A DNA stretch of 63,983 bases, filler included, from Sphacelaria rigidula (Eukaryota): assembly GCA_964200075.2 (NCBI GenBank). It is 11 parts of 11 records of this genome, joined end to end, with 100 filler letters (N's around TTAATTAATTAA, not from the genome) between each part and the next. Parts side by side here need not be neighbours in the genome. Positions count along the whole stretch, not along the records: positions 5,827 to 11,552 come from CAXNAA020024930.1; positions 11,653 to 17,378 come from CAXNAA020024931.1; positions 17,479 to 23,204 come from CAXNAA020024932.1; positions 23,305 to 29,030 come from CAXNAA020024933.1; positions 29,131 to 34,856 come from CAXNAA020024934.1; positions 34,957 to 40,682 come from CAXNAA020024935.1; positions 40,783 to 46,508 come from CAXNAA020024936.1; positions 46,609 to 52,333 come from CAXNAA020024937.1; 3 more parts are not named here. One strand, written 5' to 3'. Below the pieces are notes generated by a model, which was given only the letters and a program-made list of their open reading frames with translations, did not search any database and was not told the DNA's origin. The position numbers were made by a program, and so were the translations under genes. Below, piece after piece: positions 1 through 63,983 of the stretch (the stretch's first letter is position 1; every line of letters starts with the position of its first letter).

Positions 1-60
1 TACTGACCAGTCAGCGCTGACTGGTCAGTAGTCTAGTTGGTTGTCTCTTAAACCGTCACA
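1..60. repeat. Probable LTR terminus (...AAACCGTCACA), also at the start of scaffold 10 (52434-52471)
   Basis: Near-identical GGTCAGTAGTCT(A/G)GTTGGTTG(T/C)CTCTTAAACCGTCACA at two scaffold starts; same CGTCACA end as the gypsy LTR at 51045-51310; truncates the RTE at base 60. Confidence 0.5.
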
Positions 61-1660
61 ACTTGCAGAAGCACGTCCAGGCCTGGCCAATGCACCTGCG
101 GATCTCGGGAGTGACATCACCGATGCTGCTGATTTTTCCGCCAAGGTAGAGGAACGGCTTTACTTGCTTGTATCTTTGGCCCGCTGCCTCCACCTCGATC
201 GTATCCGTCTCCATGTTCGGGGAGCACATGTGGATGGTGACCGTCTTCTTTTCCGTGACAACGAGACCGAATACCGCACATACTTCGACGACGGCCGTCC
301 TCATCTTCGCCAGGCTTACCAGGGAGCGCGAAGCGATACCAGCATTGTTAGCGTATAGCATAGCCCAGAGCACTTTGCTGAATTCATCCCCGGTCCTCCC
401 GCCCCTTTCAGCGATGCGGGTGAAGTCTTGCACCACCGCTCGATTGATCGAGAAGCGGTTGAACGTTACCGTCAGCACCGCCGCGAAAAGGATGTTGAAC
501 AGACCGGGGGAAAGCACACACCCTTGGTTTACATTAAACCACTCAGACGTCTCGCCGCTGTCCAGGCGTACGCATGTTCGCATGCCGTCGTGGAATTGGC
601 GGATGATGGAAATTACCTTGGCAGGGATACCACCGTAGCGTGCTAGAACTTTTCACAGAAGAGAGCGGTCTACTGAGTCGTGTGCATTTTGGAGGTCGAT
701 GAAGCACGTGTACAGAGGAAGATTCTTCTCTCTCGCCAGTTCGTGGAGCCTGCGCACAACAAACATCATGTCGACTGTGGACCGGCCAGGTCGGAAGCCA
801 CATTGTGCTTCTGGGAGGATTCCCTTCCACTCGCAATAAGCGCTGAGGCGAGTCGCGACTATCTTGAGTACCACCTTACCCGCGTGGTACCCGAGATAAA
901 TACCACGGTAGTTGCCGCATTCGCGCGGCTCGTGTTTCTTGACAAACACTTTGATGATGGCCTCTTTCCACTGCTTCCTGACGCCACACGGCTAGCACGA
1001 TGTTGTAGAGGCACTTCAATGGCAGAGTCTTCGGTGCGCCCGAGCTTCAAAAATTCGCCACATATGTTGTCCGTCCCAACGGCCTTGCTAGCTTGCCCAC
1101 TGCTTCCTTCACTTCTGCTATCGACGGCTCCGCCGCGAGTGGTGCGTGCTCCGGCATCCGTTCGATGAGACCGATGACCGAGTGGTCGATCGTAGGTGAG
1201 GTTGCGTTCAGCAGTGTTTCGAACCATTCCTTCCATCGTTGAAGGATAGATGGCTTGTTTGTCCCGCAACGGCTCGCCAGTCGCGCTGATTATGTAAGTT
1301 GAGTCGCTTTGCTTATTTCCTTCCACTTCCAACCGCTTGATATGCTGGTACAGTCCTGCTTGATCCTTCTTGCGAAGAAACTCCGCTGTCCGGACTGTGA
1401 ACTCGTAGAAGAAGTTCTACAGCTCAGCATCCTTCAGCCGCTTGAACACTTTGTCCATTACCTTCAGCGCCTTCTTCAGGACAGCAGTACGCAGTATTAG
1501 AAGTCACTCTCCGTACAAGCCAAGTTCTTCAATCTTCCAGGGGTCGTCGTCTTAGCTGACCTAAACGCGGTCTTGGTGGTTTGGGTCTGCGACCGGGGGA
1601 GAGTTCGACTGTATCACGGGTGTTAAACACCGTACAGCTTGCGCGTGCGGGTCATTCTGA
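61..1660 (-). mobile_element. Degenerate RTE-clade LINE, reverse transcriptase region (frameshifted)
   Basis: Peptides [61 protein letters not shown] (decayed YADD), FLYLGG. Confidence 0.93.
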
Positions 1661-3625
1661 CAGTGGGAGTCACGTAGCTCCTGAACGGACGTGGTACGGG
1701 GCAGCTTCACAGTAGGTGTCACTGATTCTCCGTACTAGCCAAAATGCTGCGTCTTGCTTTGGGCCGCTGCTGTCAGCCGGACCAAACTGGCCTTGGCGCT
1801 CGAGGCCGCGCCCGGGAGAAGTACAGAACCCTACGACAGCTCGTATTCCGGGTATACTCGTACAGTAGTCGATTTGATGCACTCGGTATGGAATGAGCAA
1901 AATATGCGGAGCGTTTCCGTTCATGCTACAGTGTACTCGTACAAGATAGTGGAGTTATCGAAAAAAAACAAGCCCATGGTTGCGTTCTGGTGTAGCAAAC
2001 AAAGTGCAGCGTGCCTGAACCCCAACGATCTTCTTGGTTTTGACTAAGGGCTATGTTGAAGTCTCGAAATCAAGGCGACCGATCACTGCGGCACGCAAGC
2101 GACTTTGCTTAGAAGGATAGCACATGTACACATCAGTGGCATATTTTGGCATGCCGCCCGTGTTTCAATATATTCATGTTCTCAGGCGTCAAACACAGCT
2201 CTGTGCAGCTATCCCTTACATCCCTCCTCACCGGTTTTTGCCTGTTGTTATGCCTGTTGCCTTTGTCTTGTCTCCTGTGGTTGCCAGCGCTCTTAATTCT
2301 TCAGTTAGATAAACACGTTTGCGGCAGTATCCTCGTGCAATGACTTGTGTTGGCTGTCTTTTGTCCAGATGCTGACCTATGCTTTTGGGGGGTGCTCTCG
2401 TAAGAACATGACCCGTTGTTTGCCTTTTCATAATCACTTTTGACTGATATCTTGATCCGTCCTGGAACCGAGTTCGGGCTAGAGGGTACTTGTCCTACAT
2501 CACAAGAGCACAACACATACATCAAATCGAAGCGCGCTAGCTCCACTTATATTAAAAAAATTCCTGCTCAACAGCCTTATCATCAGCTAAATACCGTGTG
2601 GGTAGTGAGTGCACTGTACATATATAATTTTTTTTGTGTGTTATCTAGCCGCGGGTCTGATCATTAAGACGAGGGGAAATAGAAGAAAACAACACACTAC
2701 GAGGGGTAGCTGAGGAGCATGATGGATCACCAGTCGCCTCGTAACCAAGGCTCAGATCTTCCCCCAATAGTGCTCTTAGCTATAACCTGTCGCCATGCCT
2801 AAAGGACGGAAGCGCGCCATCAAAGCTGCTATGGGAGATCAGGTGAGCTTGCCGTTACAGCACAGATGTTCGTCTTGGAGCACCAAACTGCATACCCCCC
2901 GTCTGCACAACCCAAACCGCCTCTCACCACTGGCTGTGGTGCTGCATAGCTACCTGACCAACTTCATTTTCCTGCCGTAAGGGCATGCCGATCTCGGGCA
3001 AAGGCCCGAATCGATGTACACGTGCCGATAAGCTGGTCAGATCTCACCCCTGCACCTCCGTTGCAGTAAGATCCAGTTCAAGGTACATGGTGCACCTCTC
3101 CCCTCCTTCTGTCAGTCCGCTACCTGTGTTGTTGCACCGTTTGTATTGTACTATACTATACTGTACTATATCTAATACTAAGCTCTGACCGTGTGTGCAA
3201 CTGTGCCGACTGTACCCACTAGGCCTTCATTTTGGAAAACAGGACTCAACTGTGAATCGTATTCTTATTTACATAGATCATCTCTCTGATATAAGACAGT
3301 AGCCCTGCCCCAAAGGTTGACGTTTTTTGTACGGACTGTACCATAGCTGGTGTTCTTATACAAACAGTATAGACAGATGACGGGGTATAGCACCCCCTGA
3401 TGTCTCGTGAAATTCAGCCTCAACTTCTCGAATCAGTTGGAGCTACCCGTAGCTATAATGTTACTACCAGTAAATACCGAATGTTACTCAGATGGTGCAA
3501 GAAACGCATACGGCTTATAATAATGATGATGAAATGATGAAAATTCCGGACCCGGAGTTTTTTTTTCCTGAGTTGACAGCTTTTTACTGAAAACTGGATA
3601 TTGATTATCGCCTCCACCTCATGAA

Positions 3626-5074
3626 TAGAGGTGGGCACCGGATAAGAAAATCGAATAAAACGGTTACCGGATAAGGAGGCGTTATTTTGAAAAACAAAAA
3701 AACGGTTAAACCGACTTTTTTTCAGCCGGTTTAATCGGATAAGCAAGGGAAAACGCCTCCAAATCATTGAAACGCAGGTGAATTCGGCGCCGTTGTTGTA
3801 TGTTTCGTGTGTGGTGGGTGATGGATACTCTCGAACACGAACACACCCATTGCCGGTAACGGCAAGGTTCAATCTCACACCTCCGCACTCCGCACTCCGC
3901 ACCCGTGCAACACCTGTCGAACTTTACAGCACAGTGGCTGACGAGTGGTGACAGAGAGTTTTATGCGTGGTAGTGAATTGTGTTGGTGATTACGTGAACA
4001 GCTGCTGTTCAATTCTTGCACCTATCCCTAGCAAACACAGGGTGTCAAAAGTAGGAAATAAAAACTATACTCCGGAGAAGTAGACAGTAGTGGAAACCTG
4101 AACTGTTCTCTTTCTAATTTCTTCGTCATCGGCGGTTTTCTCAGGCTCTTCCGCTTGTCACCGCCATCTCATAGGGATTTGAAGATACTTGTATCCTCTA
4201 CACGTTCAATGAAAACAAAAACCATCTGTACTCAACATTGGGTAACTTACGGGCTGACCGGCCATCGGGGGTCCTGCAACTTTTCAGCACAGATTCTGAT
4301 TCCTTGAATTTTCAGGTCGATCGAGCCTGTCCCGATCGCTGTTGTAAAGAAATGTACAGTTCTATTTTTTTGGAATTCTACCTACTCACTCACTGCACCA
4401 AAGCCGAATAATTGTGTTTCACGGTCAATAATGCCCTCCTTATAAGAGGTATCTCAAACTCGGCTCCCGGCATCCTGGTTTATTCGCTGGCTCTGAGTTG
4501 TGTACTATTTTTTCAAGTGAAAGTGATCGCGATTCATGGGAGGACCTGATCTGACGGTCAAAGGGCACATCATCTGATGAAACGGCATCACTTTCACTTA
4601 AAAAAAGACAAGAAGAAACCAGGATACCGGGAGCCGAGTTTGAGATATTCTAAAACGGGGTATTTGCTCCTATCGCCCGATAACACTACGTAACACTACT
4701 TGGGCACTGTCTTTTTAGGATTATCTGCTCGTTTTACCAAAATCTACCGACGCTAGCACTTGAGAGCTCTATCGGAGGGTAGCACGCGAGAATACCCCCA
4801 AAACAATCATCATGGCAGTCTCGGGTATGCGAGCTGGCTCTATGTGTAAGGTGTAAGGGTGGCGTGTAGTGTGACGTGTAGTGTGACGTGTCGTATTTCA
4901 CGCTTTCGCAACGAGCACCAATTCCAAACTTCGCAATTGAATCGGTTCACCGGAAAACCGGTTTAACCGGCAAAAAAGAACTCAGGTTATTTTTTCATAA
5001 CCGTAACCGGTGAACGCCTTTTGTGGTTTCCAAAAACCGGTTATAGTCGGGGGGTTTTTTGGTGTCCACCCCTA
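3626..5074. mobile_element. Non-autonomous hAT DNA transposon
   Basis: 14-bp TIRs TAGAGGTGGGCACC / GGTGTCCACCCCTA; perfect 8-bp TSD CTCATGAA (3618-3625, 5075-5082); clustered subterminal AACCG/CGGTT motifs; no transposase ORF. Confidence 0.9.
4446..4650. mobile_element. Tourist/PIF-Harbinger-like MITE nested in the hAT
   Basis: ~36-bp TIRs starting GAGGTATCTCAAACTCGGCTCCCGG; TAA on both sides; second copy at 33262-33463; related ends at ~58650-58750. Confidence 0.8.
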
Positions 5075-5726
5075 CTCATGAAAAAAGCTCAGGGTTCCAT
5101 TTTTTAATTGTGCCCTATTCATTCTCCCTACCGAATTTGAAACTTCAATTCTTGTGAGTTGAGGCGGAGCGATTGAGAAACCGAGTCGGTCAAAATTTGG
5201 AACAGTATTTTGCAGCCTATTTCCCAGCCCAGGCTTGGTACTTGTGTTTTGAAAAAATTGTGTGGGGCTTCGCTAGGGCATGATGAACCAAAGAAAGTGA
5301 GACTTTTTTTTTCATGACTTGAGGACGTTGAAGTTCAGTGAAGTCCATTTTTTCACGACCTCCCTAAAAACAAATGATGGCCTACAATCGTTTGAATCTT
5401 CAGCATGCCTTTGCGATTCCCCATGCTAAGTTTCAAATTACAAGCCTAAAAAATGAGCTGAAACTGAGGCAAGGGCAGAGAACAATGATCATTTTTCTTC
5501 GAAACGCCCCGACTTAATTTTTTTCAATTCAGGCCGCTTCTAATAGGCTTGAAAAAGTCTCTGAGAAAAGTCATTTTGGGCGGCTTTTCTCGGAGACTTT
5601 CTCCATAGAAATGAGTTTTCAGGACCCCACCTTATAGTCTACGAAAAAATCCTGGAGATTTGTACACCCGAGGCCATCATCTAGCCTGCGTGCAGACGCT
5701 GGTAGTGGTAATCATTTGTATTTAGG

Positions 5727-5826
5727 NNNNNNNNNNNNNNNNNNNNNNNNNNNNNNNNNNNNNNNNNNNNTTAATTAATTAANNNNNNNNNNNNNNNNNN
5801 NNNNNNNNNNNNNNNNNNNNNNNNNN
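5727..5826. other. Artificial 100-bp scaffold spacer (N44-TTAATTAATTAA-N44); also at 11553, 17379, 23205, 29031, 34857, 40683, 46509, 52334, 58159
   Basis: Identical spacer with stops in all frames separates pieces of exactly 5726 or 5725 bp. Confidence 0.97.
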
Positions 5827-6546
5827 AATAATATGATGAACAAAATGTGAAAATAATAAAAAAAAAAAAAAAAAAAAGGGGGGGGGGGGGGGCGGATTGA
5901 AGGTTTGGTAATTGCACATACGTCCTGTACATCGTGTCAAAATTTCATCGAAAACGATCCAGAATTGAGCGAAGAACATGCGTTTCAACCTTCCCGGTGG
6001 CTTCTTGGGCGGCCCAGCTCGTATGGCATCTCTTGTCTGCTGCAACAGGCGCAATATTCGATACTGTACACATTACACTTTTTGACAGGGTATTCTTTTG
6101 TTCTTGTCCAGGGCGTGAAACATCCCGGGAGTAAAACAAACCGTACCATTCCACACGATTACCACTGAGTCAGACGACAAAAAACAAAACAAAGACCGGA
6201 CCGAGAAAACCGGTTCAGGGGAACATGGATGGACACTTCGAAACATACGTGCAACGCCGGTCATGCGAAAGCACACACACTTCGGTGTTTATTCGCGTAT
6301 TTTGGAAAACCTGATGATGTGATATCATATGATATTACATCAAATCTTCAGGATCCTCATTATATGATAGACTTACTTGGAGCTCTCGACCCGAAAAATA
6401 TCAAACCAATAAAAACAATGATATCAAAAGTACAGAGCACTGCGCAGAAATCGGAACGGCTTTTCATGTGAAGACAACAACAGAAAACAATCAAAATAAT
6501 AGCGATCATGAGAGTGACTACAATAATAAGAGTAACCACAACAACC

Positions 6547-6577
<31 letters not shown>

Positions 6578-7287
6578 ACATCAGCCGTGTTAAGTGTTCA
6601 CCTTTGCCTCCAACTCGTTGATGGAGTGTAGCCACTGACATTTTTCACCCAGCATTCGTCGATCGCCGCCGCCATTCCGCAATAGTCAAAATACAAAACA
6701 AAAACATCGTTGTGCCACGTCACGTCACGTCACGTCGCAAGGAGAGTTTTTTTGCCCGCCGCCAATCAGCGAACAACAGCGGCAACGGCGAGAGCAAGGT
6801 AGATCCCGGCCCAGACGATGCAAAAGTGCGGAACAAAAAGGGGGTGGGCGCGTGGGGCTCAGTGAGCTTTTGCGATAGACACATTTCGAGTCCACTTCGC
6901 TACTCTCGTAGCTCCCCCTAATCCTTGGAGCTCGGAAATGGTTTGTCCAACCATCAACCAGTGAAATGGTACATAATAATTTCGTCATTGAGCGGCGCAG
7001 CCGCGAGCCAAAAAGCCCTCCCCGGCAGAGAGGGCCCCGCCGGAGGCGCTCCCGGAAGGTCCCCCGCCGGAGGCGGAGCCACATTTTTGCGCGATTTGGC
7101 TTCACTAGAGCTGAAAAATGCCTTAAATTCGGGTCATTCTTCAATTGTGGAGCCGGAAACGGTAAGTAATGGTTTGAAACCATCATGCAATTTTTTCATG
7201 TAACCATTACCATTATTACCGTTATAATGAATATGGTCATTTATAACTGGTACCGTTTCCGAGCTCTACTAATCCGATGAAAGGGCA

Positions 7288-7696
7288 GGGGGGCGTGCTC
7301 CTTCCTTGCTTGCCTTAGTTATTAGACCATTGACCAGGCATCCCTTTCGACACAGAGCACGGTTCCTACTCCCAGTAGCGACACCTCCAGCATTCGGGCG
7401 CTCACTCACTTTTTCCAAACGGTACGTGAGAACCTTATACAATATCTTCTGTCTATTTTCTGTTTCTTGTTCTTCTTGAGCGAGTGTTTCGCTTTTGTTT
7501 TGTCTCGGGTACGTCCATCATGAGACCACGGGGGTCAGTTAAAGTACGACGATCACCAATCAAAGACTGTTTCGCCGTCGGTGGCCGCCAGTTACCTCCT
7601 AGTATAGCCATCATTTTCCCACTACTGTGTGATCTACCAAACGACTTCATGTCACATTCGTTTACTTCCCACATTTCCCCTTTCGGGGCGGGGGGA
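7288..7696 (-). mobile_element. CT-1 LINE 3' fragment between G-runs, interrupted by an RTE 3' end (~7452-7563)
   Basis: Homologous to 17479-17890 and 52603-52920; G-runs on both sides. Confidence 0.7.
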
Positions 7697-7946
7697 AAAG
7701 GGGCCATCCCACTCAAGTGAAGAAAAAGAAAAAAAAATGAGGTCCCTGAGCAGATGAGGTGATTTTCCCCACCGTATAGAGTGACGGATCAGATCAGCAC
7801 TCTCATCAAACCAATGTTTTCTTTGTCGCTCACATCTTCAAGCTTTTCAACGACGGAAACCACACATTGAAAGACACACGCACACATGGGCGTCTGCCGG
7901 GATTCGAACCCTCAATCTTGCTGCACCTCAACCGCGCGCGCGCCGG

Positions 7947-8130
7947 GCGGGGGGGGATACTCATGATCTTGCAAGGGCATCGACCTCGCATCCCTACAAA
8001 GCCGGGACGGAGCACGCCGGGTATTCACCGGACCAGGCTGGCAAACACCAAATACGAAGCGCCGTGACATGTTCGGCGAGTCGCATGAAGGGTGAACTGC
8101 AGCATCCTGCTAAGATTGTTCGGCTCGAAG
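7947..8130 (-). mobile_element. CT-2 non-autonomous retroposon 3' fragment
   Basis: G-run followed by ATACTCATGATC; homologous to 14204-14735 and 54087-54650. Confidence 0.7.
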
Positions 8131-8306
8131 AGCACTACTTATACTTGCACATGGATGACAACCTGCAATGAGTTGCTCCATTCTTCTGCCACCGCCACTT
8201 GAAGAGACAGCCACCGGTTACACACTGCATCATGAGTGAATCATTTGAATAAACAACACCGGGACCCGATACCCCGCCGCTGGCAACTGTAAATTATAGT
8301 TCACAC

Positions 8307-8439
8307 CTTGAGGATCAGAGCAGCTCCGGGGACTCCCGAGCCACGTCCCCTGTTGACCCTGAGGTATCTAGCAAGTCCGTCCAGCATCGGCTTGACCAAC
8401 TTCTCCGAGAAAATTTCGGAAGGGTAGTCTTCCTTCACG
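8307..8439 (-). CDS. Putative internal exon of an unidentified gene (VKEDYPSEIFSEKLVKPMLDGLARYLRVNRGRGSGVPGAALILK)
   Basis: Pyrimidine tract plus CAG acceptor, GT donor, open frame; no family recognised. Confidence 0.4.
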
Positions 8440-10829
8440 CTGCCCAGTAAGAGAACAACAAAAAAACACACACACGTACAAACACAAGCACGTGTAGCAA
8501 AAGAGTCAAGTAAGGATCAGATCAGATTAGATCACACCAGATCATATCAGATTTATTGGAGGGTCCGTACCGTCTGTGCATGTACCGGAACAATTAAATA
8601 TACAGGTGTATATGAATATGTAAAAGTTTGGAACTCTTCGAAAGATGAGGGACATTTTTTTTTCCTTGACCCTTCTGAACCCCCCCCCCCCCCTCCCCTT
8701 CTCCGCTTCTTCCAGGGTAGGGCCTGATGTAACGTCACGTTGTGCACCACCCCTCCAGAAATAACACGATAGAGGGCGAGCAGGCATACTCAGTAGAACG
8801 GAGAATGAAGTCACCATCATGTTGGCCTTCAACTACACATCATGCCCATGGCAACCTACCTCCTCCACGGGCTCCTCAATTATTTTCATGAAAAAAGGCA
8901 AAAATAGGCACATCACCGATCACAGCACGGAGGAAGATAAAGGTAAACGCGCGAGTTAATTGGAGCTACCCGTGCTACGCCCGAAACAATTCTAAAATCA
9001 ATCTTGAACGCAACCGCAAGACGCCTACAGCCCATGCACAGCATGCTCACCAACATTCCCCCCCCCAAAAGGACAATTGACAGCCGAACAGCACAGCGTG
9101 AAACAAGGGTCTCGCAGGGTACCCTATTTTGTCAAATGATGGGGGGTAGGTACACCCACAAGGAACCACTTGAAGTTTATACTGTGCCCCCATTGTCTTC
9201 TGCTGTGCCCTGTAATGTCCAGAGTGTACCCCCAATTTGACCGCTATCGGCCTTCCACAGCCGCCGCCCATACCCACCGCACGGAACAACAGTGGATGGC
9301 TGAAGAACGTCACCAACGTTTCCTTTCATCTCTTCCTACGACCTGGAGACCAAGACCTCGCCGTTGGTGATGTCCACCCTAAACAAACGAGACCCTTGCG
9401 GAGTGTGATTTGACACACCGCGCAACAAGCTGCGAAATATCACTCTCGTCAACTGCCTTTTTCCTCCAGACCACGTGCACTACGCCAAGTTGATCGAGGG
9501 GCCTGCCCTCGTGGGTACAACTACCCCACAGCTGCCGTGAGCAAAGCCTTCACGGCTCGGGCGAATCAATGATTCGTCTGGAAATCACTTGATTTCAGTG
9601 TGATTGATTCGTACCGTACGAATCATTGCTTGGGGCTTTGTTTCCAGCGTTGCAGCCCAGGTACGCGCAGCCCAGGCACGCGGAATAGCGCAGAAGTTGC
9701 GTGGGAATCTATTTGATCATCGGTAGACTTTTTTCTCTCTTTCGAGCAATCGGGCTTGAAAAAACTGCGGATTTGGTTGGTGACTCGAATCGGCGATGAT
9801 TTGTCCGAACCGTGAAAGCTCTCCAAACGCTCGCGACACCTACCCCACGAAAAGAAGTGACAAACGGAAGGACTCCCGACGCCATAGAAAAAAAAACATG
9901 GAGTAGAGGCCTGCAGTATAATACATACGATAGCATCTACATCCTCATCCCATCGCGTGCCAAGTACTACTTCTTTATCGTGTGCAAGGAAAATCCATCC
10001 CTCCCAATTTCATCCTATATCTTCACTACCGACAAAAAACACCCGCCTTCGCAATAATCGCCAGCGCGCCGGCGCCCGCAGCTCCAGCACCGCTGCACAA
10101 AGCCGCAAAAATGCATCTTTCCGATCCTTCCCGCTTGCATCCAGCTGAACCAATCCCAGGGTAGGACTCTGCCAGTACTTGAGCAGGCAAGACACGCCCG
10201 CGCGGAGAGGGACAGGGGGCGGTACGCTCTTGTCCCCCCCCTGGGCTGGAGGCGTCGTGGAAACGCCCGCAACCGTCGCCAACCCCTGCATCATCATCAT
10301 TCGAAGTGTTGATCATTATTTTGGGGAATAATGTTTTACACATAACTTCAATTTCAACAAAAGTGTGCAAATACGAGCTGGATCAGCAGTGAATCCCGCA
10401 TTTGCATGTCACACAAAAACTCATCAAGTTTACTAAATCAGCCCGACTTGAGTATATCGATATGACCTGCAAACCAACCTGGCAACGCACGGCACCGCCG
10501 CTGAAAGAAGAAAAAAAAGGGAAAGAGAAATGCACTGCATAATGTGTAACTTCACCGACGGAACAAAAAAAAAAAGGAATCCATCCGGATTCGAACTCGC
10601 GTCCTCTGTAACTGGAGTCTCCTGTATTACTTGGATCAAGAAGGGCGCAGCGGTGTCACACAAAAAGTGCCCTGCTGCGCCCAATTTTGAGGTAGTTTTA
10701 GCGGAAATTGCACCAGGATCTCCTGCACACAAGTACGCACAACAACCCGAGGGATGCCGACGCATTTCTTTATTTTTCCGGAGTTACAGCATTTATCAAG
10801 TTTTCTGCAGAAAATTCAAATCGCTTCAA

Positions 10830-10928
10830 CCCTTAGACCGCGAGGTTAGTCTTCTATTGAATCAGCATCAATTTCAAGTGAAAAAAAAGTATGCATGGTC
10901 CAGAAAGACTGATCTCGCGGTCCAAGGA
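10830..10928. mobile_element. ~100-bp piggyBac-like MITE
   Basis: CCCTTAGACCGCGA...TCGCGGTCCAAGGA flanked by TCAA/TTAA; reverse-complement match to 59029-59134. Confidence 0.6.
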
Positions 10929-10932
10929 TTAA

Positions 10933-11176
10933 GGCCGGATGTCATGGCACACAGATTTTTGGCACACGGATTGTTCACTTTTGGGACGTTTGACCCACCA
11001 TTCGACCCACAAAGAGGGAAACCGCCAACACACGTCTCGGACACTCTGAGTCACCCCACAGAGAGGACCTAGTCTGCTTTTCAGATGCGCTTGGCTCCGA
11101 GGTTTCCAGATTGGCCGCTGAATGAAAATTCGTGCGCAAAAATCTGTCCTTGCCGATCCCCGCCAGTGTGGCGGCC
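10933..11176. mobile_element. Harbinger-like MITE, 244-bp monomer
   Basis: GGCCG...CGGCC termini, TAA TSD; matches one arm of 13293-13771. Confidence 0.75.
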
Positions 11177-11652
11177 TAACTTTTCTCTATCTTTCTTTCG
11201 TTGCATCCACCGGGAGGTTGTGCGAATTGACGATAAAAATGTCGCGTCAAAATGTCAGCGCCCAACTTCTCGAGTCACCCACAGCCGGGCCCGGAAACAT
11301 AGAAAAAAGTCACTGTCAGCTGGCCCCGCTCGTACAACATTTGCATCTGTATGCAAACGAGTGCATATATATAGACGTAGTATAGTCTATTATGAGACCA
11401 CGGCTGGACCCCTGGGGGGTCAGTTAAAGTACGACGATCAATCAATCAATCAATCAACCAGGTATATCGTACCCCGCCTTCACCCCCCCCCCCCCCCCCC
11501 ACCACCCCACACCACACCACACACCCTCCACCACGACGCCCACGCGCGCCCCNNNNNNNNNNNNNNNNNNNNNNNNNNNNNNNNNNNNNNNNNNNNTTAA
11601 TTAATTAANNNNNNNNNNNNNNNNNNNNNNNNNNNNNNNNNNNNNNNNNNNN

Positions 11653-11683
<31 letters not shown>

Positions 11684-12623
11684 TTCCTAAAATCTGCCAG
11701 GAATTTCTTCGGTACCTTTGCCAGACCCCCCTCTCCCCCCCCCCCCCCCCTCAAGAGTTCAAATCTCATTACTTACCCTGAACCAGCGCCTTATGGTCCC
11801 CCTCCTGAAGGCTAAGATGGTTTCATGTCTCGAATTCCCATCCGACAGTAATCTATGGTGCAACATGTGCCTCGTTCCACGTCAAACACACCAAAAACAA
11901 ATGTAGGAACAAAAAAATGCAACTGAGATCCAAAACTATGCCACTAAAAAAAGAAGGCAAGAAAAAAAATGATGAACCACATCATTTTATTTCATGTCAT
12001 GTGGGCAACTACAGCGATACATCGAGATATGAAACAACAAAAACGAAAACAAAAACCCAGAGAGATGATGCACCCAGATAACCACACCGCCGGAAAAAAA
12101 AGAAATTGAACAACGACTGTCGACTCGTGCTGAGCAACACATGATCCTCTACGCGGCACAGGGTTTTCGCACCGACAGAGTACGGTTTCCACGGACGACA
12201 CGGAACAAAAACAACAACCAACCAACCAGCCATCATGCAAGTAATCTTTGCCGCCTGGTTCTCTAAAAAACAATAACCATGTGCCTTCGGGCCTTCCTCT
12301 TGTCGCAACAACCAAATTTTGAAACTTTCAGTAGCCAAGAAACCGAATTTCCTTCCACCTCCTACAACATACCACTGCCACCCCCTTACCCCATCCAACA
12401 CGTAGATACTCGAAGATCTAAAGCTGTAGGAAGCACGTCTACGGAGAAACGCCTCCTGCTTTTATCGCTGCTTGCTTGCAGATTTTTTTCCCTCTCATTT
12501 TTTTTCTGTGGACCTATATAGAAGCAACTGCTCTTGGCCTACTTTTTTTTTTCCCCCTCTTGTCCTTGTTTTTGCTCAAGGCTTTGCAACCAATTACAGT
12601 TCGGGTCAAGAGTCAATTGATGC

Positions 12624-12701
12624 TCAGTAGGTTTTGAGTGTAGGCCTGGCAGCCATGGAGACACCGATCTTGCCCCCTTTAAACTCGATTCCGTCGAACC
12701 A
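12624..12701 (-). CDS. FUS/TAF15 (FET)-like RRM protein, terminal coding exon (WFDGIEFKGGKIGVSMAARPTLKTY*)
   Basis: CAG acceptor; phase 0 fits exon 16260-16385; resembles the FET RRM end (WFDGKEF.G..IKVS.A.R). Confidence 0.85.
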   Translation of the reverse strand, partial: WFDGIEFKGGKIGVSMAARPTLKTY

Positions 12702-13193
12702 CTGTATAAGTGGTAAGGAGACAAAGCGAAGAGGGGGGAACGCAGAAGAGAGGAGCTCAGAAACAAACTTTGGATATTGCGTCTCAGTTTTCGAGAGTTG
12801 TGCTTTAAAATTTCCTTTGGAGAATCACTACTGCATAATGAAGAACAAAACGTGGTTTTTGGTCGAACTTCATTTTCTTCATGTTTGTTTTTTCAGGAGA
12901 ATTTCAAGGGAAAATGGACAATGCTCTCGGACCTGATCTCCGTTTTTCAGCTTAAAGTTGACAATCGATATTTGAATTTCACCATGGAGAATTGCAAAGG
13001 CGAGAAAAAAATATTTTGTTCTGTTTTTTTTTGGGGGGGGAGAGGTACAGGCCTTCTCGTGAAAATATGGTCTTCACTGTTCTCAAGCGTCCGAAGCAAG
13101 TGAATACATGTATATATATATGTATAAACCTATCCCACCGTTTTTGGTCGGTTATGGCCTTGCGAGGCCCTACAAAAAAATTTAAAGCACAAT

Positions 13194-14051
13194 TACCAAA
13201 CCTGGGCCGGTAAAAGGCCTGGGAAATATTGTTCCAAACTTCGCCCGGCCCGGTTTCTGAATCACCCCGTCTCACCTCAATTTTGCGAGTTAGGCCGGAT
13301 GTTATGGCAAACAGATTTTTGGCCCACGGATTGTTCAATTTTAGACGTCTGACCCCTTTTTCGACCCCCAAACAGGGAAAATCGTCAACACGCCTTGGAG
13401 ACTTCGCATCACTCCACAGAGGGGCCTAGCCCACTTTTCAGATTCGCTTGGCTCCAACGTTTCGAGATTGGCCGCTGACCAGAAATTCGTGTGCGAAAAT
13501 CCATGCTTGCCGACCACCGCCAGTTTGCCCAACAATCTGTGGAGATCGCCGTAGATGTTGTTGCACACGAATTTTTGTTCAGCGGCCGCTCTCGAAAAAC
13601 CTTGGTGCCAAGCGAATCTGAAAAGTGGGCTAGGCTCCTCTCTGTGGAGTGATGCAAAGTGTCCAAGACGTGTGTTGGCGATTTCCCTTGTCTGGGGGTC
13701 AAAAAGTGACTCAAACGCCATAAAAGTGAACAATCCGTGGGCCAAAAATCTGTGTGCCACGACATCCGGCCTTAGAGTTTGAAATTTGGTAGGGAGAAGA
13801 AGGACAGGGCATGCTGAAACGTTGTTGTGCGGGACGCAGTTTTTTTTTTCGTGAGTTCGCGGCGTTTTCCTGATATTTAGATACTGGTTATTGCCCTCAA
13901 TTCACGAAAGAAGAAAAACGCGTCCGGGGCGACAGCGTCCTAGCATGCCCTATTCTTCCTCCCTACAAAATTTCGAAGTCCAACTCGAAAAATTGGGGTG
14001 AGACAGGGTTTGCAAACCAAAAATTCGCGTCTTGGCCGACCCAGCCTGTTA
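13194..14051. mobile_element. Long-TIR MITE (TACCAAACCTGGG end) hosting a Harbinger MITE
   Basis: Inverted arms; homologous to 31481-32398 and to ~3540-3625 plus 5083-5240. Confidence 0.65.
13293..13771. mobile_element. Palindromic 479-bp Tourist/Harbinger-like MITE
   Basis: ~210-bp imperfect inverted arms with GGCCGGATGT ends; TTA TSD (13290-13292, 13772-13774). Confidence 0.88.
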
Positions 14052-14203
14052 GATGAAGGTGGAAAGCATGATGTCCACGCCTTGAACTTGATGCATCACG
14101 GATCTCGTGGTTCAGATCCCACAAAAAGCTTTGGTGTCAACTACATGAGAGCGGTTCTACACCTATAACGGTAACCTCCTCCACACATTCATGTCCACAG
14201 AAG

Positions 14204-14735
14204 CCCCCCCCCATTCCCCCCCCTACGGGGTCAGCGATGACGCTATAAAACACGCCACTCACTGCGTAAGCTAGGCACCCACGTTACCGGTTTGTTTTGC
14301 GCGCTTGCGTTTTTCTTTGCGCGATTATGATGGTCGTCGAGCTAGATCATCATGTGCGGACTGGGGGGACCTCAACTCCGCGGATAGGAGATGACCGTAC
14401 TACGTAATGTTCACATGGTGAGACACCCATGAGGCAGTGTGTAAGCCGTGGCTGTCTCTGGAAGTGACAATACCAGGGAATGAAGCATCTCATTGTAGGC
14501 TGCTATCCAAATGCAAGATAATCAGTAGACTTCGGGCCGAACAATCTTAGCGGGATGCAGCTCTTGATGCAACTTGCCAAGCACATCACGGCGCTTCGCG
14601 CTGGGTGATTGAGTGCGAGCCTAAAACCCGGCGTGCTCCGTCCCGGATTTGTAGGGATGCGAGGTCAATGGTCTGATGACTATTGCATGCAAGATCATGA
14701 GTACATCCCTCGTGCGCCCTCCTCCTCTCCCCACT
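14204..14735 (+). mobile_element. CT-2 non-autonomous retroposon (~500 bp) between C-rich tracts
   Basis: Collinear with 54087-54650 and 23475-23773; ends CATGAGTAC followed by C-rich sequence. Confidence 0.75.
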
Positions 14736-14929
14736 TCCCCATGTGAAAAAATGGATAAATACTATCCCCTCGCAGGGGGTGCAACTGACCATTTCTGCTA
14801 CCGGCGTATCGGAGTAGTTTCCACGGAGCATCTGAGCACAAGTGATGCACTGTCGATCACCCATCCCTCCATCTCTTCAGAATATAGGTGTGACTACAGG
14901 TTGGGCCGTCCAAGACGCAGACAGGGATG

Positions 14930-15228
14930 TGAACACGCGAGTTAGTAGCTGAATTTCAGGTCGTTTTCTATGAAATTTTGACAAGATGTACAGGATGTAT
15001 GTGCGAAGACGCTCCCTTTTCCACCCTACTTTCTTTTTTTTCGGAGTTATTTACGATTTTGTTCCGAAAAACTATTCTAAAATGTTTGGTCGCCGATAAC
15101 TCACGGAGAAAGAAAACAAAATGTAGGTTGGAAAAAGTGGCGTCTTTGCACATACACCCTGTACATCGTGTCAAACTTTCATACAAAACGACCTGAAATT
15201 AAGTTGCTAAATCACACGTTCGTGTTCA
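14930..15228. mobile_element. Foldback MITE with ~110-bp inverted arms; diverged copy at ~15270-15560, arm fragment at ~5915-5990
   Basis: TGAACACG...CGTGTTCA ends; arms are reverse complements. Confidence 0.7.
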
Positions 15229-16259
15229 AGACTGGTTCATGTGTGGAGATGGACCAGCCACGAAAAAATGAAACACAGTTAGGCTGTTCAATCCAAGTGT
15301 TTCTTCACGAAATTCCGACAAGATGTGCATGAGGTATGTTGTGAAGTCCCTATCGTCCCGTTTTGACGTTTTTTCAATGAGTTGCCGACGCTTTTGTACC
15401 CGTAAAAACTGTTCCGAAATTTAGATGAACAATAATTCACGAGGGGAAAAAATTACAAGAGGGGGAAACAGTAGGGGCTTGAAATATACCTGATGTATAT
15501 CGTGTCAAAATTTCATGGAAAGCGACTCGGAATTGAGCAGTGAAATCGCGTGTTTCTGTCGAGAACCGGTTCACTTGCTTCTAGAGTACAACAACCTCAG
15601 CCCGAACTTCGACGTTTTCTACAAGCCCGACGCCTTGGGGCGCTGGAGGTCTCGTCTGCGTGCCACCTCAGACCCTGCGCGCGTACAGTACGACATTAAA
15701 TGTTGTACAACCACAATTAGTGCAGCATCATCACTTTGCGGCCGCGGCACAACCGACTGTAACCGTAAATGCGATTTCAGCCGTCTTTTTCCCTAATTCC
15801 GCCGCACATGCCAGTCTCAACTCTTTACACTTCGCAGCTGACTACAGTTTGGTATTTCGTTTGATGGGAACTTGTCAGATCGCAGTGCTACGTGGAGTAA
15901 AAGACGCGCGTTGATTTGCAGATTACAACGATGTGTCAGAGTAGGCACAACTCGCGGTTGATCGTCAGTTAGACCCGGCTGAAGGACGACTGGGTATGAG
16001 TGTAGTTCTGCGCAAGGCCTTCTCTCACCGAAGCCACGTGGCAGAGGCCTGCTGTTTTTCTTCCTTGTATATTCTCCGTTGTTATGTTCTACCTTGTCTG
16101 CCGTCTTTTTTTTTATAGTATTTCTGTTTTGTTCTGTCTCGGGTACGGCCATCATGTGGCCACGGTTAGATTCCTGGGGGGGGGGGAGGCCAGTTAAAAT
16201 GCGACAATCAATAAAATTAAATTAAATTAAAATTAAATCAGAATACTTCCAAAACTGAC

Positions 16260-16385
16260 CCTGAGAGCGGCGTGCGCCGACGTGGCTTCCTCATACTTGA
16301 TGATGCAGTCTCCCTTAGGCTTGCCCGTCGCCTCATCCTTGTAAATGCGCACCGAGTACGGCCACTGGTCCTTGTATCCGCGTTT
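16260..16385 (-). CDS. FUS/TAF15 (FET)-like RRM protein, internal exon (KRGYKDQWPYSVRIYKDEATGKPKGDCIIKYEEATSAHAALR)
   Basis: CAG acceptor, GTCAGT donor, 126 bp; IY.D..TGKPKGD RNP1 region typical of FET RRMs. Confidence 0.88.
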
Positions 16386-17478
16386 CTGGACGCACGTACA
16401 TTCCATTCAATTCAGCATTTGCGAACAGGGTTAGCCTGGGGTAGCAGCAGGAAGCAGGTGCTGCACGACCCGGTTCATCAGGAACTTTGGCATACTACAA
16501 CAATACATCACAAGTTGGACACGATACGGTCAATAGTTGCATGAGACAAGAAATGCACTGCGTAACGCATGGGCCCCGACAATAAGTTTCAACAGGTCGA
16601 TATCCCAGGATACGAACACTACGCAGGTTGTCGACACATACGGCCGCAAATGCTATGAATACACCGGGGAGAGATGGGTTGATTCCTCAAAACCACGGAC
16701 GCGTCCCGAGGGAGGGGGGGGGGGGGGGGAGGGGGGGGTCAAAGTGCCACACCAGAAAATAAAAAAAAAAAAAAACACAAAGGGGACAACAGGTTGNNNN
16801 NNNNNNGAAGGGGGGGAGGGGGGGGGGAGGAGGGAGACGGGGGGGGGGGGGGCGGGGGGGGGGGGGGGGGGAGGGGGGGGGGGGGGGGTCAAAGTGCCAC
16901 ACATGAAAATAATAAAAAATAATACCACACAGTGGACAACAGATTGCATCACCGAATAGTGTACTGCGTATAGTACCGAATATATTGCGTATTGCATTAG
17001 ACAACAGATTCGGCACTGCACGTAGTACACTTTATGGCAATGCAATCCATTGTCTAGGGCGTGGAATATTCCCCGAAAAGCCCCGGTACACTCTTCGCTT
17101 ACTCAACTCTACAGCATTGAACTCCAGGAAAAAGAGCACACGATGAGCGTATGCGGCTAAACTTTAGCAAAAGCGGGTGCTGCAAACGCAACGTTTACGC
17201 CTGGGACTGTCACCCCCTTAAAGATCCGAGTATGGTCGTCCTACAGTCAAGTCAACCGTGTTTTGACCGTGGAAATTGGACGACGGCACTCGCGTTATCT
17301 CTCTTCTTCTCCGCACCCCAAGTTGCATGCTACATCGAGGAAGACTTGATTCTCTGGATGGGGGGGGGGGGGGGGGGGNNNNNNNNNNNNNNNNNNNNNN
17401 NNNNNNNNNNNNNNNNNNNNNNTTAATTAATTAANNNNNNNNNNNNNNNNNNNNNNNNNNNNNNNNNNNNNNNNNNNN

Positions 17479-17890
17479 TACTCATTTGTTGCTTGCCTTA
17501 TTCGTGTGACCATTGACCACGCATCCCTTTCGAGACGGGGCACCGTTCCTACTCCTGAGAGAGACACCTCCAACATTCCGGCGCTCATTACGTTTCTTGT
17601 ATACATTACACAAAACTTTTACATATCTTATCCCCGTCCTGTTTCGCCGTCTCTGGCCCCTGTCTATCTCCTGGTATAGCCACCGTTTTCTCCGTACTGC
17701 CTGATGCATCAAACGATTCGATGCCACCTTCGTTCACGTCCCGCATTTCTCTCTAGCACGTCCCGTTCCTCCTTGTATTGTTCACATTCTGCCACTATAT
17801 GACTCTGCTCTCTATTCCCTTGCCGCAGAGGCAGTTCTGTCCATCTACTTCGTCCTCCTTTCGACGACTGGTAAATCTCTTTCTCGAAGC
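17479..17890 (-). mobile_element. CT-1 LINE 3' end with decayed C-terminal zinc knuckle
   Basis: Minus-strand NCLCGKGIESR..HIVAECEQYKEERDVLE (one frameshift); reading continues to NGHTNKASNK*; long G-run at the 5'-truncated end. Confidence 0.75.
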
Positions 17891-19128
17891 GGGGGGGGGG
17901 GGGGGGGGGGGGCTGGGCCTCGGCGAAAAACACCCCCACCGGCCCCCCGCTCAAAAAAGTGGGGTAACCNNNNNNNNNNCTGTCCCCTCTCATCCTTTGT
18001 GTGGTTTTACGCGTGCTTGGGGCTTTGGGGGGGGGAGGACGGGGTTGGGCGGGCTTAGCCTCGGCTGAGACATACCACCCGTTGACATCCTTGCAAAAAC
18101 ATGGTTGAACCACGTAAAAACTTGGTGTTGCGAGTATTAAGTGTTTGGAGCGTTGTGATAATATCGCTGTGCGGCAAGGGTACCGCGACACGAGTAGCAA
18201 GCATGGGACGCCACTCGCGCCGAGATTTTAAAAATTCATAACTGATGCAATTGTCAAATGTTCGGAAAGTGAAAAAGAGTAGACAAAACGCCTCCACGTT
18301 CTTGCGGGGAAAAAAAACGGGAGGGCGGGATGAGAAACACCGACGAGAGGGGACTGCAGCGTGCCTACTGCATGCCCTCTGGCTGTTGGTAGAGGCGGTA
18401 CTCTACTGTACTTTACATGGCTGCACTCTCGACCGTTGCTCGCCAGCTCTGTGACTCTTGAGACAGCCTTAGGTAGGCCCTTCAGGCAACCATGAACGTT
18501 GGCGTCCGGAAGACACGATCCACCTAGTCAGACCGTCATGGTACGGCTTGCAGTACATGTGGTGATACATGTACCAAGATATTGGCACACAGCGGCAGAA
18601 GCATAGATGGTGGGAGGGTAAAAAAAAAAAACACGCTCGCCCTTCTTCCTTGAGCACGGTAAAATGCTGCTGCATGTCTACTGACTCCAAGTGTTAGTTT
18701 TGTGCCGCTCGTGCTCAGCATTCGTATCCCTGTCGCATCCACCGTCGCGTTCATAGCCTATCTACAGTATCCCCTCTCCAAGAAAATCTCCGGTGACTGT
18801 CAGCGGACAACATTTCGGAACAGAAAAATGGCGTTTATTTGAAGGTTGAAGGGGAGACCGCGCGTAGAGTATATGCAGTAGAGACGTTCAGCCACGCTTC
18901 GTGTCTGCCCGCACCGTGCACTGTTTCGTGCGTCATGCGGCGATGAAATCCCGTGTCAGTATTTAGGTACATGTATTCACATCGGTATACTTCACGCCGC
19001 TTTTAAAAAGGATCATATGTCCTCCCACATCATCTCAAGTGGACGTGCATGCTGCGCTGTAACGACTGACTGATACTGTGCAATTCTGCCGTCGCTTGCC
19101 ACTGCCTTCCTCGGTGAACGGACCTCAG

Positions 19129-19196
19129 CGGAAACATGCGGCTGGCAGTGCAACTCCCCCCCTCGGAGGAGCTGAACGAATGGCTAGCTGTAAACA
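19129..19196 (+). CDS. MOB1: MOB kinase activator, exon (GNMRLAVQLPPSEELNEWLAVNT)
   Basis: CAG/GTGAGT sites; matches MOB1 GNLR.AV.LP.GEDLNEW.AVNT; phase fits next exon. Confidence 0.93.
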
Positions 19197-19535
19197 GTGA
19201 GTTGAGAGTCTGGCTTACTCTGTAGTATTTTGTACCGTACTTGCACCGCACTGTGAGTAGAGATGCCCATCATTGATTGATTGATTATCTCACGTTAGCT
19301 GATTGTAACACTCCAGCGCGTGGTAGACAATGATGAAGCTGTTTCATCAGTTGGGAAAATTTCTCTCGCATTTATTGCGATGCATGCGTACGAGATTAGA
19401 GAGTAGAGAAGAGTAGGGTGGGGTGAGGTTCGAGTAGCTTCCTCAGCGGCTGTGCATTTGAACATGTTTTCACTACAGGCAGTAATCCATTCCTGCGTTT
19501 TGTGTGTCTCCTTCCTGTTGTTGTCGATCGTGCAG

Positions 19536-19683
19536 CCGTGGATTTTTTCAACGAGGTGTCTTTGCTCTATGGCATCGTGGCGGATGGGGCCGCACAGTAC
19601 GAGAGACCAGGGGAAGGCTTTCCACCGGGATTTGAGTACCTGTGGGTGCCCGAGGGAGCCAAAGGCAAGACCGGACGCAAGCC
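19536..19683 (+). CDS. MOB1: MOB kinase activator, exon (VDFFNEVSLLYGIVADGAAQYERPGEGFPPGFEYLWVPEGAKGKTGRKP)
   Basis: TGCAG/GTGAGT sites; VDFFN..LLYG and EY.W MOB motifs; phases consistent. Confidence 0.93.
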
Positions 19684-21731
19684 GTGAGTGCTGGTTGGTG
19701 TACATGGGAGATTGCGGGCGATTCTGTGAAATAAAAAATTTTGCTGCGCTATAGTACACCACGGCAACGTTGTTCCAAGGGCAAGTGATTGTCTTATTCA
19801 CCTAAATAGTGCCGGTAGCGCGACGAAAGCTGTGCGTTGACCTTCTGTTTTCATCCGTCTATCGAGAGATATGAGTCCGGGTCTTCGTCGTGGAAATCGG
19901 ACTCTCTCTCTCTCTTCAACTGCTACGGGAACGTTTTGAAGTAGTCCTGAGGACTCGAGTCAGCTCGTACTTTCCCAAATCCGTCGCTATGACTCGACGG
20001 ACGCATAGGGCGTCTCGACAGTATTTGAGAGGAGGGGGGGGGGGGAACGAGATCAAAGTTGATCTGCTATGTGTAATGTTGATGTTGCCATCGGATCCGG
20101 CATTGGCAAAATAATTCCGGCGCTGAGATTCTCGTCCCTTTTGGAACCGTTGATGGAAGAAGTAACGATTTAAAAACTCCCGTATGCGAGCTTTCGTCGC
20201 CGGGAAAACCTCACTTCGAGTTCGGTGCGCGAATCTGCCACATGAGTATACTTGGACTCGAAGTGGTGCGCCGTTTTGGTGAGCTGCATAATCAACAGTT
20301 GCACAAAAACAACAATATCTTGCCCAAGAAAACGTCAATTTCAAATCGTCACTTTCCCATCAACGGTTCCAAGAGGGTTTACGACGTATGCCGTGCTTGT
20401 TTTGTTTTTGATCCGTCGATAACTAAGGGCGTGTCTTGGCCAATTGTTTATCGATGTAGAAAGTGCGGTGGAAAATAAACAAATCCAATCTGATATGTCA
20501 TGTCAACATGGATGACGTGGACGCAAAAGTCGACCTATTCTGACCTATTGGATCGGTTTTTTTATTTTCCGCTGCTGTTTTTTTTACCGAAAAATTGTTT
20601 ACTAAGACTCGACCTGAGGTCGGAATGGCTGTTTCAGCGAAATCGTGCACCTCAAGTGGTGCCTAAACTACACATTTTGAGGCAAAATAGATTTTACTAT
20701 TGTTTGCACTCATGGCTGATGCTCGCACAATACAAATGCCGAACGCACTCGATCCAAGCTTCTTGTATTACGGTGAAAATCAGGCTATCTGTGGGTGTAA
20801 AGCAGTTCCGCAGTACCACGCTGAGCGTCTGAACGTGGTGCTGCATACTCTGAAATGATGAGACCACGTTTCACATCTCGAGACCTCCTGGGGTTGGGGT
20901 GGGCGTACTCATTCGTTGCTTGCCTTGGTCGTTTGACCATAGACCACCCTGGGGTCGGAGGGGCGAGGGGGTCTTGACCCTGTCACCGCCGTAGTTGGGG
21001 TCGTCTGTCAACTGTTTGGATCGTCATTATTTTTCCCTGGAAAATGACCGAGACCCAGATGATCCACCCTGGGGATCCAAGGGTCAGAGATATTTTACCC
21101 CCCCCAAAACGAACGCGTCAAAGAAAAGAAAAATCGAGGTGGGGTTAACGCGAAGCCGGCGACAAAAGTCCATCGTTAAAGATATCTTATTTTCGTCGAA
21201 CTCTCACTTTATCGCTTGTAACGCGATTTTGGATTTTTGTTTTTGCAGTATCAATAGCTCCAACGTTTGATGATGCAGCGTTTTTTTTTTGGCGGGGTAG
21301 TCCGGTGGAGTTCGAGAATGCGAGGACTGTGTGCCCGAATGTTCGAATATTGAATACTTTAAAGTAGAGTAAATTAAAAAAACTTCCAAGAGAAAGCAAA
21401 ATCACTTCCAAATGGTTGGCTTGCTCTAATGGATCGGCTCGAAAGATTCTGTTGTCTGACCTTATACTCTCGGACAGCGTGAGTAGGTCATCTGTAGAAT
21501 CGTCATTAATTTCCGCTTGAAAATAAGTATGCACTGTCCAGATGGACTGCCCTCGCGATCCAAGGGTTGAAGCTTTATTGGGACTTATTTCCGTGCGCTT
21601 CTTCGCCCCCCCCCCCTACCCGCGCGCACGCCGCCCCTTATGTTGTTTGAACATATTTGACGTCTGAGCATGTCTACTTCTCTCCCTCCCGTGTGCCTGC
21701 CCTTGCATTCTTCCGTTTCGGATCATGATAG

Positions 21732-21829
21732 CACACCGCAAAAGTGCTCGGCGCCGCAATACGTAGACCATGTCATGACTTGGGTGGAGGATCAGATCAA
21801 CAAGGAAGATATATTCCCGACCACTCCAG
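21732..21829 (+). CDS. MOB1: MOB kinase activator, exon (TPQKCSAPQYVDHVMTWVEDQINKEDIFPTTP)
   Basis: AG/GT sites; SAP.Y...M.W...Q...E.IFP motif; first and last exons not found on this scaffold. Confidence 0.93.
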
Positions 21830-23304
21830 GTACGAAGGTTGTGCGTGAGTTCTCAATTTGCATGCAAACCGTGATTCATGAAAAACAGAGAGCTCTCCGG
21901 AGCGGAACCGATGTCTTATCCGGTAAAATGTGATGCGTCTCTCTTGTTGTCGTTGTGTGTGCAACGCTCGGACTGTAGGTCGCGGACTGGCCGAAGTTTT
22001 TGGAGCTCTTCGTCTTTGAGTACAGTTCAGTTGACTGGTGATGCACATTTTGAAAAACAAATTGGTTCATGGTGGGGTCATCGCTGTGGCCTATTGATTG
22101 ATTTCAATCGATTGTCGCACTTTAACTGATTACCCTGGTAGTCATGATCCAGCCGTGGTCATTGCCCACATGATCGGCGTACCCCGGAAAAGAAAAAAAC
22201 GGGCATCGTCGCTGAAGCAAAAAGCGAAGAAAACAGAAAGATAGAACAGACAGACCAGAGTAGACTAAGAAAAGAAAAGATGAAGGGAAAAAAAGAAGGT
22301 GTCCTTTGTTTCTTCAACGTGAATGCGGTTGAGCTCCGATGGTCACACCGGAACGCCATCGGCCGGTTTGGGCGTAGTGATGGGGTTGAAATCCCGATAT
22401 AGTATCGTCTGTTCTGTCGGTTTTTGTCGTGAACAGCGTGAGAGCTTTAATTGAGGTTGAAAACGATTGTGATCGACGGGTCGAGAAGGCTCCAAGGCAG
22501 GTACCGCACGACCGACGGGTTTGGTCCGTCGAGGCTGTTGACTCTTCCCGAGGAAGAGTTGGGGGTAGGTAGGGCTAAGGCGGGAGCTGTCACAGTAGAG
22601 CTTGTACACCACGGAAGAGTGACGTTTTGGGTGAAGCATGTGACCCCAGTGTGCCATATGACTTGAGTAAATGTAAGATCTGGCTTGACGTCTGTATGCA
22701 TTCATTTCACTACGGGCTCGCTACAAACCACAATGAGATGGCGGCAGTTTTACTAGACAACAGAATTTGACAGCACAGCACAGTGCAGGCTGGTTCACGT
22801 TTTCCACCCAAACCGCACTCATCTGCGAATGTTCACGCCGATTCTTGGAGTAGAACTCTAAAGATTACCACACATACATTATGAGGCATGTTGAAACCTT
22901 AAAAATATATATTTTCCGGTTATCTGGGGTCCCGGGGTCATGAGGGTAACATGCCACTGGAACAGAGTTCAAACGACTTTTTCGGGTACGTTTGGCATTG
23001 AAAAGACCCTATCATATCATTCATTTCTGGGCAACGGCCTAGAAAAAGTACACCTTCTCGTGTTGTGCCCAAGAAAGGTGAGAAAAATTACCACAAACGC
23101 GAAAACAGCAAAACACACAGTCTAAACCCATTTCGCTCCGAGTTTTTCACGCACAAAAATCGGGGGGGCTCCTCGGTACCCGGGCCTCGAAAAAAAACAG
23201 AAAANNNNNNNNNNNNNNNNNNNNNNNNNNNNNNNNNNNNNNNNNNNNTTAATTAATTAANNNNNNNNNNNNNNNNNNNNNNNNNNNNNNNNNNNNNNNN
23301 NNNN

Positions 23305-23773
23305 GGGATGCGAGGTCAATGGTCTGATGACTATGGCAAGCATGATCATGAGTACACCCGCCCCTCCCTCGCATTCTATGTGCTCCGTCTCAAAAGGGAT
23401 GTGTGGCCAATGGTCATACGACGAAGGCGAGCAATAAACGAGACCCCCCCCCCTCGTTTTCTTTGGTGTTTTGACACCCGTGAGGCAGTGTATAAGCCGT
23501 GACTGTCTCTGGAAGTGGTGATATCAGAAAATGGCGCAACTGATTGGAGAACGTCATTCGAATGCAAGATAATCAGAAGGCTTCGGGCCGAACAGTCTTG
23601 GCAGGATGCAGCTCACTCTTCATGCGACTCGCCGAACACGTCACGGCCGATCGCGCTTGGTGGTTGATTGCGAGCCTGGTCCGGCGAAAACCCGGCGTTC
23701 TCCGTCCCGGCTTTGTAGGGATGCGAGGTCATTGGTCATATGACTACGGCATGCATGATCATGAGTACACCCG
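23305..23773 (+). mobile_element. Tandem stack of CT-2, CT-1 and CT-2 3' ends
   Basis: Three same-orientation tails; the first two are followed by C-rich runs. Confidence 0.75.
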
Positions 23774-25304
23774 TATTCTATGATCCATGACCGACTGTGC
23801 CTTTTCATTTGGTTGAGAAACTTTATCAAGTCATGGATCACCCTGGTACGTCGGCCGGGTTTTGTACGTCCGCGCTTGTACCGTGGGACGGGAACAACGA
23901 CACGCATGCTTCCACAATAGTGCATGATATATGCCTTTTCCCACACAAGTGGAGTTTCCCTCCCCCATCTTCCTACCGTGGCACGGAGAAGGCCTCGGAT
24001 ACGAACCTTACATTTTCCTTCCCACTTGTACCGGATATATCTTCCTACTGCTCCTCGCCATGAATCTGTGCTCGACCTCTGCCGGACGAATCGTTTGATT
24101 CTTGCTTGTTGTCTACGTTGAATGGACGGAAAAAACGCAGCGGGACATTGTACTACGACTACGTGACAACCAATCTTTACCCGGTGGCCTACACTGCTTT
24201 ACCCATTCTGCTGTTCGGAACCTACGACAGAGACATCTCTGCAGCAACTTGCCTCCGGTGAGAAGGAGTGATCATGCACATGGTGCGTTTGGTGTACATC
24301 ATTGGAGCAAGCATTATACTATAATACGTGTACTTCGTGTCGTGACATGGCTCGAAGGATATAGTTCCTTCGGTGTTTCAGCGAAAGTTGTGCAACGATT
24401 TGTTTCAGGGTAGAGTATAGTACCACTACAACGCAGTCTCAAAGCCGAGATATCGTTTCGTTTTGTACAAGGCCTTTCGGTAAGGGTCGTTTTAAACGCG
24501 GGTCGTTTTCTTTGTTCAGATATGTTCAGAATTTTCTGGAAACAAATATTTTCCTCGAAAAATGTGTTGGCAGATTTCTCATTCAGGTCAAGCAAGAAGT
24601 TAATCTAACATCTGACTACATATTATTCGCAAAGGCTAGCGTTGGACTTTTTATCCGAATCGTTTCTATTCACGTTTAAAAGTCGGAAAACGTCCCGAAA
24701 AAGTAAAAACAAAAGTGAGAACAAATCCCGGTAATATCGGTCCTAATCATGTACAAGGGCAGTCCGCGCTTTCATACTCCCACATCCGAAGGTCGGGCAA
24801 CAAAAGAAGACGGGGCGTACTCATTTGTTACTTGCCTTAGTCGTTTGACCATTGATCACGCATCCCTTTCGAGACGGAGCGAGACGGGGGGCGGAGGGGG
24901 CGGAGGTACTGCTGTTCCGTCGTTGAACTACGGAGTATTTGTACGACTTTCTTCCAAATAAGTGTGTTTTCGGTTTTCAATATAATAGTGCTGCGATGTC
25001 AGCTCTGGGGAGTCGGCTCAGTATCCATTCCGCTTGCTTGAGTCCTCCATCGGCGAGTGATATTCACACGATTCGGTCAGCGTTGCCGTAGCAGTCCGTC
25101 TTCGGTGCCTATTTTGACAGCAGATTCGTCCTGGGAGGGAACCGTTCGATAAGAAAGAAAGCGCAAACATGCATGGTAAATGTTTTTTATGCTGGATGAT
25201 GACACCACGGGCCTATGACACGTACGCTTCTGTTCTATTCAGGCGTCGTAATAATGAAGGGAGGCACTTTTTCGTTTTTGTGATTGCGTGCATTTCCCGT
25301 GCAG

Positions 25305-25380
25305 GTTCCCACACTTGTACGCCTATGGAATCAAGGACGGCTACATGAGGCCCAAGATATTCTGGTCATGGATGTTGCAG
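25305..25380 (+). CDS. P4-type ATPase (phospholipid flippase), C-terminal region exon (FPHLYAYGIKDGYMRPKIFWSWMLQ)
   Basis: GCAG/GTGAGC sites; P.LY..G......FW.W pattern of the PhoLip_ATPase_C region. Confidence 0.82.
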
Positions 25381-27603
25381 GTGAGCTACTGTCAGGAATG
25401 CTCCTCGATCCCTTTGGCCGGAAGGGTAGTCCATCTGAACTATACCTGTTTTTTTTCAAGTGAAGTCGATGACAACTCAGCAGAGGACCTCCTCTCGCCG
25501 TCAAAGGGTTACATGTACCAACTTCCACTTCTCCAATGCACCAATCTGCACCACTATCATCTGACTGCAGTGGCGATCCCTGCAGGGACGCAACGGAGCT
25601 CCCACGCTGAGTGTGGCCTTGAGTAACCTACATTCAACTAGGATGACGCCCAAGTGGGACCCTGTACCAATCGGTTAAAGTGCGGGGTGATGCTGCAGTA
25701 CCCCCACCACCATCCCACCCAGAAGCGCTGGTGGTGGGAGGACGCCCAATCTACGTATGAATAAAAATGATACAAGCTGGGCACACCGTTCAGCTGGGAA
25801 CTCCCACGATTTCGAGCGTTTTCGCCAACATCGCTCATGAGAGGCGCTTCATGCACTCTGGAGTCAACTACCATATGCTGTATAAGTATTTTCTTTGTGA
25901 CCGTTTCAGGGCTGGTTTGCCGCGCGGGGGGGAGAGGGGGGAGAGGGGGGGGAAGGGGCGGCTGTCGCGGCACCACGTTGCGGTTGCATGTACATGTACC
26001 CCGAAATATGCTCGCGGGTTGGATAGACGTGCGAAGGTTCTTCGCTCGCTGTAGCGAAGACTCTGCTGATAGAGAGAACCACACAGAAGCATGTTTCAGG
26101 AACGCCACTTTCCGAACATGGATGCATGATACACCCCCCACACACACACACTGATACGTGGCGGTAACGCCTGAAACGCCGTGCGCGCTTCCGTGGGAAT
26201 GCAAAGAAGGGAGAATTTGGCACAGGAGCGCGCTCATTTCATGGAGCTCCAAAGCCCGCACTGTTGACTATGTTGCCCGTATTTGGCGTTCACAGTAGTA
26301 CCGACCGTAGTTATCATATTGCCGTGCACGTCGATGCATGCTGCTGCGGGGCCCTCACCTTAGGTTCTTGCCCGTGATCTATTAAGGGCACCTGTGTTTT
26401 CCGATAGCAGTTGTAACAGTCCTTCGGTGGTTCCGTTGGGGATTTACTACGGTGATGGAGCCCCCTTCCCCGCAACAGGACAAAGACATATACCTCTCAA
26501 GCCGGCTGTTTGGCGAAGTAGGAAGACGTGCGGGGCCATCAGCGGCATCAGCTTGCTCCAATGAACACCCAGTTGATGTTTCATCTTCTCAAGGACTCGC
26601 CAACAGTGATTCGTTAGCTGCATAACATGCAAAATCTCACTGACCGCTTGGGGCGGAGGAAAAGAAAACGACAAGCCAATACGTGGACCTCATGTCGAAA
26701 AGGCTCCTCGTGAGGTTGAGGATAGGGCAAGCCACATATGTTCTTGTATGGTTTTGGGGAAAATGTCGGCCATGCCGATTGCACGTCTCGAACGAGAAAA
26801 GAATGGGATAAAAAACTCTAATTTACAACCCTCCCCAACCGCCCCCCACTGTGAATGACCATTGATGTTTGTTTGTTTGTTTGATTGAATGAAGGTCGCA
26901 TCTTGAGTGATATAAGAATACCGTATGACCAGGGATCCAGCTGTGGTCATTCGGTATACGTACCCGAGATAAAATGAAAAAGAAGCACTCACTGAAGGAT
27001 ATTGAAGGAAACAGAAAAGAGGAGAAAATACAAAAAACAAAACAAAAAAACATTCTGAACAAAACAGAAACAAACAAAAACAAAGACAAGGACAAGAAAA
27101 AAGACACTAAAAATGGCTGGCCTCTGCAACACGGCTCCAGCATGCTTTGTTTATTTATAAATATGTTGTCAGCAAAAATCGCGCTTCAAGCTCCCACGGG
27201 CATCGCAAGCTGCCTCTCCTTCACCGCCCAACATGTACGCGCGCACACACAAAGAGAGAGTACACACGACTAATGCCAGGAAAGCCCCCCCCCAAAAAAA
27301 ACAAAGTGCACCGGAAACCGTCCGACAAGCCGGCTGCGATCCCACTATTTGGCTCGTTTGCAGCAATTTCGTCCACATGAGAGGCGTGTTGCAGTCCAAA
27401 ATCAGCTATATCGCCCTCATGAGTCGCGTCGTGCAGCACGAAACCAGTGCCAATGATATTTATGATCATCGCCTCCAGGCACTTTTTTGGCCGGTTCGGG
27501 GGGAGGGGGCTATCTCGGCAGCAGTCACACGCACCTGGTTCGAACCTCCTGTACAGCTACTGTACTGCTACTTTCCCTTCGCCCACCCCTTGCCCTAATC
27601 CAG

Positions 27604-27738
27604 GCGCTCTTGGAGAGTGCATTCATCACCGTGATGCCCCTGATATTGCTGTCGGGGGACAACGACGGGATGGGGGCGAGCGCATATGACTACGGGACCG
27701 CCACCTTTGCTCTTGTCGTCGTCACGGTATCGTTCAAG
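27604..27738 (+). CDS. P4-type ATPase, next exon (ALLESAFITVMPLILLSGDNDGMGASAYDYGTATFALVVVTVSFK)
   Basis: CAG/GT sites, 135 bp, phase 0 join; two hydrophobic helices ending VV.TV..K as in P4-ATPases. Confidence 0.82.
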
Positions 27739-29616
27739 GTACAGTACATACAGTAAGTACACAGCCACCCTTTAGGAGGTATTTTCCTACAAGTTCGGCG
27801 CAATTTTTACGGAAAAAAAGACGGAAACGATTTTTTGTTTTCATTTATTCACACTAGTCATCAAATACGATTGATCTAAACAGGACAGAGTACTCCGCCG
27901 TAGTGCGTACCAAAACCAGCCATTCATTGGATCTATGGATGATGCGTGTCGCGTCTATATACGCGTTTCTATATATTGAAGATCGTGCCGTATAATAATT
28001 GCCTTTACGGCAAGGGGAGTCATAGATTTAGAATCAAGAGAACCAAGACCCAATCTAGCGCGATGGAGGGCGTATCCACTTACGGATCTCCCAATGTCCC
28101 CAGAACCACCGGAGAATCAATACGGCGCTGTATTTCACGAATGTACAAGCTAGCGTGTAAAACTCGTGAAACGATACGATGAAAAGTTTTTATTCATCCT
28201 TCTGTGGTGTCGTACCATCCGGGCTGCTACAAATGAGGTTCGTGGGCCTCGCCCTCTCGCCGTGGGTGTGGACGCAGTAGCGGGAGTCTCAGGGAGTGAG
28301 TCAAAATACGGATGGCAGGTTCTATGACCATCCGGTCCGAGCTAGTGACGGGGGGAGATGAGTGTCGGACGCGGTTGTCTCCCTCGAAGGACGGGTAACG
28401 GTCGGGAGTCAACACGAACATGCGACATGAGATTGACGGCATCTTTTGCGTCGACATTCGCCCTCCGTTGCGTGTAGAAACAATAAGAAGGAGAAGGCAG
28501 ACCAGCGTGAATATAGTACTTCCTTTGGGCCAATCAACTGTTGAACGGGCTTGCTGCCCACACCGTATGTACATACGTATTAGTCGAACCCTTTCGCCAA
28601 ATCGCCGACGAGTTCTTCGGTTTCCGCACCCAGTTCACGGTCTACGTTCCCCGAGAGTGCCCAGGAATTCTTTCACCATCACGCTGCCTCGTCGCGACCA
28701 TGGCATTCTCTTTCATGATCGCACCATGCCATCTGCCACGGCCGATCTTAGGTAACTGGATTTGCACCCACCCGATAATATCACAACCCAGAGGTTTGTG
28801 GTATTTCAGGTTCTACATATAGCGACATGGGAACGCAATGAGCGATTCTGCATCATTGCTATACCGGCGATAATGACGCGTTCCAATAGCCAGCCCCTTG
28901 CATCGCCGTCGAGGACAAACGTAGAGAAATGAGTCATCCAACGACATATCAGGGGGGGGGGTGTACTCATGATCATGCATGCCATAGTCATACACCATTG
29001 ACCTCGCATTCCTAGAAAGGCGGGGCGGAGNNNNNNNNNNNNNNNNNNNNNNNNNNNNNNNNNNNNNNNNNNNNTTAATTAATTAANNNNNNNNNNNNNN
29101 NNNNNNNNNNNNNNNNNNNNNNNNNNNNNNCAATAAATCTCGTTCTCACCTGGCGCGGAGGATGGATTTAAGAAGGGTCTTTTTCGGTGAGGTGGGGAGG
29201 CACAGGACGGGGGGGGGGGGGGGGGGGGGGGGGTGCAAGCGTCAACACCGATGCCACGGTTCGCGCTGGTGACATCGCGATTTGCTGAAACAGCGAGATC
29301 AACTTGATTTGGAGTGATGCTACGGTAGGGGTGCACAAGTTTTATCCGAGGTAATTGTTAAAAACCCTTCATCTCATCCAAAACACGACCTACGAAATAT
29401 GTGAGAGTACGCCAGGATTACTGTTCCAATGTGCCATTCTAGGGACATCCCGAGAAAAAAATGCAAACGGAGATGCCCTGACCCATATTATTGTGCATCT
29501 AGAATCGTCAGGAGCTCCTGAACCGGACAACATCTTGCGCAAAACGTGTACTCTCTACAATAGCATTGCTTTTTGATTCATCATCTCTTCTGTGGATTAG
29601 TTTCAGAGTCGTGGAA

Positions 29617-29866
29617 GACACTTTCCACGATAGCCCCCCCCAATACACCGGCCGAAAAGTGTCACGAAAGAAATGGACATACAGCGCCTGAGGTTTGGGT
29701 TCAGGCTGCATGAAGCGCTTCATACGGGCGACATTGGCGAAAACGAACCCAAGCGTGGGAATTCCCATCTTCTCGTTGTGCCCGCCTTCCTCCTTTTTGA
29801 TTTATGTGAAGATTTTGTCTCCCAAAAACAGGCACCTTTTTGCAAGGGGCTATCGTAAAAAGTGTC
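29617..29866. mobile_element. ~250-bp MITE with GACAC..ACGATAGCCCC TIRs
   Basis: Inverted ends; copies at 31674-31934 and 48278-48525; imperfect 4-bp TSD GGAA/GAAA. Confidence 0.85.
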
Positions 29867-30289
29867 GAAAAAAAAAAGCATGAAGCTCTGTTATCGTGCC
29901 ACGGGTAGGGGTGCGCTATCTCGGCCAAAACTTGTCGTGAAGAGCTTTCCCTCTGTGAAACACACAACAACGTCATTCTTCACAATCTGTGGACTTTGCC
30001 TGCGAGAGAGGATCGTCTAACGTTCAGACGCAACTTCGTCCTAACCGCACTGGAGTGTGTGCGTGAGAGTCTAATCTGAATTCAAACGCTGGCGCATGCC
30101 ATATCCGTACACCCTACCGGAGCACTCCCGGATGGAGGTGTACAGTCTGTAAAAACAGAGTGATATTTATAAAGATAGAGAGGGAGAGAGAGAGGACATA
30201 GTGTTCAGGTGCGTTTAGGCGACGTATTTTTGCCAAACCCTGAAATGCCAAGGCTGACGTCCACGCTCACCCTAACCCACGCCATGCAG

Positions 30290-31200
30290 AGAGCTCTCGG
30301 GCGAGTGGGACGTATTCATTTGTTGCTTGTCTTAGTCGTGTGACCATTGACCACGCATCCCTTTCGAGACAGAGCAAGTGGGGGAGGGGGGTACTCATTC
30401 GTTGCTTGCCTTAGCCGTTTGTACACCTCGGGCAACGAGGATGGGTATGATGACCTTGGCACACTGTGCGTCGGGAAGCTGAAGCTGAAATCGACACCGT
30501 ACACCTCGAGTTGAAACGCATTCGGCGCACGCTGCACGGGCACCCGGAACTGTCAGCTCCCCAAAAGATTCAATTGTGAAAGTCCACACCTCAGCCAAGC
30601 GTCTTCTGGCCCTTGAATTTCCTCTAACGATCGGCCTCAAAACTCCACTGGTTTACGCGATGCCATAATGCCACGTTTTATTTTGTTCCGGGTGCGTTCA
30701 TTATGTGACAATGTCTGGATCCTCGAGGAATCAGTCAAAGTTCTACAATTAATCAAATCACCTCAATCATAATTCAAGATGAAGGCGTCCACATAAAAAC
30801 CTACCGCACACAAGACGACGAAGACACACCTACCCACTTGAGGTCACAGTCTACCCATGATTAATGATTTTTTACAAATATCGCTGAACCTCAACCACAA
30901 CCCGAGGCATACCGAGAGCCCTCGGGCAGGGCAGGGGGGGGGGGGGCGCATTCTCATTTGTTGCTCGCCTTAGTCGTTTGACCATTGACCACGCATCTCT
31001 TTCGAGACGGAGCACCGCCGCAGGGGGGGGGGGCAATAGGGGAGTGCATAGGTCAAAGTGTGCGTGCGTAGATCTCACATCGGCGCCGTAGTTGGTGATC
31101 AGCAGAAGAACGCATTCTGCGCACGCTGGGAGCATACGGGACTGTCCACCTCTCTTGAGATCCGATTCTCATTGTTTACACTCAAATCAGGTAGGATGTT
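30290..31200 (-). pseudogene. Possible duplicated, decayed ankyrin-repeat fragments disrupted by CT-1 insertions
   Basis: ACAECVLLLITNYGADV...TPLL at ~31030-31130 and frameshifted ACAECVS..EVYGVDF at ~30490-30535. Confidence 0.35.
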
Positions 31201-31673
31201 ATCAACCATGAGTAGATTGTAGCCCAACTGGGAGTCAACTCCACGGCACGAAATTCTCGAAAACTCTTGAACACACCCGACGCAAACAACACCACACTAC
31301 AAAAATAATCTACAGGTCACGAAGGATATCAAATAGCCAATGACCGCCCGACAGGAGAGTAACCGAACGTCAGATGTTAGCTGCCGATCGTGAACTCAGA
31401 CAGAAGTCTATATATTCGCGGTTCGACATGTTATTGTGATTTTCATATCCTGAATAAGGAAGTGGCTGGAGACCCACCTGTACCAAACCTGGGTCGGTAT
31501 ATGGCCTGGAAAATATTGTTCTGAATTTCGCCCGGCCCGGTTTCTAAATCGCCCCGTCTCACTCCAATTTTGCGAGTTGAACTTCAAAAATTGAAAATTG
31601 GTACGGAGAAACAGCAAGGCATGCTAAAACGCCGTCCATCGGGAGGAGCAGTTTTTTTTTTTCGTGCCTTCAC

Positions 31674-31934
31674 GACACGTTTTACGATAGCCCCCCGCCA
31701 GAGGGTGCCCGGTTTTGGGAGACAAAAGCTTCACGTTCATCGAAGAGGAGAAAGGCGAGCACAACGAGAAGCTGGGAATTCCCACGCTTGGGTTCGTTCT
31801 CGTCAATGTCGCCCGTATGAGGCGCCTTGTGCAGGCTGAACCTAAATATCAGGCGCTGTATGTCCATTTCTTTCGTGACACTTTTCGGCTGTTTTTTTTT
31901 TTTGGGGGGGGGGGGATCTAACGTAGAAAGTGTC
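31674..31934. mobile_element. GACAC-TIR MITE
   Basis: TIRs; flanks TCAC/TCAT; empty-site paralogue at ~13850-13880. Confidence 0.85.
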
Positions 31935-32093
31935 TCATGGTATTTTCTTGATATCTAGATACTGATTATTGCCATTAACTCACGAAAAATACATATATGC
32001 TCGTCTCGAGCGACAGAGTTTTAGCATGGCCTATCCCTCCTTCGTACCAAATATCGAAGTCTAACGCGCAAAATCGAGGTGAGACGGGGTCTG

Positions 32094-32352
32094 TGTGTTG
32101 TGTGGTATCGTCCCATCTATTCTGGGCGCCGGTCTACACCTTTCGGTGCATGTGGGCGCACCAGCCAGGGTCACACGGGAGGAAGGACGAACACAGGGGC
32201 TGCTTCTTTTCTATTTGTTTTCAGTTCTCCACCTTCCTTCTGCGGTGCTTGCCTTTGTTTTGTTTTTTTCATCGGGAGAGGGATTGAGCAGTCCCTTGCC
32301 CTCGTCGACCGTCGAATCGAATTTTGTGTACCCACGACATAGTCGCTGTCCA
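32094..32352 (-). mobile_element. 5'-truncated tRNA-derived SINE
   Basis: Matches body of 62888-63250; 6-bp TSD GGTCTG (32088-32093, 32353-32358). Confidence 0.8.
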
Positions 32353-33261
32353 GGTCTGCAAAGCACAAATTCGCATCTCAGCGGGCCCAGCCTGTATATT
32401 TTCTCGGAGTCCTCCAATAGTGGAGCTTCAAAGAAAAATCAGGCGGCTCTATCGTTTGACAAGTCTGAACGCAGGGTAAAAGTCCGAAACTTCTCGACAT
32501 CTCCGGGGAAACGGTGTCGATCATACTTGCGTCGTATGAAGCTCACTCGAATCGAATCGGCACCTATTTGCAGATACGGGTGCTGAGTGCTGAGAGGTCA
32601 TGTTTTATCGAGACGAGACAATAAAAAAGAGGAAAGGAAAAACGGTCGTCCAAAATAGACATGGCCTGAGAATGTCGTGGGTGCACATGAGGCTTGCCAG
32701 TCCCTCCAAAAGATCCAAATATGAAGGTGGATGTCGAAACCAAGTATCGGGGTTCAAGCATGATAATTTTGTCCACCAGTCCGCTCTAAAAGGAGTCCTC
32801 TAAGTACTACACGGGACAGCACAGTACAACAGTACAGTACGCCAAGAAGTTTACACGTTGGTGTGATTTTTTCACACGTCTTTCTGTCAGCAGGCAAGCC
32901 AATGGGAACCCTGCTTCGACCCGGCGTTACTGCACCGATTGGCCACTCTGCTGCTTCGATCACTAAGGGGTTGTAGGGTAGGATAGTCGAATCCTCTGGG
33001 TGCTGGTGAAGCGTGTTCTACCTCGCTCGATGACTAGGTGGATTGATTGTAAGTTGAGTTCTTGTTTCAGCTAGCTGCACCTCGCGATTTTAAGTCACTG
33101 TCCACTCGACAACAATAACAGTGTCGGAATGTGTCTTCAACCATGATTGAACGCTGACGTTGTGGCAACGACCCGACGATCTGTTCGGCAAAGACCCGAG
33201 ACGGGTGAGGAAGATCCAAAAAAATTTGATCGTACGTACACGAAGTTTCGAAGCAGTGATG

Positions 33262-33463
33262 GAGGTATCTCAAACTCGGCTCCTGCTTTATTCGCTGGCT
33301 CTGAGTTGTGTAATGTTTCTTAAAAGTGAAAGTGATTGCCATTCATGAGAGGACCTGACCTGGCAGTCAAACGGTCTCATCATCTGATGAATCGGCATCA
33401 CTATCACTTGAAAAAATAGAACAAAACAAACCAGGATACCGGGAGCTGAGTTCGAGATACCTC
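33262..33463. mobile_element. Tourist-like MITE (copy of 4446-4650)
   Basis: GAGGTATCTC...GAGATACCTC TIRs, followed by TAA. Confidence 0.8.
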
Positions 33464-33469
33464 TAATAA

Positions 33470-33959
33470 GGCCGCTCCTTAAAAGAGACAAAAATAAAAA
33501 CCTGAAAAAATGCCTTTTTTGAGCTTTCACGTCGTTTTACGCCCCAAAAGAGAGCTAGGCGGAGGTTGACACCTTGGAATGACTTGCTTTACTAGTTGAG
33601 GCGGTTCCAGGACATCTTCCCGTTTTCCGGGAGCCACAGTTTTTTTTCTTCATTTTGGCCAAACAAGAATTTTGTCCAAGAACGGGAAGAAAACAGTCAA
33701 GTCCGGAGAAAAGTGGTACTCTTTTTGTAGATTCGACTGTTCTTTACCGTTCTCGAACAGAAATTCTTGTTCGGTCAAAATGAAAACTGCGGCCACCGGA
33801 AAACAGGAAGATATCCTGCAACCGCCGCAATTAGTAGAGTAAGTCATTCTAAGGTGTCAAACTCCGCCAAGCTCTCTTTTGGGGCGTGAAACGACGTAAA
33901 AGCTCGAAAAAAAAAGCACTATTTCAGATTTTTATTCTTGTCTTTTGTAAGGAGCGGCC
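33470..33959. mobile_element. Fully palindromic 490-bp Harbinger-like MITE
   Basis: GGCCGCTCCTTA...TAAGGAGCGGCC; arms run to the centre; TAA TSD. Confidence 0.88.
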
Positions 33960-34294
33960 TAAAACACAAAACAAGACATCGCCACATTTTGTCAACAGGC
34001 GTACACACAGTGGTGGATACTAGGTTACTGCCGTGTGACTGGCTCCTGCACAAGCTTGGTCGCAGGAGCAGCTGCGGCAGCAGCAACTATCCAGTCATAT
34101 TCCATATGTTTTGTTCTATGCATTTCGTCTCTGCTGAGCTATTTTTCTGAGACGGGTAGTGAAGCACCGTGTTGCTTTGCTTTTTTACCGTCAGTACAGC
34201 ATTGTACTTTGTACAACAGAAGATGCTACTCGTGGGCTTTTGCTTGTTGTGCGTGCATATAATTTCTCGAATAAAACGGGGTTTCGCGCATATT

Positions 34295-34620
34295 GTCTTC
34301 CCCTCTGTCCAAAAAATACAATCCAACCATCCATCCTCAATCAACCTTCAATTAATTAATTGATTATACTAAATTTATTGAGGTTCAATGTCTTCCCCTC
34401 TGTCCAAAAAATATAATCCAACAATCCATGCATCCAACCATCCATCCTCAATTAACCTTCAACCAATTTAATAATTACATTAAATTTATTCGGGTTTCTT
34501 GAGAGACGCAATACTTTACAAGTAAAGTACTGTATTGTCATTTTATTGTCCAGAAAAATAAAATACATCCAACCACCCATCCTCAATCAACCTTTCATTA
34601 ATTAATCACTTAATTTATCA
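34295..34620. repeat. Degenerate AT-rich tandem repeat, ~95-130-bp unit, about 3 copies
   Basis: Recurrent TGTCCAAAAAATA...CCATCCTCAAT.AACCTT...AATTTAT. Confidence 0.75.
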
Positions 34621-37569
34621 ATATTGTATATATCTATATATATGTTCACACTTCACATGTATAAAAATAAATAATTGAAACGTTAAAAAAAAAATACATT
34701 GAGCGTTTTTCTTCCAACATGTTTTTGGAAAATTCAGCATAAGGCCGCTTCTTCTAGACTGAAAAAAGTCCCCAAGAAAAGTCGTTTTGGTCAGTCTACA
34801 GAGACTCTTTTTAGAACACGACCTCATAGGGCCATGTTTCATGAAAAAAGCCTCTGNNNNNNNNNNNNNNNNNNNNNNNNNNNNNNNNNNNNNNNNNNNN
34901 TTAATTAATTAANNNNNNNNNNNNNNNNNNNNNNNNNNNNNNNNNNNNNNNNNNNNCGCCTCTCCTTCTCAAACAACCTCCCCCCCCCCCTCCTGACCAA
35001 GATTGACACATATCGCATCGGAATGATCCCGCAAGTCCCGCTTGCTCCCACTCCCGGCAACGTCCACTCAGCTTAGACTATCGACGTAAAATTGTCTTCG
35101 ACGCACTCGTTGCAGTGGTTGCCGTGTTCATCTGTGTGCTCTTCATTACCCTGACCATTGGGACCTATTTCCGAAGCTTCCAAGTCAGGATGAGACAGAA
35201 ATGATTACAGAACCTGGACCCACACAGACTTGCCTAGGGTAAGCTTGAACATCGGGTGCACATGTTCTTCATCGGTCATCGACCACCTACTTCTCCTGAT
35301 TAGCACAACTGCGTTGCGTCTCTGCGCTGGCAAGCCATGTGTTACATCCTACCGTGCGCGGTACAGCGAGCTTTTGACGGAGTGATCCGATGCAGTCCTC
35401 CCTCAGCTGAGTCATGCCAAGTCCATAGTTACCCTCAGTCAAGATCTTATTGGTCAATTTGTACTTCATCCACGCCACCGCCGCTCACGTCGCTCGGCAT
35501 GCACCTGATACCCGATACCGGCTCCCTATGAGAATCTCCATGATCCGATATCCACTTCCCTTCAATCTCACTCCTCTCATCCAAAGAGAATTATTTACCT
35601 AGATTGTGACATTCACGGCCTGAAACGAGGGTTGCACTACACTTCACGATTGCACCATCTGCTTGGCAATCTCGCGCATGTCGTCCCCATTCCGTATCTC
35701 CAAGTCTTCGGACCGACCCCACTAACTGCTGTAGCGTCTCCGTTCACCTCCGCAGCCTGCGCCATTTCGACCAAGTTCAAACCCAACTAGTGTTCACCAT
35801 TTCTTGGTCACTTGGCAAGTAGGGAAAGTGTATGGATGGAGGCGCGCGACTTGATATGACGTCGAGTCTTCGCCTTCAACATCCGGAGCGTCGTCGTCGA
35901 GCTTGTGCAGTATTTTCGACAGATTGTCGGAAAGCTTGCACTCCGGATGTCGCTCGCTCATCTCGTAGTGACAGGTGACCATATCGTGGTGATAGACTGT
36001 CGTTCAGGGGACGTGGTAACCGACGCTCGAGATTTTCCCTTTGCTTGCGTACGCCACCTCTTATATTCCGAGTGCATTCCTCACGTAACGAAGACGCTGC
36101 GACATTCTCTGCACTCCTTCCCTCTCGCCTGTTCCAGCCACTCTGCAGGAAACGCCGGCCGCACACTGTGTTTCCCCCATCTTTTTCGTCTCTCATACAC
36201 CAATATATCGCCAGACGTTCAAACGGATATCATGGATCTACCGAGATGAGCGACCTGGTGGAAATTTGTTTGCTGTACCCTTCCCGCGCGCGGCGCCTCC
36301 TGGTTATGGTTTTGGGTAGTATTTGGCGGAAGGAGCGATATACCTTCATTTCGTAACTGTGTCCAACGTAGGGATGGACACGTGCACGATGAACAACGAG
36401 GGGACCCTGGTGCTGTTGTCGTGACGGCCGAGCGTGGGCACCCCTCCTCAAGCATCTGAATTCGGCAGCGACCGCAGGAAACAGGAATCACATCAAACTA
36501 TCGCTGACTGGATTGGGCTACATTTATTGAATTGATTGATATGATTGACGATCGAACGTCAATTGAATCACCAGCAATCCCGCCGTGGTCGCGAGATAAA
36601 AGTTCCCACGGTAAATGATCGAAAAGCCTTGAGACAGGAAGCTCGACAAAGTGGAAAGATAAATTAGGAAAAGGAGACCAGGGTGAACTGCAAAGCAAAA
36701 AGACGCTGGGACTCTGTCACATGGGTGCAGGTCGGAAGACCGTACAAGAACCAAACAAAAGCAAAACCAGCAAGGCAGTGAAAGCAGGTTGCGACTCAGA
36801 TAGACAAGGACCCCAAGACTCGATATATCCAAGGGCGACACTATTCAAGTAGGAACTCCCAGCCATGAGCGCTGCAAGAGCGAGGCACAAATACGAATAG
36901 CCATGCGAGAAAACAGAAAGGGAAAGAAGTATGTATAAGAAATGAAGGAGAGCAACGAGAGAGAGAGAGAGAGAGCAGAAAATTAGGGGAGGAAGAAGAA
37001 CAAGGAACACAGAAAACTAGCACAACCCATGGCAGGGGCTACGGCATACGTGAGACGAGAACGAGAACAAGAACCGCGTAGGTATGTATACATATATATA
37101 GAAGTACATATACTTTGAAGCATACTATTGATGAGAGGTGTTTGTGTTGATACAAGACAAGTGTTCGGAACCACGGACGAAGCAAAAGTAATTTCGTGGT
37201 ATAGGTCATTGGTGCAATTCTTACAGAATGCCACAGTAGTACTCCCGCAGAGGGGCTAGCATCTTGTGCCGCGATACCGCAGTCGCCTCGGCGTATTGCG
37301 GCTTGATCTGCGTGGATTGAGCATTCCGAGAACATTCCGTGGCGTGCGCGAGTGCCTATGCTCCGTACTGAACTCTACTGATGCCCCTCGCTTTCCTCCC
37401 TTTTCTCATCCATTCGTTTGCTCTCGCTACTTTCTGAGGCGAGCTGTGAACACGACGCCTTCTCTGAACCTCTCACCGGCTATCAGCCGTGTCAGCCTTT
37501 GCTCGGCTATCTCAGCCGTGCCCGTGGAACCGATGCGACGGTTTACAAGGCCATTTCACATAGATGTTA

Positions 37570-38921
37570 AGTAACCCGGCTGAAAAACATCGTACAAGTT
37601 GCAAGCCAAGGGAAGAAGCCAACAGCCGATGGTAAGGGGCAGGGGAATGCCGCATTCCACATATAATTTCAGTCACTACAGAAGCTGCTAGAACAAGGGC
37701 GATGGAAGCTATGCTGGACGGATGTGCTACATGGCGGCTGCGATCCGAGGACTTCAACAGTCTGCGCGTTGCCCATCACGTGCTTTTGCTGCGAGTGGTC
37801 GGATTTCGCAGGGGACAGCAAACTGGCAATAAGATTCTTTCATACAGACCCGTGCTTGAGATGACCAACTGCGAACGTATCGAGACGAGCATTCGCAAGC
37901 GCCAACTCCAGTGCTAGGGGGCCCTTGTCCGGCAGGACGAAATGCACCTTCCAAAGCGCATCATGTTCGGACGACTGGCCGTACAAGGCTCCAAGGAGGC
38001 TGGCCGCCCCCCCACACACTGGGCGGACTGCATCCAGGAGAACTTACGTGCACTACATTAGCGCTCTTCCACGCAAAGGAGCACAACGGAAATGATTAGC
38101 CTACAGAGTGGAGGTCAACGACCCACACGATTGGATCACTCCGAAGAACACTGGCGGATGACACCTTGGAGTTAAGGAAGGGGCGGAAAGTTGGAGGAGA
38201 GGAGACGTGGCGACGTCAAGACAAACTCCAGTCGGACCGTCGCTACGAACAAAAGGATTCTGCATCGAGAGCAGCCGAAAGGAGAGCCGTCACCGCTGAC
38301 GCTACAACAACAACGGCTCGTGAGGAATCCAGGATGGAAACGGTCGAGGGTAAGTCCCACTTTGTACACTGCTAGGGATGAATGAGGAAAGCTGGGTTAT
38401 AACACAAAACCTGATGTAACACTGTCTTCTCTTGTCAATCCTTGAACTTTTCCTGGGCCTGTAGTCTGGCGGTGTTCCCAGGTTGAGCTTTGGTACATGC
38501 TCTACCGTGTCCTTGGCTTCCATCGCTTCCCAGCTTTTTTCTTCGCTGTTTTTATTCTTTCTCCTTTCATTTCCTCTCTTAAAGTATTTCTCGCTATTTG
38601 TCTCTTGTCAGTGTTATACGGTAGCAGTTTGGTGCCTTGCTTGCGTCGGGATCATGGTCAAGACTCAACCCAAATAGTATGGTCCGAAATAGATGAGCCA
38701 CCACCTGCTTCATCGGTATTTTGGTTTGGTTTGGTTCGTTCCGGTTTTGGTTCCTCAGTCTACTCCGTTTGTTAGGTACATATTGCCGTTTTCACTGTTA
38801 CTTCTTTTCTTGGGCAAGCGTTTCCGGTTTGTTCACCTTGGGTAGGTTTACTTTCTGGATAATGACCACGACTGGGTCCGTCTTGTGGATAATGATCAGT
38901 TAATGTGCGACCATCAATCAA
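37570..38921 (+). mobile_element. RTE LINE 3' portion (ORF end, 3' UTR, ATCA-repeat tail)
   Basis: EAMLDGCATW..., IETSIRKRQLQ, LPKRIMFGRL, GRPPTHWADCIQENL; tail shared with short 3' ends at ~7500-7563, 11390-11460, 16050-16240, 22090-22165, 26865-27120, 36525-36600. Confidence 0.88.
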
Positions 38922-40839
38922 CAGTTGCCGCAATACAGTGCCAGGCAAACATCTGAGCCCTCGAAGAGTGACCCACTCACTAGAAAATAAACGGCGAATA
39001 AAAGGGTGATCCCGGCCGACGGGCACGGAGCGATGCGATCGGACGTATCAGATCTTCCATCTATTTCGAACCGGCAGCTGTATACCAAGACTTTCGGTAC
39101 GATGTGCTACCTGTACTCTCAATACATTTTGATTTTGGGCCACCGAAGAACAGACGGACCACGCATAGTTGCACTTTCACATTCCTTACAGCCCTTCTAC
39201 TGAGAAGTACTGTGAATAAAAAAGATGACTGCTGGTCAACGCAAACCTGAGGCCCAGGGACGGCCACACCGACGTGTCCCTTACATTCGATTTTTGGGAT
39301 ACGGGCTGTACTGCCTATGCCAGTACAGATGCAACACACCGAACGTTCTCACACCTAACTCAGACCACACGTGCGCATAATCGTGCCGTAATTCACGGTA
39401 TCCTACAATGCTGCGCTGCACTGTTGCGTTCGGTGAGTGATAGAGAACACTCAGAGTACAGTCGGCAACATGACACGGTTGCTTCCAATTTTTTTAAAGA
39501 AACAGCGGTTACAAATACCTTCGCAGCAGTATGGCATGTATCGCACATGTCTGTGCATGAATACCGCCTCTGCATCAATAAGATACAAACTACATCATTG
39601 CATCATGCAAGCACCAACGCGACCCCAAAGCACCCGACCTCAACCGCGCTCGTTTAGCATTGCCTCACCTGCAACCCGCGCTGACTCGCTCAACGCTGCT
39701 GAACTAAGGACGCCGCATGCTTGTCGGTGTAGCGAGCAACGGTGAGCTCTTCTCAACAGATTTCCTGAGAACCTCCTTCCTGCAGTAGAGGACACACTTG
39801 CTGCCGTCTTCGATGGCCTCCGGCTCGGACACCGTTGTCTTGATGACAAGTGCCGTACCAGCACACGACGGAATGGTCATTGTCCAGAGCTGCACACCGA
39901 AAGATTATCCCATCACAAACACTCTCAAAAGACGACGGCTCGAAAGCAACGCACGCTGCCGACAGTACCGAGGGGGTATTCATCAACACTCGCCCACACG
40001 TACTTGCTTGTTTTGTGCGGTCTGTGAGGAAAACTTGTGGTTGTGAGCGGGGGAGGGGGGGGGATGTCCTCGGCACAGCAACTTTGCAAACTCTGACATG
40101 GGAAATGACAACTAGTTTACAGATGTACGCGAAATGGCCGGACGTGGTGAGAACGTGGATGAAACGGGCCCAGTGTGGTCCAAATGGTGTTGATCTCCCT
40201 TTCCTGATGAACCAGCAATTCGCAACGCATATGCGTCCACGGTGTTGCCTTCGCCTTGCTTTTAAGCGTCAAGTAGATGGGTTCAACCGTATGCATGCGA
40301 ACCATTGTTCAAAACGATGAGAGTGCAGGTTATTGAACGTTGTCGTGAGTCTGCACGACGGTGGAAGAAAAAGAAAAGAAGGTTCGTGTGCGTCTGGGGG
40401 TGCTCCAGGGGAGCGTCGTCACCTGAGCCCCCGTCAGAGCGCATTGAATACGGCAGATGCACCAGGGCGTCTTCTTTCTTGAGACAGACCAACACCACCT
40501 GGTAGCCTGCAGCAGCCGCGCGGTGGCAGCAGTCAAACAATATGGAACTCTTTCCACACCTGCGCGACATTGGGATTGGGAAAAAAAAAAGGGAAGGAAG
40601 GCAGGAAGGACCAGGAGGGAAACAGCAGCAAATGCTAAGCCAACATCTGCTACAGGTCCCAAGAAAACAACCCCGAAAGACANNNNNNNNNNNNNNNNNN
40701 NNNNNNNNNNNNNNNNNNNNNNNNNNTTAATTAATTAANNNNNNNNNNNNNNNNNNNNNNNNNNNNNNNNNNNNNNNNNNNNGAGGAAGCTCCTCGCCCG
40801 TGTCCTTTGTGTGTCCTCGCTCGGCGATTACCAATCGCT

Positions 40840-41020
40840 CGAGAAACTGGCATCATCGATGTTATTACACCAACATGTGCCAAATTTCCATGTGCCAGAA
40901 CATCGACGTGCGGAGAGATTCCGTCTCTTCTTGCCTGTCGAGCTCTCGAACGCGAAGATCGGTTTCTCTCTGCCTCTCGGTTTGGACAGGACGCGCGTCT
41001 GTGCACTGAAAACCATGTCG
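40840..41020 (+). pseudogene. Decayed EsV-1-7-like cysteine-rich repeat
   Basis: ETGIIDVITPTCAKFPCARTSTCG ... ARLCTENH resembles the GMVDV...C....C...P.YG...FC..H consensus. Confidence 0.4.
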
Positions 41021-42570
41021 TTGAAAAATAGGGCAATGTGCCCCTGACCGCTACTACTGTTCTCTGTCACACACATGCCAGCAAGGGCGGTGCTACAGCA
41101 ATAACAGATAGATCCAATTTAACTTAGGGAGTGTTATTCATCGTTGATTTTCGCCGTCCTCCCCCTAACCGGGTGCCAGAGCAGAAGAGCGTGCCACACG
41201 CCAGTTGAGGGGAGTGTATGAGACATCAAACACTTGTAGAGACCTTCTTGACATGCTGTGTGAAAAAAAGATACCTATGGTGGTGACCTAACTGTTGCTA
41301 GCGTGGCGCATAGGAGTCCGCCCATGCCGCAATCTGCAGCACACGCTGGCCGCGTAAACACCTCAATGACAGGTACAACAGTACGAGTAGCTTCCCACAA
41401 TTAGTAATTATTCCGATGTCAGAAAGTCATGGATTATTACAACTTGGGAAGAAAGACGAGAGTGCTCTACGATCAACCGCATGTCGTTGCATTCGAGACC
41501 CACGCCATCAACCGCCGACAGCAAGAGTCTTGTGGCTTTCACGCGACGCCGTCGGCAGTACGGCAGGCAAACCAGATCATAGCTACATTTCGTTGCTCTA
41601 CCGCACGTACTCCCGTCTGTTCAGAGATGGTCATGGTAACAGCATGCACCGAAGTCGCAACACCTGTGAAAGCTAGAGAGTTTGATTTTCAAGAACTGCG
41701 TCCACACAATTCAAACGACTCTCAAAACCTCAGGGAGGACGGCTTCCCTGTCGCCCAGCCAGGTTTTAACGAACGAGGAAAGACTTTTTGGCGGATACAA
41801 CACAAATGGGGGCCCGGAGAGTTTCTTTCCACCAAAATCCGTGTTTTCCAACCTGCAAAGCGTTCCATGCGCATTGTTTTCTAATACGAACGGTAACTTA
41901 TCGATTTATGTTTCGTTCTTCAAGGACCCCCTGATGCTGATCCCAGAAACGTTTGGTATTGCTGTTCGATGGTAGCTTCGGATGTTTAAGTGGATCCGAA
42001 GCGGCCACCTTCCCATCGACGTTTTTAAAACGGTTGCTTTCGTGGTTCTCGTTGGTTCTAGTGCTGTCGGCGCAGCACTAGAACCAAAGCCGACAGCAGC
42101 AGAACCAGCACCGACACCACTACCAGCGATCTGCCTGGCCGACATGGTCAGGGGATGAAGTGAAGGCGGTCCGCAGAGTATATCCCCTTCGTCACCGCGG
42201 CTGGTGCTCGGTACGCTAGCTATTGTGGGCGCAAACAGTTCCGTGTTGGTCGGCTCAGCGAAAACGGAACATTGTTCAATTAACGCCCCGCATCGCATAT
42301 CAAGCCAAACCTGGGCGATATTTCTTGCTCTACTGGCAAAACGTCCGTTGTTGTGTAACCCCGGTTCGAGATGTTTTACCCCCGGGGACGATATCTTGTT
42401 ACCCCCGGGTCCACAATGATTTTGTTTCGCATACATGATACCAACCATATGCGGAACACACAGCGTTGGTCTCATGGTCAAAAACACCCGTCCAAGCATG
42501 CGTACTCGACACGGGCTTATACGATGGACTTTTCCACTCGGGCTTTTAGAGTGGACCAGAGGAAGTACAT

Positions 42571-42818
42571 AACTCAGCAGTACCGTTTCCCACTGGCTAA
42601 GTTACACAAAAATAACTCACCGGTAGATATTTCATTGGCTGAGGTATATGTCATCACTGAGCAGTGAATATTTTCACTCGCTAACTATATGAATTAACTC
42701 AGCGGTACCTGTTCCCACTCGCTAGGTTATATGGTATAAAAATTTGGCGGTACTTTTTCACTGGGTTTGTTATACGGTGCGAATCAGCGGTTACATTTTC
42801 CCACTGGATGAGTCACAC
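42571..42818. repeat. Tandem array of ~6 imperfect palindromic ~41-bp units
   Basis: Units AACTCAGC(A/G)GT-N9-10-ACT(C/G)GCTRRGTTA. Confidence 0.8.
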
Positions 42819-43889
42819 CACGAGATGAAGTTAACATATCATGGGCTGTCCGGCGTGTGCAACACTTGCCCTTGCGGTTACCTGCAAAATCTGTCTCTGT
42901 AGTCTCAGACGATAAACGGTGGTATATATTGTATCCCTGAAGTCGCGTCCTCTTCTTACGGTCACATTATGTTCGCAACCTTCGACAGTTTGTGCGTGGC
43001 GCCAGAGAACAGCGAACGTTTTTATCCTTTGGCGGGTCATTCCAAAACTTTCGGAAGTACCGTTTAGTCAGGGTTGACTACCCGCGTTGGTAGCGGCGTG
43101 CATCCAAGATATCTTCTTCTGGTGATCCATAACTCTCAGCGGTGATCTCCTGGGACCTTTTTTTCTCTCTCCACCGCCGTCAGCATGCATGCTGGGTTGG
43201 TTAATGCAGCGGTAAAAAACCATCTCACAGAACACCAAAAGCTACAAGAGGGCACAACCGCACGCATGTGAGAGTGGCCGGCTACGACATGTGCGAAAAA
43301 AAGCAGTTGCGTCTCGGCCAGACAACGTCACTGTTGAGGATATCCTCGTCAGCGGCAAATGGGCTGTCCACAAAAGACCGAAGGACAAGTCTTTGATTTG
43401 TGTCGTGCGATACCACTATCTATCCTCACAATGTATGTCTCGGCCACCTCCCACACAGAGACCGAGGCGTCCATCCCACTACACCCCACCATCGCCACGC
43501 AACGCACTGTTGCCTTGCTTACGTTCACCGCTATCACGTCTTCCAACAGCTGTCATTATGCAGTCTGATACAAGCTTACAATTAACGTAAAATATAGGAA
43601 ACGGGTTATGAGGCGCTTTCGACACCTTGCTCGGCGTAAAACGTGAAGCGTCCCTTTGGCGCACTCGTCTTTGAGCAAAAATACCGATCATTAGCGTTCA
43701 CGAGCGATATCCCGAGCAGTCTGTTGCCATCAACCTTCACTACGAATGCTACTGCTATCGCTGCCCTCTTCATCCAAACCGCTCAGGGCGTCTTGTGCCG
43801 GATCTTCTCTGCTACCACCACTCGGAGGCCTGTGTAGTTCAACAATGGATGAATGAGAGCGGGCGTGATGTTGATAATCTCATCTGAGG

Positions 43890-44680
43890 GTGAGTTGTTG
43901 TGAAGACATACCTATGGCCTGCTAATGTAGACTCTGTGTGTGCATATAAAATACACGCCGAACGAGTTGTGACGAATGTTTACACCGTATGTTCCTCTCT
44001 GCGCCTACATCGTTACATTAGGAGGGACGGGATAAAGAGTATGCTCGCGATAGAGTACATCACAACCCACCCGCTGTGTTGCCTCACCTAGACGGAGTGG
44101 CGTGCTGACTCTCACCGGTTCACGTAAGGGGAAAGGGGGAGGGGGGCGCCTATATTCTACGCATTGCACATGTCTAGGTGGTTGGCTGCTCTTCGTCAAG
44201 GGGGCAGCGAGCGGGCCCTGTTTTGCAATAGGGCGATCATGGACGGCCAGTGTATCTCCCATACCGTGCGGAAGCAAGCTTGGCTAATGGGGGCAATGCT
44301 TACCTTACCTGCAGCAGCTGCCAACGATGCTTCATGAAAGGTGAGTCGCTCATCCTATAGTGTCGGATGAATATAACAGTCTTGGATATTTACTGATATT
44401 CATCAGGTGCCAAGCATACGTGGTAGGACACCACAGCCGATTTGTTCCTTGTACCGCACACCAGAACCAAATAGTCGTTGGCACCGCACTTGAAACCCAG
44501 AAGCTTTCGACCCCACTCGAGAATCAAGTTGGTCTTGGTACCACAGACGTTCAAGTCGTCATCGGCGCAATATATGAGTCAAGCATACATCGACGCTACA
44601 CAGATGTCAAAAGGCTTACGGGGGCACCATGAAGGTCGAGTACTTAGTTGTTGAGCGACTCGCCTGCGCGACTTCCGTCT
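43890..44680 (-). pseudogene. Decayed intronless archaeo-eukaryotic primase (PrimPol/NCLDV-herpes-like) with possible Zn ribbon
   Basis: Ordered motif-like peptides LIYCADDD, DYLVLVCGTRNKSAVVSYHVCL (SxH), YGR....SPYCK, RHNSFGVYF; stops and frameshifts. Confidence 0.5.
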
Positions 44681-46434
44681 CGTGTTCTGTAGGCCCGCTC
44701 GCTGTCCGTACTCGAGCCTCAGCAGCCGTTTGCCGGTCATGGTGCGCCACCTTCGTGCGAGTACGTTGTGCTTGCATTCCCCGTGAAGGGTGGACGTTCG
44801 AAAATGTCGAGCCTGGTCAGTCAGTGGTTGCCGCGCGATAACTTGAGTCAGCGTTCGAGTCAATTAGCACAGCAGACGCCACGTGAACAGATGAACCATA
44901 GACCCTGAACAAAACGGATATACCCGGGTGTCATCTTGAACTGATCGTACTCTCATGAAGTTAGCACCCGGTGTGCACTCATCAACAGGTGACCGATAAA
45001 CAATATTGAATGGACAATACGGGTGAAACGTTGGTTGAAACTGGAGCGACGATCCTGACAACGTCAAGTGGCAATTGTTGCAAGCTTGGATCCTGACACA
45101 ATGACGTATACTTGTCAGCTCTTTGCCATACAAACCTGTCGTGGAATGCCACAGACGTATTGTGCTCATTTGATGAAAAATTTCAATTACCAAACACATA
45201 CTACTGGTTAGGAGTCGCCGGACATGCGATGGTTGTCGCAAATCGGCGTGGTATCGTACTTCTACTGATACAGCCTGTGGGCAGCAACCAACACTTGAGG
45301 ACGCGAAACTGATTCATGGGTCAGATGTACAAAAAGGTGGTCATGTGTTGAGGGCTACAACAGCCAGCTATACCACTGCCGACGGGTACAAGGAGATTCA
45401 CTAAAGCTGTGCTTCAGATGGGAAGACTGCTCTGTGCACCTGTTCCAGAACGTCGAAGGCGTGCGCCTCCCGCTTGGTGATGGCTGTCACGGTGTCAAAC
45501 ACCCACGTGGGCCGCGGTCGCGTCCTAGATGCCGACGGTACTTGTGGGCGTTCGGTTGGCATGTCTGATGCGTTCGTGTCGTCGCTGAGTTGAGTCATCG
45601 ACTGTCACGATGATGGCAGGAGAAGCCAAGGCAGAAACGAAGGCCTCGTCATGATCGGCTATTCGGCGCTTTGTACTTGAAGATCGAGGACGGTGCTGTG
45701 AACCAATCATCGAATGAGAGCTCAATGAAAAGACAAATTGAAGACCGGGTCCACGGAAAGCATGAAGGTAGGAGCACGATGAAGAACGGCGCCACGATCA
45801 GCACGAGGTGAGGTGAGTCAATGCTTTGCTTAACACACCTGCCGCTTTGCCCAGACGCCTGGTGACACTTTTAGCTGTCTCAGCATGTCTCTTCTGGTCT
45901 GCCGGGCCGCCTCTGCTTTGTCGACCTTCATCAGCTCCAGACTGAGCGCTTCCATATGCTTTACCTTATGCCACGGAACGACAACGCGGTAACAGTACAC
46001 AGTTGATGCTACAGCGCAACGGCTTCTGCTCGACATGTTAGGTTGCGTTGTTCTGCCAGATCTGCTGTCGGAAGATCCGAGCACAGAGAGCTTCCTTTGC
46101 TATATTACTCTACAGATCCGGTTCGCTACTACCGAGTAGCAGGTGTGAAATATACTCCGGCTGTGAATTTCAGCAATCGGAAGTTCAGCATGCGAAGCCG
46201 GGCTTGAGATGTGCCCCCCCGCACCAACTCCTCTATCATCGTGCAGAGTAGCAAAACGGCACTTGGTTCAGCATCAAAATCAAAAGCTCAAGCCTTGACC
46301 CAAATGGCCGGCTCTTGTTCACCACTGCCCGTGTTACACGCCGAACGTATCTTGCGCAGGTGCTCAGAGGTGTGTCACGATGTCGTTTCGACGGTGAAAC
46401 CCCGGAAACAAATGCAGAAAAAAAGACACAGACA

Positions 46435-46508
46435 CCGGTCGCCCCGGTGGCTCAGTTGGGAACCTCGTAACCTTCTGATGGTTGAGTTGTGGGGTTCAAT
46501 TCCCGGAG
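46435..46508 (+). mobile_element. tRNA-derived SINE head (cut by scaffold end)
   Basis: A box TGGCTCAGTTGG, B box GGTTCAATTCC; matches heads ending at 58616 and 63250. Confidence 0.8.
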
Positions 46509-48277
46509 NNNNNNNNNNNNNNNNNNNNNNNNNNNNNNNNNNNNNNNNNNNNTTAATTAATTAANNNNNNNNNNNNNNNNNNNNNNNNNNNNNNNNNNNN
46601 NNNNNNNNGTGGGGAAAGCACTGTTTTAGGCTTGAACCTCATCTCGAAGTTAAACCTCAATTCGCACAATTTGTTGTTTCTTGTGAGAAATTCTGGAGCG
46701 GCCTCAAAAATACCCTTGAAAGGCTCCCACGTACATTCGTCAAGGTTGGAACCGACCCAGTCGACCAACACGATCAACAATCGATCGTCTGCTTCTGCCA
46801 CTCGGGCAATATCAGCCATCTGAAAGTGCCCCTGATTGAAAGCTTGCTGGAACACGCCCTTAACGTCAGCCGTAACATTAAGCTGCGAGTCTGCATAAAA
46901 ACGCAAACGAGCTACATGGGCGGTGTGAACATGACCCGGAACAATGTTTAGAATCTCGAACACGTGCGGGTTGTGAGCACCAACCACTCTCCACGGATCA
47001 GTCCACGACGCCATCAATATGGGCGCAACGCCCGGACGACGCACGCGTGAATACAATACATAGTCGCCTACCTCCAAATTCGACAATTCCAGCCCCGATT
47101 AGGACCCCTCACGTCTACGCGCACGTTCAGCGGCAATACGTTCCTGCACTTGAACGCGGAAACTTTCATGCAAGTCCAAGACTCCTTGCAATGCACGCTT
47201 AATTTGAACATCGTCCAAAACATCATATTTGCATTTTCCCGCCGACGAAGACGCCAGCAGCGAGAAAGACGTCCGAGGAGCACGATCATACATCACGTGG
47301 TACAGCGTACTATCGCCATGACCACGATACGCTGTATTGAGTGCCCATTGCACCGCGGGCAACACGTCCACCCACTCGGAAGCCGCTCTACGCAGCTTGA
47401 GAAGAATAGAGCGAAGAACACGAACTACTTCCTTCACGATGCGTTCGTACGTGCCGTTAGACCACGGAGAATACGCCACCTCAAACTGGTGGTCAACGTG
47501 CAAAGCCTCTCGCAATCGGGCAAAGATCACATTTCTAAAATGCGTGGCGGTATCACTCACCCACACACGCGGCACCCCCAAAGTTTTGCACCAATTTAGC
47601 AAAGATGCAGGAGTCGATTCAGCAGTACACACCGCTGCTACTGGTTCCAGAGACACAAAGTTACTCAAACCATGCATGGTTACCAAAATGTATAGAAACC
47701 CAGCATCCTCCGGCAAACCTGGGGAAGCTAGCGGGTCACTCACGTCCACGTTCAAAAAGTCAAAATAAACGACTTCATTCGGGCGGGGAACAACATCACC
47801 TGCCCTCGAGTCAACACAGCGACGACACTGACGGAAAAATTCGCGCACATGAGTTTCTATCCCCTGCCAAACACAAAAATCTTGCAAGCGCACGAGCGTC
47901 GCAGCCTCACCATGATGCCCGGCGTCGCGCATGTGCGCGCAAATCATCAGACATACCTGCAACTGCTTGTCAGAACTCGGAATCCACAAAACGTTTCGGC
48001 CACGCACATGCACACAAAACAGATTTTCATTGTCTGAGATAGCAGTGCCAACGTCCGACTCGAAAGATTGCACATCCGCATCTTCTGCCCCAAGGTTTGC
48101 CGTTGCGCTTGGCGGCCAACACATTTGGACGGCATCGAGTCATCAGGTTCACACGGACCATACACAGCCACAGCGCGCACAGACAAAGCCGGAATATTCA
48201 CCCAACGCGAAAGCAAGTCACCCCGCGCGTTACGGTCACCCGAAATATGGGAAATCGAGTAACGATACTGGCCAGGA

Positions 48278-48525
48278 GACACGTTTTACGATAGCCCCCC
48301 CCCCAAAAGTGCATGGTTTTGGGAGGCAAAATCTTCACGTAAATCGAAATGGGAAAAGCCGAGCACAACGAGTAGCTGGGGAATTCCCACGACCGGGTTC
48401 GTTCTAGACAGTATTGCCAATATGAGGCGCTTCATGCAGCCTGAACCCAAGCATCAGCCGCTGTATGCTCATTTTTTCGTGACACTTTTGGCTGGTTTCG
48501 GGGGGGGGCTATCGTAGAAAGTGTC
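48278..48525. mobile_element. GACAC-TIR MITE inserted in gypsy RNase H
   Basis: Splits KAVL|GQYRY; flanks AGGA/AAGA. Confidence 0.87.
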
Positions 48526-51044
48526 AAGAACAGCTTTCCGACCCTCCAAACTATGAGCCAACGCCTTCGACACAGAAGTAACGCACGCTTCCGGATTAAA
48601 AATATACACGGGATTTCGGTGATCCGTCGAAATGTGCACGCCATCCCACAAAAGATGCTCCAGGCGACGAAAAGTGCTCACGATAGCAAAACCTTCCTTG
48701 TCAATTGTGGCCCAACGCAACTGCAAACCCTTGAAATTACCACTGAGGAAAGCCAGCGCTTCATGCGTCATATCCTCGACCGGCAAGCGTCATTGCATTT
48801 CATCTTTAGGCACCTGCGTGACAAATCTATCCCAATGGCACTCAGGTGCGTCCGGAAACATCAGCACCTGACAATAAGGACGAGGATGAAACAGGGCCAC
48901 GGCGTGAGCCACCAGATCCTTCGCTGCCGCCCACGCCTGCAGCCCACCCTCCGTCCACGATGCAGCCTTTTTCGGAACCACCATATCCGGACTGAACCAC
49001 TCCACCTGCAGTTCCGTAACACCAACCCGAGCGCCAAAAGAGTCGCCATGCACGACGCCAACCAACTCGACTTCACCGGATCGTACCGCCGCGGCTTCGT
49101 CTTCACCACGGACGCCCCAGGTTCAGCTGAATACATATTGGCTCCACGCGCGCAGGAGGATCACCCCGCAGCGCACGCCGAAACGCGCTGACGCGGCGAT
49201 GCAATATGCCGCTCAGGCGCTCCGCTTTTGAGACGCCGAGGACTTTTTGGCACAGCATCCGTCACGCTCTCCTCCGGCGCGACCTTCCGAGCGGACGTCT
49301 CTTCCGCCGGATCCATAAACATCTCCGGGCCGCGCTCTACCGAGCGTCCCACCGCCGCATTCCGCTCCTCGGCCACCTGTCCCCCAGCCTCCTGAAAAGC
49401 ATCCACCGACAAGCGCACGCGGCGACAGCCCAAAACGGCGGGCGTCTCCACGCGCGGACCAGGCGGAGACATCCGCGTCTTCATGGAGTCCCACAACCGC
49501 GCGTACGGGTCGACTCCAAGATCTGAAGCGTCGGCAACCCCAGAAGAATGACGCCATCCGACCCCGGCATGATCGCAAATGAGATTAGAGGCAACGGCGC
49601 CGGCCCCCCGGAAGTGGTGAAAATCAGCTGCAGCGGAACAGTACGCCCTGTGACGAAAACATGCTGACCGGACGCGGTGACGGCCTGCCGCGCCTCGAGT
49701 GGAAAAAGAATGCAAAGTGGCACACCCGGGAGAAGATGCTCCAATATCTCTACAATCTGCACCGACAGGCTCCCATAACTCGTAAAGTGGGCGCCAGAAT
49801 CCAACACAGCCCGAACCGCAAGGGCTCCACGCTCCCGTTGATTTGGAAGGTACAACTCCGCAGGAATGTACTTGTCCGCAAACTCCACTGGCACTTCATC
49901 CGCCGACCGGCGCGCCGCTAATCCCACTTGACGCCACGGCTGCGCAAGCTACACAGGCGAAGACGCCCCGGCATGTTCAAACTGTACCGCCGGCGGGTAT
50001 GACCCCCAGCCAGCAGACCAAGAATTTGGCGAACCTCCGACCAGCGCATCAGCAGGCGTCGCGCCAGGCGCTACCGCCGGTGTCGCCACCGGCGCCACCA
50101 CCGGCGGCAGCGCACTGTTCGACGCTGTAGAAGTCGGTCCCACCTGCACCGCCCGTTGCGGACCAGCGGCACCTCCGGCGGCGCCGGACCCAGAACCAGA
50201 TCCATGCCGACGCCGCTGACCCTGCTGCCGCCGCCGCCGCTGCTGGTGCTGGTGCTGGTGCTGGTGCTGAGAACTCGATTGCGACCCTCCACCGCTGGAG
50301 GATCCGCCGCCGCCGCCACCACTCCGATCACCTTGTCCTTTGCCCTTGTGCTGACGATGCTGATGGCGTGCGGTATGAGACTGCCCAGACTCCCCACCGG
50401 GAGACGTTGGGCAATTGCGCGCGTAATGGCCGACCTGACCACAACTATGGCAAGTGCTCGCCGCATATCCAGCATGCTTTTTGATCGCCGCTACCAATTG
50501 TGGCAGGGTGATTGTGCTCTTTTATGTTGCACACGCGCAAACATTCTTTGCACATGCGTCGGTACTTGTTGAGCCATCGACACTACCTGATGTCGCATTG
50601 CACCCCCTGCGTTAGCGTGCTCCACACGCTTACTGTACTTCCTCTACTTGGTATAGAAATTACGAGATGCACTCTCGGAGTACGTATCCCCGTATTGAGC
50701 AGGTCGCACGTCTTCCCGCATAACCACGGGCGTGAAGCTGGACGTACTACACGAGCGATCGCCATAGCTGCAGCCGGCTACCTTCGAACCCTTCGCAGGC
50801 CAGCGGACCTTCGCGAGTTGCACATTCTCTTGCTTCGTTGCCGCACCACACAGTTGCAGGAGCCCCCAATCGCCAGTGTAGATCAATCACAGCCCAGCCG
50901 CCTTTTTGCAGCCGCCTCAGCTGGAACCCTCTCCACGCGTCCGTGGTTTATCAGGTTTTTCCACAGCTGCAAGACTCCTCCGCCAAAACGTTTCCAGCAG
51001 GTTCTGCTAGGTACTATCTTCAGCAATAACACCAATATCGATAT

Positions 51045-51310
51045 TGTGACGCCAGCCAGAGAGAAGTACTGGTGGATCATTGCTGTTGAAGGACTCCCTA
51101 GTCTCACTGGCCTCGGTTACTAGTTGTCAGCCTTGACAACATCTCATTATCAGGAGTGCCCTTCCAGGCACCAACCTCCTGGACACGCAGACTATTATCC
51201 CCGTGTCCCCCGGTTATTATCCAGAATCCTTACAGAACCCTCCAGAATCCCCGTGCCCCCAGTCATGATTCAGATCATCACTACCAACTCAACGGCGTAT
51301 TTTCGTCACA
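51045..51310 (-). repeat. Probable 5' LTR of the gypsy element (266 bp)
   Basis: TGTGACG...CGTCACA inverted termini upstream of gag; partner LTR is off the scaffold. Confidence 0.65.
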
Positions 51311-51685
51311 AACCCAAAGTCATGACAAATGACTTTCATACGGACAACCTCTTGCCCCCGCATTTCCCTGAGAGTATTTTGGAGGATGTCTAGTCTCTCG
51401 TGCCCTCGAAGGGTATGTGCGCCAGCGCATTTTTACCTCGATTTCGGGGTGAGAAGAGGGGCGGTCTTTACCCAAAATGGTGCTGTCGCACGTACATAAC
51501 CGTTGAGGGAACGGAAGGCGAAAGTTTCCCCAAAATAGTGTCATGGAGGTTGGGGGGCATAATGTGTCAAGGAATACGTATTATACCCTGTGCTGTGCCA
51601 ATTAGGTAGATTAACGGGTAGGCACGATTTGCGAAGCATGTTCCAGGAATACGAGTCACGCGAAGAAAATAGACCACGAGAACAG

Positions 51686-51785
51686 CGGGTGATTTCCCAC
51701 AGATTTCCCTCGCGAGCGGGTGATTAGCACAGGTGATTTTCCTAGCAAGCGGGTGATTAGCACGGGTGATTTCCCTAGCGATTTC
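51686..51785. repeat. ~33-bp tandem repeat, about 3 copies
   Basis: GCGGGTGATT...GATTT.CCT.GC repeated. Confidence 0.75.
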
Positions 51786-52501
51786 TAGATGTCCAGCGAT
51801 AGTAAAAGCGAGGCAGGCAAACCAGCTCCGCCTTTTGCTCTCTTTCTTCCGACTTCCTTCTGACATCTAACTTACTGCTGTCCACGTCTACCCCTCGGTA
51901 GAACATGGAACGCCAAGTACATCTCCTCGCGTACGTTAGGTATTGAAAGTGACTGGGGACTATCACGGATCTTCGACAATAATAAAACCTTTTCGATCAT
52001 CTCCATCATCGAGACACGCTCGACTGCTGCCTGAGCTACAAATTGCTCCAGCGTCTGAAACTGGGAAGCGGTGTTCACACCCGTGAACCTCATGGAGTGA
52101 GATTACTTTAACATGATGTCGTCTACACGAGAGTCACTTATCGTGACTTCAGGTGAAGGGAAGCACGATTGTTTAGGAGTCGAGCCTTATTTTTCTGTTC
52201 AACCCCATTTCTCACGGTCCCTTGTTTATATGGACGAGTCATGCTACGATAGGGGGTGGGTGGGTGGGGGGTACTCATGATCATGCATGCCATAGTCATC
52301 AGATCATTGACCTCGCATCCCTACAAAGCCAGANNNNNNNNNNNNNNNNNNNNNNNNNNNNNNNNNNNNNNNNNNNNTTAATTAATTAANNNNNNNNNNN
52401 NNNNNNNNNNNNNNNNNNNNNNNNNNNNNNNNNGGTCAGTAGTCTGGTTGGTTGCCTCTTAAACCGTCACATCGCGCTCTATTTTGGCGTGACTCGCAAG
52501 T

Positions 52502-52602
52502 GGGGCGGGGTGTACTCATGATCTTGCATGCCGTAGTCATATTACTGTTGACTTTGCATCCTTACAAGCCGGGACGGAGCACGCCGGGTTTTCGCCGGGC
52601 CA
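52502..52602 (-). mobile_element. CT-2 3' end stacked on a CT-1 copy
   Basis: G-run plus TGTACTCATGATC; other end abuts the G-run of CT-1. Confidence 0.75.
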
Positions 52603-53720
52603 GGGGGGGGGGCGTGCTCGTTTGGTGCCTGCCTCAGTAGTTTGACTGTTGACCACACATCCCTTCCAAAACGGAGCACCGTTCGTATTCCTAAGAAAAA
52701 TACCTCCAACATTTGGGCGCTCAGTACGTTTCTTCCGTACATTACACACAAACCCTTTTACATATCCTATCCCGTTCTCGTTTCGCCGTGTCTAGCCACC
52801 ATCTATCTCCCAGTGTAGCGATCATTTTCTCGCTACTGCCTAATGTACCAAACGATTCCATGCCACCTTCGCTTACTTGCCACATTTCTCCCTCCTACCA
52901 CGTCCCGTTCCTCCTTTCATACTTCACAGCATACATTTTCGTCCGGGCAACACACGTCATCCCCGATGTATCTCTTGATCCTAGCACTATTTTATCGCCG
53001 AAACTGCACCGCGCTGACCTGCACATTCTGCACGGGTCGCATTAGAATCAATGGTGCTTCAAACGTTTTGGGTGTAACTCAAGAAGCTTCTCCGAAGTAC
53101 AACGTTGACGACCGGGGCTGCGTTGAAAATTCCATGTTTCCTATTTGCTTTTGGCGAATTAGGTTAGACTGGGCGAACATGCCACGATGTCGGACGTGCG
53201 GGAGCTACTCCGCCCCAGGGGCCTGCTAACCGTGGATGTTGAAGCTCTGCTTCGCGATCCCGTAAACGTGGAGATCAGCAAGAGCGTCAAGAAAAGGGAC
53301 GTGGGGGGGTGTGCAGGAAGTACCGTCAGCTTCGAAATCACAGGTGCGTGAGGTGCATTGAAGTCTCACGCACACATGGCGCATTTTGCTACGCAACCAG
53401 CACGCGATCCCGGCTACTGAATCGACGCTTTCCAGCAAAGTGAGATGTTTCAAACGTTGAAACTTTTGCATTTTTCGTGGAGAAGGAGAAACGTACGGAG
53501 GCTGTTTTCAAGGATGCACCTACAATGAACAAGGCACCCGCGTTTCGACCGACACTTTTGGGATTTCACCCAAGCCCACTGTGGACCGTTGGCTGAACCA
53601 AACCTGATTTAGCGGGTTCGCCATCTTGGCGCGTCCGCAGGGCGCCGCGAGCATGTCTGGACAATGAACAGCTCATCTATGCGAAGCCCCGTTTGACCAA
53701 ACATGAATATCCGACTGGCT
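52603..53720 (-). mobile_element. Longest CT-1 LINE copy, with possible highly decayed RT region
   Basis: 3' ~320 bp clearly matches 17479-17800; upstream RT-like remnants VKRGFA*MSCSLS and TVGLGEIP are weak. Confidence 0.55.
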
Positions 53721-54086
53721 ATCGGGTGACCTCATGACCCACGGCGTTGTGCGCGTGCGCGTGGGCCTGTAAGCCGCTGTTTACATGCCAGCACGTTTGT
53801 GTATGCGTCTGCGTCAGGGTCACAAACGCAGTAACCCCAGCACAATTCAGCGCATTCGGATGTAGTGGAGTATGGTCAAAGGACAGACATACGTACGACG
53901 TGATAACGAACCGGGGAATTATGGTGTGTTTCAGTCTGGAGGCACTCGAATACCTCTAGATCTCTTGTAAGGTGAAACGTGAGGTCTCTTGTGAGGTGGA
54001 ACGAAACATCTTTCATGAGGTGAGACATGAGATCATGGTAGCACCGCATAAGGTCGCAACGGTCCGTGCTGTGAACCGGAGCCCTT

Positions 54087-54650
54087 CCCCCCCCACGCCC
54101 CAGTAGGGTTGGCGTCGGTTCGCAACGACGCTGTAAAACACGCCACTCAGTGCATAAGCTAGGCAACCAGGTGACCGACCGCTTTTTTACGCTTGCGTTC
54201 CATTTGTGGTAACCATGATGACGTCGTGCTGGTCGAGCTAGCTGGTCGAGCTAGCTGGTCCAGCTAGATCACATCGTGCGGAGTGGAAAGTCTCAACTTC
54301 GCACAAAGGGTATGGCCGTACTTCGTAGTGTTTGAATGATAAGACACCCATGAGGCAGTGAAATCTGTGACTTCCTGGAAGTAGCGATACAAGAAAATGA
54401 AGCAGCTCATTCACGGCTATCATCCATATGCAAGACAATTAATACGTTTGGGGCCGAGTAATCTCAGCAGGATGCAGCTCACCCCTCATGCGACTCAGCG
54501 TCCACACCCCGGCGCCTCGCGCTTTGTGCTTGATTGCAAGCCTGGTCCGGCGGAAAACCGATGTTTTTCGTCCCGGCTTTGTAGCGATGCGAGGTCAGTG
54601 GCCATATGACTACGGCATGCAACATCACGTGTACCCCCCCCCCCCCCTCC
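54087..54650 (+). mobile_element. CT-2 non-autonomous retroposon between C-runs
   Basis: Collinear with 14204-14735; C-runs on both sides. Confidence 0.75.
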
Positions 54651-55690
54651 CCTTCCCTTCCCGCCGTGGTCCCCCGTCGCCTTCGCCCTCTCGTCCTGTC
54701 GCATCATACTTATCATGCCATCTACGGAAACACTTCTCGCTGTCGTTCGGGGAAGCAGAAGTTTTCGTGACCTGTGCATCGATGCCTGCGGACGTTCCCA
54801 ACCGGTGGCTCACCTTCTGCGTGGAGGGGCGACCGCAAGATGTCCAGGCTTACCTTGAAACAGAGAAATATGGCCAATACTTAGTATCGCTCATGTTGCA
54901 GAGCGATTCGATACAAGCGGGGTACCCAGAGTTTGTGTGTCGCATGTGCCCGTGATTCGTTTCATCTCGAATCAAATGATACCCAAACGCGTGGCAGTTA
55001 TTTCGGCCACAGGTCCTTCCGTGAGCCTTGGACATAACGGTTCGGCGTGTTTTTTCACCGAAAATGCGAGTGGTGCTGGGGCCCGCGCAAAACATATTCT
55101 TACATTTTTTGTTTCCTTTTTTTCAGCATTGCTGCTTAGAATGGAACCTCAGCACTACCACCATAACAGACGTCGTTTTATAAATTGCGACCACACCTAA
55201 TCTGCAGTTGAACAGTCAGCCATGATGCTCGATACTTCGGACGTCACTCTGTGGTCGTTTGGTTCCCAGGGCTTGGTTCATACTGTAGGCTAATCTACTG
55301 CTGTAAATACTGTTCGGTGCAGAGACGAGGATGTTCTTGCACGGTATACGTAAAGAAGTGTTTTACGACGGGGTATTACCGTACATCGGATTCAGAGTGG
55401 ATGCTCTAGCGTTCCTTACAGGCATATTCTTTTTTTTTTGCTTGAGCACACGTCCTGTGCATGCAGCTACCGTACAGTACCCCATTTGAGGAATTCGGCG
55501 GTCTGGTTGGTGAGATACCGCACAAAGCATTTTTACGCCTGGGGGGGCATTTCAGAACTGAAAGTGTTACAGGCACTAATGACAAGGTTTTCGTGAGATT
55601 GAGAGTTGGGTGTGTTAGAAAATGAGGCTGTGGAGCGATGCTCTTCAACGCTTCGTATGGTATTGACTTTATATATATATATATATGTAG

Positions 55691-55952
55691 TGTTGGGATC
55701 GCAGGTACCGGTCACGAAGGTTTGGTCTGATGTGGGGGCGTATAATGTGGGATAGCAGCTGTTATACATGTAGTACTCTTCTCTTTGAACGTCTACCCCG
55801 GTGGGTTGTTTGTATGGTTTTGCCCACAAGCGGCACCTTGAACACTATCTTCTGTCTACACTCCGAAGCAGCCTGTCTGCTTGCTTGACTTACCCGCCAT
55901 TGCGCCAACCCTAGCGATCACGACAAATGGGTTCCGAGTGAATCCTCCAACA
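55691..55952 (+). repeat. Probable 5' LTR of the copia element (262 bp)
   Basis: TGTTGG...CCAACA termini; followed by CGTTTATTGAGCC, resembling a copia GGTTATG.GCCC primer site. Confidence 0.65.
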
Positions 55953-58158
55953 CGTTTATTGAGCCTCGACTCGTGCTGGTGCTGACGGAGCGGACGTTTG
56001 ACCTTGAAATGAAGGAAGGAAGGGCAGCAGCAAAAGGACAGATCTTTGCTGGAAAACAACGTGAGTTGAGTCGAAGTAACACGGCACTGTGTGTGTCTGG
56101 CACTACAACAGTGCGTTGCGTTACGATTGAAGACAGCACTTACTTTGTGCGCACCTGGCATCATCGCAGTACGGAGATATCGCTTCGGTACGAAGTGATA
56201 ATTTTTTTTAAAGCGGGATAACCGCAGGTGAACAGGAGTAGCTCTGCAACTGTGACGACACGCATCTACTCTCGACTGGCGCTACAGCAGGGCGTGTGAT
56301 GTATTCCTTGAGGAGACGACAACAGCGTGCGCAGCACCACGGCTGACCTGCGGGAACAGTAACAGTCAGTAGTCGGATCCTTTTTTCGGAAAGAAATTTT
56401 GCCGCGCTTACATCTTGTACACTGACTCTCTATCTGCACCTGTCAAGCTGCCCAAGTGAAGCGGCGTGGTGGGGGACATACCTGGGTTCGATCCATCTGC
56501 ATTCTTTTTTTTCGCGACCTCCCTCGACAAGTCAAGCGGCGGTGATCGAGGCCGATTGTGTGGTGGTATCGGAACACGTTATACTATACTCCTTACGTTG
56601 GAGCAAAGCGACGAGGAGGATTATCATGGCGGGCAATGACAGTATTCGTGCGGTACTTAAGTTGTGTACAAAATTTGGTGGCGGAGACAAGGCTAGTTTC
56701 CGAGAGTACCAAGACAAAGTACGGGTGATCCTCTCCCTCCACCATAATGCGGCGGCAGAAATTCTGCAGGGGCGGCAGAGACCCGCACGCACCGTAATTG
56801 GTGATGAACCGTCAACCCGTGATACGGCAGCCTCACTGGCTTGGAATCGCGCAAACAATGACCTGTTCAGCATCTTATTGTTCACCACCGAAAAATCAGC
56901 GAACAATACCGTGAGACGTTTCATGGGGAAAACCCAGGAGGACGGGGTTGAAAATGGCCAAGCAGCGTGGGCAGCGCTGCAAGAAAAATATGACGGCAGC
57001 ACAAAAGAGGCACGCAGGGAATTCCATGATGAACTCCACAACACGACGATGCCGTCAGGGGATGATTCGGAAGATTTTTGTTTGTCATGGATGGCTACCG
57101 TGACCGCCTGGAGGAAATGGGGCAGTCCGTGCCTGACGAACGATATGAGGACATTATCCTTCCAGCCTTACCTGCCGAGTACGATAGGGTCCGCATTGCT
57201 AGCTGTGAGAGGCGCGATTTTAATTTGTCGGACCTCAGATACATGGTCAGCACCATGTATGCTGACTACCTTTCACGACCGGGCGCCACCAGCTCGGTCG
57301 CAGGCCGCGGGGTTGCTACGCAGGCTGGTGGATGGAATGATGGCAGTAAAAGAAATCAAGTAACATGCTACCACTGCGGAAAGCAAGGTCACGTTAGGAG
57401 AATTTGCCCCGCCCGAAGTGCGACCCGAACACTGACAGGGGGGAGACGGTCAGGATGGGGGAAGCAATGGGAATGTAGGCCAGTGGTGGTGCTCTTTCCA
57501 CAGGTCAACAACTCACAGCGAAGAAGAGTGCCGTTGCTTGCAACAGCGCAACCAGCAGACAGCCAATTTCGCACAATGGTCAGGGTATCCACCAGCCACC
57601 GGTACAAGGGAGCACCCTCCCGCCATCTCCTTTAATGCCCTAAAAGCGCCCAAAGCGAACGATCCCCAAGCGGGCAACCTTTGGCCTTTCGCTCCAACGA
57701 ACAAAGCTGTTGCTTCTTTTGACAGCAGCGGCCTCTTCGGCGCCTTCGAAGGGGCCGACGGAGAGGAGGCCGGGGGTCCGGGGTTCTGGTGCAGAGCTCG
57801 CAACCTACTGCGGGGAATCAGGGAGACACTCTCCCCCCTAGTGCGCGCGCTGGCCGTGATAGCCGTAGTCCACTACGTCTGGTTGATGTTCGGGAACTCA
57901 TTATACCCCCAGGCCACGTCGAACCTCGACGACACCGCTGAAACGTTTGGCGGAATCACCGATGCTGGTGATGGGACGGCTCTCGCGGCAGGACCCGCTC
58001 TTGACAAAAGTGGACTGAGGGTAGCAATAGCCATGTCAGTGTCATGGTAGACAATGGTGCGTCGGGACAATACTTCGATGATACCCTCATCCCGGGGCTA
58101 CGGTATAAACTTCACAACTACCAAGAACGGGCGACCCCGCGTACGATCACCACTGCAG
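55691..58158 (+). mobile_element. Ty1/copia LTR retrotransposon, 5' part (LTR, gag, protease start), frameshifted
   Basis: gag from ATG 56626 with AWAALQEKY, ILPALPAEY and CYHCGKQGHVRRIC; protease MVDNGASG; cut by scaffold end. Confidence 0.9.
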
Positions 58159-58258
58159 NNNNNNNNNNNNNNNNNNNNNNNNNNNNNNNNNNNNNNNNNN
58201 NNTTAATTAATTAANNNNNNNNNNNNNNNNNNNNNNNNNNNNNNNNNNNNNNNNNNNN

Positions 58259-58616
58259 TGTGTTGTCGTCCCATTTATTCTGGGCGCCAGTGGACACCTT
58301 TCGGTATATGTGGGCGCATCAGCCGGGGTCACACAAGATGAAGGTCAACACAGGAGCTTTTTCTTTTTTATTTGTTTATGATACCCCACCTTCCTTCTGC
58401 GGTGCTTGCCTTTTTATTATTTTTTTATCGCGAGAGGGGTTCAGCAGTCCCTTTCCTCGTCGACCGTTGAGTCGAATTTTGTGTACCCACGACATTTTCG
58501 CTCTCCACTGTTGGGCACGGTGTGAGAAAAGATCCCAGATCGCTCCGGGAACCAAACCCCACTACTCAACCGTCAGAGGGTTACCAGGCTACCAACTGAG
58601 CCACCGGGGCGACCGG
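58259..58616 (-). mobile_element. tRNA-derived SINE (~360 bp)
   Basis: Pol III A/B boxes at head, CAACA-type tail; collinear with 62888-63250. Confidence 0.85.
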
Positions 58617-59028
58617 ACTATTTGACTTTATTACCATGCTTGTGTTGAATATACCGGGAATCTCGAGTTTGAGATACCTCTGATAGCGAAGGTATCTCCA
58701 AGTAAATTACTGTTAAATACACTAGGAACTCGAGTTTGATGTATCTCTAATGGATAGTACATTTTGCCAGGTATTTTCCCAGATTTCACCTGTGGCCCAT
58801 ACACCTCGAGTGTGATGATGAGTTGGAAGTCGAAACATGTAGTATAATCATGCCCACCCTTCATTTGTGTCAATAGCGCACACAGAACTGCTGGAAGACG
58901 AGCGAAGGAGAATAATCAAGTAGTACGTGAGTCTTCTTGTCCGTTTTGCGCTTCTCTTTACATTCGGTCGTCGGTCATTTCTAGTAGCCACTACTTTTCC
59001 CTGCTCAACCACAAATAAAATAAGTTAA

Positions 59029-59134
59029 CCCTTAGATCGCGATGCTGGTAGTCAGTCTATCTGGACCACGCATACTTTCTTCAAGTGAATATTGATGCCG
59101 ATTCAGCAGGTGACCTACCCTTGCGATCAAGGGG
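59029..59134. mobile_element. 106-bp piggyBac-like MITE
   Basis: TTAA-CCCTTAGATCGCGA...TTGCGATCAAGGGG-TTAA. Confidence 0.7.
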
Positions 59135-60639
59135 TTAAGTATGCTTGGGAGTAATATATTTGGACCCATCTGGCCGACGTGAAAAAAGCGGTGCGGGGAA
59201 AGAAAACGAAAACGTAAGATACGAGATACGAAGATCGGTCAGATCGGGGAACTGGATACGGGTGGAAGGCTGGTTCAAGAGCTGAAGTTGGGAAATTCAC
59301 AAGTTGGTTCAGTGCAGCAAGTTGGCCATGTGGCAGCGAGCGACATTGGTGGGAAGCCAGCTGGCAGAGAAAGCGGGTAGACAAGAGCGATGGTGGCATC
59401 TTCGCGAAACATATTTCAACTCGTAAATTCTACTATATCAAGTGCATTTTTCTTACATCCCGATTAACCAGCTCATCAGCACGGACACATTGCTCTGATG
59501 ACAGCCGATGCGAAAAGGCTCAATAATGTAGTCACAGCCAGGGCGGGTCATCAGCTCTGTCAGCGTCAAAGATGACCTACCCTCATTGTCAAGCCTGAGG
59601 GGGTTGACGATTAAGCATCTTATGACATTCGGTGGTGAGTCACTTCGTATATCGAAATGTATATCGTGTGCTGTTGTGTGCGGTGCGACGTGTCTACCTC
59701 CTTAGCACACTATACAGCACAGACATGCAGGTAGATCGTGTGATACATTTTGCCAGTAGTCATGAAACGCGAGAGTGAGCGATCAGCGCGTGCTGCTCGC
59801 CCCGAGAGAGTTGTGCTCCAGTCAGCGTTAGGGCGCGCAGCGCACGAGCCTTCGCGTGCCTTCGCGTGCGCAGGATTTTCCCGCTTCATGTTCTGCTCGT
59901 CTCAAAATTACTCGAGTATCTTTCGATGAGACCGACCTGTAGCGGAGGTACCCCAAGCCGTATGTGCTGGTTGCGGACCGCTCTAAGGGCTGGATCTACA
60001 TCTCAAGCAGCACGGCATTCAATTTCCTGCAGTGAATGCGGGGATGGTAGTGATCTTGAAGCACGAGAATCCACGCACCCTCATCTTCTAGGTAGATGCA
60101 TGTGCCTGTATTACTGCTTTTTGAACGGCAGTGTGCACCATACCCGGAAATGCCGTCACAGACATTCGATAGACGAGTGTCATGAGGGGGTCTTGTGTAC
60201 CTGTCTGTGTGGATAACCATGACTTACCCTGCCGCGTATGGGCGGCATCAAACAACAATCTTACTGTAGCCCCGTGGCGCAGAATCTCTTTTATGTATGT
60301 GTGAAGTTAGCCTCCCCGGGATCTGTTCTCCGTACAAGTGGCATACAGTTTCTCCGGTGTCGGTTCTCTATCGAACTGACATACATTCTGCAACGACATG
60401 GCTTCAATTCATTCTCACCTCGGCGGCAGCCTTGCTGAAGGCCAACAGGGAGACCACGCCTGCGAGCATCGCATAAAGCTTCGAAAACAACATGGTGATA
60501 TCCTGAATTATTGCTGTAGGATACTAACTCTTAACCCTTTATCTATGGTGTGGTGCAGATTGTCGTGCGTGCTGTTGGTGGATTGTGTTGTGATATAGGT
60601 GGCGGGCAGGACGGGCAGGGGGGGTGGGGAGGATGGCTG

Positions 60640-61300
60640 TGGCTGGCAAACGATCGCCGATCAACAAAATAATTATCAGAAACTTCTTATGGATTTCCCG
60701 AACCGAGAGCGGTCGCAACCGCACCAAAGATCCAATCGTGGCGGGGTTTCTAGGATATTCGGTGACGGAAGCAAGTGCTTCTGTGAATAAAAAACGTCTT
60801 ATTAGCTACGGCGGGTTCCATGCGATTGGTGCACTTCGAGCTTCAATTTTGTGGACCTGAGAGGTTGGGATCTTGGCACAGAGTAGTACCTTGTAGAGTG
60901 ACTTTGTTGTTTGTGACGACCAATTTGCATAGAATTTTGCTTGGGCGCGTTGAATTCCGCTCCCGCGGCGCCGGAGTGTCTCGGATAGGTCTGACCGCTT
61001 TCCTCATGATGAGCTTTGCCTTCAAGAGGTCTTGCCGTTGAATTATTCTCGAGTTGAATTATTCTTGTGGGCGAGGGAGTCAACACCGGAATTTCATCGG
61101 CACCAAAATCAGGATAGTTGAGGATGCGCATACATGTTTCGGATTATATCTACGATTTCCCTGCAGTAATAGACCACAAACGTTTCGCACTCAAATCATA
61201 CGCGCGAGCGCTATACTCGTACCAATACTTGTTCGTATCTCACCCTTCTATCCGATACATGTTTGGCGTTTTGTATGGTATCCGGTATCTTCGACATTCC
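60640..61300 (-). pseudogene. Possible decayed Plavaka-type transposase
   Basis: Ordered remnants ETFVVYYCREIVDIIRNMYAHPQL, KLVVTNNKVTLQG, VREIH...ILLIGDRL. Confidence 0.35.
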
Positions 61301-61538
61301 ATCTTACCACGTGACACATCAGCAGTGCAGCAAACTGGTTCGAACAAACCTTCGCCGTACTGTACCTTCGACGAACAAGAATATTATTATGTTGTGCTCG
61401 TCGTCTCCGCTGTTCTTGGTGATTTTTCCTGGAGTACCTCACCTACCATCACACGATATCATTTAGCTTTACGGTACACATTATCCACAACTTCAATTTT
61501 TTTGCCCGTCACATTTTAGGCGAAAATTATAAAATTAT

Positions 61539-62740
61539 GAGAGTCTCGGAGAACAAAAATAGGCAAAAAATCTCAGGGATAATAGCAGAGAGTTTCGGAA
61601 AACGTGTTTTTTCAAATCTTAGAGTCAGAGTGGAAGGAAATACAGCCGGTAACGGTGCACTTTCCGCTATGAAGGTTTTTTCAGAGCGTTTTTTTCAGAG
61701 TGAGAGTGCCGTTTGCACCACCTCACTCTGAAAACCGTTGTTCCTCTTCAGAGCCCATAGCGGAATGAAGAAGGACCACGCCCACCTTCACCGCCATGGT
61801 CACGTCGAGTCCAAAGTCAACACACCTTAACAAGCAAAGTGGGACATTCATCATCCATCAAAACTGCCGTACTCATCACAATGAGCCATTCACGAAGTAG
61901 AAAAGCTTGACGTGGGAATCAGAAGATCTCCCTGACGCCGCCATGGTATCAGCATTCGCCTGGTTGTGTTGCGTGAATATTCAAATGCTCGACGGGCACA
62001 CGTTGCGCTTGGGTCTAGTTCCTCACTCTTGCCAGCCTCAGCTGTAAGAAGACGGTGTGAACGACTCGTGGTCTGCAACGCACAAGCAGTACTACACCTG
62101 GCGACATTGCCATTTCGTTAGAGGTCATGACTTTTTGCATCACATATATGGGTGGCATGTTGGGAAATCATCACGATGCGGCCTTGCCTGTTGTTCGAAA
62201 GTGCTGCCTACTGCCTACTACTTTTGTACTGTTGTTCTGCTGTGTTAGTGTACAACTGACTGTACGGCATCGCTGTAGTTCACCGTACCGCGATGTACTG
62301 CTGTAGGGTTCTGCGTTGCACTCTCTATACTGCGCTGGCTGTAGTCTGCACTGCATAGCCCCACATCACTACAGTACCCTGTGGTGCGCCGTGGTGGATT
62401 GAAGTACTACAGGTGCAATGAAGTGTGGTGTACAGCACGTACGCTGCCGCAGGGTATGGTGCAGCAAATGCTGTCTTGACTGGTGCATTTTCGGACTGCA
62501 CATGACTGCACGCTGAACGATCGCACATTTATTTGGCGGCACAACCTGCGGCCAATTACTGCGGGAAAAACAAAGTCCACATCAAGCAACGTCACACCAG
62601 CTTCCGCGATCAAGTTTTTAGCGTCCACTCTGAAGTTTCAACGCTTTCACTCTGCGCTCTGAGATAAAAACACAATCTTCCGAAACTCTCTAATTACTGT
62701 TTGAAATTTTGGCTCAAAACCTTTTTTTCCCGAAACTCTC
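61539..62740. mobile_element. ~1.2-kb non-autonomous element with ~110-bp imperfect TIRs (GAGAGT.TCGG)
   Basis: 61539-61636 is the reverse complement of ~62640-62740; no clear TSD. Confidence 0.6.
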
Positions 62741-62887
62741 TGAATGAATGTGCGCTCAACAAAATTCGTTGCAGCAAGCCGCAACAACAACAGCAAAAGT
62801 CCGCGAGAGCTGCGTTATCTTTCAGATTTCCAGCCAATTTTTCGCGGAGCCGCAACAACAACAACAGCGCAACAACACCCATGTATA

Positions 62888-63250
62888 TGTGTTGTGTGTG
62901 TTGTCATCCCATTTATTCTGGGCGCCATTCTGCACCTTTCGGTATATATATGTGGGCGCACCAGTCGGGGTCACACAGGAGGAAGGTCAACACAGGAGCC
63001 TTTTCTTTTTGTTTGTTTTTACTACCCCACCTTCCTTCTGCGGTGCTTGCCTTTATTTTTGTCGCGAGAGGGGTTCAGCAATCCCTTTCCCTCGTCGACC
63101 GTGAAGTCGAATGTCGTGCACCCACGACGTAGTCGCTCTCCACTGTTGGGCATATTGTGAGAAAAATCCTAGATCGCTCCAGGAATTGAACCCCACTACT
63201 CCACCATCAGAAGATTACGAGGTTACCAACTGAGCCACCGGGGCGACCGG
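62888..63250 (-). mobile_element. tRNA-derived SINE, full length
   Basis: Sense head CCGGTCGCCCCGGTGGCTCAGTTGG...GGTTCAATTCC; CAACA-type tail. Confidence 0.87.
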
Positions 63251-63277
63251 CCACAAACACCTACCTATAATACTATA

Positions 63278-63735
63278 ATATTCGTGAGATGCAGAGTGTA
63301 ATATCGGGATTCAGAGTGAGACCCGAAACAATTGACTTTCCCGTCGATATTGACATCGCCACAGTTCGAGGAGTAATGCGCCTAGCTGGTGAAGCGGTGG
63401 CTTCAATGAAAGCTGTCACCTACACGATCAATTTGACACATCACTTGATCGCAACGACGTAGTCAGTCCATTGCAACAAAATGTCCCCTATTTCCGGAAA
63501 AAACGATTAGTGCCTGAAACACTTTCTTCAGCTCCGAAATGCCCCCCCAGGCGTAAAAATGCTTTGTGCGGTATCTTACCAACCAGACCGCCGAATCCCT
63601 CGAATGGGGTACTGTACGGTACCTGCATGCATACACAGGACGTGTGCTCAAGCAAAAAAAAGAAAGTTGCCTGTTGTAAGGAACGCTAGAAAATCCACTC
63701 TGAATCCGATATTACGCTCTGAATCTCACGAATAT
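63278..63735. mobile_element. MITE with ~40-bp TIRs; inverted partial copy at ~55385-55590
   Basis: ATATTCGTGAGAT.CAGAG.GTAATATCGG.ATTCAGAGTG at both ends in inverted orientation. Confidence 0.78.
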
Positions 63736-63983
63736 GGTGTTCTATCCTTCTAGTATTATAATATCTGAAACGCTGATCCTGTCTCGTTCAAGTTACGATA
63801 TTGGCTAGCCTACTACAACACTGTTGTCACCTTTACAATTATTATTCTTAGTAGCGCAAACAGAACAAACAAAACAACGAAACGGACACAGACGGCTACC
63901 GGTAGAAACACCTAGTAACAGCCGATCCTAATTTTTGGGGTTGAAACAAAATATTATGAGGTTGAAGTCCCATCCCTCCATTG

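Follow-up and report, generated by a model that had tools for sequence, protein, structure and literature searches.

The choice of insertion site by homopolymeric sequence is known from L1, where the endonuclease nicks at TTTT/AA, a site rich in homopolymer, and the homopolymeric 3' end of the RNA then pairs with the run set free. The target site duplications (TSDs) of L1, Alu and SVA start with the homopolymer, and old tails are frequent landing places of new copies. Other LINEs target microsatellites, namely Dong (TAA)n, Kibi (TC)n and Mino (AC)n. Targeting of mononucleotide C tracts is, to our knowledge, rare among described LINEs. In Ectocarpus, RTEX-1_Ec32 (5511-5867 bp) is annotated with a 'single EN-RT ORF; (C)n 3'' and a 'C-rich' TSD, and RTEX-2_Ec32 (5582 bp) with '(C)n termini/TSD' (PMC12477816, Genome Biol 2025, supplementary file 1). 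The non-autonomous elements RTEX-N1 and RTEX-N2 have a 3' end of about 60-100 bp in common with these LINEs and 'can be present in tandem'; RTEX-N1_Ec32 measures 604-607 bp, with a 60-bp 3' end 83% like that of RTEX-1/2, and RTEX-N2_Ec32 188 bp (PMC12477816). In the part of a Blepharisma paper that deals with a C-run, the run belongs to the terminal inverted repeat (TIR) of a DNA transposon and not to a LINE.

Here we describe a stretch of DNA from Sphacelaria rigidula (63,983 nucleotides, in the following the window), which consists of 11 assembly pieces, each about 5726 nt long, with N44-TTAATTAATTAA-N44 spacers between them. Very probably, it holds truncated copies of an autonomous LINE (CT-1) together with copies of a non-autonomous partner (CT-2), both inserting at C-rich tracts and matching RTE-X and RTEX-N of Ectocarpus. 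A LINE landing at C-runs with a partner is thus of a kind already noted in 2025 in Ectocarpus. An earlier note on this DNA had named no family with a C-tract habit and had made its claim of novelty depend on this; since RTEX-1/2_Ec32 and RTEX-N1/N2 are already so annotated (PMC12477816), that claim falls. A BLAST search of the window with four long copies placed the two repeat families at 17 sites, nine of CT-1 and eight of CT-2, on 7 of the 11 pieces.

CT-1:
7294..7680, minus strand: 5'-truncated LINE 3' end, tblastn match to P0038 amino acids 1336-1424; both flanks C-rich; an unrelated small repeat of about 108 nt is nested at about 7455-7565
17479..17890, minus strand: 412 nt, LINE frame amino acids 1295-1426 with a frameshift; 3' tail cut by the piece start
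17891..17912, minus strand: C22 (G22 on the plus strand), immediately upstream of where the 17479-17890 copy is truncated at its 5' end
20906..20947, minus strand: 42 nt, at an internal C-run of a different small repeat family; ...ACCCCAGG on either side, by eye
23380..23443, plus strand: 64 nt, middle of the head-to-tail array 23305-23772
24818..24880, minus strand: 63 nt, 95.7% identical to the metagenome loci L001/L002; CGCCCC..GTCT on either side, by eye
30313..30376, minus strand: 64 nt, head-to-tail with the copy at 30392-30421, directly after whose C-run it begins
30392..30421, minus strand: about 30 nt, tail CCCCCCTCCCCC
30951..31017, minus strand: 67 nt, 95% identical to L002; between C13 (30934-30946) and C11 (31023-31033), with TGC after both runs
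52615..52935, minus strand: about 320 nt, C10 tail at 52603-52612, no C-run on the 5' side; 5' limit uncertain, homology to L002 being clear to about 52928 and weak past there

CT-2:
7957..8251, minus strand: about 295 nt, 5'-truncated, tail TC8, no C-run on the 5' side
14224..14703, plus strand: 480 nt, probably full length, tail only CATCCC; C9ATTC8 (14204-14223) directly upstream
23305..23354, plus strand: last 50 nt, opens the array; the piece start removes its 5' part
23473..23767, plus strand: 295 nt, third in the array; 19 nt separate it from the C10 of the preceding CT-1 copy (23380-23443)
28964..29030, minus strand: reduced by the piece end to its final 67 nt; tail CAC10
52272..52333, minus strand: reduced by the piece end to its final 62 nt; tail C6ACCCACCCACCCCC
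52513..52604, minus strand: 92 nt, head-to-tail with the CT-1 copy at 52615, in whose C10 tail it begins
54100..54633, plus strand: 534 nt, probably full length; between CCCTTC8 (54087-54094) and C14 (54634-54647)

These sites include all coordinates named in the earlier note, which had counted about 16 copies on 7 scaffolds with a fixed 3' end of TGAGTAC type, a C-run and variable 5' truncation. This anatomy was seen across both families: CT-1 copies end in ...ATGAGTAC(G) and CT-2 copies in ...ATGAGTAC(A), each followed by a C-rich run, and the 5' ends lie at varied positions, leaving bodies of 30 to about 430 nt (CT-1) and of 50 to 534 nt (CT-2). Four copies run into a piece end and are incomplete there (17479, 23305, 29030 and 52333). 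Allowing at most one mismatch, TGAGTACCCCC occurs 11 times in the window versus 0.81 times expected, a number reached in none of 100 shuffles; nine of these matches lie at CT copies, the exceptions being at 865 and 39972. The motif excess and the 17 BLAST-placed copies confirm that the observation is a real one.

The C-runs at both ends were compared with random sites. On the 3' side, a C-run of at least 4 was present at most 15 nt after ...GAGTA in 13 of the 16 visible ends as compared to 3.8% of random sites (p = 2e-16), the remaining three ends (30307, 14204 and 23475) carrying CCC only. The tail C-run varies in length from 3 to 14, and an A tail was found at none of the 16 ends, as the earlier note had stated. 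On the 5' side, a C-run of at least 5 lay at most 25 nt upstream in 10 of the 14 visible junctions, versus 2.4% of random sites (p = 6e-14), and was missing at the other four; all six 5' runs listed in that note are present. G-runs were found at none of the 14 junctions. When the four junctions adjoining another CT copy were dropped, 5' C-runs were still present at 7 of 10. Furthermore, copies form three head-to-tail arrays (23305-23772, 30313-30421 and 52513-52935), the first and the last of which include CT-2, so that the partner also occurs in tandem.

The strand-specific enrichment of C-runs at the 5' side and the head-to-tail arrays speak for C tracts as insertion sites rather than for a tail alone, and the presence of a C-run on both sides of the insertions looks like a target, beyond a tail. 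The note had left both possibilities side by side, insertion into C/G homopolymers or addition of a poly(C) tail; of these, the former is favoured over the latter taken alone. We consider it unlikely that the run is nothing but a 3' tail, whether copied from the RNA or made by slippage of the reverse transcriptase, with no preference for a target and with the 5' runs being tails of older copies. The variable tail length and the four junctions that do adjoin the tail of another copy would agree with such an origin, but the seven C-runs at junctions without a CT copy upstream are not preceded by ...GAGTAC, and repeated landing in older tails would itself be a target preference for C-runs. In addition, 'C-rich' TSDs were recorded by the Ectocarpus curators in their annotation (PMC12477816). 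TSDs extending past the C-run are without statistical support, which would likewise agree with a tail only: in local alignments of true and mismatched 5'/3' flank pairs, true pairs did not score above mismatched ones, with plain scoring (p = 0.21) or with C matches down-weighted (p = 0.40). Since this test was not significant, the TSDs seen by eye at 20906, 24818, 30313 and 30951 are no more than suggestive.

Empty sites were sought by aligning contigs of four sequencing runs (X1, X2, X4 and X5) to positions 29131-34856. No empty site was found in the four runs over this region; the contigs break inside CT copies, and none bridges or cleanly skips a copy. The contig joints listed for this region link different CT copies, with a shorter side of 19-31 letters. 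In three of the four runs, the loose ends listed at the 3' end of the module, for 159, 142 and 45 contigs, read TAC(G) followed by a long C-run; no such end was among those listed for run X4. Members of the small repeat family at 7440-7600, 11340-11480 and 16060-16240 might conceivably represent paralogous empty sites for the copy at 20906, the mean column identity being 46%.

The window portion of the LINE spans at most 430 nt from the 3' end, and no full-length or reverse transcriptase-bearing copy is located there; the frame and its domain content are known from metagenome contigs. A scan with the shared motif retrieved three metagenome loci, all ending in ...AAATGAGTACG plus a C-rich run, and gave no match in viral contigs. 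Two of these loci contain long open frames on the minus strand (L002:119-4399, 1426 aa; L001:694-4455, 1253 aa), in each of which a single frame combines an N-terminal AP endonuclease (Pfam Exo_endo_phos, E 7e-13 and 3e-11) with a downstream reverse transcriptase (RVT_1, E 1e-30 and 8e-33) and has a C-terminal region containing Cys and His residues. The TGA stop of the frames lies inside the terminal TGAGTAC, so that the frame stops 4-5 nt before the 3' end of the element. The CT-1 copies of the window are 74-96% identical to the metagenome loci at the DNA level, and in seven of nine of them tblastn detects the final residues of the frame, at most amino acids 1295-1426. The final ~50 nt code for a C-terminal ...VVNG... 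peptide, conserved in relatives as distant as ~40% identity. Among named proteins, those of Ectocarpus come closest to the LINE protein, with 55% identity over 963 aa and collinearity up to this C-terminus. CT-1 is the 3' end of an autonomous LINE with endonuclease and reverse transcriptase, in agreement with the proposal of the earlier note. RNAalifold on 16 copies of the shared module gave a weak fold (-3.4 kcal/mol, one compensatory pair) and no support for a conserved RNA hairpin.

Two further LINE remnants in the window were considered and rejected: the degenerate LINE of piece 1 (56-1482, minus strand) was discarded as autonomous partner, its reverse transcriptase being only 29% identical to the CT-1 LINE protein and its end lying outside the module, and downstream of the fragment at 37666-38112 no module is present. 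Window frames of at least 105 aa, 23 in a first Pfam scan and 60 in a second, returned retroelement domains only and no host gene.

CT-2 is about 480-534 nt long, a probable full length based on two copies, and does not code for protein. Its consensus is 81-84% identical to that of CT-1 over the last ~50 nt; outside this shared module, no match to the LINE loci or, by tblastn, to a LINE protein was found. No tRNA was detected, and Rfam gave no match in the window at the gathering score; the two long CT-2 copies yielded nothing relevant in Rfam at E up to 1, and hence no 5' head of tRNA, 5S, 7SL or snRNA origin with a pol III promoter, as a classical SINE has. Judged on these sequence features, CT-2 is a non-coding, non-autonomous element of ~0.5 kb with a 3' end resembling the final ~50-70 nt of the LINE, which upholds its proposed role as a partner, and it is probably copied in trans by the LINE proteins. 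That CT-2 instead belongs to a second autonomous LINE subfamily, as its truncated 3' end, appears very unlikely. Only two copies reach the supposed 5' end, and two autonomous RTE-X families with similar 3' ends do exist in the Ectocarpus annotation (PMC12477816). Against this, both longest copies begin at one and the same position directly after C-runs, and the last ~400 nt of CT-1 are coding and detectable by tblastn, whereas the CT-2 copies give zero tblastn matches to LINE proteins. The partner described for Ectocarpus is likewise a non-autonomous element of ~600 bp (PMC12477816).

A different nature of the repeats altogether can be dismissed: inverted TIRs of one DNA transposon, or Helitron ends, are excluded because the CT-1 end is C-terminal coding sequence of the endonuclease-reverse transcriptase frame, and the orientations are not paired as inverted ends (7294-7680 and 7957-8251, for instance, share the minus strand), while sequencing or assembly artefacts, suggested by some long C/G runs at piece ends or near N gaps (11653, 17360 and 16797-16806), are at odds with C-runs that are internal, have unique sequence on either side and are found again in three independent contigs from metagenomes as well as in four sequencing runs.

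For the autonomous LINE with its partner, we infer integration by target-primed reverse transcription at C-rich tracts. The endonuclease would nick the strand carrying the G-run, and the freed 3' end of the G-run would serve as primer on the RNA, which ends in C at its 3' side. Early halts of reverse transcription would be frequent, leaving 5'-truncated copies, and a staggered second nick would duplicate the C-run, giving a run on either side and a tail run variable in length. Each insertion would leave a fresh C-run usable by the next copy, and the head-to-tail arrays would arise because of these new targets.

Going further, this LINE group may be a mononucleotide-tract specialist that seeds its own targets, a reading which we regard as tentative and rather doubtful. 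Its endonuclease and its priming step would need (C)n/(G)n, the recognition signal of the RNA would lie within the coding sequence of the LINE itself, in the last ~50 nt, and every insertion would provide a fresh, expandable C-run as a future target. C/G runs of at least 8 number 40 in the window versus 1.4 expected, and 11 of them are located at CT ends; the other 29 form 23 orphan tracts, none of which has a CT module upstream. If true, self-seeding could account for part of this excess. Long G/C homopolymers are hard to replicate, and C-tract targeting may bear on their commonness in these genomes. In the literature searched, no analysis of such a C-tract mechanism was found, the Ectocarpus library noting '(C)n' only. 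For annotation, the two families account for many of the short repeats, and of the breaks in assembly, that contigs of brown algae show.

Compared with known systems, the logic inferred for CT-1 and CT-2 is the same as that of L1 with Alu or SVA. However, the homopolymer of L1 is A and stems from polyadenylation, whereas that of the CT-1 LINE is C, follows closely on the end of the frame and comes without poly(A). As with Dong, Kibi and Mino, a simple repeat is found on both flanks and copies accumulate in arrays; unlike these, the CT target is a mononucleotide C run, and the clade is RTE-X-like, not R4 or L1-Tx1. The closest likeness is to Ectocarpus, where RTEX-1/2_Ec32 and RTEX-N were compared through their published annotation. 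RTEX-1/2_Ec32 resemble the CT-1 LINE in the single EN-RT frame, the '(C)n 3'' end and the many 5'-truncated copies, and their 'C-rich' TSDs may correspond to the C-runs on both flanks of the CT copies. A (C)n 3' end without poly(A), as in RTE-X of Ectocarpus, is seen at 13 of 16 window ends and at 3 of 3 metagenome loci. RTEX-N1/N2, in turn, are short and non-coding like CT-2, with a 5' head of no known origin and annotated C-rich TSDs; their 3' similarity to the autonomous LINE is 83-87% versus 81-84% for CT-2, and their tandem habit is matched by the arrays at 23305-23772 and 52513-52935. CT-2, at 480-534 nt in its two longest copies, differs in length from RTEX-N1 (604-607 bp). The window copies are older than Ectocarpus RTE-X, being 5-25% different from each other and from the metagenome copies. 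Protein identities of ~55-66% point to a family different from Ectocarpus RTEX, probably from another alga. From the matching features and the Ectocarpus relatives, the LINE would belong to the RTE-X clade. The (C)n-ended RTE-X LINE and partner system of Ectocarpus would thus also be present in this alga and in marine metagenome contigs.

The 63,983 bases are not a single locus: 11 equal pieces of about 5,726 nt each are separated by spacers of the form N44-TTAATTAATTAA-N44 (5727-5826 and nine more), and the GC content is about 49%. Several piece boundaries cut through a homopolymer (C31 at 11653, G19 at 17360-17378) or another repeat, namely the CT copies at 17479, 23305, 29030 and 52333, which suggests that the assembly is fragmented and that these are its contig ends. 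Retroelement domains were the only Pfam matches among 83 long frames scanned in the window, and the nearest named relatives of the retroelement proteins are brown-algal, from Ascophyllum and Ectocarpus. The DNA is therefore taken to come from an alga, probably a brown alga or one related to it.

Two repeat families, CT-1 and CT-2, were defined by self-BLAST and alignments, and a copy of one or the other was found at each coordinate listed in the earlier note. Nine CT-1 and eight CT-2 copies are spread over 7 of the 11 pieces, with four of them truncated by piece ends. Each copy reaches a common 3' end (CT-1 ...AACAAATGAGTACG, CT-2 ...GATCATGAGTACA). The 5' ends lie at different internal positions, so that body lengths vary from 30 to about 430 nt for CT-1 and from 50 to 534 nt for CT-2. 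Thus, the fixed 3' end with variable 5' truncation that had been claimed holds in both families. The motif TGAGTACCCCC, allowing at most one mismatch, occurs 11 times in the window as compared to 0.81 expected, and nine of these occurrences are at CT repeats. The 3' end also carries the claimed C-run without poly(A): a run of at least 4 C within 15 nt after ...GAGTA is present at 13 of the 16 visible ends as compared to 3.8% of random sites (p = 2e-16), the remaining three have CCC only, and an A tail was found at none of the 16.

A metagenome contig collection was then scanned with a degenerate motif from the module, i.e. the 3'-terminal stretch common to both families. Three contigs matched; a viral contig collection yielded no match to the same motif. 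In all three, the element ends in ...AAATGAGTACG, and C8-C10 or otherwise C-rich sequence comes next. Upstream of this end lies an open frame, of 1426 aa in locus L002 and of 1253 aa in locus L001, where it runs off the contig; both frames have Pfam matches to Exo_endo_phos and RVT_1. A Cys/His-containing region is located C-terminal to the RT in the LINE frames, which end with ...VVNGQ(T/M)TKASNK-TGA. The stop codon is the TGA within TGAGTAC, so that the C-run begins only 4-5 nt after the frame. The DNA of the window CT-1 copies is 74-96% identical to the contig 3' ends, and in tblastn seven of the nine copies match up to the last residues of the LINE frame. Thus, the CT-1 copies are what heavy 5' truncation has left of the 3' end of an autonomous LINE that encodes an endonuclease and an RT, as the earlier note had proposed.

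The last ~50 nt of the CT-2 consensus are 81-84% identical to CT-1; sequence upstream of the last ~70 nt resembles neither the LINE loci nor the LINE protein. Common to both families are the motifs GGGATGCG-GGTCAATGGTC, GAC-A-GGCA-GCA and ATGAGTAC and, farther upstream, the box GTGCTCCGTC. Neither a tRNA nor a relevant Rfam match was detected in CT-2. By sequence comparison, CT-2 looks like a typical non-autonomous partner, which would borrow the 3' recognition end of the LINE. A conserved hairpin in the shared module was unsupported (RNAalifold -3.4 kcal/mol, one compensatory pair). The peptide ...(C/R)VVNG... is found 6-11 residues before the stop in most of the listed relatives of the L002 frame (P0038-P0069), down to about 40% identity. 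Its coding sequence is the GGTCAATGGTC stretch that is also kept in CT-2 DNA; its conservation could reflect a constraint on the peptide, on an RNA signal, or on both.

Longest CT copies
17479-17890: longest CT-1 copy, covering aa 1295-1426 of the LINE frame with a frameshift
14224-14703 and 54100-54633: two longest CT-2 copies, with the same start position, directly after C-runs

At the 5' junctions, a same-strand run of at least 5 C within 25 nt upstream is present in 10 of 14 visible cases as compared to 2.4% of random sites (p = 6e-14), and a G-run in none of the 14. C-run enrichment in the flanks relative to random sites, a check proposed in the earlier note, is seen on both sides. Four of the 14 junctions fall within, or closely follow, the C-run of a different CT copy, resulting in three head-to-tail arrays (23305-23772, 30313-30421 and 52513-52935). 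When these four are left out, the C-run remains in 7 of 10 (p = 5e-10). In the first array, all three C-rich flanks continue with ..CG..TTCT.TG. Apparent duplications, each starting with the run and extending a few bases past it, were seen by eye at four copies.

Apparent duplications at CT copies
20906: ACCCCAGG
24818: CGCCCC..GTCT
30951: C11-13 TGC
30313: CCCACT

When genuine 5'/3' flank pairs were compared with mismatched ones in two formal tests, neither reached significance (p = 0.21 and 0.40). Because the copies are old and every flank is C-rich, these target site duplications are suggestive only. In three of four sequencing runs on piece 6, the listed loose ends of 159, 142 and 45 contigs at the module 3' end have the sequence TAC(G) followed by a long C-run; no contig of the four runs bridges or skips a CT copy. 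Summed depth, which is not a copy number, exceeds 1 million in module bins as compared to about 30-50 in unique bins. Overall, the observation is real, and the biological reading of the earlier note, a LINE and its partner with the C tract as insertion site, is largely right.

The L1 endonuclease nicks at TTTT/AA, and the T-run primes on poly(A). By analogy, an AP-type endonuclease might nick a C/G tract on the strand that carries the G-run, and the freed G-run would pair with C residues located at ...GAGUAC(G/A) in the RNA or following it. Reverse transcription would begin at the paired G-run and often abort, leaving 5' truncations, and a second, staggered nick would duplicate the tract. Every insertion would renew the C-run and keep it open to further insertions, giving arrays.

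The window contains 40 C/G runs of at least 8 as compared to 1.4 expected. Eleven are at CT ends; the other 29 form 23 orphan tracts, none with a CT module upstream. Among runs of at least 12, 16 are C/G and four A/T. Long G/C homopolymers and arrays at 16714-16888, 29209-29233, 11483-11500, 11735-11750 and 5878-5892 comprise G16, G14-C-G18-A-G16 beside N10 gaps, G25, C18, C16 and G15. A small repeat family (7455-7565, 11380-11450, 16100-16190) reads ...GTACTTTAACTGACC, C-run, ..CCGTGGTCTCATGATGG..., with 5-11 C; one copy is nested within the CT-1 copy 7294-7680, and a diverged member seems to have its C-run where CT-1 copy 20906 is located. A repeat of ~250 nt unrelated to the CT module (29616-29867, 31673-31935, 48278-48525) has in each copy a C/G run of 8-12 between the short inverted words GACACTTT...AAAGTGTC; two copies, 1.8 kb apart and 86% identical, are inverted, and the repeat may represent the TIRs of a DNA transposon.

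Further mobile elements are present. A degenerate LINE in piece 1 (56-1482, minus strand) has RT motifs, with YANNAG replacing YADD, and is frameshifted near 652. Unnamed proteins share 62-79% identity with it, and an Ascophyllum nodosum entry is also matched. It belongs to a different family, with an RT only 29% identical to that of the CT-1 LINE. A ~38-nt sequence, ..GACGGTTTAAGAG.CAACCAAC.AGACTACTGACC, ends two pieces (1-60 and 52434-52471). The LINE frame of piece 1 is interrupted by this sequence, which there runs on into a perfect palindrome of 30 nt at the extreme end of the piece. Either an assembly fold-back or the end of some other mobile element may account for it. An old C-terminal LINE-frame fragment (37666-38112, plus strand) shares 35-43% identity with proteins related to the piece-1 LINE and has no recognisable 3' module or C-run downstream. 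Remains of a Ty3/Gypsy-type LTR retrotransposon (46553-50521, minus strand) have Pfam matches to a zinc knuckle and to the zinc-binding and core domains of integrase, and a weak one to a chromodomain. Unclassified interspersed repeats (32092-32352, 58259-58616 and 62888-63250; 55385-55580 versus 63506-63710) are 80-89% identical, and their frames have no Pfam match.

A possible strict requirement for C-tract nicking, the way in which the coding 3' end may double as RNA signal and a possible contribution of the CT family to the G/C homopolymer excess of this genome are points of mild interest. A literature search for a paper analysing a poly(C)-tailed or C-tract-targeting LINE found none; a Blepharisma paper that it retrieved deals with the TIR of a DNA transposon. 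The novelty suggested in the earlier note does not hold, as RTE-X and RTEX-N families with (C)n ends are already curated for Ectocarpus, according to the family entries of a 2025 Genome Biology paper on its transposable elements (PMC12477816). These entries describe RTEX-1_Ec32 (5511-5867 bp) as 'single EN-RT ORF; (C)n 3'' with a 'C-rich' TSD, and RTEX-2_Ec32 as having '(C)n termini/TSD'. The non-autonomous RTEX-N1_Ec32 (604-607 bp, '5' head unknown', 'can be present in tandem') shares '60 bp 3' end 83% RTEX-1_Ec32/RTEX-2_Ec32', and RTEX-N2_Ec32 has 188 bp. RTEX-N1 is named in the main text of the paper as the most abundant family of the Ectocarpus genome; the other Ectocarpus non-LTR families have (CAA)n, (CA)n or (A)n ends. 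Ectocarpus proteins are the nearest named relatives of the L002 protein, with 55% identity across 963 aa that extend up to the C-terminus itself. Apart from the target site duplications, which are suggestive only, every CT-1 and CT-2 feature seen matches the RTE-X entries as annotated there (PMC12477816). Judged by these descriptions, CT-1/CT-2 is not a new kind but probably another alga's version of the RTE-X/RTEX-N system curated for Ectocarpus.
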